Source: an uncultured Alphaproteobacteria bacterium (GTDB taxonomy: Bacteria; Pseudomonadota; Alphaproteobacteria; HIMB59; GCA-002718135). From it: 64,000 bases of DNA. Within the stretch, counting starts at the first letter, position 1. Each line of letters starts with the position of its first letter. Position numbers and translations under genes: made by a program. This document shows, one piece after another, positions 1-64,000 of this stretch. The DNA is taken from positions 762 through 64,761 of the forward strand of contig CACNAF010000004.1 in the NCBI GenBank assembly GCA_902618385.1. The letters are read 5' to 3'. The notes below the pieces were generated by a model. That model had not been told where the DNA came from. It was given only the letters and a program-made list of their open reading frames with translations, and made no database searches.

Positions 1-233
1 ACATCTGTGTGACCAGCATAAGCAAAATGCTTTCCTTCATTTCCTATCGTTGCAAATAAATTTTTTACTTCATAAGAATTGTTTCCAGAGAAAATTAATG
101 GATGACAGTCACATCCTATAGCACTTAGATGATTTTCAACGACTGTTAAAGCGCCCTCATCTTTTGGAGTTACACTTGCACATTTAACTAAGGATTGTGT
201 AAGAGTAACTGGATCAAAATTAATTTCTGACAT
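1..233 (-). CDS. dapE: Succinyl-diaminopimelate desuccinylase, N-terminal fragment (gene runs off the window start)
   Basis: Not in the ORF track. Reverse-strand ATG at 233-231 gives [36 protein letters not shown]...GKHFAYAGHTDV, a typical DapE/M20 N-terminus with the AGHTDV motif. The start overlaps the dapD stop (TAATG). Confidence 0.75.
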   Translation of the reverse strand, partial: MSEINFDPVTLTQSLVKCASVTPKDEGALTVVENHLSAIGCDCHPLIFSGNNSYEVKNLFATIGNEGKHFAYAGHTD

Positions 234-1057
234 TAATCTCTTAAAAGATCATTGATTGATGTTTTGCTTCTAGTTTTTTCATCAACTCTTTTAACAATAA
301 CTGCACAGTATAAAGAAGGATTAATATCTCCTTCTTTTTTTCCTGGTAATGTACCTGGTACCACAACTGAATACGCTGGAACTTTTCCCATATGAATTTC
401 CCCAGTTGATCGATCGACTATTTTTGTAGATGCTCCAATAAATACACCCATTGATAAAACCGCACCTTCACCAACAATAACACCTTCAGCCACTTCACTT
501 CTAGCTCCAATAAAACAATTGTCTTCAATAATCACAGGATTTGCTTGAAGAGGTTCAAGTACACCGCCAATACCAGCACCTCCAGAAATATGACAGTTTT
601 TACCTATTTGTGCACATGATCCAACTGTTGCCCAAGTATCAATCATTGTTCCTTCGTCAACATATGCACCAAGATTTACAAAAGAAGGCATTAAAACAAC
701 ACCTTTAGCAATAAATGCAGATTTTCTTACAACAGCGTCTGGTACATATCGAAATCCTGCTTTCAGATGATCATCTTTAGTCCAATTTGCAGTTTTACTT
801 TCTACTTTGTCAAACCAAGTAGCATGCGATGCTTTAATGATTTCATTATCATTTAATCTGAAACTTAAAAGAATTGCCTTTTTAATCCATTGATTAACTT
901 GCCATTCATTATTAATTTTTTCACAAACCCTTAAGCTACCACTATCAAGTTTGTTTAAAGTTTCATCTACTGCATTTCTAATATCACCTGCAGTATTGAC
1001 ATTAATATTATCTCTCTCCTCAAAGGCATCATTTATAATTCTTTCCAGATCACTCAT
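233..1057 (-). CDS. dapD: 2,3,4,5-tetrahydropyridine-2,6-dicarboxylate N-succinyltransferase
   Basis: 274 aa. Hexapeptide-repeat C-terminal half ([36 protein letters not shown]) typical of DapD. Lies next to dapE. Confidence 0.9.
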
Positions 1058-1728
1058 ATTTTACCTTCATTTACATCTTTTAAAAATAAACTCAAATCTC
1101 TTGTTTGAAAATCTAAATATTCTTTAGATGCTTCAATATCATCGGAAAAATTTTCATAACCAGCATCAACCCAGACAGGTGTAAAACCAACTTTTTTTGC
1201 TGGAACTAAATTCTTTGCAATATCATCAAACATTGCGGATTTATTTGCTTCGATATCAAATAAGTCGATAATTTTTTCATAGGGAGAAATTTCTGGCTTA
1301 GGAATATAATTAGCCATTTTAATATCATATATTTCATCAAAAAAGTTTGTTAGATTTATTTTCTCTAACACATCTAAGACATGTTGCTTATTAGCATTTG
1401 TATAAATAATTTTTCTTCCCTCAAGTTTATATAATTCATCATTAAGATTTTGATTTGGACCAACAATTGAGTAATCTAACTTATGAACTTCTTCTAAAAA
1501 ATAATCAGGATCTACATCATGATTATCCATCATACCTCTTAATGTAGTGCCATGTTGTTTGTAATATTTTGCTTGTAGTTTTTTTGCTTCAGCTAATTCC
1601 ATATTTAAATTTTTAGCTACAAACTCACCCATTAACTTATGTACTTGCTGAAAAATTCCACTGTCTGCAGAGTACAGTGTGTTATCTAGATCAAATATCC
1701 AGGTATTGATGTTATCTTTAAAGCTCAT
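1054..1728 (-). CDS. HAD-superfamily hydrolase, pyrimidine 5'-nucleotidase-like
   Basis: 224 aa. Intact HAD motif I ([10 protein letters not shown]) and an MFDD...KKVGF motif IV region. Layout resembles the IA-type pyrimidine 5'-nucleotidase subfamily. Confidence 0.65.
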
Positions 1729-2640
1729 TTAATTACTTGTTATTTGTGTACCAATTCCATGTTCAGTGAATAACTCTAATATTACTGAATGAGGAATTCT
1801 TCCATCTAAAATAGTAGATTTTTTAACACCTTTTTTCATTGCATCAATACATGTATTAATTTTTGGCTTCATACCTCCAAAAATATATTCTTTATTAGCA
1901 ATATTTTTAGCTTCTTCTAAAGTTATTGATGATATTAATTTTTCATTTTTGTCTAAAATTCCAGGTACATCGGTTAGTAATAATAATTTACTTGCCTGTA
2001 ACTCACCTGCTATAAAACCCGCAACAGTGTCAGCATTAATATTATATGTAAAATTATTTTCATCCTTACCTAAAGGAGATATGACAGGTATTTGACCATT
2101 TTTTATAAAGCTAGTTAGCATATCTTTGTTTAATTTTTTTGGTTGTCCAACAAAACCAATATCAACTATTTTTTCAATATTTGAATCACTATCTTTAATT
2201 TCCACATTCAATTTAGTTGCAGTGACTAAGTTATCATTACCAGATACTCCTATCGCTTTTCCTCCAGAGGCACTTATAGATTCTACTATTTCTGAATTGA
2301 TATCCTTAGATAAAACTTCCTCAACTACCTTAATTGTTTCTTTATCAGTAACTCGTAATCCTTCAACAAATTGTGTTGATATATTTTTTGATTTAAGTCT
2401 CTCACCAATTTGAGGCCCTCCACCATGAATAATAATTGGTGACACACCTACTTCTTTTAATAACCCAATATCTCTTGAAAAACTCTCAGACAGTTTTTTA
2501 TCTCCCATTGCATGTCCACCGTATTTTATTACAATGGTATCACCACTATGTTCTCGAATGTATGGAAGAGCTTCAACTAAGGTTGAGGCTTTATGAATAA
2601 AATAGGCCTGATCACTCTCTGATAAAAAATCAAATTTCAT
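1729..2640 (-). CDS. argB: Acetylglutamate kinase
   Basis: 303 aa. Amino-acid kinase fold motifs (VIKYGGHAM, IIHGGGPQI, NINADTVAG). Confidence 0.9.
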   Translation of the reverse strand: MKFDFLSESDQAYFIHKASTLVEALPYIREHSGDTIVIKYGGHAMGDKKLSESFSRDIGLLKEVGVSPIIIHGGGPQIGERLKSKNISTQFVEGLRVTDKETIKVVEEVLSKDINSEIVESISASGGKAIGVSGNDNLVTATKLNVEIKDSDSNIEKIVDIGFVGQPKKLNKDMLTSFIKNGQIPVISPLGKDENNFTYNINADTVAGFIAGELQASKLLLLTDVPGILDKNEKLISSITLEEAKNIANKEYIFGGMKPKINTCIDAMKKGVKKSTILDGRIPHSVILELFTEHGIGTQITSN

Positions 2641-2642
2641 AT

Positions 2643-3263
2643 TTATTGTGATAACCCGTATATAGATCTTTGAATCTCTGTAATACCATTATTTTTTTTG
2701 GTCTCAGATTGATATATTTTCGTAAATGATTTTTCATAATTTTGCATTAAACTTAAAATTGATTTTTTTTGATATTCTAAATAGTTATTAGATATTTTAT
2801 CTATTTTAGTTAAAATTATTGAAAATTTTCTTGAACAATCACTCAATAAATCCAACATATCAATATCAGAATTTTTGATACCAACTTTTGAGTCAATGAG
2901 TAAAAAAACATGATCAAGTGTATCTCTATTTTCTATATATTCTTCAATCAGGGTCATTAAGTTTTCTCGAGCAACTTTTGATACTTTGGCAAAACCATAG
3001 CCTGGCAAATCAATCATATTTATTTTTTCACTAATTAAAAAAACATTTATAGCCTGAGTTCTTCCTGGAGTTTTACTAGTTTTCGCTAGTTTTTTTGTTT
3101 TAGTTAACGAATTTATTAAACTAGATTTTCCAACATTAGATCTACCTATAAAACAACATTCTTTTTTTATATCTGAATAAGGAATGTCTTTAAATGACTG
3201 AAAGGAACCTAAAAACTTATTATTATTAAAAAAGTTATTTAAATTTTTATTTAAGCTAGCCAT
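2643..3263 (-). CDS. engB: Ribosome biogenesis GTP-binding protein YihA/YsxC
   Basis: 206 aa. G1 motif GRSNVGKSSLIN and G3 DLPGYG. Conserved position downstream of yidC. Confidence 0.85.
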   Translation of the reverse strand: MASLNKNLNNFFNNNKFLGSFQSFKDIPYSDIKKECCFIGRSNVGKSSLINSLTKTKKLAKTSKTPGRTQAINVFLISEKINMIDLPGYGFAKVSKVARENLMTLIEEYIENRDTLDHVFLLIDSKVGIKNSDIDMLDLLSDCSRKFSIILTKIDKISNNYLEYQKKSILSLMQNYEKSFTKIYQSETKKNNGITEIQRSIYGLSQ

Positions 3264-4983
3264 TTTTGGCTAAAATTCTTCTTTGAATATACCATTGCTG
3301 CGCAATTGATAAAATATTGTTCACTGACCAATATAAAACTAAACCAGCTGCAAAACCAGCTAGTACAAAAGTAAATACAAATGGAAGTAATGCAAAAATT
3401 CTAGCCTGTGTTGGATCAGCGGGAGCAGGATTTAGTTTTTGTTGTAACCACATAGTGAAGCCCATAATGATAGGAAGAATACCAATATCAATTATTGAAA
3501 GTATAGGTGGCACATCCCAAGGAACTAATCCAAATATTGTCATTAAGCCTAATGGGTCTGGCGCAGATAGATCATGAATCCATCCATAAAAAGGAGCGTG
3601 ATACATCTCTATCGTAACAAACAACACTTTATACAAAGAGAAGAAAATTGGTATCTGTACTAAAATTGGTAGACAACCCGCAACAGGATTAGCACCCTCT
3701 CTTTTATACAAGGCCATTAGTTCTTGCTGCATTTTTTGTCTGTCATTTGGATATGTTTCTTTTAATCTTTGCATATCAGGCTGAAGTTTTTTCATCTTTG
3801 CCATAGATTTAAAAGATGCTTGTGCCAGTGGGAATAAAATTAAACGCATTAAAATGGTAAAGGCAATTATTGCTAGACCAAAATTACCTGCATAACCAAA
3901 AAACCAATTAATGGCATATGAAACAGGTTTAGTTAAAAAACTAAACCAGCCCCAGTCAATTGCATCAGTAAATCTTGGTATAGAGAGATTTTCATCATAA
4001 GCACTTAAGACATTTAATTTTTTTGCACCCACAAATAATTTTCCGCCGTAAGATATATTTTCACCCGAGTTAATTTTATATATCTGACCAACATAACCTG
4101 CCCTATAGCTATCACGTCCATTATTACCATACCTATAATTGACGTTAATGGATTGGTCAGCATCAGGAATTAAAGCAGACATCCAATATTTGTCTGTAAA
4201 ACCTAACCAACCTCCTTGTGTTTTATTATCGCAAAACTCTTTTTTTGTTTGCATTAATGAATTACAATCATCGGCAATATCATCATAATTTTTTTCCAAT
4301 AATTCGTCGTTTATTAGACTAATTAAACCCTCGTGAAGTATAAAAAAATTAATTGTATCTGGTGTGTTTATTCTTTTGATTAATCTGTATGGAAAAACTT
4401 CAATATCTTCACCACTGTTATTTTCTATTTCCTGTGTAATTGTAAACATATACTCATCATCAACTTGATAGTTGATTTTGAAAGTTATATTTTTATTATT
4501 CGTCCAACTAAGTGTAACAGGGCTTGAGGGGCTTAGAGTGGTAGAGTTAGTTTTCCAATTTGTTTCTAAATCAGGTAGTTCAATGTTAGAATTTTTTAGC
4601 TCTTTCCAACCTGTTTCAATATAATATGGATTAGCAGTCCCATCCGGTAACAAAAGCTGTATATTAGTCGAATCAGGTTCTAAGCTAGTTTTATATTTTG
4701 ATAATATGAGGTCATCTAAAATTGCTCCTTTTAAATTTATAGAACCTTTAATAGATGCATTTTCAAAAATAACTCTGTCGGTTTGAATTAAAGCTTCATC
4801 TCTACTTTGTATTTCTGAAACAACTTGGCTGCTTTGTCCGTCAATGGATGTTGCAGGCTCTAATACTTCATCTTCTTCAAAGGATGTTGTTTGAATTGGT
4901 TGAGTTGGAAATAATAATTGAAAAAAAATAATTATCGCAATTGAAATACCAATAGCCAAATATAAATTTCTTTGCTCGTTCAT
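3256..4983 (-). CDS. yidC: Membrane protein insertase YidC
   Basis: 575 aa. N-terminal TM segment, large periplasmic domain, and C-terminal 60-kDa insertase core (LRLILFPL...[14 protein letters not shown]). Part of the rpmH-rnpA-yidD-yidC synteny. Confidence 0.92.
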
Positions 4984-5225
4984 TTATTTAACTCAGATTT
5001 TTTTGGTACTGGATCAAATCCGTGGGAACCCCAGGGATGACATTTTGAAATTCTTTTCACCGATAAAATTGATCCTTTAAATAACCCATGTTCCTTTAAT
5101 GCTTTAATAGAATACTCAGAACAGGTTGGTAAATACCGACAATTCTGCCCAAGTATTGGTGAAATCAATAACTGGTATAATCTAATTATTATGATTAAAG
5201 GTAATGAAATATATTTACTAACCAT
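4980..5225 (-). CDS. yidD: Membrane protein insertion efficiency factor YidD
   Basis: 81 aa. Motif [19 protein letters not shown]...KRISKCHPW is diagnostic of YidD. Confidence 0.88.
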
Positions 5226-5547
5226 TTATCTTTCCCTTAAGTTCTAATAAAAGTTTATCAAATTTCTCTTCGAGCAATGACGTTTTAGCTATTAACACAT
5301 AATATGAATTAATTTTACCATTAATAATAATTTTTCTAGCTAATTCTCTCATTATTCTCTTTGCTCTATTTCTTTTTACTGCGTTGCCAATTTTTTTGGA
5401 AGCTGTGTATCCTACACCTATAGAATTTTCTAGATCTTGATTGTGTAAAATTTGGATATTCATATTTTTACCTTTTATAAATTCTCCCTCGTTTCGTATC
5501 ATAACGAAGGTCGATCTTTTCTTAATTGTAAATAATGTTTGGGCCAT
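5218..5547 (-). CDS. rnpA: Ribonuclease P protein component
   Basis: 109 aa basic protein ([18 protein letters not shown] = RnpA RNR motif region). Lies between rpmH and yidD. Confidence 0.8.
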
Positions 5548-5556
5548 TTGGCCTTT

Positions 5557-5691
5557 TTAAGCGCTTAATTGAGCTCTTCCTTTTGCACGTCTTCTATTAA
5601 TGATTTGACGACCTGCTTTAGTTGCCATTCTAGCCCTAAAACCGTGTCTTCTTTTTCTAATTACTCTACTAGGTTGGTAAGTGCGTTTCAT
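5557..5691 (-). CDS. rpmH: 50S ribosomal protein L34
   Basis: Too short for the ORF track. Reverse-strand ATG 5691 to TAA 5557 encodes [44 protein letters not shown] (44 aa), the canonical L34 sequence. Confidence 0.93.
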
Positions 5692-5745
5692 AATAAATCT
5701 CTGGGCCTAATACGAATTCATTATATATAAGTCAAATATTTACTT

Positions 5746-6585
5746 ATGCAATCGATGAAAATTTTCAGAAAAGCTAGTGAATTAGAGCCAAATTTAGTTT
5801 CAATCAAAGACAAGGGTCAGTCTATTGGTTTAGTTTTAACAATGGGAAACTTACACGATGGACATTTATCTCTCATTAGAGAAGCACAATTACATAACGA
5901 ATTTGTGATCTGTTCAATATTTATTAATCCTACTCAATTTAACAATGAAAATGATTTCAATTCTTATCCAAAGACAATTGATGAAGATATTTCTAAATTA
6001 GAAAATATTGGTTGTAATGCACTCTTCTTACCTGACATTCAAGAGATATACCCTAAAGGATTGGCAAAGAAAAAAATTGTAAACAATTTTAGAAATATTT
6101 TATGTGATAAATTTCGACCTGGCCATTTTGATGGAGTTACTACTGTTGTGGATCTTTTTTTTAATATGATTAAACCAACAAATAGTTATTTTGGTGAGAA
6201 GGATTTTCAGCAAGTAAAAATAATACAAGATTTAGTAAAAATTAATCATCACAATATTAAAATAATTCAATGCCCATCTGTACGAGATAAAACAGGTATG
6301 AGTTTATCTTCAAGGAACTCTAAATTTTCTAATGATCAATTAAAAATTTTTGATGTATTAGGAAATAAAATTAAAGAACATATTAATCTGTTAAAACAAA
6401 ATGAAATTAATAATTTAGATCAATTAAAAATAGAGTTTCTTCAAAATAATATAAATAAAATTGACTATTTAGAGATAAGAAATGAAAATAATTTAGAAAT
6501 AACAAAAAATTATTCTGAAGCTAGATTATTTATTGCTTTATATATTGGTGAAATTAGAATTATTGATAATTTTAAATTATATTAA
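5746..6585 (+). CDS. panC: Pantoate--beta-alanine ligase
   Basis: 279 aa. TMGNLHDGHLSL (HxGH nucleotidyltransferase motif of PanC) and FGEKDFQQ. Confidence 0.9.
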   Translation: MQSMKIFRKASELEPNLVSIKDKGQSIGLVLTMGNLHDGHLSLIREAQLHNEFVICSIFINPTQFNNENDFNSYPKTIDEDISKLENIGCNALFLPDIQEIYPKGLAKKKIVNNFRNILCDKFRPGHFDGVTTVVDLFFNMIKPTNSYFGEKDFQQVKIIQDLVKINHHNIKIIQCPSVRDKTGMSLSSRNSKFSNDQLKIFDVLGNKIKEHINLLKQNEINNLDQLKIEFLQNNINKIDYLEIRNENNLEITKNYSEARLFIALYIGEIRIIDNFKLY

Positions 6586-7190
6586 GGTATTAACCAATTA
6601 TATTCTGGTTCGTTATTTTTAAATGTTAATTTTAATCTACGATGACCTGAAATTTCTAAATAAAGCCAATCAATTTCATTAATTTTATTTTCAACTACTG
6701 TAAAATTTTTATATCCTTTTTCACTTTCTTCATGACTTGGTTCCTTTCCGGTTAAGTGTTCAGGGATACCATCTTCTGGAAATTCAGTGATTGAGCTTGG
6801 ATCTTTCAATGTTAAGTAACATTTTCTACTAAACAATCTTGTTTTGTCCCACATTTCTTTAGCTTTATCATTCTGATTATTAACCAAAGACGTTGTTTTG
6901 ATTCGCATTTGAATTTTTAATTTATGATCATAAAAAACAAATTGAGAACTACTATTTTTTTTTAAATTAGGAACCTTCGGAGATCTAAAGTCTGTGTGAA
7001 AATTTAGTGTCATGCTACTGGGATCAAACTTTCTTAAGACTACAACTCTAGAATCAATTCCACCTTCACTATTAATATTACTAAAGACTGGAGTGTGAAA
7101 GGTGTGTTTTCTATCTTTAACTCCTCTAGTTAAATTTTTCTTTATATCCTCAAATATTTCTGCAGCATTTTCTTTTGAAGAAGTCGACAT
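6582..7190 (-). CDS. Pyridoxamine 5'-phosphate oxidase-like FMN-binding family protein
   Basis: 202 aa. The pattern HTFHTPVF...SRVVVLRKFD...FHTDFRS...IQMRI resembles the PNPOx-like split-barrel family. Specific function unknown. Confidence 0.5.
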   Translation of the reverse strand: MSTSSKENAAEIFEDIKKNLTRGVKDRKHTFHTPVFSNINSEGGIDSRVVVLRKFDPSSMTLNFHTDFRSPKVPNLKKNSSSQFVFYDHKLKIQMRIKTTSLVNNQNDKAKEMWDKTRLFSRKCYLTLKDPSSITEFPEDGIPEHLTGKEPSHEESEKGYKNFTVVENKINEIDWLYLEISGHRRLKLTFKNNEPEYNWLIP

Positions 7191-7231
7191 TGTTATTGTA
7201 ATATAAATTGTTTTGAAGAAATAGCTAGATA

Positions 7232-8026
7232 ATGGAAATAAATAAAATTACGAATTTATTGAATCTGGAGCATGTTAAGTTTTTAATATCTATCTTTAAA
7301 GAAAATAATATTGAAATTCGATTAGTAGGAGGATGTATACGAGATGCTCTTCTTGAAAGAGAAATCAAAGATATTGATACAGCAACAACTTTGGAGCCTC
7401 AGGATGTTTTGTCATTACTAAAAGATAACAATATTGAATTTGATGATTTTGCTATTCAATATGGATCTATAATTGCTTATCCTCATAATCGAAAAATACA
7501 AATTACAACTTTACGTGAAGATATTAATCAAATGGGAAGACATACAAATGTAATTTACACCAACAGCTGGAAAAAAGATTCAGCCAGAAGAGATTTTACT
7601 TTCAATGCTTTATATGTCGGAAACAATAATAAACTACATGATTATTACAATGGCCAATCAGATTTAAATGAAAGTAAAATTCGTTTTATTGGTGAAATAG
7701 AGGATAGAATAAAAGAAGATTACTTAAGAATCTATCGATACTTTAGATTTAGAGGTTTATTTAATTTGCCTAAAACATCTTTAAGTGATCAAAAAATTGT
7801 AGAAAAATATATTCACGAATCTTTAGCAGTGTTGACCAACGATGTAATAAGGCAAGAAATATTAAAAATGTTTAATATGTCTTTTCCATTAAATTGTTTT
7901 TACATATCTCATCAAACGTTACAAAAATTTAAATGGGTTGAAATAGTGCAAGAGCATTTCATACGAACAAAATATGATCTTGGATTAAATAAATGTCTGA
8001 ATAAGATTGATAATTTAATAAATTAG
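7232..8026 (+). CDS. cca: tRNA nucleotidyltransferase / poly(A) polymerase family protein, unusually short
   Basis: 264 aa. Class-II NTase motifs are present: LVGGCIRDALL...DIDTAT (A), RRDFTFNAL (B), EDYLRIYRYFRF (D). Little sequence follows the neck region. Confidence 0.75.
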   Translation: MEINKITNLLNLEHVKFLISIFKENNIEIRLVGGCIRDALLEREIKDIDTATTLEPQDVLSLLKDNNIEFDDFAIQYGSIIAYPHNRKIQITTLREDINQMGRHTNVIYTNSWKKDSARRDFTFNALYVGNNNKLHDYYNGQSDLNESKIRFIGEIEDRIKEDYLRIYRYFRFRGLFNLPKTSLSDQKIVEKYIHESLAVLTNDVIRQEILKMFNMSFPLNCFYISHQTLQKFKWVEIVQEHFIRTKYDLGLNKCLNKIDNLIN

Positions 8027-8427
8027 TTTTTAAGTTTACAATTTTCGCACAAACCAAATATTTCTAAATTATGTTTTTTATAATTGAAGTTATTTTTTTC
8101 TGCTTGTTTTGAAAAATAAGAAAACAAATTATTTCCAGTTAGCTCAGTAACACTATCACAGTTTTCACATATCAAAAAAGATGTAGAAGTTTTTGCATTA
8201 CAGCCTTCATGCTTACAAGCAACATATGAATTTCTACTTTCTATTTTATGTACTTTACCAATTTCTATAAGCTTATCTAAAGCTCTATAAACTTGAAGAG
8301 GAGATTTAATTCCTTTTTTTTGAATATCAAAAAGGATTGTATATGCTTTAAGAGGTTCTGATGAGTTTTCTAAAATATCAAGAACTGTTTTCTGGTTTTT
8401 GGTTAAATTTTCTGATGCTAATGCCAT
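8023..8427 (-). CDS. zur: Fur-family zinc uptake regulator
   Basis: Fur-like winged helix plus two CxxC pairs (CENC...CENC). Last gene of the znuC-znuB operon. The track ORF starts at TTG 8442; I prefer ATG 8427 (MALASENL...). Confidence 0.75.
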   Translation of the reverse strand: MALASENLTKNQKTVLDILENSSEPLKAYTILFDIQKKGIKSPLQVYRALDKLIEIGKVHKIESRNSYVACKHEGCNAKTSTSFLICENCDSVTELTGNNLFSYFSKQAEKNNFNYKKHNLEIFGLCENCKLKN

Positions 8428-8449
8428 AATTTTAATTAACAAATAGTTT

Positions 8450-9253
8450 TCATTTTTGCAACTGACCCTTTATCTCTAGAGGAATAAGTGAAATAATAAA
8501 TAATAATAATGCAACTACAATTATAGAAGGCCCTGAAGAAGTATTAATCTCAAGCGAAACAAACAATCCTGCAATTACAGATACGACACCAGCTAAAGTT
8601 GCAATTATAACCATTTGACGAGGACTGCTGCTAATATTTCTTGCAATTGCTGCAGGTATTAAAAGTAAACCAGTTATCAATAAAGCGCCAATCATTTTAA
8701 TAGATAAAGCAATTACTCCTGCCAATAAGAGTGTGAATATAAAATTAGAAACTTCTGGTCGCATTCCTTCTGCTGCTGACAAATCATAATTTACCGTTGC
8801 TGAAAATAAAGATTTCCAAATAAAGTACAAAATCAATAATATTGTAGCACCACCTAAATAAACTATAGTTATATCTTCTACATCAACTGCAAGTATATCT
8901 CCAAATAATAAACCCATAAGGTCAAATCTAATTGATGTAAGAAACCCAATTAATACTAAACCTATAGCAAGTGTAGAGTGAGCAAGTAGACCGAGTAATG
9001 AGTCTCCTGCGAGTTTTGTTCTTTTTTGTAAATTAATTAATAGTAAAGCAACAACAGCTGAAATTATAAAAACTGAAAATGTAATATTAAAGCTAAAAGA
9101 ATAAGCTAAAGTTACACCCAATAATGCCGAGTGAGACAGCGTATCTCCAAAATAGGATAACCTTCTCCAAATTACAAGACATCCTAGAGGTCCGGCAATT
9201 ATTGCAATACCAATGCCAGCTATGAGAGCTCTAGTAAAAAAATCATCAAACAT
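8450..9253 (-). CDS. znuB: Zinc ABC transporter permease
   Basis: 267 aa polytopic membrane protein of the ABC-3 (ZnuB/MntB) type. Sits between znuC and zur. Confidence 0.85.
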   Translation of the reverse strand: MFDDFFTRALIAGIGIAIIAGPLGCLVIWRRLSYFGDTLSHSALLGVTLAYSFSFNITFSVFIISAVVALLLINLQKRTKLAGDSLLGLLAHSTLAIGLVLIGFLTSIRFDLMGLLFGDILAVDVEDITIVYLGGATILLILYFIWKSLFSATVNYDLSAAEGMRPEVSNFIFTLLLAGVIALSIKMIGALLITGLLLIPAAIARNISSSPRQMVIIATLAGVVSVIAGLFVSLEINTSSGPSIIVVALLLFIISLIPLEIKGQLQK

Positions 9254-9995
9254 TATTTGTTACTCTCCCATCTGTTTCATGAGAATGATCATGATTATGT
9301 TGATAAAGTGATAGAGTTGTGGCGTTATGTTCACCAAATAATTCTATGTATGCCGAATTCTTTACAATTGATCTTGGCGTTCCAGAGCAACATATATGAC
9401 CATTTAAGCAAATTACATGATCTGTAGCTGACATAACAAAATGAAGATCATGTGATATCAGTAATATTCCACAATTAAGTGTTGAACAAATTTTTTTAAT
9501 AAGATTATAAAGTGCAATTTCTCCATTAAAATCTACACCTTGAACTGGTTCATCCAAAACAAGTAAGTCTGGTTTTTTTGCGATTGCTCTGGCGATTAAG
9601 ACTCTTTGAAATTCTCCGCCAGATAAATTATGAATATCGTTATAGAGAAGGTTATCTACTCCAGTTAATTTTAAAGCATCAACAATTTCAAGATTATTTA
9701 TATGACTTGTTAATTTCATAAAATCAACGACACGAAGAGGCATTGTCCAATCAATATTAATTTTTTGTGGTACGTAAGCCATTTTAGAAGCAAAGTTTTT
9801 TATTTGCCCTTCATCAGACTTAAGTATCTTAAGTATCATTTTAGCTGAAGTTGTTTTTCCAGAACCATTAGGCCCTATTAGAGTAACAATTTTCCCCTTG
9901 TGAATTTCCAAGCTTATTCCTCGTACAATCCACTTGGATGACTTGTACACACCACAGTTATCTAGTTTAACCAATAAATTATTATTTTCTGCCAT
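9246..9995 (-). CDS. znuC: Zinc ABC transporter ATP-binding protein
   Basis: 249 aa. Walker A GPNGSGKTT, signature LSGGEFQR, Walker B LLVLDEP, and a His-rich C-terminus (HNHDHSHETD). Confidence 0.85.
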   Translation of the reverse strand: MAENNNLLVKLDNCGVYKSSKWIVRGISLEIHKGKIVTLIGPNGSGKTTSAKMILKILKSDEGQIKNFASKMAYVPQKINIDWTMPLRVVDFMKLTSHINNLEIVDALKLTGVDNLLYNDIHNLSGGEFQRVLIARAIAKKPDLLVLDEPVQGVDFNGEIALYNLIKKICSTLNCGILLISHDLHFVMSATDHVICLNGHICCSGTPRSIVKNSAYIELFGEHNATTLSLYQHNHDHSHETDGRVTNNV

Positions 9996-10014
9996 TTTAT
10001 TATTTACAACTTAA

Positions 10015-10033
10015 AATGTTATATTATAACATT
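10015..10033. promoter_or_regulatory. Zur box in the divergent znuC / znuA promoter region
   Basis: Perfect 19-nt palindrome AATGTTATATTATAACATT. It matches the proteobacterial Zur operator core (GTTATA-N-TATAAC) and lies 41 nt upstream of the znuA ATG. Confidence 0.75.
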
Positions 10034-10073
10034 ACAATACTTTAACACACTTAAATCTAATAGGAATACTTTT

Positions 10074-11165
10074 ATGAAACAAATGAATATTTTTCTACAT
10101 GTTTTTAAAATTATCTTGTTTTCAGGAATTCTTGTTGCAACTGTATCTGCTAGAGCAGAACTAAAAGTTGTAACGACTATTAAACCACTTCATTCATTGA
10201 TTGCTAATGTTATGAATGGAATTGGTGAACCTGGACTTATAATTGAAGGAAGCATATCTCCACATAGTTTTACTATGAAACCATCTCATGCAAAAATGCT
10301 TGAAGAAGCAGATATAGTATTTTGGATTGGTGAGAGTATTGAGACATCATTAGAAGAACCTCTGGAGTCAATAGCAAAAAGTGCTGAAGTCGTAGAGTTT
10401 ATGGAAGTTGAAACAATTGCTAAATTAAAATTTAGAGAAGAATCTATATTTGGTGACCACGATGATCATGACGATCACGACGACCATGACGATCATGACG
10501 ACCATGACGATCATGACGACCATGACGATCATGATGACCATGACGATCATGACGATCATGATGACCATGACGATCATGACGATCACGACGATCACGACGA
10601 CCATGACGATCATGATGATCATGACGATCACAGTGGACACGACGACCACGGTCATGCACATGGTGAATTTGATGCTCACATTTGGTTAGATCCAATGAAT
10701 GCTAAAGAAATGGTTCATGAGATTGCTCATGAGTTAGGTGATTTAGATCCTGCCAATAAAGAGAAATATGAAGCAAATGCTGATGCAACAATCAAAGCTT
10801 TAGACCAATTGATAAATGACGTTAGCAAGGATATTAATTCCGATGCAAAATTTGTCGTTTTCCATGACGCCTACCAATACTTTGAAGAAAGATTTGGTGT
10901 AAGAGCTGCAGGAGCTTTAACATTGAATACTGATGTTTTACCTGGTGCAAAGCAAATAGCTGATATTCAGGATGTTATTAAGGATAAGGGAATAAAATGT
11001 ATTTTCTCTGAACCTCAATTTAATCCAAAGATTATTTCAACAATAGCTGAGGATATGAATATCAAAACAGGAGTTTTTGATCCTTTAGGTGCTAACATCG
11101 ATGCTGGTAAGTCACTTTACTTTACGTTGATTAGTAATCTCGGGGACGAGCTTAAAGGCTGTTAA
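10074..11165 (+). CDS. znuA: Zinc ABC transporter substrate-binding protein with a greatly expanded Asp/His loop
   Basis: 363 aa. Signal peptide, cluster-9 SBP fold motifs (TIKPLHSL..., DAHIWLDP, VVFHDAYQYF), and an internal DH(DDH)n tract. Confidence 0.88.
   Translation: MKQMNIFLHVFKIILFSGILVATVSARAELKVVTTIKPLHSLIANVMNGIGEPGLIIEGSISPHSFTMKPSHAKMLEEADIVFWIGESIETSLEEPLESIAKSAEVVEFMEVETIAKLKFREESIFGDHDDHDDHDDHDDHDDHDDHDDHDDHDDHDDHDDHDDHDDHDDHDDHDDHDDHDDHDDHSGHDDHGHAHGEFDAHIWLDPMNAKEMVHEIAHELGDLDPANKEKYEANADATIKALDQLINDVSKDINSDAKFVVFHDAYQYFEERFGVRAAGALTLNTDVLPGAKQIADIQDVIKDKGIKCIFSEPQFNPKIISTIAEDMNIKTGVFDPLGANIDAGKSLYFTLISNLGDELKGC
10455..10661 (+). repeat. In-frame 9-nt (18-nt super-unit) tandem repeat encoding DH(DDH)19 followed by SGHDDHGHAH
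   Basis: The stretch 10455-10631 contains only GAY and CAY codons (59 residues of D/H). Units such as gacgaccatgacgatcat recur with synonymous third-base variation. Confidence 0.95.
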
Positions 11166-11181
11166 TTTTTAATATTTAAAT

Positions 11182-11210
11182 AAATTCCACCTTGTATTAA
11201 GGTGGAATTT
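11182..11210 (+). terminator. Stem-loop after znuA (10-bp perfect stem)
   Basis: AAATTCCACC-ttgtattaa-GGTGGAATTT, 17 nt after the znuA stop. The downstream T-run is only 3 nt, so it could be a terminator or an attenuator. Confidence 0.5.
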
Positions 11211-11236
11211 ATAGAACTAATTATAAGGAAATTGAT

Positions 11237-12208
11237 ATGGAAAATACTTCTCAGGTTCCAGTTACGGTTTTAACAGGTTTTCTTGGAGCTGGAAAAACAA
11301 CACTTTTAAATCGAATTTTAACTGAACAGCATGGACGTAAATACGCTGTCATTGTTAATGAATTTGGTGAGCAGGGAATTGATAATGACCTTGTTGTTGA
11401 TGCTGATGAAGAAGTATTTGAAATGAATAACGGTTGCATTTGTTGCACTGTTAGAGGTGATTTAATTAGAATTCTTAGTGGTTTAATGAAACGTGCTGAC
11501 AAACTAGATGCAATTATAGTTGAAACAACTGGTTTAGCTGATCCAGCCCCAGTTGCTCAGACATTTTTTGTTGATCAAGACGTTGCTGATAGAACAAAAT
11601 TAGATGCAATTGTTACAGTTGCTGATGCTGTTCATCTAAGTTCTCAACTAGTAGATCATCATGAAGCAGAAGAGCAAATTGCTTTTGCTGATGTAATTTT
11701 GTTAAATAAAGTTGAACTTGTTGAAGATAATGACATTGTGAAAATTAATGATCGTATTAGAAAAATAAATCCTTTTGCAAAGATTATTAAAACAACACGT
11801 TGTGATGCACCTCTTGATGAAATCGTAGGCTTAAATGCATTTAGTCTAGATAGAGTATTAGATATTGAACCTGACTTTCTTGAATCAGATCATGATCATG
11901 AACATGATGATGATGTTACTAGTCTATCCTTTGTATCTGATACACCATTAGATATGGATAAGTTTCAAGATTGGTTTGGAAATTTACTTAGGACTAAGGG
12001 CCAGGATATTCTTCGATCAAAAGGCATTTTGAACTTTAAAGGTGAAGAAGAGCGATATGTATTTCAAGGAGTGCATATGCTTATGGATGCTTCACCAATG
12101 GGACCTTGGCCTAAAGGAAAAGATAGAAGTTCTCGAGTAGTATTTATTGGTCGTGATCTTGATAATATGAATCTTAAGGAAGGCTTTGAAAATTGTAAAT
12201 CAGCATGA
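11237..12208 (+). CDS. COG0523-family (CobW/ZigA/YeiR-like) G3E GTPase, putative zinc metallochaperone
   Basis: 323 aa. P-loop GFLGAGKTTLL, the metal-binding CxCC motif (GCICCT), a His/Asp stretch (SDHDHEHDDD) and a CobW C-terminal domain. Next to the znu genes. Confidence 0.85.
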   Translation: MENTSQVPVTVLTGFLGAGKTTLLNRILTEQHGRKYAVIVNEFGEQGIDNDLVVDADEEVFEMNNGCICCTVRGDLIRILSGLMKRADKLDAIIVETTGLADPAPVAQTFFVDQDVADRTKLDAIVTVADAVHLSSQLVDHHEAEEQIAFADVILLNKVELVEDNDIVKINDRIRKINPFAKIIKTTRCDAPLDEIVGLNAFSLDRVLDIEPDFLESDHDHEHDDDVTSLSFVSDTPLDMDKFQDWFGNLLRTKGQDILRSKGILNFKGEEERYVFQGVHMLMDASPMGPWPKGKDRSSRVVFIGRDLDNMNLKEGFENCKSA

Positions 12209-13242
12209 ACGCTGATTTAGAAAAACTTCAAGAATCAAATAAAACTGAACTTGAAAGAAGAGGTTCAATTTTTAATATTGGAGCTCCAGCTACAGAAGCG
12301 GTTACAATTCGTGATCAAATAGCGGTAGGATTTGGAGACGGCACCGTAAGATTTTTTCAATCTGGATCTGATCCTAAAACTGTTAAAGCACATAAGGGTG
12401 TAGTGTTGAGTATGACAAATTATGAAGATCATGTGTTAACGGGAGGAGACGATGGACGTTTTCTAAAAATATCATCTGATGGAAATATTGATGAAATTTT
12501 TAATTTTGGTTCAAAGTGGGTTGACTGTGTAGCTTCTCACAAAGATACTAAAGTTTGTTCATCAGGAAAGACTGTTTATATTTGGACAAAAAACAAGGAT
12601 AAACCTCAAACTTTAGAGCATCAAAGTACTGTTGCTGGATTAGCATTTGACAATAAAGGTAAGCGTCTTGCGGTCTCAAGATACGGTGGAGTAACAGTGT
12701 GGAAACTTAATAATAATAAATGGACAGCATCAAATTTTACCTGGAAAGGATCGCATGGAACTGTAACGTTTAGCCCAGATACAAAATATATTGTAACTGC
12801 AATGCAAGAAAATCAAATTCATGGTTGGCGCATAAATGACAAAGCGGATTTAGCAATGAGAGGTTATCCATCAAAAATTAAAAGTTTTACTTGGGTTGGT
12901 GATACACCGTATTTGGTAACATCTGGATCCAGTGATGCAGTTTGCTGGCCATTTGATGGTAAAGAAGGACCAATGGGGAGAAAGCCAATTGTTGTTGCAA
13001 ACGGTGGTAAAGAACTTGCAACATTTGTTAAAGCACTTAATGGAGAAAAAGCTGTTTTCACCGGTTTTACAGATGGGTCAGTTTTATTAGCAGAAATTGA
13101 TGAAAGCAAAAAACCAATTATGATTAGAAGTTCAACAGGTTCAGAAGTTTCAACAATAGCTATATCTAGTGATAACTCACAAATATTAATTGGCGATATG
13201 AAAGGTTCTATTCTTTTATCATCTTTATGGGCAGACAATTAA
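12205..13242 (+). CDS. WD40/beta-propeller repeat protein
   Basis: 345 aa with repeated ...GG.DG......W / ...S.D... blades (e.g. LTGGDDGRFLKIS, VTSGSSDAVCWPF, LIGDMKGSILLSS). Its ATG overlaps the COG0523 stop (ATGA). Confidence 0.7.
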   Translation: MNADLEKLQESNKTELERRGSIFNIGAPATEAVTIRDQIAVGFGDGTVRFFQSGSDPKTVKAHKGVVLSMTNYEDHVLTGGDDGRFLKISSDGNIDEIFNFGSKWVDCVASHKDTKVCSSGKTVYIWTKNKDKPQTLEHQSTVAGLAFDNKGKRLAVSRYGGVTVWKLNNNKWTASNFTWKGSHGTVTFSPDTKYIVTAMQENQIHGWRINDKADLAMRGYPSKIKSFTWVGDTPYLVTSGSSDAVCWPFDGKEGPMGRKPIVVANGGKELATFVKALNGEKAVFTGFTDGSVLLAEIDESKKPIMIRSSTGSEVSTIAISSDNSQILIGDMKGSILLSSLWADN

Positions 13243-13252
13243 AGGAGAAAAT

Positions 13253-13507
13253 ATGTTTAATCGTAAAACTCAAAATGTTGAAAAAATAAGAAATCTTAAA
13301 CATTTAATTTCCAAGAAATATAAATTACCAGAAAATACTATAATAAGTATTGCTGAGCTCAGTTGTCATGAACCTGATTGTCCACCAATTGAAACTGTAA
13401 TTACTGCAAGAAATGAAGACGGATCAATGAAAAATTGGCGAGTTGCAAAATCAATAGAAGAAATAGAGGAGTCAGATATTAATAATCTAACAAATCACAC
13501 TCATTAA
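13253..13507 (+). CDS. Small conserved-looking hypothetical protein with a CHEPDCPP motif
   Basis: 84 aa. Strong RBS (AAAGGAGAAAAT-ATG) 10 nt after the WD40 stop. Only 2 Cys, in C-x4-C-P-P, and the C-terminus ends NHTH. I recognise no family. Confidence 0.5.
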   Translation: MFNRKTQNVEKIRNLKHLISKKYKLPENTIISIAELSCHEPDCPPIETVITARNEDGSMKNWRVAKSIEEIEESDINNLTNHTH

Positions 13508-13530
13508 ATTATTAAATTTAAAATAATTTA

Positions 13531-13614
13531 TTAACAGCAATCTCCACCTTCACAAGTACAGCAACAGCTACAACTGCAACCACACTTTGGTGGGTTTGGA
13601 TTTTGATTTTTCAT
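13531..13614 (-). CDS. 27-aa cysteine-rich peptide (metallothionein-like), below the ORF-track size cutoff
   Basis: Reverse-strand ATG 13614 to TAA 13531 encodes MKNQNPNPPKCGCSCSCCCTCEGGDCC (9 Cys of 27). AGGT lies 6 nt upstream of the ATG. It fills an otherwise unexplained 147-nt gap and forms a local G+C rise. Confidence 0.55.
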   Translation of the reverse strand: MKNQNPNPPKCGCSCSCCCTCEGGDCC

Positions 13615-13654
13615 AATCATACCTATATATTTTATATAATAATTTAAAATACAT

Positions 13655-14512
13655 ATGAGAAAAGCATTAGAAATTAAACAATGTATGAAGACTTTCGAGG
13701 GTGACGGGATACCTGTAACGAGAGCTTTCCCTGTCCCCGGAATGAGAGAAAACGATCCATTTCTTCTTTTTGATCATTTCGGCCCAATTAATTATGAGCC
13801 AGGAGGTGCAACTGGTGTACCAGCACATCCTCATTGTGGATTTGAGGCAATTACTTATATGCTTGGTGGTGAAGTAGAGCATAGAGACTCATTTGGAGGA
13901 AAAGCAGAAATTGAAACTGGTGATGTACAATGGATGACAACCGGATCAGGTTTAATCCACTCTGAATTAGTAACAGAAAAATTTAAGAAGAGTGGTGGTA
14001 TCATGCAAGGATTACAAATTTGGGTAAATCTTCCACAAAAAAATAAAAAAGTGAAACCTTGGTACCAACATATTAAAAGAAACACTATTCCAACAGTATC
14101 TGAAAATGCAAATATAGAAATTAAAGTTCTTGTGGGTGAAATAAATGGAACCAAATCCAAAGTTCAAACATATTCACCTGTATCAATATTTGATATTCAA
14201 TTTTCAAAACCAGATATGACAAAGTTTAATGTTGATAAAGAACAAAATCTTATGATCTATATTATTGATGGTCAGTTACAGTTTAATGAGCAAGATAAAA
14301 TTGCTAATAAAGGTGATATGATTTATTTTGATCAATCAAGTGATGAGATTCAACTTACATCAATATCAGAAAAAGGATCCTACCTAGTTTTAGCAGGTAA
14401 GCCGCTTAAAGAACCAGTAGCACGTTATGGTCCTTTTGTGGCAAATTCTGAAGGAGAAATCAAGCAAGCAATGATGGACTATCAAGAAGGAAAGATGGGA
14501 AGCTTAGCTTAA
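13655..14512 (+). CDS. Pirin family protein
   Basis: 285 aa. N-terminal cupin with HPHCGFEAITYMLGGEVEHRDS (pirin metal-site motif) and a C-terminal pirin domain (RYGPFVANSEGEIKQAMMDYQ). Confidence 0.88.
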   Translation: MRKALEIKQCMKTFEGDGIPVTRAFPVPGMRENDPFLLFDHFGPINYEPGGATGVPAHPHCGFEAITYMLGGEVEHRDSFGGKAEIETGDVQWMTTGSGLIHSELVTEKFKKSGGIMQGLQIWVNLPQKNKKVKPWYQHIKRNTIPTVSENANIEIKVLVGEINGTKSKVQTYSPVSIFDIQFSKPDMTKFNVDKEQNLMIYIIDGQLQFNEQDKIANKGDMIYFDQSSDEIQLTSISEKGSYLVLAGKPLKEPVARYGPFVANSEGEIKQAMMDYQEGKMGSLA

Positions 14513-14955
14513 GTTAATTGACGTAACATTTCACCAGCTACAATAGCAACTGAACTACTAAGATTAATCGATCTAGGCCCCTTTATCATTGGTATTGTTA
14601 ATCTTTCATCGACAGAGCTATGAACAAAATCAGGTGCTCCTGCACTTTCTCTGCCAAATAAAATAATATCATTTGATTGAAATTTATAATCGAAATATCT
14701 TTTTTTACTTTTTGTTGTTAGAAGAACGAGTCGATATGAATTATCTTTTGACCACTCATAAAATTTTTCCCAACTTAAATGTTTTTTTAATTCTAGATAA
14801 TCATAGTAATCCATTGATGCTCTTTTTAATCTTCTATCATCAATCACAAAGCCAGCTGGCTCTATTATATCTACTGGTATTCCAAGACACGCACCTAGTC
14901 TAAATATGTTTCCTGCATTTTGAGGTATGTCGGGTTCAAATAGAGCAATTCTCAT
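14509..14955 (-). CDS. trmL: tRNA (cytidine/uridine-2'-O)-methyltransferase, SpoU/TrmL type
   Basis: 148 aa. MRIALFEPDIPQNAGNIFR...LFGRESAG...IPM...RSINLSSSVAIV are the SPOUT TrmL motifs. Confidence 0.8.
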   Translation of the reverse strand: MRIALFEPDIPQNAGNIFRLGACLGIPVDIIEPAGFVIDDRRLKRASMDYYDYLELKKHLSWEKFYEWSKDNSYRLVLLTTKSKKRYFDYKFQSNDIILFGRESAGAPDFVHSSVDERLTIPMIKGPRSINLSSSVAIVAGEMLRQLT

Positions 14956-15050
14956 GTTTTTTTACTATATTATTTTATTACTTGCGTCACGCTGGCACAT
15001 ATTTAAAAAGTATTTTTTTGAGTAATTAAGATATAAGAAATTCACAATAA

Positions 15051-15578
15051 ATGGCTAAAAAACCCAAAAATAAGAGAAGAGATTTCCTACAACTTAGCAC
15101 AGTAACGCTTGGTGCTGTTGGAACAGCTGCTTTTATATGGCCTTTTCTAAAAAGTATGAGTCCAGCAGAAGACACTTTAGCTGCAGGATCAACCGAAGTA
15201 GATATTAGTGCTATTGAAGAAGGTCAAAGTATAACAATAAAGTGGCGTGGAAAACCTGTTTTTATTAAAAAAAGAACAAAAGATGAGATTGATGCAGCTA
15301 AAATGGTTCAAGCTTCTGACTTAAGAGATCCACAAGATGATGCAGATAGAGTTCAAAAAGAAGAATGGTTAGTTTTAGTGGGAGTATGTACACACTTAGG
15401 TTGTGTTCCACTTGGTCAGAAGGTTTCAGATATGAAAGGTGAGTATGATGGTTGGTACTGCCCATGTCATGGTTCACATTACGATACATCAGGTAGGATA
15501 AGAAAGGGACCAGCACCAAAAAACTTGGACGTTCCGCCCTATACCTTTTTAAATGATAATACTATAAAGATAGGATAA
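15051..15578 (+). CDS. petA: Ubiquinol-cytochrome c reductase Rieske iron-sulfur subunit
   Basis: 175 aa. Tat-like N-terminus (RRDFL) and Rieske boxes CTHLGC and CPCHGS. Confidence 0.93.
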
Positions 15579-15579
15579 C

Positions 15580-16872
15580 ATGGATAAGAATAGAAAAGTA
15601 CATCAGTTTAAAAATCCTATCCTCAATTGGATAGAGTTTCGTTTACCAATTATTTCTTACTTCAAAAAAGAATACGGTGATTATCCAATGCCTAAAAATT
15701 GTAATTATTTTTGGAGTTTTGGTGCATTAGCAACAATTACGCTTGTTACAATGATAGTAAGCGGAATTTTTCTTGCAATGAATTACACGCCACATACCGA
15801 TATGGCATTTGATAGTGTTGAAAGAATAATGCGAGATGTCAATTACGGTTGGTTAATGCGATACATCCATTCCAATGGTGCAGCCTTTTTCTTCATCATA
15901 GTTTACATTCATATAGTAAGAGCAATGTATTTTGGTTCTTACAAGTATCCAAGAGAGCTTAATTGGATTTTAGGTGTATTTATATTTTTATTAATGATGG
16001 CAACTTCTTTTCTTGGTTACACATTACCGTGGGGACAAATGTCTTATTGGGGAGCAACGGTTATAACTAATTTATTTAGCGCAATTCCATTTATTGGTGA
16101 GGGATTAAAGACATGGCTTCTTGGTGATTACAATGTTGGAAATGCTACTTTAAACCGTTTCTTTGCTCTTCATTATGTTTTACCATTTGTTATTTTTGGT
16201 GTTGTAGGATTACATGTTGCTGCAGTCCATGTTCATGGTTCAAATAACCCTGATGGGATTGATATTAAAACTAACAATGACTCAGTAAACTTTTTTCCAT
16301 ATATGTTAATTAAAGATACAGTAGCTATGTGTGCTTTTGGTGTTGCTATTTCTGCAGTAATATTCTTTGGACCAAATCTTATGGCTGAAGTTGATAATTA
16401 TATTCCAGCAGATCCACTTGTTACTCCAGCTCACATTGTTCCAAACTGGTATCTTGCACCTTTTTATGCAATTTTAAGAGCAGTACCTGATAAATTAGGA
16501 GGGGTTCTCCTAATGTTTGGTGCGATAGTAATTCTCTTTGTTCTACCTTGGCTTGATAGATCAAAAGTGAGAAGCTGTAATTATAGACCAATATATAAGT
16601 GGTTTATGATGGGCTTTTTTGTTAACTTCTTTGCATTAGGCTACGTTGGTATGCTTCCTGCTGAAGGTTTATATCTTTTAATTGCTAGAGTAGGTTTACT
16701 TTACTACTTTGGTTTTTTCTTTATCATTACACCTTTTGTTGGTTGGATAGAGAAGCCAAGTAAGCTACCGCTCAGTATTAGTGATGTTTATGCTAAAAAT
16801 ATAGCTCCTAATATCGGTGGAGGAGAAAAAGGAATTCCTTCACCAGCAATGCAAAAAGATACAAATCTATAA
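15580..16872 (+). CDS. petB: Cytochrome b
   Basis: 430 aa polytopic protein with cytochrome b motifs (RYIHSNGAAFFF, PWGQMSYWGATVITN, PEWY-type region VPNWYLAPFY). Confidence 0.95.
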   Translation: MDKNRKVHQFKNPILNWIEFRLPIISYFKKEYGDYPMPKNCNYFWSFGALATITLVTMIVSGIFLAMNYTPHTDMAFDSVERIMRDVNYGWLMRYIHSNGAAFFFIIVYIHIVRAMYFGSYKYPRELNWILGVFIFLLMMATSFLGYTLPWGQMSYWGATVITNLFSAIPFIGEGLKTWLLGDYNVGNATLNRFFALHYVLPFVIFGVVGLHVAAVHVHGSNNPDGIDIKTNNDSVNFFPYMLIKDTVAMCAFGVAISAVIFFGPNLMAEVDNYIPADPLVTPAHIVPNWYLAPFYAILRAVPDKLGGVLLMFGAIVILFVLPWLDRSKVRSCNYRPIYKWFMMGFFVNFFALGYVGMLPAEGLYLLIARVGLLYYFGFFFIITPFVGWIEKPSKLPLSISDVYAKNIAPNIGGGEKGIPSPAMQKDTNL

Positions 16873-17621
16873 TGCGCCTATTACTTATTATTTTTTTATT
16901 ATTCTCTTCAAATCTATTTGCTGCAGAAATGAGTACTGAAAAAATGCCAAAACATGATTGGTCTTTTAAAGGTGTAACGGGAACTTTTGATAGAGCTGCA
17001 ATACAAAGGGGCTATAAAGTTTATAGAGAAGTATGCGCAGGATGTCATTCAATGAAACTTCTGTATTACAGGGATCTTATTGATATTGGTTTTTCTGAAG
17101 CTCAAGTAAAAGTAATTGCTTCTGAATATACTGTATTAGACGGTCCAAATGATGACGGTGAAATGTTTGAAAGACCGGCTAGACCAGCAGATAGATTTGT
17201 CAATCCATATGCTAATGATAACGAGGCAAGAGCAAATAATAATGGAGCTTATCCTCCAGATTTGAGTGTAATTACAAAAGCTAGAAAATATGGGGTTGAT
17301 TATATTTATAACCTTCTTCTAGGTTATGTTGAACCTCCAAAGGGAATGGAGGTCGGTAATGGAATGTGGTACAATAAATGGATGGCTGGAAATCAAATAG
17401 CTATGCCAGCACCTATAGCCGATGGAAGTGTAGATTATGATGACGGCACTGATAATAATGCAGAACAGTTATCGGCTGATGTAACACATTTTCTTCACTG
17501 GGCTGCTGAACCAGAAATGGAAGAAAGAAAAAATTTAGGAATCAAAGTAATATTATTCTTTATTATTCTAGGAACAATTGTGTACTTAGCAAAAAATAGA
17601 CTTTGGCGAGACGTCACTTAG
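16872..17621 (+). CDS. petC: Cytochrome c1
   Basis: 249 aa. Signal peptide, haem motif CAGCHS, and a C-terminal TM anchor. Third gene of petABC. Confidence 0.92.
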   Translation: MRLLLIIFLLFSSNLFAAEMSTEKMPKHDWSFKGVTGTFDRAAIQRGYKVYREVCAGCHSMKLLYYRDLIDIGFSEAQVKVIASEYTVLDGPNDDGEMFERPARPADRFVNPYANDNEARANNNGAYPPDLSVITKARKYGVDYIYNLLLGYVEPPKGMEVGNGMWYNKWMAGNQIAMPAPIADGSVDYDDGTDNNAEQLSADVTHFLHWAAEPEMEERKNLGIKVILFFIILGTIVYLAKNRLWRDVT

Positions 17622-18718
17622 ACATTAAATAAAAAGTTCATTACATCACCGTCTCTGACGATATAATCCTTACCTTCTTGTCTTAGCTTTCCTGAATCTC
17701 TACTTCCTGCATCACCATTATTTTCTATATAGTCGTCATAAGATACAGTCTCTGCTCTAATAAATCCTTTTTCAAAATCAGTGTGAATTTTTCCAGCAGC
17801 TTGAGGTGCGAGTGTTTCTTTTTTTATTGTCCATGATCTTGTTTCTTTTGGACCACATGTAAAATAATTTATCAAACCTAAAAGCTCATATCCTGATTTT
17901 ATAACCTTATTCAATGTTGTTTGATCTAAATTAAGTTCTTTTAGAAATTCAAGTTTTTCTTCCTCATTATCTAATTCCGCTATTTGTGCTTCTATTGATG
18001 CAGAGATTAAAACTACAGAATGATTATTTTTTTTGGCAAACTCAATGACTTTTTTTGATAACTCGTTTCCAGTGTGAATAGATTCTTCATCTACATTACA
18101 TATATACATAGTAGGCTTTAGACTAATTAAGTTAAGACTATTTACAAAGTCAATTTCATTACTAGCAAATTCATCAATTTTTAAGATACTATTAGCATCT
18201 AGCATTTGTAAGATTTTATTTGTTATCTCAAATTGATGTTTAGCTTCTTTATCATTTGCTTTTAATTTTTTTTCTAAACTAGTTTTTTTATTATTTAAGC
18301 TTTCAAGATCAGCCAATTGTAATTCTAAATTTATTGTTTCAATATCATCTAGTGGATCAATTTTTGATGATACATGAGTAATGTTAGTATCTTCAAAGCA
18401 TCTAACAACATGTGCTATTGCGTCAACTTCCCTAACATGTCCTAAAAATTTATTTCCTAAACCTTCTCCTTGTGAAGCTCCTTTTACTAATCCTGCAATA
18501 TCAACAAAATCCATAAAAGAAGGAATTATTTTTTCACTCTTTCCAATGATTGCTAGTTTATCTAATCTGTCATCGGGCACTGCAACTCTTCCTATATTTG
18601 GTTCTATAGTCGCAAATGGATAATTTGCAGCTTCCGCTTTATTTGATTGGGTAAGAGCATTGAATAAAGTAGATTTACCAACATTTGGCAATCCAACTAT
18701 CCCACACTTAAATCCCAT
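17618..18718 (-). CDS. ychF: Redox-regulated ATPase YchF
   Basis: 366 aa. GIVGLPNVGKSTLFNALT, a TGS-like C-terminus (DFEKGFIRAE). Part of the conserved ychF-pth-rplY-prs block. Confidence 0.92.
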   Translation of the reverse strand: MGFKCGIVGLPNVGKSTLFNALTQSNKAEAANYPFATIEPNIGRVAVPDDRLDKLAIIGKSEKIIPSFMDFVDIAGLVKGASQGEGLGNKFLGHVREVDAIAHVVRCFEDTNITHVSSKIDPLDDIETINLELQLADLESLNNKKTSLEKKLKANDKEAKHQFEITNKILQMLDANSILKIDEFASNEIDFVNSLNLISLKPTMYICNVDEESIHTGNELSKKVIEFAKKNNHSVVLISASIEAQIAELDNEEEKLEFLKELNLDQTTLNKVIKSGYELLGLINYFTCGPKETRSWTIKKETLAPQAAGKIHTDFEKGFIRAETVSYDDYIENNGDAGSRDSGKLRQEGKDYIVRDGDVMNFLFNV

Positions 18719-18720
18719 AA

Positions 18721-19281
18721 TTAATTTTGCTCACTTATTTTTGTTAAAAATAAAGGAATATTTGAAAATATTAATTCTATATTTTTAACCATTTTATCAA
18801 TTTTTTTCTTTATTATTTCTTCTTCTGAATTTGAAAATTTATTTAAAACATAACCTGAAACTAAATCTTTATGCCCAGGATGATCAATTCCAATACGGAT
18901 TCTAAAATAATTTTCTCCTATAAATTGGTCAATGCTTTCCAATCCATTATGACCTCCGTTTCCACCACCTTGTTTTATTTTTACTTTCGATAATTCTAAA
19001 TCAAGGTCATCATGTATAACAAAAGTATGGTCTAATTTTATTTTATAAAAATTTACAATCTCTGAAACAGCTTTTCCAGACAAGTTCATGAATGTAAGAG
19101 GTTTTAACACAAAGATTTTTTGATTATTAATTACGCCTGAATATAATTCTTTAATTTTATCTTCTTTGATTTTGTCTAAATTAAAATGCAAGATTATACT
19201 ATCCACTAAATGGAAACCTAAATTATGTCTGGTATTTTTATAATTTACACCTGGGTTCCCAAGTCCACAAATTAAAAACAT
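18721..19281 (-). CDS. pth: Peptidyl-tRNA hydrolase
   Basis: 186 aa. GLGNPG..Y..TRHN.GF and GGHNGL motifs. Confidence 0.92.
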   Translation of the reverse strand: MFLICGLGNPGVNYKNTRHNLGFHLVDSIILHFNLDKIKEDKIKELYSGVINNQKIFVLKPLTFMNLSGKAVSEIVNFYKIKLDHTFVIHDDLDLELSKVKIKQGGGNGGHNGLESIDQFIGENYFRIRIGIDHPGHKDLVSGYVLNKFSNSEEEIIKKKIDKMVKNIELIFSNIPLFLTKISEQN

Positions 19282-19302
19282 AAAATGAAATATAAAGTAA
19301 AG

Positions 19303-19980
19303 TTACTTAGATTCTTTATTTTCTTCTTTATTATCAGAAGATTCTTCCTTCTTTTCCTCTGATTTTTCTTCACCACCCTCTGTTGCACCCTCTTCAGTTG
19401 TTTCTTCAGTTTTAGTTTCAACTTCTACAGTTGGTGGAACTAAGGTAGCTATTACGAAATCTCTATCTGTAATAGTAGGAGCAACTCCATCAGGTAGTTG
19501 AATATTACTAATCTTAACTGCGTCACCTATTTCACTTTCAATTAGATCAAATTCAAGTTTGCTAGGTATATTATTTGCATTACATGTTAGCTCAACAAGT
19601 CTTCTTACAGTATTTAAAACTCCACCTTTTTTCAAACCAGGACATTTATCTTGATTTAAAAACTCAACAGGAATTTCAACGTTTACTTTCGTATTTTCCT
19701 GAACTCTTAAAAAATCAAAATGTATAAGTCGATCACTTACAGGATGATATTGTAATTGTTTAGGAAGTATTTTTTCTTTCTTTCCATCAACATCAAGATC
19801 GATAATTGTTGAATAAAAAGAACCAGTACCCATTAATTTTTTGAGTATTTTATCTTCTAGAGCAATCTTCTTAGGCTCAGTTCCCTTGCCATAAATAATA
19901 CCAGGGACCAATCCCTTCATTAAAAGACTATGATTGGAACCAATATCTTTATTTCTTTCTATCGCTTTAAAATCACTCAT
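19303..19980 (-). CDS. rplY: 50S ribosomal protein L25 / general stress protein Ctc
   Basis: 225 aa. L25/Ctc N- and C-domains followed by an acidic/Lys-rich tail. Lies between pth and prs. Confidence 0.85.
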   Translation of the reverse strand: MSDFKAIERNKDIGSNHSLLMKGLVPGIIYGKGTEPKKIALEDKILKKLMGTGSFYSTIIDLDVDGKKEKILPKQLQYHPVSDRLIHFDFLRVQENTKVNVEIPVEFLNQDKCPGLKKGGVLNTVRRLVELTCNANNIPSKLEFDLIESEIGDAVKISNIQLPDGVAPTITDRDFVIATLVPPTVEVETKTEETTEEGATEGGEEKSEEKKEESSDNKEENKESK

Positions 19981-19994
19981 AAAATAAAAAAAAT

Positions 19995-20930
19995 TTAATC
20001 GAAAAGGGCGGACACTGAAGTATCAGTGTTAATCCTTTTAATCGCATCACCCATTAAAGGAGCAATACTAATATGTCTAATGTTTTTTGTGCTTTTTACC
20101 TCTTTAGAAGGCTCTATTGTATCTGTTAATACCAATTCTTTTATGCTTGAATTTTCGATCTTTTTTAGCGCATCTCCAGATAATACACCGTGAACAATAT
20201 AAGAATAAATTTCTTTAGCCCCATTTTTACTCAGAGCTTCAGCAGCGTTGCATAACGTGCCTGCAGAGTCAGCTATATCATCTAGTAAGATACAAGTTTT
20301 ATCTTTTACATCTCCAATGATATTCATTACTTCAGACTCACCAGCTTTTTCTCTTCTTTTATCAGCAATTGCTAGTCCAGCCTCTAACCTTTTAGCAAAA
20401 GCTCTAGCTCTAACAACACCGCCAACATCAGGTGAAGCAACAACTAAATCTTTGTTTCCATTAAACCTTTCTTTAACATCATCGATTATCGGTCTTACAG
20501 AAAAAATATTGTCTAAAGGAATGTCAAAAAAACCTTGAATTTGACCAGCATGTAAATCCATTGTTAATACCCTATCAGCGCCCGCGGATGTAATTAAATT
20601 TGCAACAAGTTTGGCAGTTATTGGTGTTCTAGGCCCAGTCTTTCTATCTTGTCTTGCATATCCATAATAAGGGATAACAGCAGTAATCCTTTTTGCTGAA
20701 CCTCTTCTTGCAGCATCAATTGTAATTAAAAGTTCCATTAAATGATCATTTGCTGGATGTGATGTAGATTGAATAATAAAAACATCTTCACCTCTAATAT
20801 TTTCATTGATTTCGACAAATATTTCTCTGTCGTTAAAAGTTCTGACAGAGGCATCTGCTAATGGCACATCAATATGTTTAGAAATTTTTTCTGCTAGGGA
20901 TTTGCTACTATTACAGGCGATTATCTTCAT
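19995..20930 (-). CDS. prs: Ribose-phosphate pyrophosphokinase
   Basis: 311 aa. [10 protein letters not shown], the PRPP-binding loop [12 protein letters not shown], and [11 protein letters not shown]. Confidence 0.95.
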
Positions 20931-20977
20931 ATAATCAAATTAATCTGTATATTAGAATAATAATAGATCAACCAAAA

Positions 20978-21742
20978 TTAATCATTAAATGCAATGATAT
21001 TGAGCATTCTTCCAGTATCTCTAAATTTTTGTGACTCCCTTCGATGGCTAAAAAAAACTCTCTTATTTGAGAAGGTATCTTTGTTAATATTATATATATT
21101 TTTAATACCCAATTCCTTAAATTGATAGTTAATCAATCTTCTTAAATTAAATAAATCTTTGTCTTTATTTTTGTGTTTGAAGAAAATAGAATATTTTTTA
21201 TTTTTACTTATAAACTTACTTTTAAAGTCTTTTGAAACTTCAAAGTTTTTAAAGCTCAAACAAGGACCAATAAGAACCACAATATTTTTTTTAGTTATTT
21301 TTTTTTTAACAAAATATTCTATACTTTTAGCAGCTATATTCTTTAATCCCCCCTTCCAACCTGAATGAAGAGCGCAAATATATTTTTTATTTTTATCAAA
21401 AATAAAAATTGGACAGCAATCTGCAGTTAAAACCCCTAGCGCTATTTGCTTGTTGCTTGTTATTAATCCATCTCCAGAATATTTATTACCTATATTTTTT
21501 TTATTAATTTCTACAATTTTGTTGGAATGTATTTGACTAATAAATTTAATTTTTTTTTTAATATTTAAATTTTTAAGACAGATATTAATATTTTTATTTA
21601 CATTTGCTTTAGTATCTTTGTGGTTTAAGCTACAGTTTAATGAATAGTTTTCTTTTTTTGATACTCCACCATTTCTAGTAAAAAAACCAGCTCTAACAAA
21701 AGTCTCAATTTTTTTATGTGTAAAATAATTTTTAGTAATCAT
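20978..21742 (-). CDS. pgeF: YfiH/PgeF (laccase-domain, purine nucleoside phosphorylase/peptidoglycan editing factor) family protein
   Basis: 254 aa. LTADCCPIF...ALHSGWKG motif pair characteristic of the DUF152/YfiH family. Confidence 0.75.
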   Translation of the reverse strand: MITKNYFTHKKIETFVRAGFFTRNGGVSKKENYSLNCSLNHKDTKANVNKNINICLKNLNIKKKIKFISQIHSNKIVEINKKNIGNKYSGDGLITSNKQIALGVLTADCCPIFIFDKNKKYICALHSGWKGGLKNIAAKSIEYFVKKKITKKNIVVLIGPCLSFKNFEVSKDFKSKFISKNKKYSIFFKHKNKDKDLFNLRRLINYQFKELGIKNIYNINKDTFSNKRVFFSHRRESQKFRDTGRMLNIIAFND

Positions 21743-22791
21743 AAGTTAGAAACAACAAGACACTTAAATAAGTTTCCCATCCTATCAACATTAATTAATC
21801 TATCCACTTCTTCATCTAATAAATTTTTATTTAATCTTGAATTTTTAGTTAACAATTTTTTCTTTCGTTCTAATATTCCATATTTTATTAAAAAATCTCT
21901 TTGTGAAATAAATTCGTTAATTTGTAATTTGTGTTGTTTTGCTATTTCAATTAATTCATTGAAATTTACATGACTTGAAATGTCTTGTTGACCTATGTTT
22001 TCAAATATACTGGTTTTTTTATGATTATATATTGCTTGCAATGTAAAGTTTTTTATTTTCTTATTATATCCATAATCAATTAAAATACATATACCTCTAT
22101 TTTTTTTGAGATATCTACAAATTTCCTTAAAATATTTATTTCTTGAATTAGAAACTTCATAAATTTTTTGTTTTTTGTACATACTTAAATAATCTAGTAT
22201 TTTTTTACTAGTTACTCGTTTATTTATAGAATAATATTTATTTTCATTTTCATTAAATTTTACATATTTTTCAAACCAATGATTATTATCATTTAAAAAT
22301 TGCCTTACAGGAAAACAATCAAAAAATTCATTTGAATAAATTATTGAAGGCAGTTTAGATTTGAAATTTAAAGCTTTTGACCATCTAATTTTTGATTGTT
22401 TAAAATAATTTAAATTTTTTTCTTGTAGTTTTCTTAGTTCTTTATTTATTTCTATAAAATTAACATAAGCATTTTCAAAAAAATTTGGAAGTATCTTTGC
22501 AGTTCTTGCAATATCTTTAAATAATGTGCCATTTCCTGGACCCAATTCAATTAAATTAAATTTCGAGTTAATTTTTTGTTTCCAATGATAAAGTAAATAC
22601 ACACCAATAATTTCTCCAAACATTTGTGAAATTTCTGGAGATGTAACAAAGTCAAATTTTCTTCCTATTGGTTTTTTGCTTAAGTAATAACCATTTCTTT
22701 TGTATAGAATCAAGTCAATAAATTTATCTAAACGCAAATTTTTTTTATTGTTAAGTAGTTTTTTTATATTAATTTCTCTTTTGCTTAACAT
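21739..22791 (-). CDS. Class I SAM-dependent methyltransferase, DUF185/MidA (NDUFAF7-like) family
   Basis: 350 aa. FVTSPEISQMFGE and ELGPGNGTLFKDI motifs of the MidA family. The lgt-adjacent arrangement is common in alphaproteobacteria. Confidence 0.7.
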   Translation of the reverse strand: MLSKREINIKKLLNNKKNLRLDKFIDLILYKRNGYYLSKKPIGRKFDFVTSPEISQMFGEIIGVYLLYHWKQKINSKFNLIELGPGNGTLFKDIARTAKILPNFFENAYVNFIEINKELRKLQEKNLNYFKQSKIRWSKALNFKSKLPSIIYSNEFFDCFPVRQFLNDNNHWFEKYVKFNENENKYYSINKRVTSKKILDYLSMYKKQKIYEVSNSRNKYFKEICRYLKKNRGICILIDYGYNKKIKNFTLQAIYNHKKTSIFENIGQQDISSHVNFNELIEIAKQHKLQINEFISQRDFLIKYGILERKKKLLTKNSRLNKNLLDEEVDRLINVDRMGNLFKCLVVSNL

Positions 22792-23560
22792 TTTGAATTA
22801 TCAATATTCCAAAAATAAAAAAAGGTATACATAGTATTTGACCCATGGAAATAAAATTAAAAAATAATCCTAGGTGCAAATCTGGTTCTCTGACGTATTC
22901 AATTAAAAATCTAAATATGGAATAAAATATTAAAAAAAGACCACTAATTTCTCCATAAATTTTGTATTTTTTTATCTTATAAAAATAGATTAATAATATG
23001 AGAAATAAAATAATTCCCTCAAGAAAAGCTTCATATATTTGAGAGGGATGCCTTGGTATATTATCTATTGATGGATAAATAACTGAAATATAAAAATCAG
23101 TTGGTCTACCTATTAGTTCTGTATTAATAAAGTTTGCAATTCTACCAAAGAACAATCCAATAGGAGCAACGATTGAAACTAAATCAGATAAGTAGAAAAA
23201 ACTTTTTCCATTAATTTTTGCAAATATTAAAGTACTTATTATTATACCCGTCAACCCACCATGAAATGACATTCCTCCATTCCAAATTTCAAATAGATAA
23301 AAAGGATTAGTTAAAAATTCATTAAGTTGATAAAAAATAACATAACCAGTTCGTCCTCCGATAATTATACCTAATACTGCCCAAATAAGAAAGCTATCTA
23401 TATTTTTATTAGTGTATTGATTTCCATAAATTTTGTTTAATCTTTTAATAATATAAATTCCTAATAGAAACCCAAAGATATATGCTAAACTGTACCATCT
23501 TATCTCAATGAAACCTATTGATAAGATGACAGGATCTATTGATGGTTGAATAAAATTCAT
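22769..23560 (-). CDS. lgt: Prolipoprotein diacylglyceryl transferase
   Basis: 263 aa membrane protein. IRWYSLAY, GGMSFHGGL, GRIANFIN.E..G and HPSQIYE motifs. Confidence 0.92.
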   Translation of the reverse strand: MNFIQPSIDPVILSIGFIEIRWYSLAYIFGFLLGIYIIKRLNKIYGNQYTNKNIDSFLIWAVLGIIIGGRTGYVIFYQLNEFLTNPFYLFEIWNGGMSFHGGLTGIIISTLIFAKINGKSFFYLSDLVSIVAPIGLFFGRIANFINTELIGRPTDFYISVIYPSIDNIPRHPSQIYEAFLEGIILFLILLIYFYKIKKYKIYGEISGLFLIFYSIFRFLIEYVREPDLHLGLFFNFISMGQILCIPFFIFGILIIQNVKQKRN

Positions 23561-23583
23561 TTATCTATATTTAATATTATAAC

Positions 23584-23874
23584 ATGGTTGATAGAAACAA
23601 AATACTTTCTGATTTATCAAAATTTGCAGTTGATGCTATGAGCACTTTTTCAGGCGTTAAAGAAGAGATTGAAACAATTGTATCTTTACGAGTTAATAAA
23701 ATAATAAAAAAAATGAATCTTGTTAAAAAAGATGAATTTGATGCACTGAAAAAAATGGTGCAAAAAGTAATGATGGAAAATGAAAAATTTAGAAAAACAT
23801 CTTCAAGAGCAGTAAAATCTAAGAAAAAAACTGTTAAAAAGAAAAAAACTATTAAAAAGAAATCAAAAAGGTAG
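23584..23874 (+). CDS. ubiK: UbiK/BMFP-family accessory factor (coiled coil) with a Lys-rich tail
   Basis: 96 aa. Central ...LVKKDEFDALKKMVQKV... heptad region resembles the BMFP/UbiK family. Family call from memory. Confidence 0.5.
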   Translation: MVDRNKILSDLSKFAVDAMSTFSGVKEEIETIVSLRVNKIIKKMNLVKKDEFDALKKMVQKVMMENEKFRKTSSRAVKSKKKTVKKKKTIKKKSKR

Positions 23875-23982
23875 GAATCCTCAACTAATTCACAATTTTT
23901 TTAGATTTTAACTTGCAAAATACGAGTTCAATCTAGTAATCAAGATATAGTACTAATTATATGTGTCATTACTATATAGTGT

Positions 23983-24471
23983 ATGGAAAATGAGAATATA
24001 TTGTTAAATCCTATAGATATCATTGAAGATGTTATTCATCAAAAAAAATGGAATTTTAGTAGAGCTGCCGATCATGAATTGGTTGCTGAGATAGCATCCC
24101 ATTGGTGCGCTTACAGATTATATTTCACTTGGTCAGAAAATATTAACGCGCTAAGTTTTTCAATAACTTTTGATATTAAGTTTCCTGAAACTAAACTCAA
24201 TAAGGCGTACGAACTACTAGGACTTATAAATGAGAATTTATGGATTGGGCATTTTGATATAACAAGTAAAAATGGTATTCCAGCTTTTAGACATACTTTA
24301 TTATCAAATAATTCAACAGAAACATTACACAAAAAATTTGAAGATCTTGTTGATATTGGAATTTATGAATGTGAAAAATTTTATCCAAGTTTTCAGCAAG
24401 TTCTCTTTGACGATATTCCTCCTAAAGAAGCTATAAAATTTTCTAATTTTGAAGTTATTGGTAGAGCTTAA
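23983..24471 (+). CDS. YbjN-domain (putative sensory transduction/chaperone-like) protein
   Basis: 162 aa. Its position immediately upstream of proC, and general resemblance to the alphaproteobacterial YbjN family, support the call. Weak motif support. Confidence 0.45.
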   Translation: MENENILLNPIDIIEDVIHQKKWNFSRAADHELVAEIASHWCAYRLYFTWSENINALSFSITFDIKFPETKLNKAYELLGLINENLWIGHFDITSKNGIPAFRHTLLSNNSTETLHKKFEDLVDIGIYECEKFYPSFQQVLFDDIPPKEAIKFSNFEVIGRA

Positions 24472-24503
24472 TTTTTATAATAAAACTGCTATATTATAGA
24501 TAG

Positions 24504-25319
24504 ATGAAAAATATCTTATTAATTGGATGTGGTCATATGGGAGGATCTTTAATGTCTGGATGGTCCAATTTTAAGAATTACACCATCAGTGTTATAGATA
24601 AAAAAAAATATTCAATTCTTAAAAATAGAAATAGAAATAAGAAAATAAAATTCTTTAAATCAATTGATGATATTAGTAATCAAAATAATTTTGATTATAT
24701 CATATTTGCAACTCGACCTCTTGAATTAAATAATGTCTTTAAAGAATTAAAAAATGCAAATTTTAATAAAAAATCTATAGCAATAAGTGTAATAGCTGGC
24801 AAAAAAACAGAAATTTTTAAAAAAAATTTATTAAATATTAGCAAAATTGTAAGAGTAATGCCAAACATGCCCGCTTTAATAGGAGAGGGTGTTCATTGTA
24901 TATATACGAATAAATCTATTAATAAAAAAGAAATAAAAGAGATTGATAAATTGTTCTCTTTGAGCGGCAAAACTCTTTTTTTTAATAGCGAAACTTTTAT
25001 AGACAAAGCAACAGCAGTATCAGGGAGTGGTCCAGGTTTCATATTTCAATTAATTGATATTATGGAAAAATCTGCAATTAATTTAGGTTTTTCCAAAAAC
25101 ACAGCTAAAATTTTAATTAATGAAACTTTTAGAGGTTCTTTAAATCTACTAAACTCTAATAATATTTCTGCTGAAAAAATGGTTGAAACTGTTGCAACTA
25201 GAGGTGGCACAACCGAAGCAGGAATCAAGAAAATGAAAATAAATAAGGTTGATAATATCTTTAATCAAGTTTTTAAGGCAGCATATACAAGAGCAAAACA
25301 ACAAGGTGAAGGTAAGTGA
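24504..25319 (+). CDS. proC: Pyrroline-5-carboxylate reductase
   Basis: 271 aa. N-terminal Rossmann motif (LIGCGHMGGSL), RVMPNMPALIGEG, and C-terminal TRGGTTEAGI. Confidence 0.87.
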   Translation: MKNILLIGCGHMGGSLMSGWSNFKNYTISVIDKKKYSILKNRNRNKKIKFFKSIDDISNQNNFDYIIFATRPLELNNVFKELKNANFNKKSIAISVIAGKKTEIFKKNLLNISKIVRVMPNMPALIGEGVHCIYTNKSINKKEIKEIDKLFSLSGKTLFFNSETFIDKATAVSGSGPGFIFQLIDIMEKSAINLGFSKNTAKILINETFRGSLNLLNSNNISAEKMVETVATRGGTTEAGIKKMKINKVDNIFNQVFKAAYTRAKQQGEGK

Positions 25320-25852
25320 ATAAAAATAAAATATCTCTAGCAAAAAAAACTTTACAATATTTAGAGAAAAAAAAATTAAGAGACATTAATCTTAAAAATT
25401 TTTTATCTAATACTAAAGTGCCAAATATGAATAACAAAATTGATTTAATTTTAAATATTAATGACTTCTTTGATTTTCAGTTAAAAAAAAATCTTGCTAA
25501 TATAGAAAAGTCATCACAGAGAGATATGTTGTTTGAAATAATGATGGCACGTTATGATATATTGAATGAATACAGAACTTCTGTGAAAAATATAATTAAT
25601 CAATTTATGTCTAGACCACAAGGAGTATTAAAACTTATTCCTAAATTAATTGAGAGTAAAATTTTAATTGCTACTTTTGCAAATATTAATCCTAGTGGTG
25701 TTCAGGGTGTTATAAAAATAAAAATTATTTTTGCTCTTTATTATATAACTCTATTTACTTGGTTTAATGATGAAAATGAAAGTTTAGAAAAAACTATGAG
25801 TGCCTTGGATAAATATTTAAACACTATTGAAAAAGTTATAAAATTTTCATGA
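25316..25852 (+). CDS. COQ9-like / rpsU-divergently-transcribed family protein (tentative)
   Basis: 178 aa helical protein. The C-terminal region (DMLFEIMMARYD...LFTWFNDENESLEKTMSALDKYL) resembles the alphaproteobacterial COQ9 family. Low certainty. Confidence 0.4.
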   Translation: MNKNKISLAKKTLQYLEKKKLRDINLKNFLSNTKVPNMNNKIDLILNINDFFDFQLKKNLANIEKSSQRDMLFEIMMARYDILNEYRTSVKNIINQFMSRPQGVLKLIPKLIESKILIATFANINPSGVQGVIKIKIIFALYYITLFTWFNDENESLEKTMSALDKYLNTIEKVIKFS

Positions 25853-26196
25853 ACTGTCATAATTTTATAAATTACAAAGAATTTGAAGATGTAGATATAA
25901 GAATAGGAACAGTAATTGAAGCCTATGAATATAATGAACTTAAAAAACCATCCATAATTTTGAAAATAGATTTTGGTGAAAAAATTGGTATAAAAAAAAC
26001 CTCTGCACAATTACAAAAATATTATAAAAGTGATAAATTAATTAATAAACAAGTTATTGCTGTTGTAAATTTTAAACCCAAACAAATTGGTAAAATTATT
26101 TCAGAAGTATTAGTTCTTGGTGTGCCAGATTTAGAAAATGAACCAGTTTTATTGTCTCCGGATAAACCGGTAAATAATGGTGGTAAATTATTTTAA
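25849..26196 (+). CDS. csaA: tRNA-binding (EMAP/CsaA-type OB-fold) protein
   Basis: 115 aa. F..VDIRIGTVIEA...L.IDFGE..G.K.TSAQL...VVAVVNF.PKQIG...SEVLVLG pattern of CsaA/tRNA_bind. Confidence 0.7.
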   Translation: MNCHNFINYKEFEDVDIRIGTVIEAYEYNELKKPSIILKIDFGEKIGIKKTSAQLQKYYKSDKLINKQVIAVVNFKPKQIGKIISEVLVLGVPDLENEPVLLSPDKPVNNGGKLF

Positions 26197-26198
26197 AA

Positions 26199-27491
26199 TC
26201 AAAGAGGAAGTAAAACTTTAAGCTGAAGACCTCCTAGATTTGAGTCAGATAACTTAACATCACCTCCATGTGATCTAATAATATCTCTTGTAATAGTTAA
26301 TCCCAAACCACTTTCTCCTTTAAGTTTGTTCCTGGAGGGATCTAAAGTAAAAAATGGTTTAAATACATCTTCATATTTATCTCTTGGTATACCCTCACCA
26401 TTATCATTAAATTCAATGACACAATCTTTTTCATTTGTATAAAGAATTATTTCAATTTTTTTTGCATATCTTTTTGAATTGTCAATTATGTTATTGAAAG
26501 CTCTTTTAAGTTGGATCTGTCTGCCAGAAGTTTGAATAGTTTCTTTCTCTTTTATACTTAAGTCAACACCATCGTTTTCAACAGTTTTAACTATATCGCC
26601 AATTAATTCATTTATTATAATTGTTTCAATTGGTTCAGGTGATTCTGTTTTTACAAAACTAACATAACTATCTAACATTGAAGTCATTTCATTAATATCT
26701 ACTTCTAGTTCAGATTTTGCTTTCTCATCTTTCATCAATGAAATTTGTAATTTCATTCGCGTTAAAGGAGTTCTGAGATCATGACTAACACCAGCTAGCA
26801 TTTCTGTTCTTTGTTTTAAAAATCTTTTAATTCTTGTTCTCATTTGATTAAAGGCATTAGCTGTTTGTCTTATTTCATATGCTCCAGCAGACTTAATATC
26901 TGGAGCATCTAAACCTCGTCCAAATGTTTCAGCAATTATCGCAAGTCTTTTAAGTGGTCTTAATTGTCTACTCATCAAAAAATAAGACATAAAAAAAAGA
27001 ATTATAGAAGCAAAAATCATCCAAAGAAGGAAGACAAAAGCTGATTCACTGTAAAGCCTATCTTTATTTACATTAATTTCTAAAATATTTTCATCAATTT
27101 GAATATATATTAAAACACCTTCTTCAATATTAGATAGATCATAATCAAATTTTTTTTTCAAATTACTTAAGGATTGATTCAATCTATTTGATAATATTCC
27201 TGAGTTTAGATTAAATTTTGAAGATAATAATTGTTTATCATAAATAATATTGATTTTCATTTTAAAATCCTGATTTGCGATATCAATTGCATTATTAGTA
27301 AGATCATTATCAATTAATTTAACTAAAACATTGATATCTGCAGCTACAGATTCAGTTAATCTTTTAGAAATAATACTCCATGAAGTTTGATAGAACACAA
27401 TTGAAGTTAGTAAAACTATTATAATTATAGGCACAAATATGATAATTATTGATCTTCCAATCAAAGTTGAAGGTATTATTTTTCTAATCAT
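26199..27491 (-). CDS. Sensor histidine kinase (EnvZ-like, HAMP + HisKA + HATPase)
   Basis: 430 aa. Two TM segments, H-box GVSHDLRTPLT, and N/G boxes (NIIDNSKRYA, DNGEGI, GLGLTI). Confidence 0.88.
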   Translation of the reverse strand: MIRKIIPSTLIGRSIIIIFVPIIIIVLLTSIVFYQTSWSIISKRLTESVAADINVLVKLIDNDLTNNAIDIANQDFKMKINIIYDKQLLSSKFNLNSGILSNRLNQSLSNLKKKFDYDLSNIEEGVLIYIQIDENILEINVNKDRLYSESAFVFLLWMIFASIILFFMSYFLMSRQLRPLKRLAIIAETFGRGLDAPDIKSAGAYEIRQTANAFNQMRTRIKRFLKQRTEMLAGVSHDLRTPLTRMKLQISLMKDEKAKSELEVDINEMTSMLDSYVSFVKTESPEPIETIIINELIGDIVKTVENDGVDLSIKEKETIQTSGRQIQLKRAFNNIIDNSKRYAKKIEIILYTNEKDCVIEFNDNGEGIPRDKYEDVFKPFFTLDPSRNKLKGESGLGLTITRDIIRSHGGDVKLSDSNLGGLQLKVLLPL

Positions 27492-28171
27492 TAAATTTCA
27501 TTACAAATTAACTTATATCCTTTTCCCCTTATAGTCTTAATAAATTGAGGTTGTTTTGCATTTGTTTCAATTTTTTGTCTTAAACGTGTAACTTGAACAT
27601 CTACTCTCCTAAGTTCAGTTTCATCAAATTCCTGATCCGCCAATTCTTCTCTTAAAACAATATCATTTCTTTTATTTATTAATTTAACAAGTAAATTATT
27701 CTCTCCTTCAGTTAAATAAATCAATTTATCATTTTTTTGTAATTTATAGTCGGATGTATCAAAAGTAAATTCACCAAAAGAAATTTTAATTTTTTCATTT
27801 TTTAGGTTTTCAAATAAATTTAATAATTTTTTAATCCTTAAAAATAATTCCTCTGGTTCAAATGGTTTCGATAGATAGTCATCAGCACCAATTTTTAAAC
27901 CATCAATTTTATCTTTATCCTCACCCATTGCTGTAAGCATTATTACTGGCGTACTAGAGAATTTTTTTATTTTCTCAATAAGTTCAATACCATCACCACT
28001 TGGCATCATTCTGTCAAGTATAATTAAATCAAATATAGCAATTGATAATATCTCTGTTGCTTCATCATAATCTTCACTTTGGTAAATTTTAAAATTTTTT
28101 TCTGTTAAATAGTCTTTTAACAGTTCCCTCAATCTTTTATCATCATCAACAATCAAGATATTTTTATTCAT
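27491..28171 (-). CDS. OmpR-family response regulator
   Basis: 226 aa. Receiver domain (ILIVDDD...DLIILDRMMP...LTAMG...K) plus winged-helix output (TIRGKGYKL). Its stop overlaps the kinase start. Confidence 0.9.
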   Translation of the reverse strand: MNKNILIVDDDKRLRELLKDYLTEKNFKIYQSEDYDEATEILSIAIFDLIILDRMMPSGDGIELIEKIKKFSSTPVIMLTAMGEDKDKIDGLKIGADDYLSKPFEPEELFLRIKKLLNLFENLKNEKIKISFGEFTFDTSDYKLQKNDKLIYLTEGENNLLVKLINKRNDIVLREELADQEFDETELRRVDVQVTRLRQKIETNAKQPQFIKTIRGKGYKLICNEI

Positions 28172-28173
28172 TA

Positions 28174-28659
28174 TTATCTATTTATTTCATCAAACTTTTC
28201 TTTGTTTTTATCATCGACCATCTCATACAGTATTTTTTTAAAACCATTTATGTCCATTTCATTGAATTTTAATAAAACATTACGTATTTTTTTTATTTGA
28301 ATTTCAGATAATCTTTTCTCTAATTCTTGACCTTTTTTTGAAAGTATTAATTTCTTAGTACGTTTATCTTCACCAACAGATAATATAATATATTTTTCGT
28401 TTACAAGTTGGTTCAACACTCTAGACAAACTTTGTTTAGTAATTTTTAAAATTGAAAGAAGTTCCTTAATTGTAAGATTTTTTTGCTTTCCAACAAAATA
28501 TATCACTCTATGATGCGCTCTACCAAAATTTATTTTTTCCAAAACCTTATCAGGACCTTCTGTAAAATCTCTATATGAGAAAAATAATAGTTCTATAATC
28601 TTTCTAATTTCCTCCTCATTTAAAAAAAGAGGAGTTAACAACTTATTTAGGTCAGCCAT
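28174..28659 (-). CDS. MarR-family transcriptional regulator
   Basis: 161 aa. Winged HTH (LTIKELLSILKITKQSLSRVLNQLVNEKYI...DKRTKKLILSKKG). First gene of the MarR-RR-HK operon. Confidence 0.75.
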   Translation of the reverse strand: MADLNKLLTPLFLNEEEIRKIIELLFFSYRDFTEGPDKVLEKINFGRAHHRVIYFVGKQKNLTIKELLSILKITKQSLSRVLNQLVNEKYIILSVGEDKRTKKLILSKKGQELEKRLSEIQIKKIRNVLLKFNEMDINGFKKILYEMVDDKNKEKFDEINR

Positions 28660-28717
28660 ATTGACTTAATTATGCATCACTGATAGTCAATTGTCATTAA
28701 AAAAAATAATAAGGAAT

Positions 28718-29602
28718 ATGCTTAAATCATTTGAAAATAGGAATGGATGGATTTGGATGAATGGGAAAATAATTCCATGGAAGGATGCAAATTCCCATAT
28801 AATCTCACAAGGTCTTCATTATGCAAGTGCAGTGTTTGAAGGGGAAAGAGCCTATAATGGTAAGATTTTTAAATCAGAGGAACATACTAAAAGGTTCTTT
28901 AAATCTGCTGAAATAATTGGAATGGAAATTCCTTTCACACATGATCAGATTAATAAAGCAAAATATGAACTTATTGATAAAATGAATTATAAAAATTGTT
29001 ATGTAAGACCACTTGCTTGGAGAGGTGGTGATCAAATGGGGTTATCCACTGGTAAATCGAATATCAATGTAGCTATTGCTGTTTGGGATGATTGGGCAAC
29101 TTATTTTAAAATTGAAGATCAAAAAGCAGGATTGAGATTAATCACATCTCCTTGGAAAAGACCTGCACCAGATACTGCTCCATATGAAGCAAAAGCTTCT
29201 GGACCCTATATTATTTGTACTCTGTCAAAAGAATTTGCAGAAAAAAAAGGCTATCACGATGCCTTAATGCTAGATTACAGAGGTTATGTTGCTGAAGGAA
29301 CAGGAGCAAATATTTTTTTTATTAAGGACAATAATATCCATACTCCTATACCAGATTGTTTTCTTAATGGGATTACACGTCAAACAGTTATTGAAATGGC
29401 AACTAATCAAGGTTTTGAAATAACAGAAAAGCATTTAATGCCTGACGAAATCGGAAATTATGATGAAGCTTTTTTAACGGGAACTGCTGCAGAAATTACC
29501 CCTATTAAATCCATTGACGATTTTAAATATAATACTGGAGATAATACTACTACTTTTAAATTTATGAATGATTTTAGCGATATGGTTAAAAACTCTAGCT
29601 AG
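28718..29602 (+). CDS. ilvE: Branched-chain amino acid aminotransferase (class IV)
   Basis: The track ORF starts at TTG 28691; I prefer ATG 28718, preceded by AAGGA. Motifs LHYASAVFEGERAY, EGTGANIF and GITR. Confidence 0.87.
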   Translation: MLKSFENRNGWIWMNGKIIPWKDANSHIISQGLHYASAVFEGERAYNGKIFKSEEHTKRFFKSAEIIGMEIPFTHDQINKAKYELIDKMNYKNCYVRPLAWRGGDQMGLSTGKSNINVAIAVWDDWATYFKIEDQKAGLRLITSPWKRPAPDTAPYEAKASGPYIICTLSKEFAEKKGYHDALMLDYRGYVAEGTGANIFFIKDNNIHTPIPDCFLNGITRQTVIEMATNQGFEITEKHLMPDEIGNYDEAFLTGTAAEITPIKSIDDFKYNTGDNTTTFKFMNDFSDMVKNSS

Positions 29603-30011
29603 AATTTTCTAGCCATTTATTATCTTTATAATAAAATTCATTTTTCCAGAACGGTGCATCTTTTTTTAAATAATTCATAATAAACTCACAAGCTTCAAAA
29701 CTATTTTTTCTATGTTGTGAAAAACAACATACTAAAACAATTTTTTCATTAACATTTAATTTTCCGTATCTATGAATTATCAAAGTATCAATTAAACTCC
29801 ATCTTTTAGTCGCGTTATTTTCAATTTTTGATAATTCTTTAAATGCCATTTCTTCATAAACTTCTAAGTTTAAATATTTAACGTCTTTATTGTTATTTAA
29901 ATCTCTTACATACCCAACAAAAGAAGTTAATGCCCCTATGTCTGAATGTTTATTTTTAATTTTTTCTATTTCTTCTTCTAAATTAAAATTTTTTTTTTGT
30001 ATTTTTATCAT
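29595..30011 (-). CDS. moaE: Molybdopterin synthase catalytic subunit
   Basis: 138 aa. Family resemblance GA..SFVGYVRD... and C-terminal APFWK.E. Directly follows moaD. Confidence 0.8.
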   Translation of the reverse strand: MIKIQKKNFNLEEEIEKIKNKHSDIGALTSFVGYVRDLNNNKDVKYLNLEVYEEMAFKELSKIENNATKRWSLIDTLIIHRYGKLNVNEKIVLVCCFSQHRKNSFEACEFIMNYLKKDAPFWKNEFYYKDNKWLENSS

Positions 30012-30256
30012 TATCCACCACTAACTGGCGGAAAGATTGCAATTTCATCAATTGGTTTTAAATTCAAATTTTCTGAAACATATTCTTGATTAACTGCAAA
30101 TCTTAAAACATCTTGTAAAAAATGTTTTTTTAGCTCAGGGTATGAATTTTCTAAATATTTTTTTAATTCTTGTATGGATTTAGGGTGATTTATATCAATT
30201 ATTTCGTCTTCTTTATTTGTTATATCTTTAATCCAAGCAAAATATCGAATTCTCAT
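30011..30256 (-). CDS. moaD: Molybdopterin synthase sulfur-carrier subunit
   Basis: 81 aa ThiS/MoaD-size protein ending in FPPVSGG (C-terminal Gly-Gly). Confidence 0.78.
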   Translation of the reverse strand: MRIRYFAWIKDITNKEDEIIDINHPKSIQELKKYLENSYPELKKHFLQDVLRFAVNQEYVSENLNLKPIDEIAIFPPVSGG

Positions 30257-30257
30257 T

Positions 30258-30800
30258 TTAAAAATGTTTTATTGATCCTTTAATATAATCATAGGCTGTG
30301 TAGAGAGTTAGAATTCCGGCAATCCATAGAAAAGTTTTACCTAAATAAATAATAAAAAATAAATTTAGATTGCTCTCGGATAATATAAGTAATCCAAGTG
30401 AAGCTAGTTGAAGGAAGGTTTTTGCTTTTGCAATTCTTGAAACTGGTATACTAATTTTTATCCCCGCTAAGTATTCCCTTAAACCTGATACTGTTATTTC
30501 TCTTAGTAATATTATTAGGGCTGGAATGGTATCCCAGTCTTTTATTACACCCTTTGAAGTTAAAATAAGAATAACTGCTGCTACTAATAATTTATCTGCA
30601 ATTGGATCTAAAAATGTTCCAAAGTTTGTAACTTCATTTCTTAGTCTTGCTAAATAACCATCAAAGTAATCTGTTATTCCAGCTAAACAAAATAAAATAA
30701 AGGCAATCCAGCCAAAGTATGGATTCGTAAGATATATACAAAGCACTATAATTGGGATTATAACTATTCTAATTATTGTCAGAATATTTGATAAATTCAT
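30258..30800 (-). CDS. pgsA: CDP-diacylglycerol--glycerol-3-phosphate 3-phosphatidyltransferase
   Basis: 180 aa. CDP-alcohol phosphatidyltransferase motif D.FDG..AR......G..LDP.ADK. Confidence 0.87.
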   Translation of the reverse strand: MNLSNILTIIRIVIIPIIVLCIYLTNPYFGWIAFILFCLAGITDYFDGYLARLRNEVTNFGTFLDPIADKLLVAAVILILTSKGVIKDWDTIPALIILLREITVSGLREYLAGIKISIPVSRIAKAKTFLQLASLGLLILSESNLNLFFIIYLGKTFLWIAGILTLYTAYDYIKGSIKHF

Positions 30801-30827
30801 TTCTATTCTTTGTAGATGAAGAATTTT

Positions 30828-32660
30828 TTAAACGCTATGAAAATATTCATAAATTTTTGTTAGAATTGACTCAGGTATAGATTTAACCTCTTTTAATTCA
30901 TCTAAACTAGCTAATTTTAATTTCTCCACTGTGCCAAAGTGTTTTTTTAAAATTTTCTTTCTTTCTGGACCCACCCCTTCAATTTCATCAAACACAGATC
31001 TGACACTCATCTTTGTTCTTTTTGATCGATGTGTTGTTATTGCGAATCTGTGTACTTCATCTCTAATATTTTGTAAAAAGTGCAGAAGTGGATTATTTTC
31101 GTTTAATCTATGTGTAAATTTATCATGTATCAGAATTTCTCTACCTGCATCTCTTTCTTCACCTTTTGCCATAGAGATAATTGGTATATCTATTTTTAAA
31201 TTATCTAATACTTTTTTTGCAGAATTATATTGTCCTTTGCCTCCATCAATAAGCAATAAACTTGGCAAATCTAATTCGTCTTGAAATTTTAAATTACTAA
31301 ATCTCCTAGTTAGCATTTCTTTCATCATATAATAATCATCAACTTTATTTTTGTTTTCTTCAAGATCAAATCGAATATTAAATTTTCTATAATTTGATTT
31401 AATAAATCCATTTTGATTATAGGCAACCATTACACCTATAGGATGTTTTCCAAATGTATGGCTGTTATCGTAAGCTTCTATTTTTATAATTTCATCCTTG
31501 AATTTAAATATTTTTTTAATTTCTGCATTAAAGTTATCAAAAGATTTAAGTTTATTTAATTTGATGTCTAAATTTATTTTAGAATTTCTTTCTGCAAATT
31601 TAAGTAAATTTTTTTTAGGTCCTTTTAAAGGTTTAATGAATTTTGTTTTATCAAAATTTTTTCCTAAAATTTGTGAATTATTTTTTTTGTCAATAGTTAT
31701 GTTAGTAATAATTGTTTCAGGAATATCTTTTTCTGCATAAAATATATTTAAGAAACCTAACATTATTTCTTCATGATCCAATAAGTTGTCATGATCTGGG
31801 TAGAAAGCTTTACCGCCATAAGAAGTATTATTTCTAAAAAAACTTCCATAAATACATGTTTTGCCTTCACTTGATGTTATTGCAAAAATATCAGCATTTT
31901 TAATATCCTTAATCTTAATTGAATTATTTTGCTCAATATGTTTTAAAGCTTTAAGTCTATCTCTTAAAGAAGCTGCTAATTCAAAATTATTTTTTTTTGA
32001 AGCCTTATACATCTGATCTGTAAAATTTTTTTGTATTTTTTGAGAATTACCACTACTGAGAAAATCATCTGCTGCCTCTATTAATTTTGAATAGGCTTCT
32101 TTGGTTATTTTGCCTCCGCAAGGACCAGAACATCTTTTAAGATAATAATTGAAGCACAATTTATTTCCTGCATTTACTTCTTTATCTGTACATGACCTTA
32201 AAAGAAATATTCGTTGTAGTGTATTGATCGTTCTATTTACTGCATCTGGACTTGCAAATGGCCCATAATATCTACCTTTTTTCTTTTGAGGACCGCGATG
32301 TTTTTCAATTCTAGGAAAATCATGTTCAGATGAAATAAATATATAAGGGAATGATTTGTCGTCCCTTAACAAAACATTAAATCTAGGTTTATGTTTTTTA
32401 ATTAAATTACATTCAAGTATGATTGCTTCTAACTCTGTATTTGTTACAAAGAAGTTCATTGATTTAGTAAGACTAACCATTCTTTGAATTCTTCTAGTTA
32501 GGTTATTTAAAGATAGATAATTCTTTACTCTATTGGATAATACTTTTGCTTTTCCAATATATAGAATGTTGCCATTTTCATCTCGCATTTGGTAAACACC
32601 AGGTTGATTTGGTAAAGTTTTAGATGTAGCCCTAATAATCTTTTGTCCAAGAAGCGTCAT
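30828..32660 (-). CDS. uvrC: Excinuclease ABC subunit C
   Basis: 610 aa. GIY-YIG N-terminus (GVYQMRD...ILYIGKAK), UVR domain, Endo-V-like domain and C-terminal (HhH)2. Confidence 0.95.
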   Translation of the reverse strand: MTLLGQKIIRATSKTLPNQPGVYQMRDENGNILYIGKAKVLSNRVKNYLSLNNLTRRIQRMVSLTKSMNFFVTNTELEAIILECNLIKKHKPRFNVLLRDDKSFPYIFISSEHDFPRIEKHRGPQKKKGRYYGPFASPDAVNRTINTLQRIFLLRSCTDKEVNAGNKLCFNYYLKRCSGPCGGKITKEAYSKLIEAADDFLSSGNSQKIQKNFTDQMYKASKKNNFELAASLRDRLKALKHIEQNNSIKIKDIKNADIFAITSSEGKTCIYGSFFRNNTSYGGKAFYPDHDNLLDHEEIMLGFLNIFYAEKDIPETIITNITIDKKNNSQILGKNFDKTKFIKPLKGPKKNLLKFAERNSKINLDIKLNKLKSFDNFNAEIKKIFKFKDEIIKIEAYDNSHTFGKHPIGVMVAYNQNGFIKSNYRKFNIRFDLEENKNKVDDYYMMKEMLTRRFSNLKFQDELDLPSLLLIDGGKGQYNSAKKVLDNLKIDIPIISMAKGEERDAGREILIHDKFTHRLNENNPLLHFLQNIRDEVHRFAITTHRSKRTKMSVRSVFDEIEGVGPERKKILKKHFGTVEKLKLASLDELKEVKSIPESILTKIYEYFHSV

Positions 32661-32792
32661 TTTATCAATCGTAAATAATTAATTTTTCTTTAAATAGGAT
32701 TTTTATAAAATTAATAAATAACTAACAAGATTATTGTAGTTCATTTAATAATTAATTTAATGTAGGTAAGAATAATATATTAAGGATTTATA

Positions 32793-34562
32793 ATGGCAAA
32801 AATGACTACAGAAGAGGCTTTCGTAAAAGTTTTACAAAAACACGGTATTCAACATGCTTTTGGAATAATTGGTTCGGCATTTATGCCGATATCAGATCTT
32901 TTTCCTAAAGCTGGAATAACATTTTGGGATGTTGCTCATGAGTCAAATGGTGGAATTATGGCTGATGGCTATACAAGATCTACAGGTAAAATTGCAATGT
33001 GTATTGCGCAAAATGGACCTGGTATAACTGGCTTGGTTACACCTATAAAAACTGCTTTTTGGAACCATACTCCAATGCTCTTAGTTACTCCTCAAGCAGC
33101 TAATAAAACTATTGGTCAAGGAGGATTCCAAGAAGTCGAGCAAATGAACTTATTTAAAGATATGGTGTGCTATCAAGAAGAAGTAAGAGATCCCTCCAGA
33201 GTTGCAGAGGTTTTAAATAGAGTAATTTCAAAAGCTATTAAAGGATCCGCTCCTGCTCAATTAAATATACCAAGAGATTTTTGGACCCAAGTTGTTGATA
33301 TTGATCTGCCACCTATAATTAAATTTGAAAGACCTGCTGGTGGAACAGAAGCAATTAAAGAAGCTGCTGATCTTTTATCTAATGCAAAATTCCCAGTCAT
33401 TTTGTCTGGTGCTGGAGTGATATTAGCTGATGCTATTGATGATTGCAAAAAACTTGCTGAAAAATTAAGCGCTCCTGTTGCTTGCGGATACCAACACAAT
33501 GATAGTTTTCCAGGCAAACATCCCCTTGCGGTTGGTCCTTTAGGATACAATGGATCTAAAGCAGCAATGGAAATAATATCTAAGGCAGATGTAGTTTTAG
33601 CACTTGGTACAAGATTAAATCCCTTCTCAACTTTACCAGGTTATGGAATAGATTATTGGCCAAAAAATGCGGCTGTTATTCAAGTTGATATCAATTCTGA
33701 TCGCATTGGTTTAACAAAAAAAATTAGCGTTGGTATTTGTGGAGATGCAAAACTAGTTGCAGAACAAATTTTAGAAAACCTTACAACAAATGCAGGTGAT
33801 CAAAATAGAAAAGAACGAGAGGATTTAATTCATAAAACAAAGTCAGCTTGGCTTCAAACATTAACTGGCCTTGATCATGAAGAAGATGATCCTGGTACAT
33901 CTTGGAATAAAGATTCACGAGATAGAGAACCAGAAAAAATGTCACCAAGAATGGCATGGCGAGCTATTCAAGCAGGTCTTCCTGAAGATGCAATTATATC
34001 AAGTGATATAGGAAATAATTGTGCAATAGGTAATGCATATCCAACATTTGAGAATGGTAGAAAGTATTTAGCACCTGGTTTATTTGGGCCATGTGGGTAT
34101 GGTTTTCCATCTGTAATTGGAGCAAAGATAGGTTGCCCTAATACACCAGTTGTTGGTTTTGCAGGTGACGGCGCATTTGGAATTAGTATGAGTGAAATGA
34201 CTTCTTGTAATAGAGAAGGTTGGCCAAATATTACAATGATAATTTTTAGAAATTATCAATGGGGAGCGGAGAAAAGAAATACTACACTTTGGTATAATAA
34301 TAATTTTGTTGGAACAGAACTTGATCCTAAATTAAGCTATGCAAAGATTGCAGAAGCATGTGGATTTAAAGGTGTTAAAGTTTACACTCAAGAGGAACTA
34401 ACAGAAGCTTTGCAACAATCTTGCAAGGATCAAATGGAAGGCATAACTACTTTTATAGAAGTTATGTTAAATCAAGAACTAGGAGAACCTTTTAGACGAG
34501 ATGCTATGAAGGCCCCAGTTGAAGTTGCTGGAATTGATCCAAAAGATACAGTAGTTCAATAA
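32793..34562 (+). CDS. xsc: Sulfoacetaldehyde acetyltransferase (ThDP-dependent)
   Basis: 589 aa. The N-terminus MAKMTTEEAFVKVLQKHGIQHAFGIIGSAFMPISDLFPKAGITFWD closely matches my memory of characterised Xsc proteins. ThDP motif GDGAFG...N. A pta and a taurine-type aminotransferase are also in the window. Confidence 0.8.
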   Translation: MAKMTTEEAFVKVLQKHGIQHAFGIIGSAFMPISDLFPKAGITFWDVAHESNGGIMADGYTRSTGKIAMCIAQNGPGITGLVTPIKTAFWNHTPMLLVTPQAANKTIGQGGFQEVEQMNLFKDMVCYQEEVRDPSRVAEVLNRVISKAIKGSAPAQLNIPRDFWTQVVDIDLPPIIKFERPAGGTEAIKEAADLLSNAKFPVILSGAGVILADAIDDCKKLAEKLSAPVACGYQHNDSFPGKHPLAVGPLGYNGSKAAMEIISKADVVLALGTRLNPFSTLPGYGIDYWPKNAAVIQVDINSDRIGLTKKISVGICGDAKLVAEQILENLTTNAGDQNRKEREDLIHKTKSAWLQTLTGLDHEEDDPGTSWNKDSRDREPEKMSPRMAWRAIQAGLPEDAIISSDIGNNCAIGNAYPTFENGRKYLAPGLFGPCGYGFPSVIGAKIGCPNTPVVGFAGDGAFGISMSEMTSCNREGWPNITMIIFRNYQWGAEKRNTTLWYNNNFVGTELDPKLSYAKIAEACGFKGVKVYTQEELTEALQQSCKDQMEGITTFIEVMLNQELGEPFRRDAMKAPVEVAGIDPKDTVVQ

Positions 34563-36167
34563 TTATTTCTGATCGTTAATAATTAAGTCTGATGCTTTTT
34601 CAGCAATCATCATAGTAGGGGCATTCGTATTACCTGAAGTTATAGTTGGCATCACAGATGCATCAACAACTCTTAAGTTGTTTATTCCTTTTACTTTAAG
34701 ATTATCACTTACAACTGAGTTATCATCATTACCCATTTTACAGGTACTTACTGGATGAAAAATAGTGTTTGCAAATTTACCCGCTTCTTTTGCTAGAGAT
34801 TGATTATCTTTAAATTGTATTCCTGGCCTATATTCTTCTGGTTCATAATTTTTATATGCTTTTGATTCTAAAACTATTTTTCTTACAATTTTAATTGATT
34901 TTCCTGCAATTTCCCTATCTTCATCGGTAGATAAATAGTTCATTTTTATTTGAGGATAAATTCTTGTATCTGAAGATTTAATTTCTACAGAGCCTCTACT
35001 TGTAGGTTGTATATTTGTTATTGTAGGAGTGAATGCTGGAAATTTATGTAGGCCTGCTTTTCCTAATAAATCAGTGCTAGCTGGCGAGATATGAAATTGT
35101 AGATTAGGGTTTTCTAAATAGGAATCACTTTTAATAAAGCCGCACAAGTAACTTGCTCCAACTGTTAAAGGTCCTTTTTTATAAATTAAATAATTTAATC
35201 CTGTTAAAAATTTTTTAGTAAAACTGTGATATATATCATTTAATGTTTCTAAGTTTTTAATTTTGTAAACTGGTCTTAACATTAAATGATCGGTTAAATT
35301 TTTTCCAACACCTTTAATTTCTTTTACAATATTAATATTATTTTCATTTAATAATTTACCTGGACCAATACCTGAAGCTTGTAATATGTGAGGAGATCCA
35401 ATAGTTCCCGCAGACAATAAAACTTCTCTATTTACAGAATATGAAAATTCTTCGTTGTTTTTCCATATATTTACAGTTTTTACTTTTAAATTTTCAATTG
35501 TTAATTTTTTAACATGTGCCTTGGTTATAATTTTTAAATTTTTTCTATTTTTTATAGGATTTAAGAAAGCAACTGAAGCACTACATCTATACCCTTTATC
35601 AATTGTCATTGGAAAATAACCCATTCCTTCATTGTCACCATCGTTAAAGTCTTCATTTTTTTTGTATCCAAATTCTTGAGAGGCCTCTAAAAATAAATCC
35701 AATAATTTAAAATTTGATCTAATTTTCTCTACTTTGATGGGTCCATTGGTACCATGAAATTCACTTTTAGAAATTCTGTAATCTTCAGATTTTTTAAAGT
35801 ACGGTAATACGTCTTCCCAAGACCATCCAATATTACCTAATTGTCTCCAGTAATTGTAGTCATTTGCATGACCTCTTATATATAACATCCCATTAATTGA
35901 TGAACTTCCACCCAATGTTTTTCCTCTTGGAATAAGCATTTTTCTATTATTACAAAATTTTTCCTCTTCAGTTGTGAAGCACCAATCAGTTTTAGGATTA
36001 TGCATTGTTTTAAAATAACCACCTGGAATATGTATCCAAGGATTAGTGTCTTTTCCTCCAGCCTCAATCAAAAGCACTTTAATGTTTTCATTCTCTGAAA
36101 GTCTATTTGCTAATATGCAACCAGCTGTACCTGCACCAATAATAATATAGTCAAAACTTTGGTTCAT
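34563..36167 (-). CDS. GMC-family FAD oxidoreductase (choline-dehydrogenase-like; candidate isethionate dehydrogenase)
   Basis: 534 aa. FDYIIIGAGTAGCILANRLSE...LLIEAG and C-terminal GMC signatures (HP.STCKMG, VVDASVMP). Its stop abuts the xsc stop with 0 nt between. Only the family call is secure. Confidence 0.85.
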   Translation of the reverse strand: MNQSFDYIIIGAGTAGCILANRLSENENIKVLLIEAGGKDTNPWIHIPGGYFKTMHNPKTDWCFTTEEEKFCNNRKMLIPRGKTLGGSSSINGMLYIRGHANDYNYWRQLGNIGWSWEDVLPYFKKSEDYRISKSEFHGTNGPIKVEKIRSNFKLLDLFLEASQEFGYKKNEDFNDGDNEGMGYFPMTIDKGYRCSASVAFLNPIKNRKNLKIITKAHVKKLTIENLKVKTVNIWKNNEEFSYSVNREVLLSAGTIGSPHILQASGIGPGKLLNENNINIVKEIKGVGKNLTDHLMLRPVYKIKNLETLNDIYHSFTKKFLTGLNYLIYKKGPLTVGASYLCGFIKSDSYLENPNLQFHISPASTDLLGKAGLHKFPAFTPTITNIQPTSRGSVEIKSSDTRIYPQIKMNYLSTDEDREIAGKSIKIVRKIVLESKAYKNYEPEEYRPGIQFKDNQSLAKEAGKFANTIFHPVSTCKMGNDDNSVVSDNLKVKGINNLRVVDASVMPTITSGNTNAPTMMIAEKASDLIINDQK

Positions 36168-36241
36168 AATTTAGAAAAATTTATTTATTATATACTATTT
36201 AATTTAAACATATAACTAACTTAAATAATTAAAAATTTTCA

Positions 36242-37153
36242 ATGGATATTTTATTTTCGATAATTGGATTAGGGCTTCTAGTTTTAGGTGCTGAAATAAT
36301 TATAAGAGGTTCAGTTAGTTTTGGAAGAAAGATTAATATCTCATTGTTTGCAATTGGTGTTGTAATTGTAGCTGGGGGAACATCATTACCTGAATTGGCG
36401 AGCAGCATTAATGCAGTTCTTAATGATTTTTCGGATCTTGCTTTAGGCGCTGTAGTTGGAAGTAATATTGCAAACTTGATACTTGTAATGGCCACGACGA
36501 CATTAATTTTTCCAATTGTAAATATAAATAAAAATCAAATTAACCAAGCTTGGATAAATATTATTTTAGGAATTGTATTAATTATTATGACTTTTTTTTA
36601 TTTTAATTTTATTTTTGGATTAATTGCAACTACTTCATTGATTTATCTAATGTATGTTCAAATAAAAAAAGGAGAAATTGATAATTTAGAAATAGATAAA
36701 AACGATTATTCAATAACAATCTCATTAATATTAATCATAATAGGTATAGCATGTTTGGTATTTGGTGCAGATTTACTTGTTGATTCAGCAATTAATATTG
36801 CAAGAACTTATAATGTTCCAGCTTCAGTAATTGGATTATCATTAGTAGCTTTTGGAACTTCTCTTCCAGAACTTGCAGTTGGTATTGTTTCTGCCTTTAG
36901 AAAAAAGATTGATTTCGCTTTAGGAAATATTCTGGGGTCTAATATTTATAATGTATTAGGTGTTCTAGGTATTAGTTCTTTTTTTGGTAATTTTAAAGTT
37001 CCTGCAGTTTTAGCAAATCAAGACTTATACTTCATGTTATCAATTACAGCATTAATTTTAATTTTTATGATTTTTGCAAAAAAAATTGGACGTATTTATG
37101 GAATTATTGGATTAACTTTGTATTTTGGATATATGTATTTCATTTACATATAA
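36242..37153 (+). CDS. Ca2+/cation antiporter family (CaCA, YrbG-type) membrane protein
   Basis: 303 aa. Two alpha-repeat motifs (GTSLPELASS...GSNIANL and GTSLPELAVG...GSNIYNV). Confidence 0.8.
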   Translation: MDILFSIIGLGLLVLGAEIIIRGSVSFGRKINISLFAIGVVIVAGGTSLPELASSINAVLNDFSDLALGAVVGSNIANLILVMATTTLIFPIVNINKNQINQAWINIILGIVLIIMTFFYFNFIFGLIATTSLIYLMYVQIKKGEIDNLEIDKNDYSITISLILIIIGIACLVFGADLLVDSAINIARTYNVPASVIGLSLVAFGTSLPELAVGIVSAFRKKIDFALGNILGSNIYNVLGVLGISSFFGNFKVPAVLANQDLYFMLSITALILIFMIFAKKIGRIYGIIGLTLYFGYMYFIYI

Positions 37154-37170
37154 TTTTAATTAATAAAAAA

Positions 37171-37186
37171 ATTCTTTTAAAAGAAT
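37171..37186. promoter_or_regulatory. Perfect 16-nt palindrome ATTCTTTTAAAAGAAT between the CaCA gene and cysQ
   Basis: Seen directly; it ends 1 nt before the cysQ ATG (37188). It could be a weak hairpin/terminator or an operator. All A/T except one C/G pair per arm. Confidence 0.3.
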
Positions 37187-37187
37187 C

Positions 37188-37979
37188 ATGAACTTAGAAT
37201 TACATAAATCAAAAAATTTATTAAAAATATTAAATACTGCTATAGATGCAGGTAAGGAAATTCAAAAAGTATATAAAAAATCTTTTAATGTAGAAATAAA
37301 AGATGATAATTCACCTATTACCGAAGCTGATATAAAATCAAATAATTTAATTTTAAATAGATTAAAATCTTTTAGCCCGAATGTTCCTATATTAAGCGAA
37401 GAAAGTCTAATAGAATGGAAAGAAAGAAAAACTTGGAATTCATATTGGTTAATAGATCCATTAGATGGAACTAAAGAATTTATAAAAAAAAATGGAGAAT
37501 TTACAGTTAACATTGCATTAATAAAAAATAATTCACCAATATTTGGTATTATATATGCGCCTGCTAAGTCTTTGCTTTATTATGCTTTAAAAAACAATGG
37601 CGCATATAAATTAATTACAGAGTCAAATATTGAAACAACTAAAGATTTTATAAAAATAAATTCAGTAAAAGACAAAAGTAATTTAACAAAGGTTATTGGT
37701 AGTCGATCACATTCTAATAAAGATTTTGATAATTGGATAAATGATAATTGTAATAATTTTGAGTTAATCCAAATTGGAAGTTCTCTCAAATTTTGTTACT
37801 TAGCTGAAAGTAAGGCAAATATCTATCCAAGACTAGGTCCAACTTCAGAATGGGATATTGCTGCGGGTCATATTATTCTTGAAGAGGCAGGAGGATCAAT
37901 TAAAGATTTTAATGAAAATATATTACTATACAACACTAAACAAAGTGTTATTAACCCTAATTTTATTGCTAAAATTTAA
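37188..37979 (+). CDS. cysQ: 3'(2'),5'-bisphosphate nucleotidase
   Basis: 263 aa. Inositol-monophosphatase-fold motifs ILSEES, WLIDPLDGTKEF and WDIAAGHIIL, with CysQ-like length and layout. Confidence 0.8.
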   Translation: MNLELHKSKNLLKILNTAIDAGKEIQKVYKKSFNVEIKDDNSPITEADIKSNNLILNRLKSFSPNVPILSEESLIEWKERKTWNSYWLIDPLDGTKEFIKKNGEFTVNIALIKNNSPIFGIIYAPAKSLLYYALKNNGAYKLITESNIETTKDFIKINSVKDKSNLTKVIGSRSHSNKDFDNWINDNCNNFELIQIGSSLKFCYLAESKANIYPRLGPTSEWDIAAGHIILEEAGGSIKDFNENILLYNTKQSVINPNFIAKI

Positions 37980-37990
37980 ATTATAAAGAT

Positions 37991-38404
37991 ATGAAAATAC
38001 TTATTTGTGGCCTTCCTGGTGCTGGTAAAACTTGGTTAGCTGAAAGGATTATTAAAGTAATTGATAATTGTGCTTGGTATAACGCAGATGTAGTAAGGAA
38101 GTCAGCAAACGATTGGGATTTTACGATGGAAGGTAGAATACGACAAGCCAATAGAATGAAAACATTTGCTGATTTTGAAAAACAAAATGGAAGATGGGTA
38201 ATTTGTGACTTTGTAGCACCAACTGAAAAAGCAAGAGAAGCTTTTGAGCCTGATTTTGTTATCTGGCTGGATACTATTAAAGAAGGTAGGTTTGAAGATA
38301 CAAATAAAATGTTTGAACAACCAAATAATACTGACATTAAAATAACCAAATTTTTATCAGATGAAGAAATAGAAAATCTAGCAAAGGAGATTAAAAATGT
38401 TTGA
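37991..38404 (+). CDS. Minimal P-loop kinase resembling the core of adenylyl-sulfate (APS) kinase
   Basis: 137 aa. Walker A GLPGAGKTWLA. The downstream pattern YNADVVRKS..DWDFT..GRIRQANRM......G.WVICDFVAPT..AR lines up by eye with the APS-kinase LDGDxVR...LGFS..DR.ENIRR....G.....FISP core. The C-terminal lid is missing. Confidence 0.5.
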   Translation: MKILICGLPGAGKTWLAERIIKVIDNCAWYNADVVRKSANDWDFTMEGRIRQANRMKTFADFEKQNGRWVICDFVAPTEKAREAFEPDFVIWLDTIKEGRFEDTNKMFEQPNNTDIKITKFLSDEEIENLAKEIKNV

Positions 38405-38792
38405 TTGGAAAAAACCAACAGTACAAATGTTAGGTAGATGGCAACCATGGCATGATGGACATACAGAATTATTTAAAAGGGCACTTCAGAAAACAGGTCA
38501 GGTATGTATTATGTATCGTGATGTGGGAGGTGTAGATGCAGGTGTAGAAGGTCAAGGTGACAATCCATTTCAATTTGAAGAAGTAAAAGCAAAAATTAAT
38601 GAAGGTTTAGCCCAACATGGTTTTACTGATGGAAAAGAATATGTAGTTGTTAAGGTTCCAAACATTATTGATATTTCTTATGGAAGAGGAGTTGGTTATT
38701 CATTTACAGAACATGATTTAGGAAAAGAAATACATGATATCTCGGCAACAAAAATTAGAAATGAAATGAGAGTTAAAGGGGAATTAAAATAA
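38397..38792 (+). CDS. Minimal HxGH-type nucleotidylyltransferase (cytidylyltransferase-like superfamily)
   Basis: 131 aa. GRWQPWHDGH (HxGH motif) and DISATKIRNEM (ISxTxIR motif). The ATG overlaps the kinase stop by 8 nt (ATGTTTGA). Confidence 0.6.
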   Translation: MFDWKKPTVQMLGRWQPWHDGHTELFKRALQKTGQVCIMYRDVGGVDAGVEGQGDNPFQFEEVKAKINEGLAQHGFTDGKEYVVVKVPNIIDISYGRGVGYSFTEHDLGKEIHDISATKIRNEMRVKGELK

Positions 38793-38793
38793 G

Positions 38794-40113
38794 CTAAATT
38801 TTTTCTCCTGCTGGTTTTCCATATCCAACATTTTTTTTCCCATATCGTCTTACTCTCACATTACATTGTTCTGCATGGCCAATAAAACCTTCTAAATGTG
38901 AAAGTCTAGATCCATATTCTCCGATGAGAGTTGCAGCTTCATCTGTCATAATCTTTTGATAAGTATGGGTTTTAATGAACTTACCAACCCACAAACCACC
39001 AGTATATCTTCCAGCTTTTTTAGTTGGAAGAGTATGGTTAGTGCCTATGACTTTATCACCATTAGCAACATTAGTTCTGGCGCCCAAAAATAGAGCTCCA
39101 TAAGATGTCATATTTTCTAAAAACCAATCATCTTTTTTTGTCATAACTTGTACGTGCTCTGAAGCTATTTCATTTGCTTTAGATAACATCTCCTCATAGG
39201 TATCACATAAAATTATTTCTCCATAATCTCTCCAGCTTGTACTTGCTGTTTCTTTAGTAGGTAAAATTTCTAAAATTCTATCAATTTCTTTAAATGTTTC
39301 TTCTGCAAGTTTTCTTGAGTTCGTTATCATCACAGCAGGAGAATTATATCCATGTTCAGCTTGTCCTAATAAGTCTGTTGCACATATTTCACCATCAACA
39401 GTTTCATCTGCAATTACCATTGTTTCAGTTGGACCAGCAAATAAATCGATACCAACTTTGCCATACAATTGTCTTTTCGCTTCAGCAACAAATGCATTGC
39501 CAGGTCCAACAAGCATATCTACAGGTCTAATAGTTTCTGTACCAATAGCCATAGCACCAACTCCTTGCATTCCTCCCAAAACATAAATTTCGTGAGCACC
39601 ACCCATTTTCATTGCAGTAACGACAGCTGGATTTGGCTTACCTTTAAAAGGTGGTGTAGTAGCAACAATTCTTGGAACCCCAGCAACAGAGGCAGTAACA
39701 ACTGACATATGAGCAGAAGCTACCATTGGGAATTTTCCGGCAGGTACATAGCAACCTACTGCTTGTACAGGTATATTCTTATGACCTAGAATAACACCTG
39801 GATGCGTTTCTACTTCTAATTCACTTAAAGTTTTAAGTTGTGCTTCTGCAAATGATCGCACTTGTTTTTGAGCAAATTTAATATCTTCTTTGTCTTCGTC
39901 AGAGACTTCACTCATTAATTGATTTATTTGATCTTCACTTAATCGAAAACTATCTGGTGAATAGTTATCAAATTTTTGTGATAATTCTCTAACATATTTA
40001 TCACCTTCTGATTCAATTTTACTTAATGTTTCCTCAACAATTTTTTTTACTTTATCATTATCTTCAATTCTTTGTTTTTCATCTAAACCTTTTTTTAAAT
40101 ATTCAATTGCCAT
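38794..40113 (-). CDS. Histidinol-dehydrogenase-family 4-electron alcohol dehydrogenase, non-his-operon paralogue (candidate sulfopropanediol 3-dehydrogenase HpsN)
   Basis: 439 aa. HisD catalytic and Zn motifs are retained ([27 protein letters not shown]). The context is catabolic, not histidine biosynthesis. The HpsN assignment is an inference. Confidence 0.8.
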
Positions 40114-40115
40114 AA

Positions 40116-41210
40116 TTATTTTTTATGAATTAATTTAAAGATATCAATGCCTATTTGATCTAATATGTGTGCTATGTCGATTGGTACCCAATTTTCTCTA
40201 ATTCGCCCTTCATGATGTAAATAAAAATCCATAACTCTTATTGTGACAGCTTTACCAGTACCTTGGTAGCCTAGCCACTCATTAGAACCATGTATACACT
40301 CAATACTTTGCCAGCCTGATGTCATTGAATAATTACCATCAGCTATTTCTATATAATGACCAATTTTCCAATAATCTCTCTCTTTAAATGTAAACCTAAA
40401 AGGTAATTGATGATGATCAACATATCCTTTTAAACCTCTTGCTGTACCAATACCGCAAGGTCCGTACCACATCATTTTAGGATGCCAGAATTCTTTTTGA
40501 GGATGATTTAGTAATTTATCTCTAACGTATTCATGCGTTGATCCAGGATCTGTTTCTGGTTTTATATTTAAACTTCTCTGCATTGTTAAAGCTTGATTCA
40601 TCGAATTGATGGACAACTTATCATCCATATTTTCAAATGTTGTACCATCACCGGTTATAGGACCAGGCCACATTCCTTCTACTCCTAATGATTTATTTAT
40701 TGGCCAAAATCCTGCCTGACGAATAAAATCTAGAGTATCAATCAAAATATGTGATTGAATGATTTTATTATCTTTAATTTGATGCGCTTCACATATTCTT
40801 AAATGTATAGTTTTGCCATGAGCAGGAACATTAAGCCATGGATTAACAAAAGTCCCAGTTAAATGAGCTATTGTTGAAACAAAAACTGAGTTTTGAAAAG
40901 AACCCCCAAGAATTAGGTTATCCCTTCTCTCAAGATCAGGAAATGCATTTAAAAGCGGTTTCCATAATTTTTCTGTTATTTCAGAAATGCCTTTTAAGTC
41001 ATTAAGTGGATGGAAGGTTCTTATTTCTGCATCATCATGATACGCATCACTAATATTTTTATTAATATTTTCTGAATTGGATTCAGCTATATTTTTTAAA
41101 AGAATTCTGATTTTTTTTTTATTTGCTATATTTATCTTTGGATTTAAATTAATTACTTCAGTGCTTCCTTCTTTTTTTATTCCAGTATTAAAATTTTCAA
41201 TTTCTGTCAT
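40116..41210 (-). CDS. Tandem (two-domain) SnoaL-like/ester-cyclase NTF2-fold protein, paralogue 1
   Basis: 364 aa. Domain 1: [15 protein letters not shown]...GTF...[24 protein letters not shown]. Domain 2: [16 protein letters not shown]...[20 protein letters not shown]. Both fit the ester-cyclase pattern FPD...G.H.G...TGk......f....gkI.E.W...D...ll.QiG. Confidence 0.6.
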
Positions 41211-41260
41211 AATTTACTTAGTTTCAGTTACTCACAGTTTAGGCTCAATATTTAATTGAT

Positions 41261-41299
41261 TTATTCAATATTTTGAATAATATTCATTAAAAATGCATA
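41261..41299. promoter_or_regulatory. Cluster of overlapping palindromes in the divergent promoter region (candidate operator)
   Basis: TTATTCAA-TATT-TTGAATAA (41261-41280), TGAATA-A-TATTCA (41274-41286), then TATTCATTAAAAATGCATA (41281-41299). The last motif recurs upstream of the LacI/SBP genes. Confidence 0.3.
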
Positions 41300-41318
41300 A
41301 AATATAATTTTTCTTAAT

Positions 41319-42290
41319 ATGTCAATAAATATAGAAAGTCGTCTTGCGAGATTTAATGATTTAATACCAAGTAAGGTTCCTTTTGTTGAGGGTAAATTAA
41401 AAGGACATCAAGATAGATTGAATTACTCATTAGTGGGTCCTGGCGTAAGTGAAGATTCTAAACAAAATGTAAAAATTGCTGAGGAGCATGGGTTTAATAT
41501 TGGGGCAGTAAGTGCTGCACCGATGAATGGTTCTGGGCTTCATAGTCATACAACAGCTGAGGTGTTTATTATCTTTTCTGGTTCATGGCGTTTTTATTGG
41601 GGACCAGATGGAAAAGAGGGTGAGGTTATTTTACATAAAGGAGATGTCGCTTCATTTCCTACTAATATGTTTAGAGGATTTCAAAATGTTAGTGATCAAC
41701 AAGCATTAATGTTTGTAGTTTTAGGTGAAAATGATCCTGGAGTAATTACATGGACTCCTTCATTGTTAAAAAAAGCAAAAGAAACTGGAATGGTTCTTTT
41801 AAATGATAACTCTCTTATTGATTTAGAAAAAAATCAAATACCTGATGGTAAAAAAGCAATAGAGCCAATCACAGATAATGAATTAACACAATTTGATCAT
41901 TACACTTCTGAAGAAATTGAAAAATTTGTAATTCGTTATGCAGATCAAAAAAATTATTTTCTAGATGACGAACATTATAATTCAAATTCTATTTTAAATT
42001 ATCTAGATGATTTCACTATTCATAATAAAGAATTTAAACCATATATTAGTCATAAAACTGGATTTGGACTTACTCTTCTTGAAGGTAATAATGCTCATAT
42101 ACATTCTTACACCTCATCAAAATCTGAAGTTTATTTATGTTTGGCGGGAGAATGGGAAATTACATGTAATGATAAAAAGGTGTTAATTGGCCCTAGAGAT
42201 GCCTTCTCCCCTCCAAAAAACTCTACAAGAAGCCTTAAAAATATAAGTAGCGATAAAGGTAGCATTTATATAGTGCGCCAAAAAAATTAA
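41319..42290 (+). CDS. Bicupin (two cupin barrels) protein of unknown function
   Basis: 323 aa. The N-terminal barrel has a full metal motif, GSGLHSHTTAEVFIIFSG (G..H.H...E......G). The C-terminal barrel has AHIHSYTSSKSEVYLCLAGEW. Confidence 0.65.
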   Translation: MSINIESRLARFNDLIPSKVPFVEGKLKGHQDRLNYSLVGPGVSEDSKQNVKIAEEHGFNIGAVSAAPMNGSGLHSHTTAEVFIIFSGSWRFYWGPDGKEGEVILHKGDVASFPTNMFRGFQNVSDQQALMFVVLGENDPGVITWTPSLLKKAKETGMVLLNDNSLIDLEKNQIPDGKKAIEPITDNELTQFDHYTSEEIEKFVIRYADQKNYFLDDEHYNSNSILNYLDDFTIHNKEFKPYISHKTGFGLTLLEGNNAHIHSYTSSKSEVYLCLAGEWEITCNDKKVLIGPRDAFSPPKNSTRSLKNISSDKGSIYIVRQKN

Positions 42291-42293
42291 AAG

Positions 42294-43265
42294 ATGAAGG
42301 GTTTTGATAAAAAATTTAGAGATCTACCCGATTATATACTAAAAATTACACATCAAATTTGGGAAGACAAGGATGTTGAGTCAATAAGAGAATATTATGC
42401 AAAAGGAATTCCAGTTAGGTCCCCTGCTGGAGTTGTGTATGGACCTGATGCAGTTGTGAAAGCAACTTATGCAACTTTAGAAGAATTTCCTGACCGTCAA
42501 CTTTTAGGTGAAGATGTCATATGGATAGGTAATGAACATGATGGGTATTTATCTTCGCACCGAATTTTAACTAGAGCAACCCACTTAAATGATGGTGTTT
42601 ATGGAAAAGCAACAGGAAAAAAACTTATTTATAGAGTAATTGCAGATTGTGCATGCAAGGATAATCAAGTGTATGATGAATGGCTTGTTAGAGATCAGGG
42701 CGCAATCGTAAGACAACTTAATTTAGATCCAAAAAAATATGCAAAACAAATAATTGATAATCAAGGGGGTGTTGAAAATTGCGCAGTTCCTTTTAACAAA
42801 AATACGCCTTTGGATTTAAAATATTCACAATTAAATTTACCGGAAAAAAATTCAGGTTATGAATATGCAGAAGTCCTAAAATCTATATTTAATAAAGATA
42901 TTAATATAGTTGATAAAAAATATGATAGAGCAATAAATCAAGAATTACCAGGCGGATTGAAAGCTTACGGAGTAGAAGAAGTAAAAACTTTTTGGACTTC
43001 TCTATTGTCATCATTTCCTGATGCAACATTTTCAATTGATCATGTTAGCTATTTAGAAGAACCAAATCAGTACAGAAAGGCAGCTATTAGATGGTCACTT
43101 AATGGTGTTCATTCGGGTTCGGGATATTTTGGAGTACCTAGTCAAGCAGCAGTTCATGTCATGGCTATATCACATGTTGAATTTGGACCACGAGGTATTA
43201 AAAATGAATGGATTTTGTTTGATGAAACTGAAATTTGGAAACAAATTTTGATGAAAACAGGATAG
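42294..43265 (+). CDS. Tandem SnoaL-like/ester-cyclase NTF2-fold protein, paralogue 2 (more divergent)
   Basis: 323 aa. EEFPDRQLLGEDVIWIG...ATHLNDGVYGKATGKKLIYRVIADCACKDNQVYDEWLVRD, then a second SFPDATFSIDHVSYL...GVHSG...VHVMAISHVEFGPRGIKNEWILFDE. Confidence 0.55.
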   Translation: MKGFDKKFRDLPDYILKITHQIWEDKDVESIREYYAKGIPVRSPAGVVYGPDAVVKATYATLEEFPDRQLLGEDVIWIGNEHDGYLSSHRILTRATHLNDGVYGKATGKKLIYRVIADCACKDNQVYDEWLVRDQGAIVRQLNLDPKKYAKQIIDNQGGVENCAVPFNKNTPLDLKYSQLNLPEKNSGYEYAEVLKSIFNKDINIVDKKYDRAINQELPGGLKAYGVEEVKTFWTSLLSSFPDATFSIDHVSYLEEPNQYRKAAIRWSLNGVHSGSGYFGVPSQAAVHVMAISHVEFGPRGIKNEWILFDETEIWKQILMKTG

Positions 43266-43272
43266 CTAAAGA

Positions 43273-44403
43273 TTGAACACGAAAATTTTAACAACACATG
43301 TAGGAAGTTTACCTCGTTCTAAAGCTTTATCAGAATTACTTTTTGCAAAAGATAAGGGAGATAGTTTTAGTGAAAATGAATTTGATGATGTTGTAAAACA
43401 AAATGTAAGTGACATTGTCAAAAAACAACTTGATACAGGTATTGATTTTGTCAGTGATGGTGAAATGAGTAAAATCAGTTATGCTACATATGTTAAAGAT
43501 AGAATTAATGGTTTTTCCGGTGAAAGTGAAAGAAGAGCGCCAGCTGACTTAGATGCATTTCCTGAATATAAAGATAAAATTGCTAAAAGTGGGGGAACAC
43601 CTACTTATACCCGACCCTGTTGTACTGGAGAACTCTCTATTAAAAATAATTATGATCTTTTAAAAGATATAAATAATCTATCTTCTGCATTAAATGCTAA
43701 TAATCATACTAAGGGCTTTATGAATGCTGCTTCACCAGGAGTCATAAATGTTTTTTTACCAAATAAATTTTACAAAAATGATGACGAGTACCTAAGTAAG
43801 CTTAGCGTGATTATGGCAGAAGAATATCAACAAATTACTTATAATAATTTATTCTTGCAAGTTGATTGTCCAGATTTAGCCCTAGCAAGGCATATGAATT
43901 TTAAAGAATTAGATGAAAAAAGTTTTTTGCTGCGAGCAGAAAAACAAATTGAAGCTCTTAATCTTTCACTGGCATCAGTTCCACAAGACAAAATTAGAAT
44001 GCATATCTGCTGGGGAAATTATGAAGGACCTCATACCTTTGATATTGGTTTGGAAAAAATTTTACCAATAGTACTTAAGGCAAAAAGTAAATATTTATTA
44101 ATTGAGTCTTCTAATCCAAGACATGCTCATGAATGGAAAGTTTTTGAAAAGATCAAATTGCCACAAGATAAAGTTATTGTGCCAGGTGTTATTGATTCTA
44201 CTTCAAATTTTGTTGAACACCCGGAAGTTGTTGCTGATCGGTTAAAACAATTTTCTACTTTTGTACCAAAGGAGCAAATTATGGCTGGTACAGATTGTGG
44301 TTTTAGTACTTTTGCTGGATTTGGAAAAGTTGATGAAAAAATTTGTTATGAGAAATTAATTTCGTTAGTTAAGGGCACTCAAATAGCATCTAAAACGATT
44401 TGA
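43273..44403 (+). CDS. Cobalamin-independent methionine synthase catalytic-domain-only (core-MetE / MetE-II family) protein, copy 1
   Basis: 376 aa, TTG start in the track. THVGSLPR N-terminus, and Zn-ligand pattern H-x-C (RMHICWGNYEG), IESSNPRH, DCG (AGTDCGFS). Confidence 0.7.
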   Translation: MNTKILTTHVGSLPRSKALSELLFAKDKGDSFSENEFDDVVKQNVSDIVKKQLDTGIDFVSDGEMSKISYATYVKDRINGFSGESERRAPADLDAFPEYKDKIAKSGGTPTYTRPCCTGELSIKNNYDLLKDINNLSSALNANNHTKGFMNAASPGVINVFLPNKFYKNDDEYLSKLSVIMAEEYQQITYNNLFLQVDCPDLALARHMNFKELDEKSFLLRAEKQIEALNLSLASVPQDKIRMHICWGNYEGPHTFDIGLEKILPIVLKAKSKYLLIESSNPRHAHEWKVFEKIKLPQDKVIVPGVIDSTSNFVEHPEVVADRLKQFSTFVPKEQIMAGTDCGFSTFAGFGKVDEKICYEKLISLVKGTQIASKTI

Positions 44404-44404
44404 T

Positions 44405-45097
44405 TTAAAATAAAAAATTAGTAATAATTTTATTAAAAGTTTTTGGCTTCTCTAGCATTACAAAATGAGAAGAATTTTTAATTTCTGTATAAACTGAATA
44501 TTTTATTTTCTTATTTAATTCATTGTTCATAATATTAGAGGATAGTTTATCGTTTTTGCCACGAATAATAAGAGTTTTTGATATAATCTTATCTAGTTTA
44601 TTTAATTGATTAGGTCTTTTTAGAGTCAAATTCGTTTGGTCTAAAAAAGTTTTATATCCTAATTGTTTAGCCATTGAATAAACAGTATTTTGGTATGATG
44701 TATTTTTCAAATCTTTATAAGAAAAATAGGAACTATAGTTTTTTTGATAAAATAATTTTGCGAAGTTATTTTTATTTAATGTTGTTAATGACTTTTCTAA
44801 AAGCAGCTTTCTTTTTTGTGAAATATTTCTTGCATTAGTTCCTATTAAAACTAATTTATCTAATATTTCTGGATAATCGATTGCTAATTTTATTGCAATA
44901 AATCCTCCCATTGAAAAACCAATAACAGAAATTTTTTTTTTATTTTTGTTTATGATTTTTTGTACAGCATCATCAACTGTAGCAATATTCTTTAGAGAAG
45001 GAATGGAAACATTATATTTTTTTTTTAGAATAGATATTTGTGCATCCCAAATGCTATTGGTACACATATATCCTGGAATCAAAATTATTTTAGACAA
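44405..45097 (-). CDS. Alpha/beta hydrolase
   Basis: 230 aa. Nucleophile elbow GFSMGG and C-terminal SSHFVMLEKP (catalytic His region). Downstream of, and co-oriented with, the LacI gene. Confidence 0.7.
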   Translation of the reverse strand: MSKIILIPGYMCTNSIWDAQISILKKKYNVSIPSLKNIATVDDAVQKIINKNKKKISVIGFSMGGFIAIKLAIDYPEILDKLVLIGTNARNISQKRKLLLEKSLTTLNKNNFAKLFYQKNYSSYFSYKDLKNTSYQNTVYSMAKQLGYKTFLDQTNLTLKRPNQLNKLDKIISKTLIIRGKNDKLSSNIMNNELNKKIKYSVYTEIKNSSHFVMLEKPKTFNKIITNFLF

Positions 45098-45100
45098 TTT

Positions 45101-46105
45101 CTATCTAGTTGTATTTCGATAAATAAATTTACCCTGAATTAAATGATTGATAGGCTCTAACTCTGGATCCTTAATGTTATCATCTATTATTTGGGTTACA
45201 AGTTTAGACATTTGTCTTACTGGTTGTCTAATTGTTGTTAAATTATATGAATGCCAATTTGCTGAAGATATATCATCATATCCAATTACCTCTATCTCTT
45301 CTGGTATATTAAGTTTTGTATTTTTTTTAATATAATCAACACAACCAAAAGCCATAATATCATCAGCACAAAACAATGCTGTAATATTATTTTTTAAAAG
45401 TTTATTTGCTGAATCTAAACCTCCTTCATATGTAAAATTTCCTCTTTCATGAAACAGTTTAATTTTGTCTAAATTATTTAAATAGTTTTTGAAACCTTTA
45501 CATCTTTCTTTACTCACAAATGATCCAATTGGTCCTTCAACCATTCCTATTTTAGTATGCCCATTATTAACGAAATGTTCTGCCGCCGCTTCTCCACCAT
45601 ACTTATGATCACAAGCTACAGAACTCAGTGTAGGTATTTTCCAATTTCTATTAAATGCAATAAGTTGAATTTGTTTGGCTAAACAGTTTTCTACAAACGC
45701 ATCAGTAGGCTTTGTTGCTGAAACAATTGCAACTAACTTTTCTTTTAAGTAGGGTTGAATTAAATTATCATCTAATTCCTCACCATCATCAGTAGTAATT
45801 AATAAAATTCTATACCCTGATACTCTTAGAGCTTCATGTAATTCGATAAGAACTTCAGGATAATATCTATTCGTAATATATGGTAATATAACACCAACTA
45901 AACCTCCCTCATCTAAACTCAGAGAATTAGTTGAAAAGGCCTGTGGTTTATATCCTAGTTTTTTTGCTGCCTCGATAACTCTCAATTTTGTTCTATTAGA
46001 AATGCTTGCTCCTTTTGTAAAGCATCGTGAAACAGCCGATTGTGACACACCTGCTAGCTTTGCCACACTACTTGATGTCGGTAATTTTGCTTTCTGAATG
46101 TTCAT
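45101..46105 (-). CDS. LacI-family transcriptional regulator
   Basis: 334 aa. N-terminal HTH (SSVAKLAGVSQSAVSRCFT......R..V..AA..LGYKP) plus a periplasmic-binding-protein-like sensor domain. Confidence 0.9.
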   Translation of the reverse strand: MNIQKAKLPTSSSVAKLAGVSQSAVSRCFTKGASISNRTKLRVIEAAKKLGYKPQAFSTNSLSLDEGGLVGVILPYITNRYYPEVLIELHEALRVSGYRILLITTDDGEELDDNLIQPYLKEKLVAIVSATKPTDAFVENCLAKQIQLIAFNRNWKIPTLSSVACDHKYGGEAAAEHFVNNGHTKIGMVEGPIGSFVSKERCKGFKNYLNNLDKIKLFHERGNFTYEGGLDSANKLLKNNITALFCADDIMAFGCVDYIKKNTKLNIPEEIEVIGYDDISSANWHSYNLTTIRQPVRQMSKLVTQIIDDNIKDPELEPINHLIQGKFIYRNTTR

Positions 46106-46121
46106 TTATCCACTATTAATT

Positions 46122-46159
46122 TATTCATTACATTGCATATTAATTCAAAGTAATGCAAT
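46122..46159. promoter_or_regulatory. Candidate operator in the lacI / ABC-SBP divergent region
   Basis: TATTCATTACATTGCATA (46122-46139) resembles 41281-41299. Inverted repeat ATTGCAT (46132-46138) / ATGCAAT (46153-46159). A TACGCGTA palindrome lies further downstream. Confidence 0.3.
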
Positions 46160-46232
46160 ATCATTTTAATAATTATAGTAATATACATACGCGTAAAAAA
46201 ATTGTTTTTTATACGTAATATATGGAGGAAAC

Positions 46233-47474
46233 ATGTTTTTAAAAAAATTAATTTTAGGTGGATTAACAGCACTATTCTTCAGCTCATCTTTGTTTGCGGC
46301 TGATTGTGGTCCTAATGGACAATCCATCCGAATTTTAGCAAGTGATTTTCCAGCAATTCACGCAATAGCAAATTCTGCTGAAAGCAATTGTGCAGGATCT
46401 GCATCTGAATTCACTCGCAATCATACTACTGAAGCGCGCCAAATAATGAACGCTGCTCAAACACCAGATCCAGCAGAGTATACATCAGTGATTGTAGCTA
46501 ACTCTACTCTTGTTCAGTTAATGAATGATGGACTAGTGAGACCATTAAATGACCTAGTTGAAAAATATGGTGGCAACTTAAAATCTAATCAACTTATAAC
46601 TATTGATGGTAAAATAATGGCTATAGCATTCATGGCTAATTCTCAGCACATGTATTATAGAACAGATATTTTAGATAAAGCTGGAGTTGATGGAATGCCA
46701 GCAACTTATGATGAAATAATTTCTGCTGCTGAAAAAATACGTTCAGCTGGTATCATGGAGCATCCACTTGTAATGAATCTTAAAGTAGGATGGAATGTTG
46801 GAGAAGTATTTAATACTATATACTTAGCACATGGTGGAGAATTCTTTAAGCAAGGTAGTGCAGAAGCATCTATTAATAACGCTAAAGGTATTGCGGCTCT
46901 AGAAACAATGAAAGCTCTAGTTGAGTATGCTCATCCTGATCATTTAACACAGGCATCTGATGATACGCAAGGATTATGGGAAGCTGGTCAAGCTGCAATT
47001 GGCTTTATGTGGGGTTCTCGTGGAGGAGTTATACTAGATAATGAAGGTTCTTCAGCTGAGGTGACTTCAAATACTGTTCTATCTGCAGCTCCAACTGTTA
47101 CTGGTGGTTCAATACCAGGAGCAACTTTATGGTGGGATGGAATAACTATAGCAACTAACGTGTCTGACAGTGAAGCAGAAGCAACGTTTGCAGCACTTGT
47201 AAGTGGTATGACTTCAGAAATGGTTGCTGCTAATAATGATGATGCAATTTGGTTAATTGATGGTTTTAAACCTGGTCCAGCTGCAGCAGGAGTGTCTGCA
47301 ACTGCTCAAGGCGGCGCTAAATCTTATCCAATGTTTGCTCAAATGGGATTATTGCACAATGCATTAGGTGCAGAGCTAGTTGATTTTTTAAAGGGAGCAG
47401 AAAGTGCTGAACAAGCACTTAGTGATGTAGAGGCTGTTTACGAAACAGCTGCTAAAGACGCAGGTTATCTGTAG
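46233..47474 (+). CDS. ABC transporter substrate-binding protein, family 1 (CUT1: sugar / glycerol-3-phosphate type)
   Basis: 413 aa. Signal peptide (…SSSLFAADC), SBP_bac_1-like composition, and a strong RBS (GGAGGAAAC-ATG). Confidence 0.85.
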   Translation: MFLKKLILGGLTALFFSSSLFAADCGPNGQSIRILASDFPAIHAIANSAESNCAGSASEFTRNHTTEARQIMNAAQTPDPAEYTSVIVANSTLVQLMNDGLVRPLNDLVEKYGGNLKSNQLITIDGKIMAIAFMANSQHMYYRTDILDKAGVDGMPATYDEIISAAEKIRSAGIMEHPLVMNLKVGWNVGEVFNTIYLAHGGEFFKQGSAEASINNAKGIAALETMKALVEYAHPDHLTQASDDTQGLWEAGQAAIGFMWGSRGGVILDNEGSSAEVTSNTVLSAAPTVTGGSIPGATLWWDGITIATNVSDSEAEATFAALVSGMTSEMVAANNDDAIWLIDGFKPGPAAAGVSATAQGGAKSYPMFAQMGLLHNALGAELVDFLKGAESAEQALSDVEAVYETAAKDAGYL

Positions 47475-47496
47475 TCAATAAATATAAATCAATAAA

Positions 47497-47524
47497 AAGG
47501 GGTTTTCAAATTTGAAAACCCCTT
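47497..47524 (+). terminator. Perfect 28-nt palindrome (14-bp stem) between the SBP and permease genes: intra-operon attenuator/terminator
   Basis: AAGGGGTTTTCAAA|TTTGAAAACCCCTT, 23 nt after the SBP stop. Its G/C-rich base stands out in an AT-rich spacer. Confidence 0.6.
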
Positions 47525-47554
47525 ATATCTTTCTATGTAATTTAAAATAGCATA

Positions 47555-48589
47555 ATGAAGCACAGCACATTCTTATTATTCATCTTTCCTTCATTAAGTG
47601 TAATGTTTTTATTTATTGCAATACCTATAGTTTCTGTTTTTATTCAATCCCTACATATAGAACATAAACAAGTAATAATTGTTTCAGAAAATTGTGATCC
47701 TTTTGGATGTGAGACGACAACATCTGTGGATACTGAAGCTTCTGCGAAGTTAAAAGAAAAAGCACCTCTTGGTAAATTTAATGGATTTAAAACGTATTCA
47801 AACAGAATGCATTTTGCATTTGATGAAATAGGAGAGGCTTGGAATAGCTCGGATAGTTTTATAGTTTTTGTAAAAAAAATATATAATTACCCCTTATATA
47901 GAGCGCTTAGCTTTACTCTTACTTACACCTTTGTAGTTACTCCGTTTGTTTTATTTCTTGGTTTTTTAGTTGCTCTTGGAGTCAATAATCTTCCTAAGTT
48001 GTTAAAAGGTCCAACAATTTTTGCATCTCTTCTTCCAATGATAGTTACACCTCTTGTGGGTTCATTGATATTGTTTTGGATGGTTGATGGCGATGGTGTT
48101 ATTGGAGCCACACTCCAAAAATTATTTAATGATAATTCTCTGAGCTTGAAAGCATCACCTGTGCTTACCTGGGTCATGTTGATGGTCTATGGTATATGGC
48201 ATTTGATGCCGTTTAGTTTTATTGTTTTTTATGCAGGTCTTCAAACAGTTCCTCATGAAACAATTGAGGCAGCAACTATAGATGGTGCATCTAAATTTCA
48301 AAGAACACGCCATGTCGTTATTCCTCATTTAATGCCACTTGCTATTTTTATAACTTTAATACTTTTAATGGATAATTTTAGAGTTTTTGAACCAATAATA
48401 AGTTTTAGAGCAGAAGCCCACGCTACCTCAATATCCTGGTTAATATGGAATCATTTGCGTGAAAGTGCTTACCCTCTATATAATGCAGCAGGCGCAACAT
48501 CTATGATTACTATTTTTTGTGTAGGAATTTTACTTTTGCCAGTGCTAATTCGAACATGGAGAGATTTTAATGAAAAAAATAAGGGTTAG
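47555..48589 (+). CDS. CUT1 ABC transporter permease (UgpA/MalF-like)
   Basis: 344 aa. Multi-TM protein with the EAA loop region ETIEAATIDGASKFQRTRHVVIPHL. Confidence 0.85.
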   Translation: MKHSTFLLFIFPSLSVMFLFIAIPIVSVFIQSLHIEHKQVIIVSENCDPFGCETTTSVDTEASAKLKEKAPLGKFNGFKTYSNRMHFAFDEIGEAWNSSDSFIVFVKKIYNYPLYRALSFTLTYTFVVTPFVLFLGFLVALGVNNLPKLLKGPTIFASLLPMIVTPLVGSLILFWMVDGDGVIGATLQKLFNDNSLSLKASPVLTWVMLMVYGIWHLMPFSFIVFYAGLQTVPHETIEAATIDGASKFQRTRHVVIPHLMPLAIFITLILLMDNFRVFEPIISFRAEAHATSISWLIWNHLRESAYPLYNAAGATSMITIFCVGILLLPVLIRTWRDFNEKNKG

Positions 48590-48595
48590 AAATTT

Positions 48596-49477
48596 ATGAA
48601 TACAAAAATTGAAAATAAATTAACCCCAGTTCGAATTATTGCTTTTGTATTCGTGGCTCTTTGGTTGATTGTTGCTATGTTTCCTTTTATCTGGACATTG
48701 TGGGGGTCTTTTAAAGTACAAGCTGATTTTTTTTCAAAAGCTGACTGGGCAAATGCAATATTTGGCTTTCATACTGAAAAACAAACAGGTAATTTTTTTA
48801 CTATTGATGGATATTATGGCTCTTGGATAGAAGAGGAATTTTGGCGCGCTGTTATTAACACAAGCATAGTAGTATTTTTTACAGTTTTAATTTCTCTTAC
48901 ATTTGGAACTTTAGGAGGCTATGCTCTTGCAAGGTCTACTTATCGATATGCCTTCTGGATTTTAATGGCAGGTCTTATTTTTCGTGCGATGCCTCATATG
49001 ACTTTAGTTTCAGGATATCTTCAACCTTTTTTTGCTTGGAATGTTTGGGGAATTTTACCTACAACAATAATTGTACTTGTTGCAATTAATCAGCCTTTTA
49101 CTCTGTGGATGTTACATTCATTTTTTTTAAATATACCAAAAGATTTAGATGAAAGCGCTATGTGCGATGGCTGTAATAGATTTCAAGCATTTAGATATGT
49201 GATCATTCCTATAATGTGGCCGGGTGTAATAACTACTGGATTATTTAGTTTCCTTCTTGCTTACAATGATTTTACAGTTACATCTATGTTGCTTTCAGAT
49301 GAAAATGAAACAATGATCCCAGCAATTGCTAGCTTTTTAGGTACCGTACAGGAAGAAGGTAAAGTAATGTATGCTGTAGCTGCCGTTGTTTCAGCAACTG
49401 CTCCATTATTCTTTCTTGTAATGTTTTTTCAAAGACAGATTGTTAGCGGATTAACAGCTGGAGCAGTTAAAGGTTAA
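48596..49477 (+). CDS. CUT1 ABC transporter permease (UgpE/MalG-like)
   Basis: 293 aa. EAA loop DLDESAMCDGCNRFQAFRYVIIPIM. Confidence 0.85.
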   Translation: MNTKIENKLTPVRIIAFVFVALWLIVAMFPFIWTLWGSFKVQADFFSKADWANAIFGFHTEKQTGNFFTIDGYYGSWIEEEFWRAVINTSIVVFFTVLISLTFGTLGGYALARSTYRYAFWILMAGLIFRAMPHMTLVSGYLQPFFAWNVWGILPTTIIVLVAINQPFTLWMLHSFFLNIPKDLDESAMCDGCNRFQAFRYVIIPIMWPGVITTGLFSFLLAYNDFTVTSMLLSDENETMIPAIASFLGTVQEEGKVMYAVAAVVSATAPLFFLVMFFQRQIVSGLTAGAVKG

Positions 49478-49482
49478 AAATT

Positions 49483-50556
49483 ATGAAACCTGAAGAGTTA
49501 AAAAAATATTTTGAAAATTATCAATTAGCTACTCAAAATTTTAACAAAAATTCAATAAAAAATTCTCTAGTTAAATATTTTTCTGAAAATTCGGTGTTTC
49601 ATTTCTGCTATCCTTTTGGAACATTTAATGGTTTAGATAAATTGTTAACTAATTGTATAAACCCCCTTTTAGATAGCATTCCTGATCTTGAAAGAAGAGA
49701 TATGATTGTTATGGCAGGCACAACACCTGAAGGTAAAGATTGGTTAGGCACTATGGGCAATTATATGGGAACTTTTTTAAAATCATTTTTAGATATTCCG
49801 CCAACAGGAAATTTAGTTCATATGCGTTATCATGAGTTTTTCCAAATAGAAAATAATCAAATTATAGAAATGCAATCAATTTGGGATCTACCTGAATTGA
49901 TGATGCAGGCAAATGCATGGCCAATGAGTCCTCAGCTAGGATCTTTTTTATGCACACCATCTCCTATGACAGGAGACGGCTTAAAGATAGAAGGTGATGG
50001 ATCAAAAAATTTTGACATTGTAATAAATATGCTTCGAGATATGGTTTTACACCCTAGTAATCCAAATCCACAAGTTATGAATTTAGATAAATATTGGCAC
50101 CCCAGATTTAATTGGTACGGACCAGTTGGAATTGGCACAGCAAGAGGTATCGAAGGATTTCGCCATTGGCATCAAATACCTTTTTTGCGTGCAATGCCTG
50201 ATAGAAAGGGAGGCTCATCAAATGATAGTTTAAAAAATGAGGGGTTGCAGGATATGCAAACACATTGGATATATGAAGGCGATTATGTTTGTGAAACTGG
50301 TTGGCCAAATATGCGATCTACAATTTCTCAAGATGGATGGATGGGTATTGCTCCATCAAATCAAATTATAGAAATGCGGAGTTTAGATTTTTGGAGATTA
50401 GAAAATGGTCTTATCAGAGAGAATTGGGTTTTAGTAGACCTTCTCGATGTTTACCAGCAAATAGGTGTTAATGTTTTTGATAGAATAAAAGAATTTAACA
50501 AAGCGAGAAACATTGGAGATATTAATATTTCTAAAGGACTTGGGTCAATAAAATAA
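49483..50556 (+). CDS. Tandem SnoaL-like/ester-cyclase NTF2-fold protein, paralogue 3
   Basis: 357 aa. Shares with paralogue 1 the strings (S/A)(I/F)PDLERRD, TGDG, WYGP.GIGTARG.(K/E)G(Y/F) and (R/L)IRENWV..D.....QIG. Lies directly after the permease genes, where an ATPase gene would be expected. Confidence 0.6.
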   Translation: MKPEELKKYFENYQLATQNFNKNSIKNSLVKYFSENSVFHFCYPFGTFNGLDKLLTNCINPLLDSIPDLERRDMIVMAGTTPEGKDWLGTMGNYMGTFLKSFLDIPPTGNLVHMRYHEFFQIENNQIIEMQSIWDLPELMMQANAWPMSPQLGSFLCTPSPMTGDGLKIEGDGSKNFDIVINMLRDMVLHPSNPNPQVMNLDKYWHPRFNWYGPVGIGTARGIEGFRHWHQIPFLRAMPDRKGGSSNDSLKNEGLQDMQTHWIYEGDYVCETGWPNMRSTISQDGWMGIAPSNQIIEMRSLDFWRLENGLIRENWVLVDLLDVYQQIGVNVFDRIKEFNKARNIGDINISKGLGSIK

Positions 50557-50598
50557 TAAGTTATATGATTTCTTGTTCCATAAAATTGAAAGGATAAA

Positions 50599-51258
50599 AT
50601 GGATTATAAAGCACTTTTATTTGGATCTATTGGAACACTTATTGAATCTTCTAATATTCAACGTAATTCATTTAATGAAGCTTTTAAAGAAGCTGGTCTA
50701 GATTGGTATTGGGATGAGCAAGATTATAAAATTTTGTTAAAAAAATCTGGTGGGACAAAAAGAGTAGAAGATTTTGCTGAAAAAAATAATGTTAATGTAA
50801 ATGCTTCACAAATTAGAAATAGAAAAACAGAAATTTTTAGTTCATTCATTATTAAGAATAAACAAAAATTAAGAAAAAGTGTTGATGAGATAATTAAGTA
50901 TACAAAAGATAACAATATTAAACTTGCTTTCTCAACTTCTACAACTTTAAATAATGTCGATGCAGTATTTGAAAGTCTTTCTAGTCAAATTGCTAAAGAA
51001 GATTTTGACTTTATTGGCAATAAATCGTTTGTTAAAAATGAAAAACCCCATCCAGAAATATACAAAGTAACTTTAGATAAACTAAATTTACACCCAGAAG
51101 ATTGTCTTGCAATAGAAGATACTGAAGAAAGTAGTAACTCTGCCGTAAACGCTGGAATTAAGTGTATAGGGTTTCCAGGAGATTATCACCTAGAAGATAA
51201 TTTTCAGATGTGCATCAAAAAAATGAATTTATTAGATCAATCTATCTTTTCATTGTAA
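50599..51258 (+). CDS. HAD-fold protein (beta-phosphoglucomutase-like subfamily) lacking the motif-I aspartates
   Basis: 219 aa. Motif I reads LLFGSIGTLIES instead of FDxDGTLxDS. Motifs II (FSTST), III (KPHPEIY) and IV (EDTEESSNSAVNAG) are recognisable. Confidence 0.65.
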   Translation: MDYKALLFGSIGTLIESSNIQRNSFNEAFKEAGLDWYWDEQDYKILLKKSGGTKRVEDFAEKNNVNVNASQIRNRKTEIFSSFIIKNKQKLRKSVDEIIKYTKDNNIKLAFSTSTTLNNVDAVFESLSSQIAKEDFDFIGNKSFVKNEKPHPEIYKVTLDKLNLHPEDCLAIEDTEESSNSAVNAGIKCIGFPGDYHLEDNFQMCIKKMNLLDQSIFSL

Positions 51259-51270
51259 ATAATCAGATCA

Positions 51271-52038
51271 ATGTTTCTAAAAAATTTTAATGTAAAAAAT
51301 AAGACTGCTCTTGTTACAGGATCAGGCAAAGGCATCGGTAAAGCATGTGCTATAGCATTAGCAGAAGCAGGTGCAAATGTAATTATTCTTAGTCGTACAG
51401 AAAAAGATCTTTTGATTGTTAAAAACAAAATTCAAAAACTCAAAAAGAAATGTAGTTATTATGTGTGCGATGTAACTAATTTAAAAGAAATAAAAAAAAT
51501 ATTTTCTGAAATCAATAAATTAGACATTTTAGTAAATAATGCTGGTACAAACAGACCTGAATATTTTACCAAAATTAAAAGAAAAGACATGAGTGAAGTT
51601 GTTGATCTTAATATTAAAGCATCATTCGATATTGCTCAATTAGCTACAAAAGTTATGCTTAAATCAAAAAATAGAAAAAAAATCGGTGGATCAATAATAA
51701 ATATCTCTTCTCAATTAGGTAAAGTTGGAGCTCCTCTTAGAAGTGTTTATAATATGACTAAATTTGGCGTTGAAGGTCTCACTAGAGGAATGGCTATTGA
51801 TTTGTCTAAATATAACATTAGAGTTAACTCTGTTTGTCCTACATTTGTGGAAACACCAATGGTCAAAAAATTTTTTAAAGATAAAAGTTTTAAAAAATCT
51901 GTAATTGAAAACATACCTTTGGGGAAAGTAGCAACAGAAAGTGATATTGCTAGTGCTGTAGTGTATCTTGCTTCAGATGCCGCATCAATGATGACTGGTT
52001 CATCACTAGTAATTGATGGAGGATGGACAGCTAAATAA
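51271..52038 (+). CDS. Short-chain dehydrogenase/reductase (classical SDR)
   Basis: 255 aa. TGSGKGIG cofactor motif, NNAG, catalytic S...YNMTK, and PTFVETP. Confidence 0.9.
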   Translation: MFLKNFNVKNKTALVTGSGKGIGKACAIALAEAGANVIILSRTEKDLLIVKNKIQKLKKKCSYYVCDVTNLKEIKKIFSEINKLDILVNNAGTNRPEYFTKIKRKDMSEVVDLNIKASFDIAQLATKVMLKSKNRKKIGGSIINISSQLGKVGAPLRSVYNMTKFGVEGLTRGMAIDLSKYNIRVNSVCPTFVETPMVKKFFKDKSFKKSVIENIPLGKVATESDIASAVVYLASDAASMMTGSSLVIDGGWTAK

Positions 52039-52045
52039 TCAAAAA

Positions 52046-52903
52046 TTAATTTTCTTTATTTATAAAATAAGTTGCTACGATTACAATTACACCACCAATA
52101 AAAGTAATTAAAGTTGGTATTTCATAAAAAATTATAAATGTTAACAACACACCAAATACAGGAAATAAAGCGTAAAATGGAAATACTCTATTAACAGGAT
52201 ACATCCTATACAAATAAAACATCGACATATGTGCAGCAATTGAAACAAAGATACCTGAATGCAATATTAATAACCATGACTGAAAACTAATATTTTTTAT
52301 TTCGTTTATCGTTTGTCCTTCAAATATTGATGATGAAATAATTAGTAATACAAATCCAACTAGTCCCATTACTGCATTTGTGAGAGTAACTTCTAAATCT
52401 TTTAGGTACCTGGAAAATACTTGTGCACTAGCATAGAAGAATGCCATTAACGTTATTAAGATTAATGCAAAAATTTCATTTCTTATCAATGGATCAAAGC
52501 CTAACAAAATAATGCCAAAAAAAGAAATAAATATAAGTACCCATTTTTTAATACTTACTTTCTCTTTTAAAAAAAATGAGCTTAATAATATTGCAAATGG
52601 TACAGCCAGTTGAGAACCAATAATTATCGGAGAAACTATGTTTGCTTCATTTAAAGATAATGTCATAAAAACATTTGCCAAAAAACCCATAGAAATTGAA
52701 AAAAAGAGAAGTGGTAACCAGTATTTTTTTTCAGGAATTCTAAATTGCCAAAAAGGCAAAAGACATATGAAAACCACTAACATTCTTAAACTTCCCATTA
52801 ATAATGGGGGAACATTTTCATTAAAAATAACTTTCTGAACAGGGTAGGCACTTCCAAATAAAAAAGTGATTATTAAAATTAAAAAGTAATGTCTTAAAAG
52901 CAT
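52046..52903 (-). CDS. EamA/DMT-family transporter
   Basis: 285 aa, about 10 TM segments, two EamA-like halves. Downstream of pta on the same strand. Confidence 0.8.
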   Translation of the reverse strand: MLLRHYFLILIITFLFGSAYPVQKVIFNENVPPLLMGSLRMLVVFICLLPFWQFRIPEKKYWLPLLFFSISMGFLANVFMTLSLNEANIVSPIIIGSQLAVPFAILLSSFFLKEKVSIKKWVLIFISFFGIILLGFDPLIRNEIFALILITLMAFFYASAQVFSRYLKDLEVTLTNAVMGLVGFVLLIISSSIFEGQTINEIKNISFQSWLLILHSGIFVSIAAHMSMFYLYRMYPVNRVFPFYALFPVFGVLLTFIIFYEIPTLITFIGGVIVIVATYFINKEN

Positions 52904-52926
52904 TCGAGCTAAAATTTATTTTCTAA

Positions 52927-53826
52927 TTAGTTATTTGCAGCAACTACAGCTGCCATAATTGACGCAAGTTTAGAATTTTTACTATCTGCTCTGCTAGGGA
53001 CTACAACTGGTACTTTACCACCAATTACTATTCCTGCCGCACAAGCATTCATAAAATAAACCATTATTTTGGACAAAGAATTTCCAGTTTCTAAATTAGG
53101 TACTAATAATACATCAGCATCACCAGCAACATCATTATTTATTCCTTTTATTTTAGCTGCTTCCTTAGAAACAGCATTATCAAAAGCAAGCGGTCCATGA
53201 ACAAAAGCATTAATTTTTTCTTCTAACGCAAGTTCCATAACTTTTTTGGCATCTACTGAACTTGGCATACTGTCAATTGGATCTTCTGTACCTGATAAAA
53301 TTGCAACTTTTGGTTTAGTAATATTTAATTTATTACAAAATTGAACAGCATTTTTAAGAATTTGTAATTTTATATCAACTCTTGGTAAAACATTTAAGGC
53401 GCCATCAGTAATAAAAAGGGGTTTTTTAAGCTGTGGCGTAGTCATATGCCAAATATGACTTAATCTTCTACCATCAAGTAAATTAAATTCTTTTTTTAAA
53501 TAAGAGCGCATTAAAATATCAGTATGAAGATTCCCTTTAATTATGATTTTACTTTTATTTTCATTAGAAATTTGACAAGCAATTGATGCACTATCCTCTT
53601 CATCTTTAGCCTCTACAATATTAAAATTAGAAATATCCAAACTTAATTTTTTCGCTGTTTCAGTAATTAAACTTTTATTTCCAATTAAAGTTGGATCGAT
53701 GAGGTTCATATTCTTACCTTCAATTACAGCTGATAATATGCTTTCTTGATTGGGGCACACAACTGCTGCTGGTATGTTAGGAGTCTCTAAAGCTTTACTT
53801 TTAAGATCTTCTGGTAATGTGCTCAT
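52927..53826 (-). CDS. pta: Phosphate acetyl/butyryl-transferase (short PTA_PTB form)
   Basis: 299 aa. PTA_PTB family features (IIKGNLHTD, FITDGALN, GDADVLLVPNLETGN, PVVVPSRADS). Its partner enzyme Xsc is in the window. Confidence 0.75.
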   Translation of the reverse strand: MSTLPEDLKSKALETPNIPAAVVCPNQESILSAVIEGKNMNLIDPTLIGNKSLITETAKKLSLDISNFNIVEAKDEEDSASIACQISNENKSKIIIKGNLHTDILMRSYLKKEFNLLDGRRLSHIWHMTTPQLKKPLFITDGALNVLPRVDIKLQILKNAVQFCNKLNITKPKVAILSGTEDPIDSMPSSVDAKKVMELALEEKINAFVHGPLAFDNAVSKEAAKIKGINNDVAGDADVLLVPNLETGNSLSKIMVYFMNACAAGIVIGGKVPVVVPSRADSKNSKLASIMAAVVAANN

Positions 53827-53944
53827 ATTTGATATTCTCTCTATACCACTGCTACAATTTTTCCTATGATATTTCTTTATTGTGTAAGAAATATTCTTTG
53901 ATTTATCTATAATTTCATATACTCAATCTTTAATAAGGAAAAAA

Positions 53945-55285
53945 ATGGACTTAGAAAAAAGAACAGAAATACCTAATTCATTAGAAGAACATTGGATGCC
54001 ATTTACATCTAATAGAGATTATAAAAATAGTCCAAGATTAATGGTTAAGGCAGAAGGTGTTTATTATACTGATCATTATGGAAATAAATTAATTGATGCT
54101 AGCTCAGGGCTATTTTGTAGTCCAGCGGGTCATTCAAGACCAGAAATAAGAGAAGCAGTATCAAAACAATTAGAGCAATTAGATTATGTTCAACCATTTC
54201 AACAAGGTTTTGGTGGTTCATTTGATTTAGCTAGAAAAGTTTCAAAACATACACCCGAAGATTTAAATAAAATATTTTTTACTATTTGTGGTTCGTCAGC
54301 TGTTGAAACAGCAATTAAAACAGCCATAGCATATTTTAAAGCAAAAGGAGAAGGTCATAGATCTCACATAGTAGGAAGAGAAAGAGGTTATCATGGAATG
54401 AATATTGGAGGAATTTCTGTTGGTGGAATGATTGCTAATAGAAAAACTTTCTCAAATATTCTCATGCCAAATGTACATCATCTAAGACATACTCATTTAC
54501 CTGAAAATTTATTTGTAAAAGGCGAACCTGAAACAGGTGCTGATCTAGCAGATGATCTTGAAAGAATTGCTGGTAACATAGGTGCTGAAAATATTGCAGC
54601 ATGTATTGTAGAGCCAGTTGCAGGATCAACAGGAACTTTAGTTCCACCAAAAGGATATTTAAAAAGATTAAGAGAAATTTGTGACAAACACGGAATTCTT
54701 TTAATTTTTGATGAAGTTATTACTGGTTGGGGAAGAATGGGTGCTCCATTTGCAGCTCAAGCTTTTGATGTTTGTCCAGATATCATGACAATGGCTAAAG
54801 CAATTACTAATGGCGTTGTACCTTTAGGGGCAGTAGCTTCACGTGATCATATCTATGATACTATTGTTGATGCATCACCTACAGGAGCTATAGAATTTTT
54901 TCATGGTTATACTTATTCTGCTATACCAGTTTCAATGGCAGCAGGTTTAGCAATGCAAGATATAATCGAGAAAGAAGATTTATTTAATAGAGCAAAGGAT
55001 ATGTCTCCATATTTCTTAGATGGTTTATTTTCGTTGAAAGACTTAGATATCATTACTGATATAAGAGGATATGGAATGATGGGAGGAATTGACATTAAAA
55101 TGGATGAGCGTTTAGGCAAAGCTGGATATGCTTGTTTTAAAAAATTATTTGAAGCAGGCTTAAGCTTGAAAGCAACAGGTGATTGTTTAATTGTTGCACC
55201 TCCATTTACTTGTGAAAAAAAACATATTGATGAGATAATTGAAAAATTAAGAACAGGTATCTCAAACTATATGCATGACAGATAA
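53945..55285 (+). CDS. Class-III omega-amino acid/taurine:pyruvate aminotransferase
   Basis: 446 aa. HWMPFTSNR..., GYHG, LIFDEVITGWGRMG, and MAKAITNG (PLP Lys). Close by eye to beta-alanine/taurine--pyruvate transaminases, and coupled to ald. Confidence 0.85.
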   Translation: MDLEKRTEIPNSLEEHWMPFTSNRDYKNSPRLMVKAEGVYYTDHYGNKLIDASSGLFCSPAGHSRPEIREAVSKQLEQLDYVQPFQQGFGGSFDLARKVSKHTPEDLNKIFFTICGSSAVETAIKTAIAYFKAKGEGHRSHIVGRERGYHGMNIGGISVGGMIANRKTFSNILMPNVHHLRHTHLPENLFVKGEPETGADLADDLERIAGNIGAENIAACIVEPVAGSTGTLVPPKGYLKRLREICDKHGILLIFDEVITGWGRMGAPFAAQAFDVCPDIMTMAKAITNGVVPLGAVASRDHIYDTIVDASPTGAIEFFHGYTYSAIPVSMAAGLAMQDIIEKEDLFNRAKDMSPYFLDGLFSLKDLDIITDIRGYGMMGGIDIKMDERLGKAGYACFKKLFEAGLSLKATGDCLIVAPPFTCEKKHIDEIIEKLRTGISNYMHDR

Positions 55286-56400
55286 TGAAAATAGGTGTTC
55301 CCTCTGAGATTAAAGCTCAGGAGTCCAGAGTTGGGCTTACCCCACAAAGTGTTAAAGAATTAGTAAAAGATAAACATACCGTTCTAATCCAAAAGGATGC
55401 GGGTATTGGAGCTGGCTTTTCAAATAGTGATTATGAATTGTCAGGTGCTAAAATTGTAAATTCCGCTGAAGATGTTTTCAATGATTCTGAAATGATCGTA
55501 AAAGTAAAAGAACCTCTAATGAATGAAGTAGCAATGATAAGAGAAAACCAAATTTTATTTACTTATTTACATCTTTCAGCAGCTCCAGAATTGACAAAGG
55601 GTTTAATTGATTCAAATTCTATTTGTATAGCTTATGAAACGGTAAGTGATCATAATAATAAATTACCTCTGCTAGCACCAATGAGTGCTGTAGCAGGTAG
55701 AATGTCGATACAAGCAGGAGCTTATTCTCTTGAAAAACATAAGGGTGGAAGTGGTTTACTTTTAGGTGGCGCACCTGGAGTTCAGCCTGGAAATGTATTA
55801 ATTTTAGGTGGAGGTGTTGTTGGAGAAAATGCAGCAATAATTGCTACAGGTATGCAAGCAAAAGTTTTCATCGTTGATAAATCAGAAAAAAGATTAGAAG
55901 AATTACAAGAAAAATTTGGTGATAAAATAGAACCACTACATAGTGATAAAATAAATCTAAAAGATTATATTTCTGAATGTGATTTACTAATTGGCGGAGT
56001 ACTTGTTCCAGGCTCTAATGCTCCAAAGATTATAACTAAGGACATGATAAAAGAGATGAAAAGTGGATCTGTAATTGTTGATGTTGCAATTGATCAAGGT
56101 GGTTGTGTTGAAACTAGTAAACCAACAACTCATGCAAACCCTACATATGTTGTTGATGATGTTGTTCATTATTGTGTTGCAAATATGCCAGGGGGAGTTC
56201 CTAGAACTTCCACTCTTGCTTTAAATGCAGTCACTTTGCCATTTATTCAAAACTTAGCTTCTAATGGTTTTAAAGATGCTTTAAAAAATGATAAAAATTT
56301 TATGAATGGTTTAAATATTTTTAAAGGTGCCGTTACATATAAGGCTATTGCTGATGATTTAAATTATGATTATGCTAATCCAGAAACTTTAGTACACTAA
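55285..56400 (+). CDS. ald: Alanine dehydrogenase
   Basis: 371 aa. MKIGVPSEIKAQESRVGLTP, NAD motif ILGGGVVGENAA, and VHYCVANMPG. The start overlaps the aminotransferase stop (TAATG). Confidence 0.95.
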   Translation: MKIGVPSEIKAQESRVGLTPQSVKELVKDKHTVLIQKDAGIGAGFSNSDYELSGAKIVNSAEDVFNDSEMIVKVKEPLMNEVAMIRENQILFTYLHLSAAPELTKGLIDSNSICIAYETVSDHNNKLPLLAPMSAVAGRMSIQAGAYSLEKHKGGSGLLLGGAPGVQPGNVLILGGGVVGENAAIIATGMQAKVFIVDKSEKRLEELQEKFGDKIEPLHSDKINLKDYISECDLLIGGVLVPGSNAPKIITKDMIKEMKSGSVIVDVAIDQGGCVETSKPTTHANPTYVVDDVVHYCVANMPGGVPRTSTLALNAVTLPFIQNLASNGFKDALKNDKNFMNGLNIFKGAVTYKAIADDLNYDYANPETLVH

Positions 56401-57446
56401 AAACTATTAGAAGCTTCTACCATTATCTTTAATTTTATTTTTGCCAAATCTCGAGGTAAGTGACCAAGGCCACAATCAGGAGCAACAATTAATTGTTCCT
56501 TATCAATAAACTTTAATGCATCATTTATTCTCGAGACAATTTCTTCTTTAGACTCTACTTGAGAGCTTGCTATTTTTACTAAACCAAAAATAACTTTTGT
56601 TTGTTTAAAATCTTTTAAAAAATTTAAATCATTATATCGATGAGCATCTTCAATAGAAACTGTATCTATAATTGACTCATCTAAAGCTTTACTAATTTTA
56701 CTGTAAGAATCTAAAGGCGCTTTTGGATAATCTACTGCATCTAATTTATCAGGATAGCCGCAACAAATATGAGTAATTTTTTCAATACTTTGATTATTAA
56801 TATTCTTAAAACATCTTTCTAGGTTTTTAATTCCAAAATTAAGAGCATTTTCTGGTTTTCTAGCAAACAACGGTTCATCGACTTGAATGTATTTACATCC
56901 TGCATCAACCAATCTTTTAATTTCTACATTAATAGCATCAGCTAAGTCTTCACCCATATGTTCATCTGAATCATAAAATGTATTTGCTATGGTGTCTGTT
57001 ATAGTCATTGGTCCAGGTATAGTAATTTTTAAATCTTTATTCGTTAAACTCTGATTTTTTTTCCACTCTTCAACCAAAAAAGATTCTTTTGCTTTAACTT
57101 TTGAAGTTATTGTTGGTAACCAGCATTTATAATTACCTGTCCTAGCAACTTTTTCTGTGAGATTTGCAAAGTCAATTCCTTCTAAATATCTACAATGATA
57201 GTGAATGTAATTTTCTCTTCTAACTTCACCATCGGTTACGATATCAATACCACATTCTTCCTGATCACTAATTATTTCTTTGCTAGCTTTATTAAATAAC
57301 TCTTCAACATTATCGCCCATTTTTTTTATTTCATCTTCGTAAAATTTAGTTGGATATTCAGTGTCTGTGCCACCAGAAGCATTAAACCAATCAGTTATTT
57401 TTAAGTAGCTTGGTTTTGGATACGCGCCTATAACAGTCGTTAACAT
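56397..57446 (-). CDS. Core-MetE / MetE-II family Zn-dependent (thiol) methyltransferase-like protein, copy 2
   Basis: The track ORF (to 57497) overlaps the upstream gene by 44 nt. I prefer ATG 57446 (MLTTVIGAYPKPSY...), 7 nt after the sulfatase stop. Zn pattern THICCGYPD, SIEDAHR, APDCGLGHL. Confidence 0.7.
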   Translation of the reverse strand: MLTTVIGAYPKPSYLKITDWFNASGGTDTEYPTKFYEDEIKKMGDNVEELFNKASKEIISDQEECGIDIVTDGEVRRENYIHYHCRYLEGIDFANLTEKVARTGNYKCWLPTITSKVKAKESFLVEEWKKNQSLTNKDLKITIPGPMTITDTIANTFYDSDEHMGEDLADAINVEIKRLVDAGCKYIQVDEPLFARKPENALNFGIKNLERCFKNINNQSIEKITHICCGYPDKLDAVDYPKAPLDSYSKISKALDESIIDTVSIEDAHRYNDLNFLKDFKQTKVIFGLVKIASSQVESKEEIVSRINDALKFIDKEQLIVAPDCGLGHLPRDLAKIKLKIMVEASNSF

Positions 57447-57453
57447 ATCTTTA

Positions 57454-58989
57454 TTATTCCATTTTTCTGCTAAATGGTCCAGATTTTGTATTAACACCTG
57501 AACTGGAAAGTTTAGTGTTTGATAATTGTCGCTCCTGATGAATCATGCGGTGACTTAACAATTTTGATACTAGTTCATGTTTTATATCTTTAAATTCTCT
57601 TAAGTCTGATAGATCATTTATTTCCTCAGGATCTTTTTCTAAATCAAATAATAAACATGGCAATGAAGGAAAATGAACATATTTCCATTTATTATTTCTA
57701 ATGACCGATAGATTACATTGTTCGGGTGCTAATTTTTTATCTTTAACAAATGAAGTACTTTCTCTAAAATCATAATCAAAAACAACATATTCTTTATTAG
57801 GTGATTTTTCGTATTTATGATTGATATTGTGCATCAGTGATTGACCATTCCAATCAATGGGGATGTCACCACCAAGCCATTCTAAAATTGTAGGAGCAAC
57901 ATCTACAGATTCTGTTAAATGGTTAATTTCTTTTGGATTGTTTTGAGGCAGATAAATAAATAATGGAATTCTATAAGAAGAGTCCCACCAACCTAATTTC
58001 CCCCATAAATTATTTTCATTTAACATCTCTCCATGATCACTAGTAAAAATTATCATTGTATTTTCTTCTTGCCCTGATTCTTTAAGAGCATTCAAAATTT
58101 TACCAATATTAAAATCAACTTCTGCGCACATAGCAAAATAGACACTCATAATATTTTTGATATCTTGATCTTTTAAAAGATCATAATTAATTTCAGAGAA
58201 ATTTTCTTTTAGTAAAAATTTTTTACATAACTCTTCAAGTAGTGGATGTTTTTTTGATAATTCTTTCAGTGAAATATCATTTTTAGATAAGTTAATACTA
58301 TCTGGATTAAATTTACTAAACCATGGATCAGCTACATGAAAGGGTGGGTGTGGTTTTAAAAAAGATACATGCATAAAAAATGAATCTTTAACCTTTTTTA
58401 AGTCGTTAACAACTTTGTCTGCTAAAAATGCGGTGTCTGAAAATTCAGTTGGAATATAATATGGCTCATAAATATACGCTTGATCATCTTTAGGCTTTCT
58501 TCCTTTGTACAAATCTTCTGCTTTATTAATTTCAAAACCATTTTGATTAAGATGGTTAGCCCAAGGCTCAGGTTTTCCCCCTGGTAAAACACAACCATCA
58601 TCAAATCCTTCCATTGGTGATTCATAGGTAAAATTTTTTTTATCTTTTGGATCCAAGTATCTTGGATCCCAAGAAGTATCAGTGTATCCGTAAAGTCTTG
58701 GATTATAATTTAGTTTACGAACTTCTTTAGCGATATTTGTAAATCTTTTATCAAGAGGAGCGCCATTATATACTGAACGATGTATAAATGGATATAAACC
58801 TGTAAGCATAGTAGTTCTAGATGGACCACAAGGGACAATTCCAGCAAAATGTGATTTAAAAACTACACTTTTTTTTGCAAGTTTGTCTAAGTTTGGTGTT
58901 AGAGCATATGGATGATTTAGGAAGCTAAAGCAGTCAAAACGCCATTGATCAGCACATATAAAAAGAACAGATTTTTTGGATTTTTCCAT
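57454..58989 (-). CDS. Formylglycine-type sulfatase-family hydrolase, phosphonate-monoester-hydrolase (PMH)-like subgroup
   Basis: 511 aa, no signal peptide. CADQWRFD, active-site C-x-P-x-R (VPCGPSRTTMLTGLYP), FTSDHGE, PTILEWLGG, KYVHF and LFDLEKDPEE, which match my memory of rhizobial PMH. Confidence 0.8.
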   Translation of the reverse strand: MEKSKKSVLFICADQWRFDCFSFLNHPYALTPNLDKLAKKSVVFKSHFAGIVPCGPSRTTMLTGLYPFIHRSVYNGAPLDKRFTNIAKEVRKLNYNPRLYGYTDTSWDPRYLDPKDKKNFTYESPMEGFDDGCVLPGGKPEPWANHLNQNGFEINKAEDLYKGRKPKDDQAYIYEPYYIPTEFSDTAFLADKVVNDLKKVKDSFFMHVSFLKPHPPFHVADPWFSKFNPDSINLSKNDISLKELSKKHPLLEELCKKFLLKENFSEINYDLLKDQDIKNIMSVYFAMCAEVDFNIGKILNALKESGQEENTMIIFTSDHGEMLNENNLWGKLGWWDSSYRIPLFIYLPQNNPKEINHLTESVDVAPTILEWLGGDIPIDWNGQSLMHNINHKYEKSPNKEYVVFDYDFRESTSFVKDKKLAPEQCNLSVIRNNKWKYVHFPSLPCLLFDLEKDPEEINDLSDLREFKDIKHELVSKLLSHRMIHQERQLSNTKLSSSGVNTKSGPFSRKME

Positions 58990-59031
58990 ATTTACTAATG
59001 ATTATTAAAGTAATTAATTAAGAAGAAATAC

Positions 59032-59053
59032 ACAATTTTTTTAAAAAAATTGT
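59032..59053. promoter_or_regulatory. Perfect 22-nt palindrome ACAATTTTTTTAAAAAAATTGT in the sulfatase / ABC-SBP divergent region
   Basis: Seen directly. A second inverted repeat, TTGTTT-AC-AAACAA, lies at 59091-59104. Function unproven; A/T tracts are common here. Confidence 0.3.
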
Positions 59054-59140
59054 AATAAAAACGTCAAATATTTTTGCTAAAAAATCAAAATTGTTTACAA
59101 ACAAAATCATACGATAAATTTATCTTATAGGAGAAAATAT

Positions 59141-61195
59141 ATGTTAAAAAAACTATTCATAGCGTTAGTATTTTCTTCCGCAACCTTTGTCTGGAGTGGA
59201 AGCTCTTTTGCAGGTGGTCATTGCGTAGGTACAACAATGAACGATGCACAGACAGGCGGAAAATATCCTCAGCAATATGAGTTATCAGAATATGAAAGTG
59301 CAGCCGGCTGTACTATGAAGTTTTCAGATAATCCAAATATTGCTAGCATAAACGCTACAATACAAGGTAACCCAGGAAGTCTACCCCCAGTTGAGGATAG
59401 ATTACCTGATGAGCCACTTGTTGTAGTACCATATGAGTCTATTGGTAAATATGGAAATACAATAAACTTCTTATCGAATGCAACTGAAGCTGGAACTTCT
59501 GATATGCTATCTACAAGACACGTAAACTTATTACGTTTTGCTGATGATTTAACTACAATTGTTCCAAACGTTGCTAAAGATTATGAGTGGAATGATGATT
59601 TTACTACTTTAACATTCATGTTACGTAAAGGTCACAAGTGGTCAAATGGTGAACCTTTTGTGGCTAGAGATGTTGAGTTTTGGTACGAAGATTTGATGAT
59701 GAATCCAAAGATTCGTGAAAAACCATATCCATATCTTTTAGTTGGTGGTGAGCCAATGACTGTTGATGTAATTGATGATCAAACAGTAAGATTTAACTTA
59801 CCATCTCCGTTCCCTGGTTTAACTGCAACTATTGCATGGTCATATAACCAGTTCTTCATGCCTTCACATTTCCTAGAACAATTCCATCCGGAAATTGATT
59901 CAAATGCTGATGCAAATGCTCAGGCATTAGGATTTGCAGATGGTTATGATGCTTTAGCAGCATATTATGGTAACTCAGGTTGGACTGATACTCCAACTCC
60001 TTTACTAGCTAAACCAGATCTAGTTGCTGGATTACCTTATGCAGCTTATCCTTCTTTAGAAGCTTACATGACTATTGAAGACACTACTGAAGGTAGAGTC
60101 TATGCAGCTAACCCATACTTTTTCCAAGTTGATACAGCTGGGAATCAATTACCATACATTGATTATCAAAATGAAAGATACATCAATGAAAATGAAATAA
60201 GATTGTTAAAACTTGTTAATGGTGAAGTTGATTATAAATCACAGTCTGTTCAATTAGAGTCCGCTCCTCAATTACTTGATGGTGCTGAGTCTGGTGGATA
60301 TCAAGTTCAAATCAATCCAGGTTGTGGTGCTGCATTATTTAGCTTTAATGTAACACATCCTGATCCTGAAAAACGTAAAGTCTATGGGGATATTCGTTTC
60401 CGTCAAGCAATGTCAATTGCAATGAATAGAGACGAGATCAACGAAGTTGCATATTACGGTTTAGGTAAAGTTGAGCAGTTTGTAGGATTTTCTCCTGCAC
60501 CTGACTTCGTTCCTGAAAGTATAAAAATGCATATGACTCAATACGATCCAGATGGAGCTAATGCTCTGCTTGATGAAGTAGGATTAAAAGACGTTGATGG
60601 TGATGGATTTAGAGAATTACCAAATGGTGATGCTCTAGCTATTAACATTGACTATGCTACTCAAGGTATTGGTGGTGTTGAAGTTGAACTTGTTGCAAGA
60701 TACTTCAATGAAGTAGGAGTAAAAACTACTTTTAAAGAGGTAACTCCAGATGAATATCGTGGTTCGCAAGCTGCTAACCAACTTGACGTTCATGTTTGGG
60801 ATAAAGGTCAACCATTAGCAATTGTTGCTGGTAACCCAGAAACATTTAAACCTCCGTTTGGTAACTACTTTAACCATACACAAGGTTTAGATTGGGCAGC
60901 ATACATTGATAGTAATGGTGACGAAGGTACTAAACCTCCTCAGTGGGTATATGACTTAAGTGATGGAATTGATAAATTCCAATCTTACGCTCTTGGTACT
61001 GCTGAGTCTAATGAGTGGGGTGAAAAAATTGCAACAATGTTAACAGAGCAAAGTCTATTGATTGGTACGGTGAAAGCACCTTTCCCAACTTATCATAGAA
61101 ATGCTTTGAAAAACTTTACGCAGTTTAAAACTACTTCGTATGAGTATTATAGAACATACCCATACCTAGCTACTCAATGGTGGTTAGACGAGTAA
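59141..61195 (+). CDS. ABC transporter substrate-binding protein, family 5 (peptide/opine/nickel type), long form
   Basis: 684 aa. Signal peptide (…WSGSSFAGG), SBP_bac_5-like core (…TFMLRKGHKWSNGEPFVARDVEFWYE…), and RBS GGAG. Confidence 0.85.
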   Translation: MLKKLFIALVFSSATFVWSGSSFAGGHCVGTTMNDAQTGGKYPQQYELSEYESAAGCTMKFSDNPNIASINATIQGNPGSLPPVEDRLPDEPLVVVPYESIGKYGNTINFLSNATEAGTSDMLSTRHVNLLRFADDLTTIVPNVAKDYEWNDDFTTLTFMLRKGHKWSNGEPFVARDVEFWYEDLMMNPKIREKPYPYLLVGGEPMTVDVIDDQTVRFNLPSPFPGLTATIAWSYNQFFMPSHFLEQFHPEIDSNADANAQALGFADGYDALAAYYGNSGWTDTPTPLLAKPDLVAGLPYAAYPSLEAYMTIEDTTEGRVYAANPYFFQVDTAGNQLPYIDYQNERYINENEIRLLKLVNGEVDYKSQSVQLESAPQLLDGAESGGYQVQINPGCGAALFSFNVTHPDPEKRKVYGDIRFRQAMSIAMNRDEINEVAYYGLGKVEQFVGFSPAPDFVPESIKMHMTQYDPDGANALLDEVGLKDVDGDGFRELPNGDALAINIDYATQGIGGVEVELVARYFNEVGVKTTFKEVTPDEYRGSQAANQLDVHVWDKGQPLAIVAGNPETFKPPFGNYFNHTQGLDWAAYIDSNGDEGTKPPQWVYDLSDGIDKFQSYALGTAESNEWGEKIATMLTEQSLLIGTVKAPFPTYHRNALKNFTQFKTTSYEYYRTYPYLATQWWLDE

Positions 61196-61219
61196 TTTAA
61201 CTCAATAAATAGTAAAAAA

Positions 61220-61253
61220 AGCGGCAATTATATATTGCCGCTTTTCTTTTTTT
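61220..61253 (+). terminator. Rho-independent terminator/attenuator after the family-5 SBP gene
   Basis: AGCGGCAAT-tatat-ATTGCCGCT followed by TTTCTTTTTTT, with an A-run upstream. Confidence 0.7.
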
Positions 61254-61281
61254 AATTATTCTTGTCTCCTAATTATTTTAT

Positions 61282-62295
61282 ATGATTAATTTTATACAAT
61301 TTACTCTCACAAGAGCAGGACTTGCAATTATAACTTTGCTTCTTGTATGCTTTATTGTTTTTTCATTAATGGAATTAGTTCCTGGAACTTGTGCTGAAAG
61401 ATATCTAGCATTTAAAAATACACAAGGATCACAAATAACTTATGAAGATATAGAAAAAGAAAAAATTCGTTTAGGTTTAGATAAACCTTTTTTATATAGA
61501 TATGGCAAATGGGTTTCTAATATAGTTTTTAATGGAGATTTTGGTGATAGTTGTATTCTAAGAATGAATATTAATGAATTATTAAGTGGAAGATTTACTT
61601 TATCTTTAACAATATGTTTGGTTGCACTAATATTTTCATATTTAATTGCCATACCAGTTGGGATCATATCGGCCACGACAAAATATGCATCATTAGATAA
61701 TACGCTTAAATTTATTAGTTATCTTGGAATAGCACTTCCCAATTTTTTAGTAGCACTCTGTATTATGCTTTTTATGACTGTTTACTATGGCGATACGATG
61801 ACAGGTTTATTTTCTCAAGAATATGAAAACGAACCCTGGTCATCAGCAAAACTATTTGATTTTTTAAGTAGAGCTTGGCTTCCAATATTTGTTTTAGGTT
61901 GGAATGCAACTGCCTTTGCTCTTCAAACAGTAAGAGCACTAATGCTAGATGAAAATGATAAACTATATGTAATGGCTGCAAGGGCTAGAGGAATATCAGG
62001 AATGAGTTTGTTGTGGAGATATCCAGCAAAACATTCTTTAGGTCCAGTAATCAATTCTATAGGTTTCGACCTTAATCGTATATTTAGTGCATTGCCGATT
62101 GTGGCCTTAATTTTAATTCTTACAGAAGCTGGAGCATTGTTGATTGAAGCTTTAGCAAGATCAAATGATCAGCAATTAGCAGGTGCAATTATTTTTCTTC
62201 TGACAGCAACAATTGTTTTTGTAAATTTTATAACGGATATTATTTTAGCTATAATTGATCCAAGAATAAGAAAAGGAGTTATGGGTGGAGGTTAG
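61282..62295 (+). CDS. ABC transporter permease (DppB/OppB-like)
   Basis: 337 aa. BPD_transp_1 core with ...YVMAARARGISGMSLLWRYPAKHSL... (EAA-like loop). Confidence 0.85.
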   Translation: MINFIQFTLTRAGLAIITLLLVCFIVFSLMELVPGTCAERYLAFKNTQGSQITYEDIEKEKIRLGLDKPFLYRYGKWVSNIVFNGDFGDSCILRMNINELLSGRFTLSLTICLVALIFSYLIAIPVGIISATTKYASLDNTLKFISYLGIALPNFLVALCIMLFMTVYYGDTMTGLFSQEYENEPWSSAKLFDFLSRAWLPIFVLGWNATAFALQTVRALMLDENDKLYVMAARARGISGMSLLWRYPAKHSLGPVINSIGFDLNRIFSALPIVALILILTEAGALLIEALARSNDQQLAGAIIFLLTATIVFVNFITDIILAIIDPRIRKGVMGGG

Positions 62296-63445
62296 TAATC
62301 AAAAAAAAGAAGCTTATTATACTGCAACGCAGATGCAGTTAGTAAGAACACGCTTTTTTGGAAATAGATCTGCTATGATTGCTGGTTCTATTTTATTATT
62401 TATGATTATTTGTAGTCTATTTGCAGATTTTCTATCTCCTTATGATCCAACAATTAAAGGAAGAGATAAAGATTATGAAAACGGAGCACCTCAAATTCCA
62501 ATGTTTTGGGATGATAATGGATTTTCTGCTAGGCCGTTTTTACACACATTAGAAAAGTATAGAGGTGCAGATACAAATTTTAGATGGGTCTATAAAGTTG
62601 ATACTGAAAAAAGAAGATACGTTTATTTTTTTGTTGAAGGATGGGAATATAAAGTTTTTGATTTTAATATAAATCTTCCAGGAAAAATTTTAGATTTTAA
62701 AATTCCAGGTTTTACATTTAATACTCATTTATTTGGAGTTGAAGAAGGCGGTATCCATATATTTGGCACAGATAAGGCAGGAAAAGATTTATTCAGTAGA
62801 ACCTTAAGCGCAATTTACATTTCACTGGCTGTTGGAACTCTTGGTGTATTTATATCTTTTGTTCTATCCCTAATAATAGGCGGGATCTCAGGTTACTATG
62901 GTGGTTGGATTGATAGCGTATTACAAATGTTTACCGATGCAATTCGAACGGTTCCACCCATACCTCTGTTTATGTGTCTTGCTGCCTTTGCGCCATTAGA
63001 ATGGAGTTCTGAATTACGGTTCTTTTTTATTTCTTGTTTGCTTGGATTAATTTCATGGCCAACACTTGCTAGAAGAGTAAGAACGCATCTACTTAGTGAA
63101 AGAAGCCAAGAATATATTCTTGCTGCAAAGCTTTGTGGAGCATCATCCACTCATATTATTGTAAGACACTTATTACCAAGTTTCACGAGTTATATTATTG
63201 TCGATTTAGTCATTAGTTTCCCATACATGTTATTATCTGAAACAGCTTTAAGTTTTATAGGACTTGGTTTGAGAGAACCAGTAAACTCTCTGGGTGTACT
63301 TTTGCAAAATGCAACAAAGGCCGACGTACTTTTAAACTATCAATGGTATTTTATCCCTGTATTTTTCTTAGTCGTATTAATTTTAACATTTGTCTATGTA
63401 GGGGATGGATTACGTGATGCAGCAGATCCTCATAAGGTAAAGTAA
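62285..63445 (+). CDS. ABC transporter permease (DppC/OppC-like) with an extended periplasmic insertion
   Basis: 386 aa. N-terminal TM, an insertion of about 110 aa, then the core with ...YILAAKLCGASSTHIIVRHLLP... Overlaps the previous permease gene by 11 nt. Confidence 0.85.
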   Translation: MEVSNQKKEAYYTATQMQLVRTRFFGNRSAMIAGSILLFMIICSLFADFLSPYDPTIKGRDKDYENGAPQIPMFWDDNGFSARPFLHTLEKYRGADTNFRWVYKVDTEKRRYVYFFVEGWEYKVFDFNINLPGKILDFKIPGFTFNTHLFGVEEGGIHIFGTDKAGKDLFSRTLSAIYISLAVGTLGVFISFVLSLIIGGISGYYGGWIDSVLQMFTDAIRTVPPIPLFMCLAAFAPLEWSSELRFFFISCLLGLISWPTLARRVRTHLLSERSQEYILAAKLCGASSTHIIVRHLLPSFTSYIIVDLVISFPYMLLSETALSFIGLGLREPVNSLGVLLQNATKADVLLNYQWYFIPVFFLVVLILTFVYVGDGLRDAADPHKVK

Positions 63446-63446
63446 T

Positions 63447-64000
63447 ATGAGTCATTTATTAGAAGTAAAAAATTTAGATGTAAAATTTGATACTGATGAA
63501 GGTAGAATTACAGCAGTTGAAAATATTTCTCTTTCTGTAGATCAAGGTGAAGTACTTGGTATAGTTGGTGAATCCGGATCAGGTAAATCTGTGACTGCTA
63601 AATCGATTATGAAATTAAATCCAGGTAATACTTCTTATAATGAAGACGCAGAAATAATATTAGACAACGAAAATGTTCTTAAATTTACCTCTAAGCAAGA
63701 CTTAAAAAAAATAAGAGGTGGTAAAGTATCAATGATTTTTCAAGAGCCTATGGCAAGTTTTGCTCCAGCAATAAAAATTGGCGCACAAATGGTTGAGCAA
63801 TTACTAATTCATAAAAATATTAATAAAGAGGAAGCAAAATCAATATCCATAAACATGCTAAAAAGAGTAGGCATAGCAGATGCAGAAAAACGGTTTAATC
63901 AATATGCATTTGAATTATCTGGGGGAATGCGTCAAAGAGCAATGATAGCTATGGCATTATCCACTATGCCTAAACTTTTATTAGCAGATGAGCCAACAAC
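63447..64000 (+). CDS. ABC transporter ATP-binding protein (DppD/OppD-like), 5' part (runs off the window end)
   Basis: ATG 63447: MSHLLEVKNLDVKF...GESGSGKSV (Walker A)...LSGGMRQR (signature)...LLLADEPT (Walker B). Truncated by the window edge. Confidence 0.9.
   Translation, partial: MSHLLEVKNLDVKFDTDEGRITAVENISLSVDQGEVLGIVGESGSGKSVTAKSIMKLNPGNTSYNEDAEIILDNENVLKFTSKQDLKKIRGGKVSMIFQEPMASFAPAIKIGAQMVEQLLIHKNINKEEAKSISINMLKRVGIADAEKRFNQYAFELSGGMRQRAMIAMALSTMPKLLLADEPT

What the first reader, a model, noticed from the sequence alone, without database searches (positions are those of the whole stretch)
13531..13614. Unannotated 27-codon ORF encoding a 9-cysteine peptide (metallothionein-like) at the edge of the zinc cluster
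The 147-nt gap between 13507 and 13655 is long for this compact genome and no track ORF explains it. On the minus strand, ATG(13614)...TAA(13531) reads MKNQNPNPPKCGCSCSCCCTCEGGDCC. A third of the residues are Cys, arranged as CxC, CCC and CC, the spacing used by small eukaryotic/fungal metallothioneins (the Neurospora Cu-MT is about 25 residues). The coding stretch is a local G+C rise made of TGY/GGN/AGY codons, which is unlikely by chance in AT-rich spacer. AGGT sits 6 nt upstream of the ATG. The ORF lies directly downstream of zur-znuBC / znuA / the COG0523 operon. It does not look like the known bacterial SmtA/BmtA type (about 55 aa, with His ligands), so it would be a new and extremely small bacterial metallothionein class. 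Alternatively it could be a Cys-rich RiPP-like precursor, although no maturase gene is nearby.
Basis: partly seen in the sequence, partly recalled or inferred. Interest (0 to 1): 0.8.

Follow-up and report, generated by a model that had tools for sequence, protein, structure and literature searches.

The report
Tiny nine-cysteine peptide gene in SAR11
An unannotated 27-codon gene for a peptide that is one-third cysteine is real, is kept intact by selection across dozens of SAR11 (Pelagibacteraceae) species, and always sits at the tail of the zinc-uptake operon, so it is a strong candidate for a new, very small bacterial metal-binding (metallothionein-like) peptide.

Summary
Minus strand 13614..13531 encodes MKNQNPNPPKCGCSCSCCCTCEGGDCC (27 aa, 9 Cys).

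It is a real gene:
- 58 species-level Pelagibacteraceae genomes were found through the neighbouring pirin gene, so the sample is unbiased for the ORF. In all 58 the ORF is 27 codons long with no indel or stop.
- 20 of 30 variable sites are third codon positions. pN/pS is 0.057 and pS is 0.26, the same range as the neighbouring genes. The other five frames give 0.11-7.9.
- A metagenome scan added about 55 copies.

In every copy the gene is convergent with the 3' end of the znuA operon, either znuA itself or the optional COG0523-WD40-p84(-DUF1636) cassette behind it. The other neighbour varies (pirin or murJ). About half the copies carry their own hairpin plus U-run terminator overlapping the last codons.

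No Pfam, NCBIfam, PDB or literature match exists. An exhaustive HMMER search of 1.84 billion representatives found only mis-called, N-extended versions of the same peptide. No RiPP maturase lies within 10 kb, and no Zur box lies upstream of the gene.

The best reading is a cytosolic metal-thiolate peptide tied to zinc homeostasis. Coding status and synteny are shown. Metal binding and regulation are inferred. The family is lineage-restricted: two other znuA loci lack it.

The parts
13531..13614 (-). Coding sequence of the 27-aa, 9-Cys peptide (27 codons plus TAA): MKNQNPNPPKCGCSCSCCCTCEGGDCC
   Evidence: Searches give the sequence. Searches give 58 unbiased genome loci with no indel or stop, pN/pS 0.057 and pS 0.256. 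One search gives 111 copies in which 25 of 38 variable sites are third codon positions (P = 4e-5).
13612..13614 (-). Start codon (ATG). It is the conserved initiation site.
   Evidence: this codon is ATG in 104 copies, GTG in 3, TTG in 3 and ATA in 1 of 111, so it is almost only replaced by other start codons. The upstream ATG at 13618-13620 is not conserved.
13621..13624 (-). AGGT, 6 nt upstream of the start. It is either a possible weak ribosome-binding site or part of a -10-like TATAGG box.
   Evidence: TATAGGT is conserved in pirin-type copies but absent from most murJ-type copies. Its function is unresolved.
13615..13654 (.). 40-nt A+T-rich divergent spacer between the peptide gene and pirin. 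It should hold the peptide promoter, which was not identified.
   Evidence: The consensus scan found no minus-strand promoter here. There is no Zur box. G+C is 0.10.
13508..13530 (.). 23-nt spacer between the convergent stop codons of the 84-aa ORF and the peptide gene
   Evidence: Only a weak A/U hairpin forms here in the window type (third sequence). The G+C hairpin seen in znuA-adjacent copies is absent.
10074..11165 (+). znuA (periplasmic zinc-binding protein). It is the gene, or the head of the operon, whose 3' end the peptide gene always faces.
   Evidence: Pfam ZnuA E = 2.5e-58. The downstream neighbour of the peptide gene is znuA in 39 metagenome loci and the WD40/p84 cassette in 14. 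One search shows the same for the genome loci.
11237..13507 (+). Optional cassette between znuA and the peptide gene: COG0523 GTPase (11237-12208), WD40 protein (12205-13242) and an 84-aa ORF with no family (13253-13507)
   Evidence: Pfam results. The cassette is present in architectures A and B and absent in architecture C. Some relatives add a DUF1636 gene.
8023..9995 (-). zur (8023-8442), znuB (8450-9253) and znuC (9246-9995)
   Evidence: Pfam FUR, ABC-3 and ABC_tran.
10016..10032 (+). Zur box ATGTTATATTATAACAT in the znuC/znuA divergent spacer. It is the only good one in the window.
13655..14512 (+). Pirin-family gene, the divergent neighbour in this lineage. It is not a conserved partner: other lineages have murJ here.
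   Evidence: Pfam Pirin and Pirin_C. Searches show murJ in this position.

Best explanation
The ORF is a genuine, independently transcribed gene for a 27-residue cytosolic peptide. Its C-terminal 17 residues carry nine cysteines, with no His and no aromatic residues, and would fold around metal ions as a metal-thiolate cluster. It would therefore be a minimal metallothionein-like peptide.

Nine thiolates equal the ligand count of an M(II)3Cys9 cluster, such as the beta-domain of mammalian metallothionein, or of a Cu(I)4-6 cluster (my own knowledge, not tested here).

Because the gene is always placed tail-to-tail with the znuA zinc-uptake operon, its most likely role is buffering, banking or handing on Zn(II). 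It may also sequester Cd(II) or Cu(I) that enter with zinc.

One possible regulatory logic, which is inference only: when Zur releases znuA under zinc starvation, read-through from znuA runs antisense into the peptide gene and lowers its expression. When zinc is sufficient and znuA is off, the peptide is made.

Shown: coding status, purifying selection, conserved synteny, a gene-specific terminator in half the copies, and no homology to any known family.
Inferred: metal binding, metal specificity, cytosolic location and regulation.
For: (1) Coding.
- 58 species-representative genomes, retrieved through the pirin gene, all keep 27 codons with no indel or stop.
- 20 of 30 variable sites are third positions.
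- pN/pS is 0.057 with pS 0.256, against 0.03-0.13 for seven neighbouring genes. This is the lowest value of all six frames.
- TGT/TGC, AGT/AGC, CCN and GGN alternate freely while the residues stay fixed.
- The start codon is replaced almost only by GTG or TTG.

(2) Composition.
- 33% Cys against 0.95% in neighbouring proteins.
- CxC, CCC and CC motifs; no His, Phe, Tyr or Trp; no hydrophobic segment or signal peptide.

(3) Synteny.
- In all genome loci, in all 53 metagenome loci that have a downstream flank, and in L265/L266, the gene is convergent with the end of the znuA operon.
- This holds whether 0, 3 or 4 accessory genes (COG0523, WD40, p84, DUF1636) follow znuA.
- The 5' neighbour switches between pirin and murJ.

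(4) Independent unit.
- In znuA-adjacent copies the last six codons plus the downstream sequence fold into a hairpin of -24 kcal/mol (z = -4) followed by UUUUU. The mean MFE is -20.5 kcal/mol in 53 copies.

(5) Precedent.
- In the oceanic cyanobacterium Synechococcus WH8102, one Zur represses znuABC and activates the metallothionein gene bmtA to bank zinc (PMC9337993).
Against: - No metal-binding data exist.
- There is no sequence homology to any metallothionein family: Pfam and NCBIfam gave no hit at E <= 10, and PDB gave none.
- The match to Neurospora Cu-MT is not significant.
- No Zur box or other recognisable metal-sensor site lies upstream.
- No promoter was identified.
- The nine Cys are packed into 17 residues with CCC and CC runs. 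That is tighter than in characterised Zn-thioneins and looks more like Cu(I)-thioneins, so zinc may not be the cognate metal.
- SAR11 gene order is generally conserved, so synteny alone is weaker evidence of function than in other bacteria.
- The sampled family is phylogenetically shallow: the znuA C-terminus is 86-99% identical among carriers.
- Two other znuA loci lack the gene (L267 and L268).
- SAR11 depends on external reduced sulfur (my own knowledge), which makes a Cys-rich peptide costly.
Confidence: 0.55

Rival explanations
1. It is a small regulatory or chaperone peptide of the zinc system rather than a store. The Cys-rich tail would sense or carry one or a few metal ions and act on ZnuABC, Zur or COG0523-type metallochaperones. 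This would be analogous in logic to the small protein MntS in E. coli manganese homeostasis (my own knowledge).
For: Same synteny evidence as the best explanation. Size and solubility fit a small modulator. In many genomes the gene sits next to a COG0523 metallochaperone cassette.
Against: Many carriers lack the COG0523 cassette entirely (architecture C and the murJ type), so COG0523 cannot be the obligatory partner. Nine invariant Cys are more than a sensing site needs. No partner can be inferred from sequence.
Confidence: 0.15
2. It is a thiol-rich peptide whose role is not primarily metal handling, for example a redox or electrophile buffer, an Fe-S-binding micro-protein or a reduced-sulfur reserve.
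For: Extreme Cys content. There is no detectable metal-responsive operator. In this lineage the divergent neighbour is a pirin, a family annotated by one source as a redox-sensitive bicupin.
Against: The pirin linkage is not conserved, since murJ replaces it. The znuA linkage is invariant. A 27-aa peptide is an inefficient sulfur store. The CxC/CCC/CC spacing is not that of known Fe-S motifs (my own knowledge).
Confidence: 0.1
3. It is a RiPP precursor or secreted metallophore. MKNQNPNPPK would be a short leader and the Cys-rich core would be modified and exported, as with methanobactin or ranthipeptide/SCIFF-type peptides, perhaps to capture zinc for ZnuA.
For: It is a short peptide with a Cys-rich C-terminal core. 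It lies next to a metal-uptake ABC system.
Against: No radical-SAM, MbnB/C, YcaO, lanthipeptide or peptidase-ABC exporter gene lies within about 10 kb on either side. None of the alternative flanks (pirin, murJ, trpS, znuA, DUF1636) is a maturase. A 10-residue leader is very short. Free thiols would oxidise in oxic seawater.
Confidence: 0.06
4. It is not translated. The conserved stretch would be an RNA or DNA element, such as a bidirectional terminator or an antisense RNA for the znuA operon, and the ORF would be incidental. Alternatively it is a Cys-codon leader peptide for attenuation.
For: The 3' end of the ORF is part of a strong hairpin in half the copies. The element sits between convergent genes.
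Against: Substitutions are concentrated at third codon positions, and synonymous sites evolve as fast as in neighbouring genes (pS 0.256). A sequence or structure element would constrain all positions. The hairpin is absent in the window type, yet the peptide is unchanged. There is no Rfam match. No gene lies downstream on the same strand, so there is nothing for a leader peptide to attenuate.
Confidence: 0.03

Closest known systems
Bacterial metallothioneins of the BmtA/SmtA family (Pfam PF02069), including Zur-activated bmtA of marine Synechococcus WH8102 (PMC9337993)
   Same: Small, Cys-rich and cytosolic. Genetically or regulatorily tied to the Zur/znuABC zinc system of an oligotrophic-ocean bacterium. 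The proposed role is zinc buffering or banking.
   Different: BmtA is about 55 aa and folds as a zinc finger around a Zn4Cys9His2 cluster. This peptide is 27 aa, has no His and gives no HMM match. No Zur box precedes it. The link to znuA here is positional (convergent), whereas the Zur link of bmtA was shown by experiment.
Fungal copper-thioneins of the Neurospora crassa / Agaricus type (about 25 aa, 7 Cys; sequence recalled from memory)
   Same: Comparable length. Shares CGCS and CSCS motifs. No aromatic residues or His. A single small cluster domain.
   Different: Eukaryotic. The similarity is not significant (BLASTP E = 0.12 for one pairwise comparison). This peptide has 9 Cys compressed into 17 residues with CCC and a C-terminal CC, plus a Cys-free Asn/Pro-rich N-terminal half.
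Beta-domain of vertebrate metallothionein (M(II)3Cys9 cluster; established knowledge)
   Same: Nine cysteines in about 30 residues, enough for a three-metal thiolate cluster.
   Different: No homology (Pfam Metallothio not hit). The Cys spacing differs. The vertebrate domain is part of a two-domain protein.
MymT of Mycobacterium tuberculosis and the Pseudomonas metallothioneins (PMC7387436)
   Same: They are lineage-restricted bacterial Cys-rich metal-sequestering proteins that were found late because they are small.
   Different: MymT is about 53 aa and copper-induced. The Pseudomonas MTs belong to the BmtA type. No sequence relationship was detected by HMMER against 1.84 billion representatives.
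Cys-rich RiPP precursors (methanobactin MbnA, SCIFF/ranthipeptides)
   Same: A short peptide with a Cys-rich C-terminal core.
   Different: Those are always encoded next to their maturases. None is found here in any of the genomic contexts.

Membership tests
Metallothionein (phenomenological class) | Low molecular mass (below about 10 kDa) | tested here: met
   27 aa, and always 27 codons in 111 copies.
Metallothionein (phenomenological class) | High Cys content (about 15-35%) in CxC, CC and CxxC motifs | tested here: met
   9 of 27 residues (33%), arranged CxCxCxCCCxC-x4-CC. All nine are conserved, with a single C11F exception among the 58 unbiased genome loci.
Metallothionein (phenomenological class) | Few or no aromatic residues and, in the classical definition, no His | tested here: met
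   No F, Y, W or H in the sequence.
Metallothionein (phenomenological class) | High metal content in metal-thiolate clusters | not testable with these tools
   This needs the peptide and metal titration with ESI-MS, UV, CD or ICP-MS.
Metallothionein (phenomenological class) | Expression or phenotype responsive to metal supply | not testable with these tools
   No Zur box or other operator was found. Expression data were not available.
BmtA/SmtA bacterial metallothionein (PF02069) | Match to the family profile; about 55 aa zinc-finger fold | tested here: not met
   hmmscan against Pfam and NCBIfam at E <= 10 gave no family. The length is 27 aa.
BmtA/SmtA bacterial metallothionein (PF02069) | His ligands in the cluster (Cys9His2) | tested here: not met
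   No His in any of the 18 distinct peptide variants.
Eukaryotic metallothionein families in Pfam (vertebrate, fungal, plant and others) | Match to any family profile | tested here: not met
   No Pfam hit at E <= 10. The pairwise comparison with N. crassa Cu-MT gave E = 0.12.
RiPP precursor (methanobactin / SCIFF-ranthipeptide / lanthipeptide) | Maturase gene(s) encoded next to the precursor | tested here: not met
   Neighbours within about 10 kb are housekeeping or zinc-uptake genes. The alternative contexts (murJ, trpS, znuA, DUF1636) contain no maturase.
RiPP precursor (methanobactin / SCIFF-ranthipeptide / lanthipeptide) | Leader peptide with a recognition sequence, and a dedicated exporter or protease | tested here: inconclusive
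   The N-terminal 10 residues are conserved but very short. No exporter is nearby. An exporter encoded elsewhere cannot be excluded.
Attenuation leader peptide | Located upstream of, and on the same strand as, the regulated genes | tested here: not met
   The next gene downstream is always on the opposite strand.
Zur regulon member | Zur box overlapping its promoter | tested here: not met
   The only good box in the window is at 10016-10032. The best matches within 200 nt upstream of the peptide gene in 39 loci have 4-7 mismatches, equal to shuffled background.

The most novel reading that the evidence does not exclude
SAR11, the most abundant bacterial lineage of the surface ocean, makes a previously unseen 27-residue metallothionein, the smallest in any bacterium and unrelated to all known MT families. 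It is hard-wired to the zinc-uptake locus, and its expression is set inversely to znuA by convergent transcription rather than by a dedicated sensor. The peptide would then be a significant intracellular sink for Zn, Cd or Cu in oligotrophic seawater, and a sulfur-costly one in an organism that cannot reduce sulfate.
Probability: 0.4. Interest if true: 0.85.

Novelty: new variant of a known kind. Interest (0 to 1): 0.74.

Why it matters
Only a few bacterial metallothionein types are known. According to PMC7387436, only SmtA and MymT had been studied functionally before the Pseudomonas work. None of the papers searched reports a metallothionein for SAR11.

A conserved nine-cysteine peptide welded to the znuA locus would add a new and extremely small family. 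It would give SAR11 an intracellular metal buffer comparable in logic to the Zur-bmtA system of marine Synechococcus (PMC9337993). It would also bear on how zinc, cadmium and copper are partitioned in the oligotrophic ocean.

The case is also a clear example of a gene that standard annotation misses because it is below the length cut-off. The 15-billion-protein collection holds only mis-called, N-extended versions.

The hypothesis can be tested directly. The peptide can be synthesised chemically, and cultured SAR11 strains exist.

Tried and rejected
A 40-aa stop-to-stop extension was used instead.
- The generic Cys pattern CxCxCxCCCxC scanned in viral contigs returned only simple TGY repeats, which is pure noise. 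A specific pattern found nothing in viral contigs, so the gene is not phage-borne in that collection.
- tblastn against plasmids found no match.
- Rfam found no family anywhere in the window.
- Consensus promoter and terminator scans found no minus-strand promoter for the gene, and missed the two-part hairpin that folding reveals. The promoter, and whether the mRNA is leaderless, remain unresolved. A TATAG[A/G]T motif occurs 13-28 nt upstream in 49 of 60 distinct upstream sequences, but its role is unclear.
- Zur-box scans upstream of the gene were negative.
- I first took the murJ-type contigs to be a zinc-independent context. One search showed that the gene downstream in those contigs is znuA, so that idea was dropped.
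- Pirin as a functional partner was rejected because murJ replaces it in other lineages.
- Structure prediction was not attempted. The peptide is below the 30-aa limit, and AlphaFold does not model metal clusters.
- Distant pirin loci (L056, L059-L080) do not carry the gene next to pirin. Most of them do not include a znuA 3' end, so they say little about its presence elsewhere in those genomes.

Full report

Yes. On the minus strand, ATG 13614 to TAA 13531 reads MKNQNPNPPKCGCSCSCCCTCEGGDCC*. The ORF lies in the 147-nt gap between an 84-aa ORF that ends at 13507 and a pirin gene that starts at 13655.

AGGT lies 6 nt upstream of the ATG. A second in-frame ATG lies two codons further up, at 13620.

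The ORF has 40.5% G+C. Its two flanking spacers have 0% and 10%, and the window has 30.5%. Cys is 0.95% of 18 neighbouring proteins but 33% of this peptide. Markov-simulated windows give 0.03 ORFs of this kind, against one observed.

Pfam confirms the context:
- minus strand: zur (8023-8442), znuB and znuC;
- plus strand: znuA (10074-11165), a COG0523 GTPase, a WD40 protein and an 84-aa ORF with no family;
- then the small ORF on the minus strand, followed by pirin, a SpoU methylase and the cytochrome bc1 genes.

A perfect Zur box (ATGTTATATTATAACAT) sits at 10016-10032 between znuC and znuA. The neighbouring proteins are named 'Pelagibacteraceae bacterium' by NCBI, so the organism is SAR11.

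**2. Is it a gene?**

I retrieved 80 loci from species-representative genomes using the pirin protein as bait. The sample is therefore unbiased with respect to the small ORF.

Every locus with pirin at 90% identity or more and with an upstream flank carries the ORF: 58 intact copies plus one with a 1-nt deletion (L050).

All 58 intact copies have exactly 27 codons. Of 30 variable nucleotide sites, 20 are third codon positions.

Nei-Gojobori proportions are pS = 0.256 and pN = 0.0147, a ratio of 0.057. The other five frames give 0.11 to 7.9. Seven neighbouring genes in the same genomes give 0.03-0.13, with pS of 0.12-0.26. Synonymous sites therefore drift as fast as in ordinary genes while the amino-acid sequence is held. 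This is the signature of translation, not of an RNA or DNA element.

The upstream ATG is not conserved (GIIM, GEIM, GVIM). The codon at 13614 is ATG in 104 copies, GTG in 3, TTG in 3 and ATA in 1 of 111. That fixes the start.

A metagenome scan with the pattern CGCxCxCCCxCEGG returned 61 stretches, of which 55 belong to the family. The positions the pattern left free are constant in these copies, apart from the D/G alternative at residue 25. These are S14, S16, T20, the C-terminal CC, the stop, and the length and character of the N-terminal ten residues.

Across all 111 full-length copies there are 54 distinct nucleotide sequences but only 18 peptide variants. 25 of 38 variable sites are third positions (binomial P = 4e-5).

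Three copies look defective:
- the L050 frameshift;
- a nonsense codon 4 in L246;
- C11F plus E22K in L052.

**3. What is conserved around it?**

The genome loci show three architectures:
- A: znuA-COG0523-WD40-p84 facing the peptide gene, as in the window;
- B: the same, plus about 500 nt holding a DUF1636 gene (Pfam E = 7e-26);
- C: znuA directly facing the peptide gene, with no cassette.

In the metagenome loci the gene downstream of the peptide gene is always on the opposite strand. It is znuA in 39 loci, the WD40/p84 cassette in 14, and DUF1636 in one. The upstream divergent gene is pirin in 16 loci and murJ in 15 (searches show the murJ-trpS context).

The one constant is therefore the tail-to-tail position at the end of the znuA operon. 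Pirin is not a conserved partner.

In znuA-adjacent copies, the last six codons (GGTGGAGGGTGTTGTTAG) pair with the downstream sequence AACACCC...TTCCACC. This forms a hairpin of -24 kcal/mol (z = -4) followed by UUUUU. The mean MFE is -20.5 kcal/mol in 53 copies with Gly25 (codon GGG). It is -8.4 kcal/mol in copies with Asp25, such as the window. The gene therefore has its own intrinsic terminator in about half the family. The D/G polymorphism at residue 25 tracks that RNA structure.

No Zur box lies within 200 nt upstream of the gene. The best matches have 4-7 mismatches, equal to shuffled sequence. The same loci contain 0-1-mismatch boxes in the znuC/znuA spacer, which serves as a positive control.

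The promoter was not identified.

**4. How broad is the family, and is it known?**

- The exact 27-aa and 29-aa peptides, and seven other correct-length variants, are absent from a collection of about 15 billion proteins. That collection may have a length floor.
- A word-indexed search and an exhaustive HMMER search of 1.84 billion representatives found only eight or nine entries. All but one are the same peptide with a spurious N-terminal extension or the L050 frameshift. The exception is an unrelated repeat protein.
- Pfam, NCBIfam, PDB, plasmids and viral contigs gave nothing.
- No paper in the library holds the motif or links a metallothionein to SAR11.

The carriers are a moderately shallow clade: the last 110 residues of znuA are 86-99% identical among them. 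Two other znuA loci, L267 (27% G+C, CIA30 downstream) and L268 (a 1.1-Mb contig with a second FUR gene downstream), have no such ORF. More distant pirin loci show none next to pirin.

The family is therefore abundant in GOS, Tara and JGI marine data but lineage-restricted, as far as an exact-core pattern can tell.

**5. What does it do?**

The peptide has no signal peptide, no hydrophobic stretch, no His and no aromatic residues. It has nine Cys in 17 residues, arranged as CxC, CCC and CC. These are the sequence criteria of the metallothionein class.

Nine thiolates equal the ligand set of an M(II)3Cys9 cluster (established knowledge, not tested here).

The peptide's invariable position at the zinc-uptake locus, whatever else changes around it, points to zinc homeostasis. 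The open-ocean cyanobacterium Synechococcus WH8102 offers a precedent: its Zur represses znuABC and activates the metallothionein gene bmtA, letting the cell bank zinc (PMC9337993).

I therefore favour a minimal metal-thiolate peptide that buffers or hands on Zn(II), or traps Cd or Cu(I). My confidence is about 0.55.

Because no operator is visible, one possibility is inverse coupling to znuA through convergent transcription. That is inference only.

Rival explanations:
- A regulatory or chaperone micro-protein of the zinc system (0.15).
- A thiol, redox, Fe-S or sulfur role (0.10).
- A RiPP or metallophore precursor (0.06). No maturase or exporter lies within 10 kb or in any alternative context.
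- A non-translated element or a leader peptide (0.03). This is contradicted by the codon-position pattern and by the absence of any same-strand downstream gene.

**6. Comparison with known families**

By the phenomenological definition, the peptide meets every sequence-level criterion of a metallothionein. The defining chemical criterion, metal-thiolate clusters, cannot be tested here.

It is not a member of BmtA/SmtA: there is no profile match, no His and it is half the length. It is not a member of any Pfam metallothionein family. Its likeness to the 25-residue Neurospora Cu-MT is compositional (E = 0.12).

It is best described as a candidate new family within a known functional kind.

**7. 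Verdict**

Interest is high. An overlooked, strongly constrained, sulfur-expensive micro-gene in a streamlined genome of the ocean's most abundant bacterium bears on trace-metal biology and can be tested with a synthetic peptide.

Noticed in passing
window 13253-13507 (+): An 84-aa ORF with no Pfam or NCBIfam family is the last gene of the znuA-COG0523-WD40 operon. It carries a CHEPDCPP motif. The exact sequence occurs on 935 contigs and is annotated only as hypothetical. pN/pS is 0.12, so it is a real gene of unknown function in a zinc context.
   Followed up: partly
window 12205-13242 (+): A WD40 beta-propeller protein is translationally coupled to the COG0523 GTPase (ATGA overlap at 12205-12208) inside a Zur-type operon. 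This is an unusual partner for a metallochaperone. The three-gene cassette is present or absent as a block between znuA and the peptide gene.
   Followed up: partly
L220 (metagenome) and genome loci of architecture B (for example L004 ~3380-3877): Some relatives carry an extra DUF1636 gene (a Cys-containing predicted metal-binding protein; Pfam E = 7e-26) between the 84-aa ORF and the peptide gene. It is in the znuA orientation.
   Followed up: partly
L257 ~3770-3830, L255 and L216 (murJ-type loci), about 60-110 nt upstream of the peptide start: The murJ-peptide spacer holds an inverted repeat followed by a T-run. It is CCCAATTAGGTTATAAAATACCTAATCTATTA in some loci and CCCAATTTAGTTGAAAAGCACTGAATCTATTGTTTTTT in others. 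The arms differ between lineages but stay complementary in part. It could be a small RNA or a terminator-like element. It is not present in the window.
   Followed up: no
L267 ~3465-3510: In a 27% G+C relative that lacks the peptide gene, znuA is followed by a perfect palindrome, AAATTTCACCTT-GATAA-AAGGTGAAATTT. One arm matches the sequence flanking the peptide-gene hairpin in carriers. This may be a trace of gain or loss of the gene.
   Followed up: no
window ~16164 (+), inside the cytochrome b gene: An out-of-frame stretch within cytb translates to a Cys-rich segment (8 Cys in 20 residues) that is conserved across loci only because cytb is conserved. This shows that Cys-rich frames alone are not evidence of a gene.
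   Followed up: yes
znuA, window 10074-11165, and homologues P0071-P0190: The His/Asp-rich loop of ZnuA varies greatly in length between close relatives. Proteins range from 307 to 454 aa, with long HDDHDD repeats in some. This depresses the apparent identity of otherwise very similar proteins.
   Followed up: no
window 23569-23585 (+): A Zur-box-like sequence with 2 mismatches (ATTTAATATTATAACAT) ends just before the ATG of a BMFP-family ORF (23584-23874). The number of such matches is at chance level for the window.
   Followed up: no
window 1-64000: The Rfam gathering-threshold scan found no RNA family at all in 64 kb, not even a tRNA.
   Followed up: no

Follow-up and report, generated by a model that had tools for sequence, protein, structure and literature searches.

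A lid-less APS-kinase homologue paired with a minimal NMNAT-like nucleotidyltransferase beside cysQ in SAR11: a candidate miniature route to PAPS

We used profile, structure and gene-neighbourhood comparisons to examine a three-gene cluster on the forward strand of the window, i.e., the whole 64,000-nt stretch of DNA analysed here (contig CACNAF010000004.1 of assembly GCA_902618385.1, an uncultured alphaproteobacterium of the HIMB59 lineage). Its genes and associated sites are the following.

37126..37154, + strand: promoter-like site, TGGATA-17-TATAAT (10/12), just 5' of cysQ; weak candidate
37188..37979, + strand: cysQ, 3'(2'),5'-bisphosphate nucleotidase (PAP/PAPS 3'-phosphatase), 263 aa; TIGR01331 equivalog and Pfam Inositol_P
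37991..38404, + strand: lid-less APS-kinase homologue, 137 aa, P-loop protein with Walker A GLPGAGKT; Pfam APS_kinase, AF2, Foldseek and hhalign
38384..38389, + strand: AAGGAG ribosome-binding site of the NTase, within the 3' end of the kinase gene; direct reading
38397..38792, + strand: minimal HIGH-motif nucleotidyltransferase (NTase), 131 aa, candidate sulfate adenylyltransferase; motifs, family profile and PHROG 10255

The three open reading frames lie exactly where the first-pass annotation had placed them, and the 11-nt gap between cysQ (stop ending at 37979) and the kinase (ATG at 37991) and the 8-nt overlap between the kinase (stop TGA at 38402-38404) and the NTase (ATG at 38397) can both be read from the sequence, as it had described. 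The AAGGAG is located 7 nt 5' of the NTase ATG, and this site inside the kinase 3' end, combined with the overlap, points to translational coupling of the NTase to the kinase. Database homologues number 5633 for the kinase and at least 8000 for the NTase, and the NTase is 82-96% identical across its 120 best matches, thus indicating that both are real genes and not chance reading frames; an exact-sequence look-up of the window kinase gave no record. A promoter scan of the region returned 25 promoter-like sites against 19.8 +/- 5.8 in shuffled sequence, and because this is no excess, the site 5' of cysQ is a candidate only. The terminator scan of the region found none on the operon strand.

CysQ is a bona fide member of its family, scoring 288.8 bits against TIGR01331 (bisphos_cysQ; equivalog cut-off 228.8) and matching Pfam Inositol_P at E = 5.6e-52, which bears out its initial identification as a PAP phosphatase. 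Its expected role is the removal of PAP released by sulfotransferases, and also by phosphopantetheinyl transferases. In this it resembles the CysQ proteins that couple PAP removal to sulfation in E. coli and M. tuberculosis, but unlike those it shares an operon with putative activation genes, in one SAR11 subclade only. The order cysQ-kinase-NTase was found on four SAR11 contigs besides this one, the flanks being different in L014; it is absent from other SAR11 lineages, and a local CysQ HMM gave no match in any non-SAR11 or viral locus. The co-occurrence with cysQ, which had been singled out for profiling at first pass, is therefore conserved within a single subclade and was rejected as a general trait of the pair. 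In another SAR11-like lineage a gene of the TauE/SafE family (sulfite exporter) lies directly 5' of the pair, and this arrangement was likewise assigned to one lineage only by a local HMM test.

The second gene encodes a true APS-kinase homologue in which several APS-contacting positions are kept. Its product passes Pfam APS_kinase (PF01583; 30.5 bits, gathering score 21.1) over residues 3-84 only, its profile matches APS kinases in the PDB at 1e-12 to 1e-6, and hhalign aligns it with a canonical CysC domain at 97.6% probability. The AF2 model (pLDDT 95.6) has an APS-kinase fold, with mostly APS kinases among the Foldseek top 50 (TMq 0.76-0.85; e.g., 4fxp, 2ofw and 1m7g). An alignment to the APS-kinase core that had been made by eye is thereby substantiated, and so is the reported lack of the lid: a 16-residue gap in the hhalign alignment takes out DPKGLYKKARAGIIKD, leaving the window kinase with no counterpart of the mobile lid (...RDPKGLYKKAR...), and at the deletion site other SAR11 copies have 27 inserted residues of unrelated sequence. 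Residues D33, R36, F44, R49, Q52, F74, V75 and P77 are invariant in the kinase family and align with the canonical CysC motifs DGDNxR, GFS, ENxRR and FISP; R100 is nearly invariant and aligns with the R of EKRD, and F101 of the window kinase aligns with the F of FTGI. The window kinase has D33, R36, F44, R49, Q52, F74-V-A-P77, R100 and F101, and within the substrate-site motifs proper (DGDNxR, GFS, ENxRR, FISP and FTGI..YExP) it keeps D33, R36, F44, R49, F74, P77 and F101, with the first D changed to N and the N to V (DGDN to NADV), the Asn of ENIRR to Q52, and S to A.

The window kinase is thus like CysC (PF01583/TIGR00455) in fold, in Walker A and in the positions D..R / F / R..(N/Q) / F(I/V)(S/A)P / F..(F/Y)ExP, but differs from it by the 16-residue lid deletion, by NADV in place of DGDN and RQANRM in place of ENIRR, by a score of only 21.7 bits against the TIGR00455 equivalog (cut-off 138.7), and by its obligate pairing or fusion with the NTase. 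We infer that its substrate is APS, in which case it would represent an APS kinase that functions although its lid is lost; the substrate could also differ from APS, because the lid is gone, the CysC score is low, and the N-to-Q and DGDN-to-NADV changes are present.

The NTase carries GRWQPWHDGH, R41, NPF (56-58), YGRGVGY and ISATKIR, so that the WHDGH and ISATKIR motifs recorded at first pass are indeed present. Counterparts of all three NadM-type motifs (GRFQPxHxGH, NPF and SGTxIR) are found in it, and H19, G21, H22 and R121 are invariant across its family, with T118 and I120 nearly so; the ATP-side motifs are retained. It does not reach the cut-off in any of the curated models tried, among them TIGR01527 (NadM; 22.3 bits, cut-off 181.2) and PRK01153 (29.2 bits, cut-off 127). 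Archaeal/NadM NMN adenylyltransferases are the best PDB matches of the family profile, at 8.6e-11 for 1f9a over residues ~5-78 only, with 2qjo, 2qjt and 4yp7 also matched. The profile aligns with residues 3-75 of 1f9a, and weakly with 110-134, out of 168, and the similarity to NMNATs spans their residues ~3-81 only. About 60 NMNAT residues are missing, ~25 after strand 4 and ~34 at the C-terminus, and the NTase does not have the full-length NMNAT fold with its post-strand-4 segment and C-terminal helices. Its AF2 model (pLDDT 88) gave weak, partial Foldseek matches to PPAT, NMNAT and GCT, all equally weak (~85 columns, TM < 0.5).

Compared with the archaeal/NadM NMNATs (TIGR01527; 1f9a, 1ej2, 2qjo and 2qjt), then, the NTase shares GRxQPxHxGH, NPF and (I/Y)S(A/G)TxIR over its N-terminal ~75 residues, but it lacks the segments just named, it has an invariant R41 and G-R-(D/G)-V-G-Y, and its genomic context consists of sulfotransferases and CysC rather than NAD genes. 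R41 and R97 are both invariant in the family, and the aligned M. jannaschii NMNAT has no arginine at either position. If the assignment proposed below is true, only half a Rossmann fold would be left in this nucleotidyltransferase.

Membership of the NTase in the ATP-sulfurylase family was rejected. The Pfam model PF01747 reaches 11.8 bits (gathering score 24.3) over the HxxH stretch at residues 16-34 only, and a similarly weak match occurs in 7 of 27 family members; the Pfam scans, of the single sequence and of the 27 members, and the PDB profile comparison pick up the generic HxxH only. No solved ATP sulfurylase appears among the profile-PDB matches (E <= 10) or in the Foldseek top 50. The canonical ATP-sulfurylase motifs QxRNPxHxxH and GRDHAG and the N-terminal PUA-like domain are all absent from the NTase, and the only resemblance is a loose one in G-R-(D/G)-V-G-Y. 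That the NTase may act as a sulfate adenylyltransferase is suggested instead by sulfotransferase neighbourhoods and CysC fusions.

The kinase and the NTase form one conserved functional unit. Both align in order on the single profile PHROG 10255 (230 positions, labelled only 'kinase'), the kinase at 2-123 (E = 1.2e-30) and the NTase at 124-229 (E = 6.7e-24), and fused kinase-NTase proteins of 245-290 aa occur in Xylella, Stenotrophomonas and Xanthomonas phages, gp35 of Xylella phage Sano being one fused homologue. The two are fused in ~70 of 80 bacterial loci, almost all of them alphaproteobacterial, and the viral contigs with the fusion number at least 588; the family comprises ~1000 clusters at 50% identity. 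In addition, a natural fusion (P0504/P0542) combines this NTase, over residues 6-118, with a canonical APS kinase, whose kinase part scores 233.6 bits against TIGR00455 (cut-off 138.7), and at least 8 contigs, which come from different samples, carry this NTase-CysC fusion. Four further apparent NTase fusions (P0392, P0421, P0472 and P0502) were set aside as probable assembly or frameshift chimeras, their C-terminal parts resembling, by eye, unrelated housekeeping enzymes or unrelated sequence. A 635-aa protein 3' of the NTase-CysC fusion, considered as a sulfotransferase, is an S/T/D-rich repeat protein instead. An anti-phage role was also considered and dropped, as the known defence models of PADLOC gave weak matches only (best 29.6 bits, E = 2.2e-7), mostly at the P-loop end of the kinase.

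No neighbour family of the fused gene other than the sulfotransferases is enriched in both bacteria and viruses. In non-SAR11 bacterial loci Sulfotransfer_3 is the commonest Pfam family beside it, with 11 of 186 immediate neighbours (6/110 + 5/76). A local HMM identified sulfotransferase genes in eleven of these loci (L039, L040, L046, L047, L058, L061, L067, L074, L076, L081 and L089) as well as in the SAR11 locus L032, with direct adjacency in 8 loci, and in L046, L058 and L067 the fused gene has Arylsulfotransferase genes beside it. Many sulfotransferase-linked loci are related (five are from Bradyrhizobium), so the independent linkage events are fewer than the loci. The viral loci provide independent evidence for the linkage: 13 of 80 carry a sulfotransferase gene, which immediately precedes the fused gene in L142, L143, L148, L149, L151 and L153, and a 566-aa protein with a sulfotransferase domain is encoded at the same position in L132 and L134 and is separated from the fused gene by a single small ORF in L107. 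In most loci, bacterial or viral, the flanks examined contain no sulfotransferase, and in many phage loci the fused gene is found amid PurA-like, IMPDH-like, SAM synthetase and another CTP_transf_like gene instead. Two HMMs and a six-frame scan for the 5'-PSB motif, covering Sulfotransfer_1/3-like families, found no sulfotransferase in the window, in agreement with what had been noted at first pass.

Sulfotransferase genes have been reported in SAR11 hypervariable regions (bioRxiv 10.64898/2026.04.03.716430; PMC2217521), and the lineage is reported to possess aprBA while lacking both cysDN and sat (PMC5069961), so that a PAPS source is otherwise missing in this lineage. A SAR11 'cysC' has already been tabulated (PMC5069961). 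Because the pair is fused and adjoins sulfotransferase genes across a wide range of bacteria and phages, we regard it as a probable, hitherto undescribed miniature route to the sulfate donor PAPS; our literature search found no published description of the pair or of an NMNAT-like sulfurylase. The NTase, as an NMNAT-derived minimal sulfate adenylyltransferase, would move AMP from ATP to sulfate by means of its HxGH and ISxTxxR motifs, with APS and PPi as products, and the lid-less kinase, which most other lineages have fused to the NTase, would then phosphorylate the 3'-OH of APS to yield PAPS. Sulfotransferases whose genes lie in other parts of the SAR11 genome (in glycan hypervariable islands) would use the PAPS and release PAP, which CysQ would convert to AMP and Pi. 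The direction of flux in SAR11 and the identity of the sulfated acceptors are likewise deduced. The miniature APS/PAPS cycle with CysQ that the first-pass annotation had put forward is thus favoured by the kinase homology, the adjacency to sulfotransferases and the NTase-CysC fusion, but the NTase falls outside the ATP-sulfurylase family and has NMNATs as its nearest relatives, and the cysQ adjacency is confined to one SAR11 subclade.

We lean, if only slightly, towards reading cysQ, the kinase and the NTase together as a small operon for PAPS synthesis and clean-up. A broader proposal, plausible but tentative, is that the NMNAT-derived module of 115-130 aa represents a third, previously unrecognised class of sulfate adenylyltransferase after Sat/MET3 and CysDN, and makes up with the lid-less APS kinase the smallest known PAPS synthase (~250 aa), through which SAR11 would activate seawater sulfate for surface-glycan sulfation and hundreds of phages, often with their own sulfotransferase, would sulfate a target of the host or of the virus during infection. 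No bacterial lineage in the ocean is more abundant than SAR11, a textbook non-assimilator of sulfate. If true, such a compact enzyme would close the SAR11 gap between having sulfotransferases and CysQ and having no recognised PAPS source, and it would mean that SAR11 uses unreduced seawater sulfate in its surface chemistry (phage-receptor glycans).

The pair is like the bifunctional PAPS synthases (metazoan PAPSS1/2; Sat-CysC as in Aquifex 2gks; CysN-CysC) in joining an APS-kinase-type domain to an ATP-using adenylyltransferase and in its functional link to sulfotransferases and PAP phosphatase. In metazoan PAPSS the kinase is N-terminal and the transferase C-terminal, and this is also the usual order of the fused pair. 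However, the transferase of the pair is NMNAT-like, only ~115-130 aa long and without the PUA-like domain, the QxRN and GRDHAG motifs or Pfam ATP-sulfurylase membership, and the kinase is without the lid, so that the pair totals ~250 aa versus ~550-620 aa.

A different role in sulfur metabolism, which we regard as unlikely, is the disposal of sulfite. Sulfite, e.g., released from sulfonates by Xsc, would be converted to APS by AprBA, and the NTase would be the missing 'Sat', turning APS and PPi into ATP and sulfate, with the kinase and CysQ only buffering APS/PAPS or feeding a minor pool of sulfite-derived PAPS. The window does encode Xsc (TIGR03457, 956 bits) 2.6 kb upstream of the operon, along with Pta-like, aminotransferase and AlaDH genes of sulfonate catabolism, and the TauE/SafE-family neighbour mentioned above fits as well. 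So do the presence of aprBA and the absence of sat and cysDN in SAR11 (PMC5069961) and the conserved AprA-to-AprB 'sulfite oxidation' pair (bioRxiv 10.64898/2026.04.03.716430); 'cysC' and aprA also have identical presence/absence patterns in 7 genomes (PMC5069961, Table 3), but this co-occurrence is weak and tracks phylogeny. Yet aprBA is beside the pair in 0 of ~180 loci, with FAD_binding_2 not among the top neighbour families, and sulfite disposal accounts neither for the constant attachment of the kinase nor for the sulfotransferase-adjacent fused gene in phages and soil Alphaproteobacteria. If true, it would make the NTase a candidate for the missing step from APS to sulfate and ATP after AprBA.

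Somewhat less likely again, the NTase might adenylylate another small anionic acceptor, the kinase add the 3'-phosphate, and a transferase free PAP for CysQ, by the same logic as PPAT and dephospho-CoA kinase in CoA synthesis; a CoaD/CoaE-like function as such was retained only within this alternative. The exclusion of the NTase from every sulfurylase family, its equally weak resemblance to the PPAT, NMNAT and GCT folds, the loss of the lid and the kinase changes at sulfate-proximal positions (N to Q, DGDN to NADV), and the many phage loci with nucleotide or cofactor genes in place of sulfotransferases are all consistent with it. On the other hand, the existence of an NTase fusion with an entirely canonical CysC indicates that APS is the shared intermediate, the NTase fold has lost most of its acceptor-binding part, as would suit an acceptor of very small size, and it is sulfotransferases alone that are enriched beside the pair in bacteria and viruses.

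It is less likely still that only the kinase is catalytic, as an APS kinase, and that the NTase-like module is structural or regulatory, e.g., a substitute for the lid or an allosteric binder of ATP, APS or PAPS. Fungal ATP sulfurylase has an APS-kinase-like domain with a regulatory role, many bacteria with the fused gene (Bradyrhizobium and relatives) probably have their own CysDN to supply APS, and the lid deletion coincides with the obligate NTase association. However, the canonical CysC partner in P0504 keeps its lid although the NTase is attached, so lid replacement cannot be the general role of the NTase; moreover, the invariance of its HIGH catalytic signatures is unexpected in a non-catalytic module, and SAR11 has no other sulfurylase.

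The second reading offered at first pass, a split NadR/NadM-like pair for NAD salvage with the kinase acting on nicotinamide riboside and the NTase on NMN, did not hold up and is very improbable: its best arguments are the NMNAT-type matches and motifs given above and the IMG labelling of some NTase copies as NMN/NaMN adenylyltransferase, but the ~60 missing residues presumably include the site of the nicotinamide-contacting helix, the NadR NMNAT model (TIGR01526) scores 12.2 against a cut-off of 341.15, the kinase matches APS kinases and reaches NRK1 at E ~3e-3 over the P-loop only, pnuC, nadV, Nudix and other NAD genes are absent from the 25 commonest neighbour families, and the P0504 fusion partner is CysC. 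Like NadR (NMNAT plus ribosylnicotinamide kinase), the pair combines a HIGH nucleotidyltransferase with a P-loop kinase, but in reverse domain order, without the HTH and with a kinase of a different P-loop subfamily. The evidence therefore favours sulfate activation to PAPS over a NadR-like function. Members of the family are currently labelled 'kinase', 'adenylylsulfate kinase', 'NMN adenylyltransferase' or 'hypothetical', and with such labels the family is scored wrongly by annotation pipelines and in tallies of viral sulfur auxiliary metabolic genes.

Reading of the sequence bore out the three ORFs of the first-pass annotation at the following coordinates, together with the 11-nt gap between cysQ and the kinase gene and the 8-nt overlap between the kinase stop and the ATG of the nucleotidyltransferase (NTase), which is preceded by AAGGAG:

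37188-37979, cysQ (TIGR01331 288.8 bits, cut-off 228.8)
37991-38404, P-loop protein of 137 aa (the kinase)
38397-38792, HxGH protein of 131 aa (the NTase)

The two short ORFs are real genes, since 5633 database relatives were found for the kinase and at least 8000 for the NTase, with an NTase identity of 82-96% among the best 120 matches. The window is AT-rich (GC about 30%) and shares synteny with Pelagibacteraceae contigs. A promoter-like site lies just 5' of cysQ, although such sites are not enriched in the region.

Kinase and NTase are one unit. Positions 2-123 of PHROG 10255, annotated only as "kinase", match the kinase and positions 124-229 match the NTase, and fused proteins of 245 aa are encoded by the Xylella phages Sano, Salvo and Bacata, the Stenotrophomonas phages Suzuki and DLP6, and Xanthomonas phages. 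Scanning a single genome for each species gave 80 loci from 466 confirmed candidates, nearly all in Alphaproteobacteria (including Pelagibacteraceae, Bradyrhizobium, Xanthobacteraceae, Hyphomicrobiaceae, Reyranella, Inquilinus, Acetobacteraceae and Sphingomicrobium). Kinase and NTase are fused in most of these loci; the split arrangement was seen in SAR11. Confirmed copies are also present on at least 588 viral contigs, and the NTase family comprises 1047 representative clusters at 50% identity.

The kinase scores 30.5 bits against Pfam APS_kinase (gathering score 21.1), with the match confined to residues 3-84, but falls below the CysC equivalog cut-off (21.7 vs 138.7 bits). Its AlphaFold model (55-sequence input, pLDDT 95.6) has mostly APS kinases as Foldseek PDB neighbours (query-normalised TM 0.76-0.85), and its family profile retrieves APS kinases at 1e-12 to 1e-6. 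Against the canonical CysC domain, hhalign (probability 97.6%) places D33-x-x-R36 on DGDNxR, F44 on GFS, R49..Q52 on ENxRR, F74-V-A-P77 on FISP, and R100-F101..F108-E-x-P111 on (E/Q)RD…FTGI..YDTP, with one 16-residue gap where the kinase lacks DPKGLYKKARAGIIKD, the lid. D33, R36, F44, R49, Q52, F74, V75 and P77 are invariant in the family, and R100 nearly so. The kinase is therefore a genuine APS-kinase homologue with a largely intact nucleotide-acceptor site and no lid, as had been proposed by eye. In other SAR11 subclades the kinase is 162-165 aa long and carries an unrelated 27-residue insertion exactly at the point of the lid deletion. Insertions of about this length (e.g., VVSSKLKELKNIKDLPFDAQTLAQSKK) occur in most SAR11 kinase relatives (P0047, P0062 and similar representative sequences; loci L002-L014), and may be independently re-evolved lids.

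No curated model reached its cut-off with the NTase. Its nearest solved relatives by family profile (alignment A6) are archaeal/NadM NMN adenylyltransferases (NMNATs; 1f9a at 8.6e-11, 2qjo, 2qjt and 4yp7), yet only NMNAT residues ~3-81 are matched, plus weakly the GY..(S)(A/G)TxIR end. Two stretches of NMNAT, one of about 25 residues following strand 4 and one of about 34 at the C terminus, have no equivalent in the NTase. Only three main strands are present in the AF2 model (pLDDT 88), which gives weak Foldseek matches of ~85 columns to PPAT, NMNAT, GCT and pantothenate synthetase. ATP sulfurylase never appeared in the PDB searches and left no trace beyond a Pfam match, under the threshold, to the HxxH stretch. 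The residues invariant in the family are G13, R14, Q16, P17, H19, G21, H22, L25, R41, N56, P57, I67, G96, R97, V99, G100, Y101, L108, A117 and R121, among which R41 and the G-R-(D/G)-V-G-Y loop are without counterpart in the aligned NMNAT. In sum, the NTase has kept the ATP-side catalytic machinery, lost most of the acceptor-side structure and gained two new invariant arginines. Loss of the acceptor-binding half would suit an acceptor of very small size, and the new arginines would suit an anion.

A Rosetta-stone fusion occurs in P0504, a family representative of 311 aa, in which the NTase (residues 6-118) precedes an APS kinase canonical in every respect (LDGDNLR, ENIRR, FISP and KGLYKKAR; TIGR00455 233.6 bits, cut-off 138.7). 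P0504 and a sister sequence were found on 8 or more contigs, which come from different marine samples. Since the NTase is here joined to a lid-bearing CysC, it is predicted to work with an APS kinase whether or not the lid is present.

For neighbour analysis, ORFs were called in all loci and clustered, and neighbours were scanned against Pfam. Among 186 ORFs no more than two positions away from the fused gene in non-SAR11 bacteria, Sulfotransfer_3 was the commonest family (6 of 110 and 5 of 76), usually as a TPR-sulfotransferase of ~660 aa. A local HMM detected sulfotransferases in 11 non-SAR11 loci (five Bradyrhizobium, Sphingomicrobium, Reyranella, Rhodospirillales, Rhodospirillaceae, Inquilinus and an unclassified alphaproteobacterium) and also in L032, a SAR11 locus whose gene is fused. 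In 8 of these loci the sulfotransferase directly adjoins the fused gene. Arylsulfotransferase genes lie beside the fused gene in 3 loci, and SAR11 fused copies are located in glycan islands together with genes for epimerase, DegT aminotransferase, GT2, SIS and ABC-exporter proteins. Of 80 viral loci, 13 carry a sulfotransferase gene. One type, of 273 aa, is encoded next to the fused gene on its upstream side in 6 loci and nearby in 3 more. A 566-aa sulfotransferase-domain protein is encoded directly upstream in another 2 loci, and in one more a single small ORF lies between it and the fused gene. Sulfotransferases make up a fraction of a percent of the genes in such genomes. Against this background, which is our estimate rather than a computed value, chance falls far short of explaining why they turn up repeatedly, in several bacterial lineages unrelated to one another and in three or more viral architectures, even when the relatedness of some loci is taken into account.

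The most parsimonious explanation is that the NTase makes the substrate of the kinase (ATP + sulfate -> APS + PPi), because its HIGH motifs are intact, it is always coupled to an APS or APS-like kinase, and it is repeatedly linked to sulfotransferases. The operon in the window also includes CysQ, the enzyme for removal of PAP, which is the by-product of sulfotransferases. We therefore propose, from the sequence evidence, a PAPS synthase assembled from unusual components. SAR11 genomes lack cysDN, sat and cysH-IJ but have aprBA, cysQ and "cysC" (PMC5069961), and sulfotransferases are typical of their hypervariable glycan islands (bioRxiv 10.64898/2026.04.03.716430; PMC2217521). On balance we favour the prediction that the operon in the window is a PAPS source for SAR11 sulfotransferases. 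The sulfate activation suggested in the first-pass annotation is favoured by the sulfotransferase and CysC linkage. Existing labels count the kinase as the SAR11 "cysC" and its phage copies as "kinase" or "adenylylsulfate kinase". For the NTase the labels are "hypothetical" or, wrongly, NMN/NaMN adenylyltransferase. A literature search of incomplete coverage found no paper treating the pair as a unit or proposing a sulfurylase role.

The same chemistry could run in reverse, disposing of sulfite downstream of AprBA. Xsc is encoded 2.6 kb upstream of cysQ, and other sulfonate-catabolism genes are present in the window:

32793-34562, + strand, Xsc, sulfoacetaldehyde acetyltransferase (TIGR03457 956 bits, NF005713 1027 bits)
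52927-53826, - strand, Pta-like phosphotransacylase
53945-55285, + strand, omega-aminotransferase (AptA model 587 bits)
55285-56400, + strand, alanine dehydrogenase

These four are a predicted taurine/sulfonate catabolic set releasing sulfite. The pair has a TauE-family neighbour in another lineage, and cysC and aprA have one and the same presence/absence pattern across seven genomes (PMC5069961). Sulfite disposal is nevertheless unlikely, as it leaves unexplained both the sulfotransferase linkage in phages and soil bacteria and the invariable kinase. Synthesis of a different 3'-phospho-adenylyl cofactor by the pair is quite unlikely, with the CysC fusion speaking against it. A non-catalytic NTase is improbable, given that the catalytic motifs are invariant and that the CysC of P0504 still bears its lid. 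NAD salvage by a split NadR/NadM-like pair, the other reading first put forward, is very improbable and was not borne out: N-terminal NMNAT similarity and IMG names are its sole support, whereas the NTase truncation, the APS-kinase type of the kinase and the neighbourhoods all oppose it.

The order cysQ-kinase-NTase recurs on four other SAR11 contigs, with different flanks in one. Outside SAR11, none of the loci scanned had a CysQ gene close to the unit. Linkage to cysQ, confined to one SAR11 subclade, is thus a local hint, and the case for function is built on the sulfotransferase and CysC evidence. In other SAR11 lineages a TauE, Rieske, GcvT-like or creatinase-like gene precedes the pair and an enoyl-CoA hydratase gene follows it. 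The TauE/SafE-family (sulfite/sulfonate exporter) gene is on the same strand as the pair and 63 nt upstream of it (7029-7937 in L002; also L003-L007). The kinase of this lineage has 162 aa, and formate dehydrogenase and molybdenum-cofactor genes adjoin.

A cluster downstream of the operon (38794-44403) also lies beside it in the SAR11 contigs L008, L011 and L012, and a further sulfur-ester-related gene is present in the window:

38794-40113, - strand, hisD-like (histidinol-dehydrogenase family)
40116-41210, - strand, first SnoaL-like
41319-42290, + strand, cupin-like (label from synteny only)
42294-43265, + strand, second SnoaL-like (label from synteny only)
43273-44403, + strand, Meth_synt_2-like, MetE-C-terminal-like (label from synteny only)
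57454-58989, - strand, sulfatase-family protein (best model PehA phosphoric/sulfuric ester hydrolase, 410.8 bits vs cut-off 900)

Other arrangements were also seen. An adenylosuccinate-synthetase-like gene of ~340 aa (PurZ-sized) directly precedes the fused gene in the viral contigs L015-L017 and L101-L105, with IMPDH/GMP-reductase-like, B12-binding radical SAM and UvdE genes nearby; this cluster could represent a module for diaminopurine or some other nucleotide modification. In the viral contigs L119, L121, L123, L124, L145 and L146, a SAM synthetase (MetK) gene lies one to two genes downstream and a ResIII/DEAD helicase gene upstream, and other viral loci carry a separate CTP_transf_like gene of 146 aa alongside the fused gene. 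On L017-L019, which are viral or large-virus-like contigs, the fused gene directly adjoins a small DUF2061 gene, after which come a QueC-like gene (faint match) and carbamoyltransferase and glycosyltransferase genes. The NTase-CysC fusion (P0504/P0542; L183-L186) adjoins a divergent MFS/PTR2 transporter gene and is followed by a lipoprotein-like protein of 635 aa with long (TDTS)n repeats and repeated modules of ~100 aa, which may be a modified surface protein.

What the first reader, a model, noticed from the sequence alone, without database searches (positions are those of the whole stretch)
38794..52903. A ~14-kb LacI-associated catabolic island of uncharacterised enzymes, embedded between xsc and pta
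xsc (32793) and pta (to 53826) act consecutively and are often neighbours in sulfoacetaldehyde pathways. Here they are about 18 kb apart. The intervening DNA holds three divergent or convergent transcription units around one LacI regulator: [HisD-like <- tandem ester cyclase], [bicupin -> tandem ester cyclase -> core-MetE-like], and [alpha/beta hydrolase <- lacI]. A fourth unit follows: [SBP -> 2 permeases -> tandem ester cyclase -> nucleophile-less HAD -> SDR], followed by [EamA <- pta]. I know of no described pathway that combines these families. The genomic frame (Xsc, Pta, taurine-type aminotransferase, sulfatase, CysQ) suggests an organosulfur or otherwise anionic polyol/sugar-like substrate. 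This is my best candidate for a previously undescribed metabolic system in the window.
Basis: inference. Interest (0 to 1): 0.8.

Follow-up and report, generated by a model that had tools for sequence, protein, structure and literature searches.

The report
Conserved marine catabolic cassette, substrate unknown
The flagged stretch is a real, self-contained, repressor-controlled set of uptake and breakdown genes that recurs in hundreds of marine bacterial species; nothing found here describes its nutrient, which is probably a methylated sugar-like algal compound, not the sulfur compound its SAR11 neighbours suggested.

Summary
All 15 ORFs lie where stated and belong to the stated families.

Bases 38794-52038 form one cassette: an HpsN-like dehydrogenase, three double-NTF2 "ester cyclases", a bicupin, a MetE-like Zn enzyme, an alpha/beta hydrolase, LacI, a sugar-type ABC importer, a nucleophile-less HAD and an SDR.

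- **Recurrence.** The same set recurs in many SAR11 single-cell genomes. It also occurs in at least 594 matched genomic stretches in a one-genome-per-species collection, in Alpha- and Gammaproteobacteria and some Flavobacteriales. It sits on plasmids and IS-flanked islands. Variant clusters exist in Vibrio and a haloarchaeon.
- **No link to xsc/pta outside SAR11.** xsc, pta, the aminotransferase and alanine dehydrogenase never accompany it in other taxa. The sulfoacetaldehyde setting is therefore SAR11-specific.
- **The "HisD-like" enzyme.** It falls in the DHPS-dehydrogenase (HpsN) clade but has Met in place of the sulfonate-binding His.
- **The MetE-like enzyme.** It keeps every zinc and homocysteine ligand, so it probably moves a methyl group from the substrate onto homocysteine.
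- **Partners outside SAR11.** Frequent extras are a fuconolactonase-like amidohydrolase and pyruvate aldolases.

My best reading is a non-phosphorylative oxidative pathway for a methylated sugar or cyclitol-like algal metabolite. The substrate is unidentified, and I found no description of the cassette in the literature.

The parts
38794..40113 (-). HpsN-clade, Zn- and NAD-dependent four-electron alcohol-to-acid dehydrogenase. This is a third subfamily, neither canonical HpsN nor HisD.
   Evidence: PF00815, 446 bits. The best solved relatives are sulfopropanediol 3-dehydrogenases: 8v35 at 402 bits and 8wwe at 360 bits, against 261 bits for the best HisD. The alignment keeps the Zn and catalytic residues Q251/H254, E319-H320, D353-K354 and H413. 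It reads G-K-F-P-M where HpsN has G-R-Y-A/S-H and the Brucella HisD aligned has G-T-A-S-Y (published HisD consensus G-S-A-P-L). Copies in Rhodobacterales cassettes are 72-80% identical.
40116..41210 (-). Double-NTF2 (SnoaL-like) protein, paralogue 1 ('ester cyclase').
   Evidence: Two SnoaL/SnoaL_2 stretches. 31% identical to paralogue 3. No solved relative by sequence. In other taxa it usually lies divergent from the ABC transporter genes.
41263..41278 (.). Candidate LacI operator (ATTCAATATTTTGAAT) in the divergent promoter region between paralogue 1 and the bicupin.
   Evidence: The pattern ATTCAW-N4-WTGMAT gives 4 matches in the 64-kb window, at three places all inside the island, against 0.67 expected. 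The same motif is present in the SAR11 variant L012. It resembles the TTGCAWWCGWWTGCAA operators of Rhodobacterales cassettes.
41319..42290 (+). Bicupin. The N-terminal cupin has a conserved H75-x-H77-x3-E81 metal site. The C-terminal cupin is degenerate.
   Evidence: Cupin_2 twice. Invariant residues. AF2 model with pLDDT 78. It resembles generic bicupins (MncA, quercetinase, oxalate decarboxylase, salicylate 1,2-dioxygenase, BacB/AerE) at TM about 0.5.
42294..43265 (+). Double-NTF2 (SnoaL-like) protein, paralogue 2.
   Evidence: SnoaL and SnoaL_2. Nearly always next to the bicupin in other taxa.
43273..44403 (+). Single-domain MetE-like Zn enzyme. Probably a homocysteine S-methyltransferase with an unknown methyl donor.
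   Evidence: PF01717, 54 bits. Below every NCBIfam methionine-synthase cut-off. Invariant across 12 taxa: G11-S12-x-P14, D62-G63-E64, Q196-x-D198-x-P200, H244-x-C246, E278 and D341-C342-G343. These align with the homocysteine- and zinc-binding motifs of MetE.
44405..45097 (-). Small alpha/beta-fold serine hydrolase.
   Evidence: Abhydrolase_1. The G-x-S62-M-G-G motif, D183 and H211 are conserved in 31-33 of 33 sequences (32 loci plus the window). The nearest named families are PcaD, MenH, BioH and RutD, all far below cut-off.
45101..46105 (-). LacI-family repressor.
   Evidence: LacI HTH plus Peripla_BP_1/3. Nearest family is RbsR, 183 bits against a cut-off of 382. Present in 35 of 61 non-SAR11 loci.
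46123..46148 (.). Overlapping candidate LacI operators (ATTCATTACATTGCAT and TTGCATATTAATTCAA) between lacI and the SBP gene.
   Evidence: The motif array is conserved in SAR11 variants L012, L015 and L017.
46233..47474 (+). Sugar-type (family 1) periplasmic solute-binding protein.
   Evidence: SBP_bac_1 and SBP_bac_8. The best solved relative scores only 54 bits, and no solved SBP scores above that. The exact sequence is indexed in 756 blocks of the public collection.
47497..47524 (+). Perfect 14+14 nt hairpin (AAGGGGTTTTCAAA/TTTGAAAACCCCTT) between the SBP and the first permease gene. Probably an intercistronic stabiliser or attenuator.
47555..48589 (+). ABC permease 1.
   Evidence: BPD_transp_1. 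UgpA/MalF-like.
48596..49477 (+). ABC permease 2.
   Evidence: BPD_transp_1. 64-80% identical to Rhodobacterales and Rhizobiales cassette copies.
49483..50556 (+). Double-NTF2 (SnoaL-like) protein, paralogue 3. This is the most conserved signature gene of the cassette.
   Evidence: SnoaL twice. 4922 homologues, with about 60% identity across classes. Alignment A2 has 69% mean column identity. AF2 model with pLDDT 77 shows two NTF2 cones. Only single-domain SnoaL/NTF2 structures match it.
50599..51258 (+). HAD-fold protein lacking the Asp nucleophile.
   Evidence: HAD_2. Motif I is F-G-S-I-G-T, and [FI]-G-[SA]-I-G-[TV] in five cassette copies from other taxa.
51271..52038 (+). Classical SDR oxidoreductase.
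   Evidence: adh_short_C2, 203 bits. Below all equivalog cut-offs. Usually sits directly after paralogue 3 and the dehydrogenase in other taxa.

Best explanation
Bases 38794-52038 are one LacI-repressed catabolic cassette for a small, polar, carbohydrate-like metabolite of marine phototrophs. It is an old, horizontally mobile module. In SAR11 it happens to sit inside the sulfoacetaldehyde (Xsc/Pta/aminotransferase/alanine dehydrogenase) neighbourhood.

Proposed working:
1. The effector releases LacI from inverted repeats in the two divergent promoter regions.
2. The family-1 SBP and two permeases import the solute. The ATPase is encoded elsewhere in SAR11.
3. The solute is degraded without phosphorylation, since the cassette has no kinase.
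4. The MetE-like Zn enzyme removes a methyl group from the substrate or an intermediate onto homocysteine, yielding methionine.
5. The HpsN-like dehydrogenase oxidises a -C(OH)-CH2OH terminus to the carboxylate.
6. The SDR makes a ketone.
7. The three double-NTF2 proteins carry out cofactor-free steps typical of that fold, such as retro-aldol or aldol reactions, dehydration, isomerisation or C-N/C-O hydrolysis.
8. The metal-binding bicupin isomerises or oxygenolytically cleaves an enol or enediol intermediate.
9. The serine hydrolase cleaves an ester, lactone or beta-diketone.
10. In most non-SAR11 hosts a fuconolactonase-like amidohydrolase and a class II aldolase (RraA-like or HpcH/GarL-like) finish the route to pyruvate.

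Shown here: gene content, unit conservation, catalytic-residue conservation, and the absence of a link to xsc/pta outside SAR11. Inferred: every chemical step and the nature of the substrate.
For: **Unit conservation.** The order is identical in six SAR11 SAG contigs while the left flank varies. In 61 non-SAR11 loci the counts are HpsN-like 37, paralogue 2 36, LacI 35, SDR 35, bicupin 34, MetE-like 33 and hydrolase 32. Gene orders are shown.

**Mobility.** The cassette lies between transposases in Henriciella. It lies between IS5 and IS6 elements on Octadecabacter arcticus plasmid pOA238_160. It is also on a Ruegeria plasmid.

**Regulation.** Clear LacI-type palindromes TTTTGCAAACGTATGCAAAA and TTTTGCATACGCTTGCAAAA occur in Rhodobacterales cassettes. 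A related motif sits in both SAR11 promoter regions and in divergent SAR11 lineages.

**Carbohydrate-like substrate.** The cassette has a family-1 SBP with MalFG/UgpAE-like permeases and an RbsR-like LacI. In other hosts these are replaced by an SSF symporter and TonB receptors. The accessory amidohydrolase is nearest to L-fucono-1,5-lactonase, and the HpcH protein is nearest to GarL/HpaI.

**Methyl transfer.** All MetE zinc and homocysteine ligands are retained. Variant clusters sit next to soxBDAG-purU in Vibrio pelagius. In Halobellus limi they sit next to an aminomethyltransferase-family gene, VOC dioxygenases and an HpcH aldolase. A SAM methyltransferase is inserted in the Ruegeria copy.

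**Dehydrogenase.** The catalytic and Zn machinery is intact but the specificity loop is altered.
Against: No step has biochemical support, and no enzyme reaches a curated cut-off except the generic HisD domain model.

The SAR11 copy lacks an ATPase, both aldolases and the amidohydrolase. The SAR11 route may therefore be truncated or differ from that of other hosts.

The bicupin, hydrolase and LacI are only 20-36% identical between SAR11 and other taxa. Orthology of function is therefore less secure for them.

The MetE-like enzyme could alkylate or bind a thiol other than homocysteine.

The operator motif was derived from the same sites that were then counted.

An organosulfur substrate is not excluded.
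Confidence: 0.55

Rival explanations
1. Organosulfonate or sulfate-ester pathway. The cassette imports a sulfonated or sulfated sugar or polyol, such as sulfoquinovose, sulfoquinovosyl-glycerol or a DHPS derivative. It converts this to a C2/C3 sulfonate, which Xsc and Pta finish.
For: The dehydrogenase falls in the HpsN clade (402 bits to 8v35). It keeps Lys354, the counterpart of the Lys353 that contacts the sulfonate (PMC11382572). HpsN-family enzymes also oxidise cysteinolate (PMC12814064). In SAR11 the cassette lies between xsc and pta-aminotransferase-ald in most lineages. A sulfatase is in line with the cassette in 4 non-SAR11 loci. SmoF, the sulfoquinovosyl-glycerol binding protein, is among the weak SBP hits (44 bits).
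Against: The sulfonate-binding His126 of the G-R-Y-A/S-H motif is Met or Leu in all 38 cassette sequences examined, including the window's own copy. xsc, pta, the aminotransferase and alanine dehydrogenase were not found beside the cassette in the non-SAR11 loci, and the most frequent neighbour families include no sulfolyase or sulfite-handling gene; suyAB, cuyA, comDE and sulfite exporters were not searched for by name. The cassette has no sulfoquinovosidase and no known sulfoglycolysis enzyme family. SAR11 L012 carries the cassette without the pta block. This reading does not explain the MetE-like enzyme.
Confidence: 0.2
2. Catabolism of a methoxylated carbocycle of the mycosporine/gadusol type. 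NTF2 enzymes hydrolyse the amino-acid substituents or open the beta-hydroxy-ketone ring by retro-aldol. The MetE-like enzyme transfers the enol-ether methyl to homocysteine. The HpsN-like enzyme oxidises the C5 hydroxymethyl that sits next to the tertiary OH. The bicupin cleaves the resulting reductone to 4-carboxy-4-hydroxy-2-oxoadipate. The RraA-like or HpcH aldolase splits that product to pyruvate and oxaloacetate.
For: This single scheme uses every core family. Supporting points:
- The intact homocysteine/Zn site.
- A dehydrogenase for a -C(OH)-CH2OH group.
- The bicupin profile's best solved-structure matches with a named enzymatic activity include quercetinase and acireductone dioxygenase, both enediol-cleaving.
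- RraA-family aldolases in 19 loci and HpcH aldolases in 11.
- The SnoaL fold is an aldol catalyst (established knowledge).
- The distribution is essentially marine and hypersaline. It includes algal-surface genera and a solar-saltern haloarchaeon whose variant cluster adds an aminomethyltransferase-family gene, VOC dioxygenases and an aldolase.
Against: The case is entirely inferential. No known enzyme of such a pathway exists for comparison. The SAR11 copy lacks the aldolase. The RraA-like protein scores only 24 bits against the CHA-aldolase model. Sugar-type transport of zwitterionic mycosporines is unproven. The literature search found nothing.
Confidence: 0.12
3. Lower pathway for a methoxylated aromatic compound, of the gentisate, gallate or protocatechuate meta-cleavage type. 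The steps would be demethylation, cupin ring cleavage, hydrolase, hydratase or decarboxylase, and aldolase.
For: The bicupin resembles salicylate/gentisate 1,2-dioxygenases and quercetinases. The alpha/beta hydrolase is nearest to PcaD/BphD-type enzymes. Amidohydro_2 and RraA are the families of LigI/LigJ and LigK. The Halobellus variant has VOC dioxygenases, ALDH, an HpcH aldolase and a LigM-family aminomethyltransferase.
Against: A sugar-type ABC or SSF transporter and a LacI regulator are atypical for aromatics. The HpsN-like enzyme acts on aliphatic 2-substituted primary alcohols. There is no ring-hydroxylating oxygenase. The amidohydrolase is nearest to a sugar lactonase and the HpcH protein is nearest to GarL. 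Nearly all carriers found are marine; no typical soil aromatic degrader was among the loci.
Confidence: 0.08
4. No pathway at all. The genes are unrelated neighbours packed together by genome streamlining, or they form a biosynthetic 'polyketide cyclase' cluster.
For: SAR11 genomes are dense. PGAP labels the NTF2 proteins 'ester cyclase' with a polyketide GO term.
Against: The same families co-occur across classes, on plasmids and between IS elements. The transporter has a periplasmic binding protein, the hallmark of a bacterial ABC importer. No PKS, ACP or tailoring-gene context exists in any locus examined.
Confidence: 0.03

Closest known systems
HpsN-dependent DHPS catabolism (hpsNOP with SuyAB, CuyA or SlcD-ComDE-Xsc-Pta)
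   Same: The dehydrogenase is a close relative of CpHpsN and RpHpsN, with identical Zn and catalytic residues and the Asp-Lys pair. In SAR11 the Xsc and Pta genes are neighbours.
   Different: The specificity motif is G-K-F/Y-P-M/L instead of G-R-Y-A/S-H, so the sulfonate-binding His is missing. There is no MDR-type HpsP and no sulfolyase, and no TRAP transporter accompanies the cassette; on the Octadecabacter plasmid a TRAP system sits in a separate unit beyond an IS6 element. The partner genes (NTF2 x3, bicupin, MetE-like, hydrolase) are absent from every described DHPS cluster (PMC11382572, PMC11131964).
Non-phosphorylative oxidative sugar pathways (L-fucose/L-rhamnose/glucarate type: SDR dehydrogenase, Amidohydro_2 lactonase, dehydratase, HpcH-family aldolase)
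   Same: LacI plus a family-1 ABC importer, an SDR, a fuconolactonase-like amidohydrolase, a GarL/HpaI-like aldolase and no kinase.
   Different: No enolase-, IlvD- or DapA-type dehydratase is present. Three double-NTF2 proteins, a bicupin, a MetE-like enzyme and an HpsN-like dehydrogenase take the remaining places. The lactonase and aldolase are missing in SAR11.
Cobalamin-independent methionine synthase MetE and its single-domain 'core' relatives; catabolic homocysteine methyltransferases (BHMT, MmuM)
   Same: The C-terminal MetE barrel has His-x-Cys, Glu and Cys zinc ligands and the Ser/Glu/Asp homocysteine contacts. The logic of demethylating a nutrient onto homocysteine is the same as for BHMT, by established knowledge.
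   Different: There is no N-terminal folate-binding domain. It falls below all curated methionine-synthase cut-offs. It is embedded in a LacI-controlled catabolic operon, and its methyl donor is unknown. A second MetE-like gene with a stronger MetE-family score lies at 56397-57497.
SnoaL/AknH polyketide 'ester cyclases' and other NTF2-fold enzymes (LEH, PhzA/B, AclR/SnoaL2)
   Same: The fold of each half matches.
   Different: Here two NTF2 domains are fused in about 320-360 aa. There are three to five paralogues per cluster, in a catabolic and import context, with no PKS. No tandem member has a solved structure.
Protocatechuate 4,5-cleavage lower pathway (LigI, LigJ, LigK)
   Same: Amidohydro_2 and RraA-family proteins follow a ring-cleavage-type metalloenzyme in many non-SAR11 cassettes.
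   Different: Scores to LigK models are only 24 bits. The amidohydrolase is nearer to sugar lactonases. The transport and regulation genes are sugar-type.

Membership tests
HpsN (DHPS 3-dehydrogenase) | HisD fold with Zn ligands Gln/His/Asp/His* and the catalytic Glu-His pair | tested here: met
   Q251, H254, D353, H413 and E319-H320 align with CpHpsN Q248, H251, D352, H411 and E318-H319 (PMC11382572).
HpsN (DHPS 3-dehydrogenase) | G-R-Y-A/S-H motif whose final His (His126) binds the sulfonate | tested here: not met
   The window protein has G-K-F-P-M. The 37 copies from non-SAR11 loci have GKFPM or GKYPL, apart from one with no motif found.
HpsN (DHPS 3-dehydrogenase) | Lys following the Zn-binding Asp (Lys353), which contacts the sulfonate | tested here: met
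   D353-K354 is at least 95% conserved in cassette copies.
HpsN (DHPS 3-dehydrogenase) | Genomic association with hpsO/hpsP and a sulfolyase route (SuyAB, CuyA, or SlcD-ComDE-Xsc) | tested here: not met
   Only xsc and pta are nearby, and only in SAR11. xsc and pta were not found in 61 non-SAR11 loci and no sulfolyase-type family is among their frequent neighbours; one Erythrobacter locus has a Zn-ADH-type gene beside an SDR.
HpsN (DHPS 3-dehydrogenase) | Efficient, specific oxidation of R-DHPS to R-sulfolactate | not testable with these tools
   A SAR11 'HpsN' from strain HTCC1002 had Km 106 mM for DHPS (PMC11131964). I could not establish whether that protein is the orthologue of this one.
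HisD (histidinol dehydrogenase) | G-S-A-P-L loop and Asp-Tyr at the Zn site; higher similarity to HisD than to paralogues | tested here: not met
   The loop reads GKFPM and the Zn site reads D-K. The best HisD scores 261 bits against 402 for HpsN. The TIGR00069 domain model is passed (432 bits against a cut-off of 244); that model covers the fold shared with HpsN, to which this protein is closer.
MetE (cobalamin-independent methionine synthase) | Zinc ligands His-x-Cys, Glu, Cys | tested here: met
   H244, C246, E278 and C342 are invariant in 12 taxa and align to MetE.
MetE (cobalamin-independent methionine synthase) | Homocysteine-binding Ser (GSxP), Glu (xGE) and Asp (QxDxP) | tested here: met
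   S12, E64 and D198 are invariant and aligned.
MetE (cobalamin-independent methionine synthase) | N-terminal barrel that helps bind methyltetrahydrofolate; score above curated cut-offs | tested here: not met
   The protein is 376 aa with no Meth_synt_1 domain. Its best NCBIfam score is 99 bits against a cut-off of 406.
SnoaL-type polyketide ester cyclase | NTF2/SnoaL fold | tested here: met
   Pfam SnoaL, two per protein. Foldseek hits to IdmH, ChaU, AclR and SnoaL2.
SnoaL-type polyketide ester cyclase | Location in a type II PKS or anthracycline biosynthetic cluster | tested here: not met
   No PKS or ACP gene in any of 96 loci. The context is an importer plus catabolic enzymes.
LacI-regulated sugar-type ABC uptake operon | LacI HTH plus periplasmic-binding-fold effector domain, and palindromic operators in target promoters | tested here: met
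   Domains. Classical operators in Rhodobacterales copies. Related inverted repeats in both SAR11 promoter regions, although that motif count is partly circular.
LacI-regulated sugar-type ABC uptake operon | Complete transporter: SBP, two permeases and an ATPase | tested here: inconclusive
   The SBP and two permeases are present. No orthologous ATPase is in the 64-kb window, although it is present in non-SAR11 cassettes. A shared ATPase elsewhere in the genome is possible.
HAD phosphatase/phosphomutase | Motif I D-x-D with the nucleophilic Asp | tested here: not met
   The motif is F-G-S-I-G-T, conserved as [FI]-G-[SA]-I-G-[TV] in other taxa.
Xsc-Pta sulfoacetaldehyde module (as a functional partner of the cassette) | Co-occurrence of the cassette with xsc and pta across genomes | tested here: not met
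   xsc passes its equivalog model in the window. However, xsc and pta are absent from all non-SAR11 loci and from SAR11 L012.

The most novel reading that the evidence does not exclude
The cassette is the first catabolic pathway for mycosporine-like amino acids or gadusol-type sunscreens or osmolytes, or for another methoxylated cyclitol made by phototrophs. In this reading the double-NTF2 enzymes act as reverse 'cyclases' or C-N hydrolases. A MetE-like enzyme harvests the O-methyl group directly as methionine, which would give sulfur-auxotrophic SAR11 a way to regenerate methionine from homocysteine while consuming an abundant surface-ocean compound.
Probability: 0.12. Interest if true: 0.9.

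Novelty: new variant of a known kind. Interest (0 to 1): 0.68.

Why it matters
SAR11 genomes are extremely small, yet many lineages spend about 13 kb on this cassette. The binding-protein sequence is among the frequently recovered ones in public marine data, being indexed in 756 blocks. The same module is spread through roseobacters, Hyphomonadaceae, OM60/Halieaceae, Granulosicoccus, Arenicella and others, and it moves on plasmids.

A widely shared, regulated uptake-and-degradation system points to a dissolved organic compound of ecological weight whose turnover is currently unaccounted for in marine carbon budgets.

It also offers three enzymological unknowns:
- A large, highly conserved family of fused double-NTF2 proteins with no characterised member.
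- An HpsN-like dehydrogenase with a new specificity loop. This matters because 'hpsN' counts in metagenomes and metatranscriptomes are used as a proxy for DHPS cycling, and this subfamily, which NCBI's pipeline labels hisD on the two plasmids examined, could be miscounted if such proxies rest on similarity alone.
- A homocysteine methyltransferase with an unknown methyl donor.

Tried and rejected
- **Housekeeping hisD.** Rejected on motif and on relative scores.
- **Canonical DHPS dehydrogenase.** Rejected because His126 is missing.
- **The SBP being the SAR11 glucose-binding protein SAR11_0769, whose structures are published.** No close solved relative was found; the best hit is 54 bits (PMC11485210).
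- **Sequence search of solved structures for the NTF2 protein and the bicupin.** No hits for the single sequences. A bicupin profile gave only generic cupin hits.
- **AF2 models plus Foldseek for NTF2 paralogue 3 and the bicupin.** The folds were confirmed, but no functionally specific neighbour emerged. The afdb50 library was unavailable.
- **Literature.** I searched for SnoaL + sulfoquinovose, ester cyclase + SAR11, SnoaL/histidinol dehydrogenase/cupin/LacI, mycosporine catabolism, and ester cyclase/RraA/methionine synthase II. Nothing relevant was found.
- **First guess at a shared operator (TATTCATTA-N4-TGCATA).** It matched only one site. I replaced it with ATTCAW-N4-WTGMAT after comparing SAR11 lineages.
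- **Search of the window for the accessory genes** (ATPase, RraA, HpcH, Amidohydro_2, SSF, cassette-type sulfatase). None was found.
- **Applying the published kinetics of HTCC1002 'CuHpsN' to this protein.** Not done, because orthology could not be shown.
- **Compositional evidence for recent transfer.** None; island GC is 0.28-0.36, like the rest of the window.

Full report
**1. Observation**

Pfam and NCBIfam confirm every family call:
- a histidinol-dehydrogenase-fold protein;
- three proteins that each carry two SnoaL/NTF2 domains, only 22-31% identical to one another;
- a bicupin;
- a 376-aa protein with only the C-terminal MetE barrel;
- a small alpha/beta hydrolase;
- LacI;
- a family-1 solute-binding protein with two permeases;
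- a HAD-fold protein;
- an SDR;
- EamA;
- a PTA_PTB phosphotransacylase.

Xsc passes its equivalog model (956 bits against a cut-off of 676). The genes after pta are a class III aminotransferase, which passes the AptA model, and alanine dehydrogenase. That is the classical taurine/sulfoacetaldehyde set.

The HAD protein does lack the nucleophile. Its motif I is F-G-S-I-G-T, and the same holds for cassette copies from unrelated taxa. Base composition shows no anomaly.

**2. It is a unit, and not a SAR11 peculiarity**

The exact SBP sequence is indexed in 756 blocks of the public collection. Six SAR11 single-cell contigs show the same order from the dehydrogenase to alanine dehydrogenase. Their left flank differs: either Na/Ca exchanger with CysQ, or a PAPS-reductase-like gene with CysN/C.

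The NTF2 paralogue in the transporter operon has 4922 homologues. It is about 60% identical in Erythrobacter, Henriciella, Yoonia and the gammaproteobacterium Agarilytica. A ten-sequence alignment has 69% mean column identity.

I scanned one genome per species.

tblastn with all window proteins and independent clustering of ORFs gave these counts for the 61 non-SAR11 loci:

| Family | Loci |
|---|---|
| HpsN-like dehydrogenase | 37 |
| NTF2 paralogue 2 | 36 |
| LacI | 35 |
| SDR | 35 |
| Bicupin | 34 |
| MetE-like protein | 33 |
| Alpha/beta hydrolase | 32 |

Many of these loci are cut by contig ends. Of the 29 loci with full flanks, 19 have at least five of the seven families.

A typical order, in Planktomarina, is: <NTF2-1 >ATPase >SBP >perm >perm >dehydrogenase >NTF2-3 >SDR >LacI >NTF2-2 >bicupin >hydrolase >MetE-like.

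Frequent accessories are:
- the ABC system (18 loci) or an SSF symporter (8 loci), sometimes with TonB-dependent receptors;
- an RraA-family protein (19 loci);
- an Amidohydro_2 protein (16 loci);
- an HpcH/HpaI aldolase (11 loci).

The cassette is bracketed by transposases in Henriciella. It lies between IS5 and IS6 elements on plasmid pOA238_160 of Octadecabacter arcticus. It also sits on a Ruegeria plasmid. NCBI's automatic annotation on these plasmid records gives only generic names there.

Reduced or variant clusters exist:
- In Vibrio pelagius, four NTF2 proteins and the ABC system sit next to soxBDAG-purU.
- In the solar-saltern archaeon Halobellus limi, five ester cyclases sit with a MetE-like gene, an ABC system, ALDH, an aminomethyltransferase-family gene, two VOC dioxygenases and an HpcH-type aldolase.

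**3. What does not travel with it**

xsc, pta, the aminotransferase, alanine dehydrogenase, EamA, CysQ and the GMC oxidoreductase are not linked to the cassette outside SAR11. The only traces are weak (25-31%) hits to unrelated family members in a few loci, including a distinct GMC oxidoreductase upstream of the dehydrogenase in three Rhodobacterales loci. SAR11 lineage L012 has the cassette followed by other genes.

SAR11 lineages also differ in gene order (HAD-SDR-NTF2 against NTF2-HAD-SDR). Their SBPs are only 39-46% identical to the window's.

The conserved unit therefore ends at the SDR gene (52038). EamA belongs to the SAR11 pta block. The window contains no orthologue of the cassette ATPase, the RraA or HpcH aldolases, the amidohydrolase or the SSF symporter.

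**4. The individual enzymes**

*Dehydrogenase.* The best solved relatives are the DHPS 3-dehydrogenases CpHpsN (402 bits) and RpHpsN (360 bits). The best true HisD scores 261 bits.

The residue-level alignment keeps the zinc ligands, the catalytic Glu-His pair and the Asp-Lys pair. The published discriminating motif is G-R-Y-A/S-H in HpsN, whose last His binds the sulfonate, and G-S-A-P-L in HisD (PMC11382572). Here it reads G-K-F-P-M, and GKFPM or GKYPL in the copies from other taxa.

A His five residues downstream (H135) is conserved in this subfamily only, by comparison with the four solved sequences shown. The enzyme is 72-80% identical between SAR11 and Rhodobacterales cassettes. This is a tightly constrained third subfamily.

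HpsN-family enzymes are known to oxidise DHPS, sulfolactaldehyde and L-cysteinolate (PMC11382572, PMC12814064). The safe inference is a four-electron oxidation of a primary alcohol next to a carbon bearing OH or NH2, with a different third recognition group.

*MetE-like protein.* Twelve taxa share the following invariant motifs: GS-x-P, DGE, Q-x-D-x-P, H-x-C, a Glu, and DCG. The profile alignment to MetE structures places these on the homocysteine-binding and zinc-binding motifs.

The folate-binding N-terminal half is absent, and no curated methionine-synthase model is passed. The most economical reading is a homocysteine S-methyltransferase whose methyl donor is the nutrient or an intermediate. 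This is the logic of BHMT in betaine catabolism, by established knowledge.

*Bicupin.* H75, H77 and E81 are invariant. The usual motif-2 His is replaced by a conserved F-R-G-F, and the second barrel is degenerate. The model (pLDDT 78) matches bicupins in general: MncA, quercetinase, oxalate decarboxylase, salicylate dioxygenase and BacB/AerE, at TM about 0.5. Dioxygenase and isomerase roles cannot be separated.

*Hydrolase.* The Ser-Asp-His triad is conserved.

*NTF2 proteins.* The model shows two cones (pLDDT 77). Only single-domain SnoaL, LEH and PhzA/B-type structures match.

*Accessory enzymes.* The amidohydrolase is nearest to L-fucono-1,5-lactonase. The HpcH protein is nearest to GarL and HpaI. 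The RraA-like protein is near nothing in particular.

**5. Regulation**

Rhodobacterales and Rhizobiales cassettes have textbook LacI palindromes in the divergent promoter region: TTTTGCAAACGTATGCAAAA and TTTTGCATACGCTTGCAAAA.

In SAR11 both divergent regions (NTF2-1|bicupin and lacI|SBP) carry arrays of ATTCAW-N4-WTGMAT and TTGMAT-N4-ATTCAW. This is an AT-drifted version of the same half-sites, and it is conserved in lineages whose proteins are only 70-85% identical.

In the whole window the first pattern occurs at three places, all within the island, against 0.67 matches expected. This supports one regulon for the four units. The pattern was derived from these same sites, so the count is partly circular.

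A perfect 14+14 hairpin follows the SBP gene.

**6. Mechanism**

I commit to a LacI-controlled, non-phosphorylative oxidative route for a methylated, carbohydrate-like algal or cyanobacterial metabolite, at about 0.55 confidence. The steps are set out in the best explanation. The evidence for each element is:
- *Carbohydrate-like substrate:* the transporter types, the RbsR-like regulator, the sugar-lactonase-like and GarL-like accessories, and the absence of kinases.
- *Methylated substrate:* the intact homocysteine/Zn site, and the C1 or demethylase genes beside the variant clusters.
- *Marine phototroph origin:* the host range.

All chemistry is inferred.

The organosulfur reading keeps about 0.2. 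In its favour are the HpsN clade, the retained Lys, the SAR11 neighbours and the occasional sulfatase.

One specific scheme uses every family, and I rate it at about 0.12. It is the degradation of mycosporine/gadusol-type methoxy-cyclohexenones:
1. the O-methyl group goes to homocysteine;
2. the hydroxymethyl next to a tertiary OH is oxidised to a carboxylate;
3. the enediol is cleaved by the cupin to 4-carboxy-4-hydroxy-2-oxoadipate;
4. an aldolase splits this to pyruvate plus oxaloacetate;
5. SnoaL-type enzymes act as hydrolases or retro-aldolases.

A methoxy-aromatic lower pathway gets about 0.08. Chance juxtaposition or biosynthesis gets about 0.03.

**7. Novelty and significance**

The kind of system, a repressor-controlled uptake and catabolic operon, is ordinary. 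The pathway, its signature double-NTF2 family, the altered HpsN subfamily and the donor of the MetE-like enzyme are undescribed as far as the solved-structure, curated-family and literature searches reach.

It occupies about 1% of a SAR11 genome (taking the 1.2-1.4 Mb size quoted in PMC11485210) and is shared by hundreds of marine species, so identifying its substrate would add a missing flux to marine dissolved-organic-matter cycling.

A practical corollary follows. Genes of this subfamily are labelled hisD by NCBI's automatic annotation on the two plasmids examined and might be counted as hpsN in surveys, and neither label is justified.

Noticed in passing
window 56397-58989 (- strand): A second single-domain MetE-like gene has a much stronger MetE-family score than the first (139 bits Pfam; 219 bits to a 'methionine synthase' model, still below cut-off). 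It overlaps the end of a sulfatase-family gene whose nearest model is PehA, a phosphoric/sulfuric ester hydrolase (411 bits against a cut-off of 900). The pair is conserved in other SAR11 SAGs. It is only 24% identical to the cassette MetE-like protein.
   Followed up: partly
window 34563-36167 (- strand): A GMC oxidoreductase lies directly after xsc. It is BetA-like but below the choline-dehydrogenase cut-offs (574 against 605). It could be an isethionate- or choline-type dehydrogenase feeding Xsc. A distinct GMC oxidoreductase sits upstream of the HpsN-like gene in three Rhodobacterales cassettes (L058, L075, L084).
   Followed up: partly
window 36242-38792, compared with L002, L003, L005 and L006 positions 1-2560: The left junction of the cassette is variable among SAR11 cells. 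Here it holds a Na/Ca exchanger, CysQ, a short APS-kinase-like ORF (137 aa) and an unassigned 131-aa ORF. In other SAGs it holds a PAPS-reductase-family gene and a CysN/CysC fusion.
   Followed up: no
L006 2540-3826 (SAR11 SAG GCA_902556365.1): At the same position this cell carries a different HisD-fold gene, 47% identical to the window's, with the loop G-R-Y-N-N. This is yet another non-canonical variant of the HpsN motif.
   Followed up: partly
window 47497-47524: A perfect 28-nt palindrome (AAGGGGTTTTCAAATTTGAAAACCCCTT) lies between the SBP gene and the first permease gene. It is G+C-rich for this genome. It is likely an mRNA hairpin that uncouples SBP and permease expression.
   Followed up: no
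window 45655-45670 (inside lacI): A third exact match to the operator-like pattern ATTCAW-N4-WTGMAT lies within the lacI coding sequence. It could be an auxiliary operator or a chance match.
   Followed up: no
L093 (Vibrio pelagius plasmid) and L095/L096 (Halobellus limi plasmid): Variant clusters built around four or five 'ester cyclase' genes lack the HpsN-like gene. They sit beside one-carbon or demethylation genes: soxBDAG-purU in Vibrio, and an aminomethyltransferase-family gene plus VOC dioxygenases and an HpcH aldolase in Halobellus. The family thus reaches a haloarchaeon.
   Followed up: partly
L094 11107-11637 (Ruegeria sp. THAF33) and L092 2557-3042 (Octadecabacter): Some cassettes also contain a single-domain ester cyclase of about 160-176 aa. 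Structural-genomics entries for single-domain SnoaL-like proteins from roseobacters (3f8h from Silicibacter sp. TM1040, 3kkg from Jannaschia sp. CCS1) appeared among the fold matches. They might be such cassette members.
   Followed up: no
window 53945-55285: The aminotransferase next to pta passes the NCBIfam equivalog for the Caulobacter omega-aminotransferase AptA (587 bits against a cut-off of 500). It does not pass a taurine-specific model, so its assignment as taurine:pyruvate aminotransferase rests on context (alanine dehydrogenase, pta, xsc).
   Followed up: no
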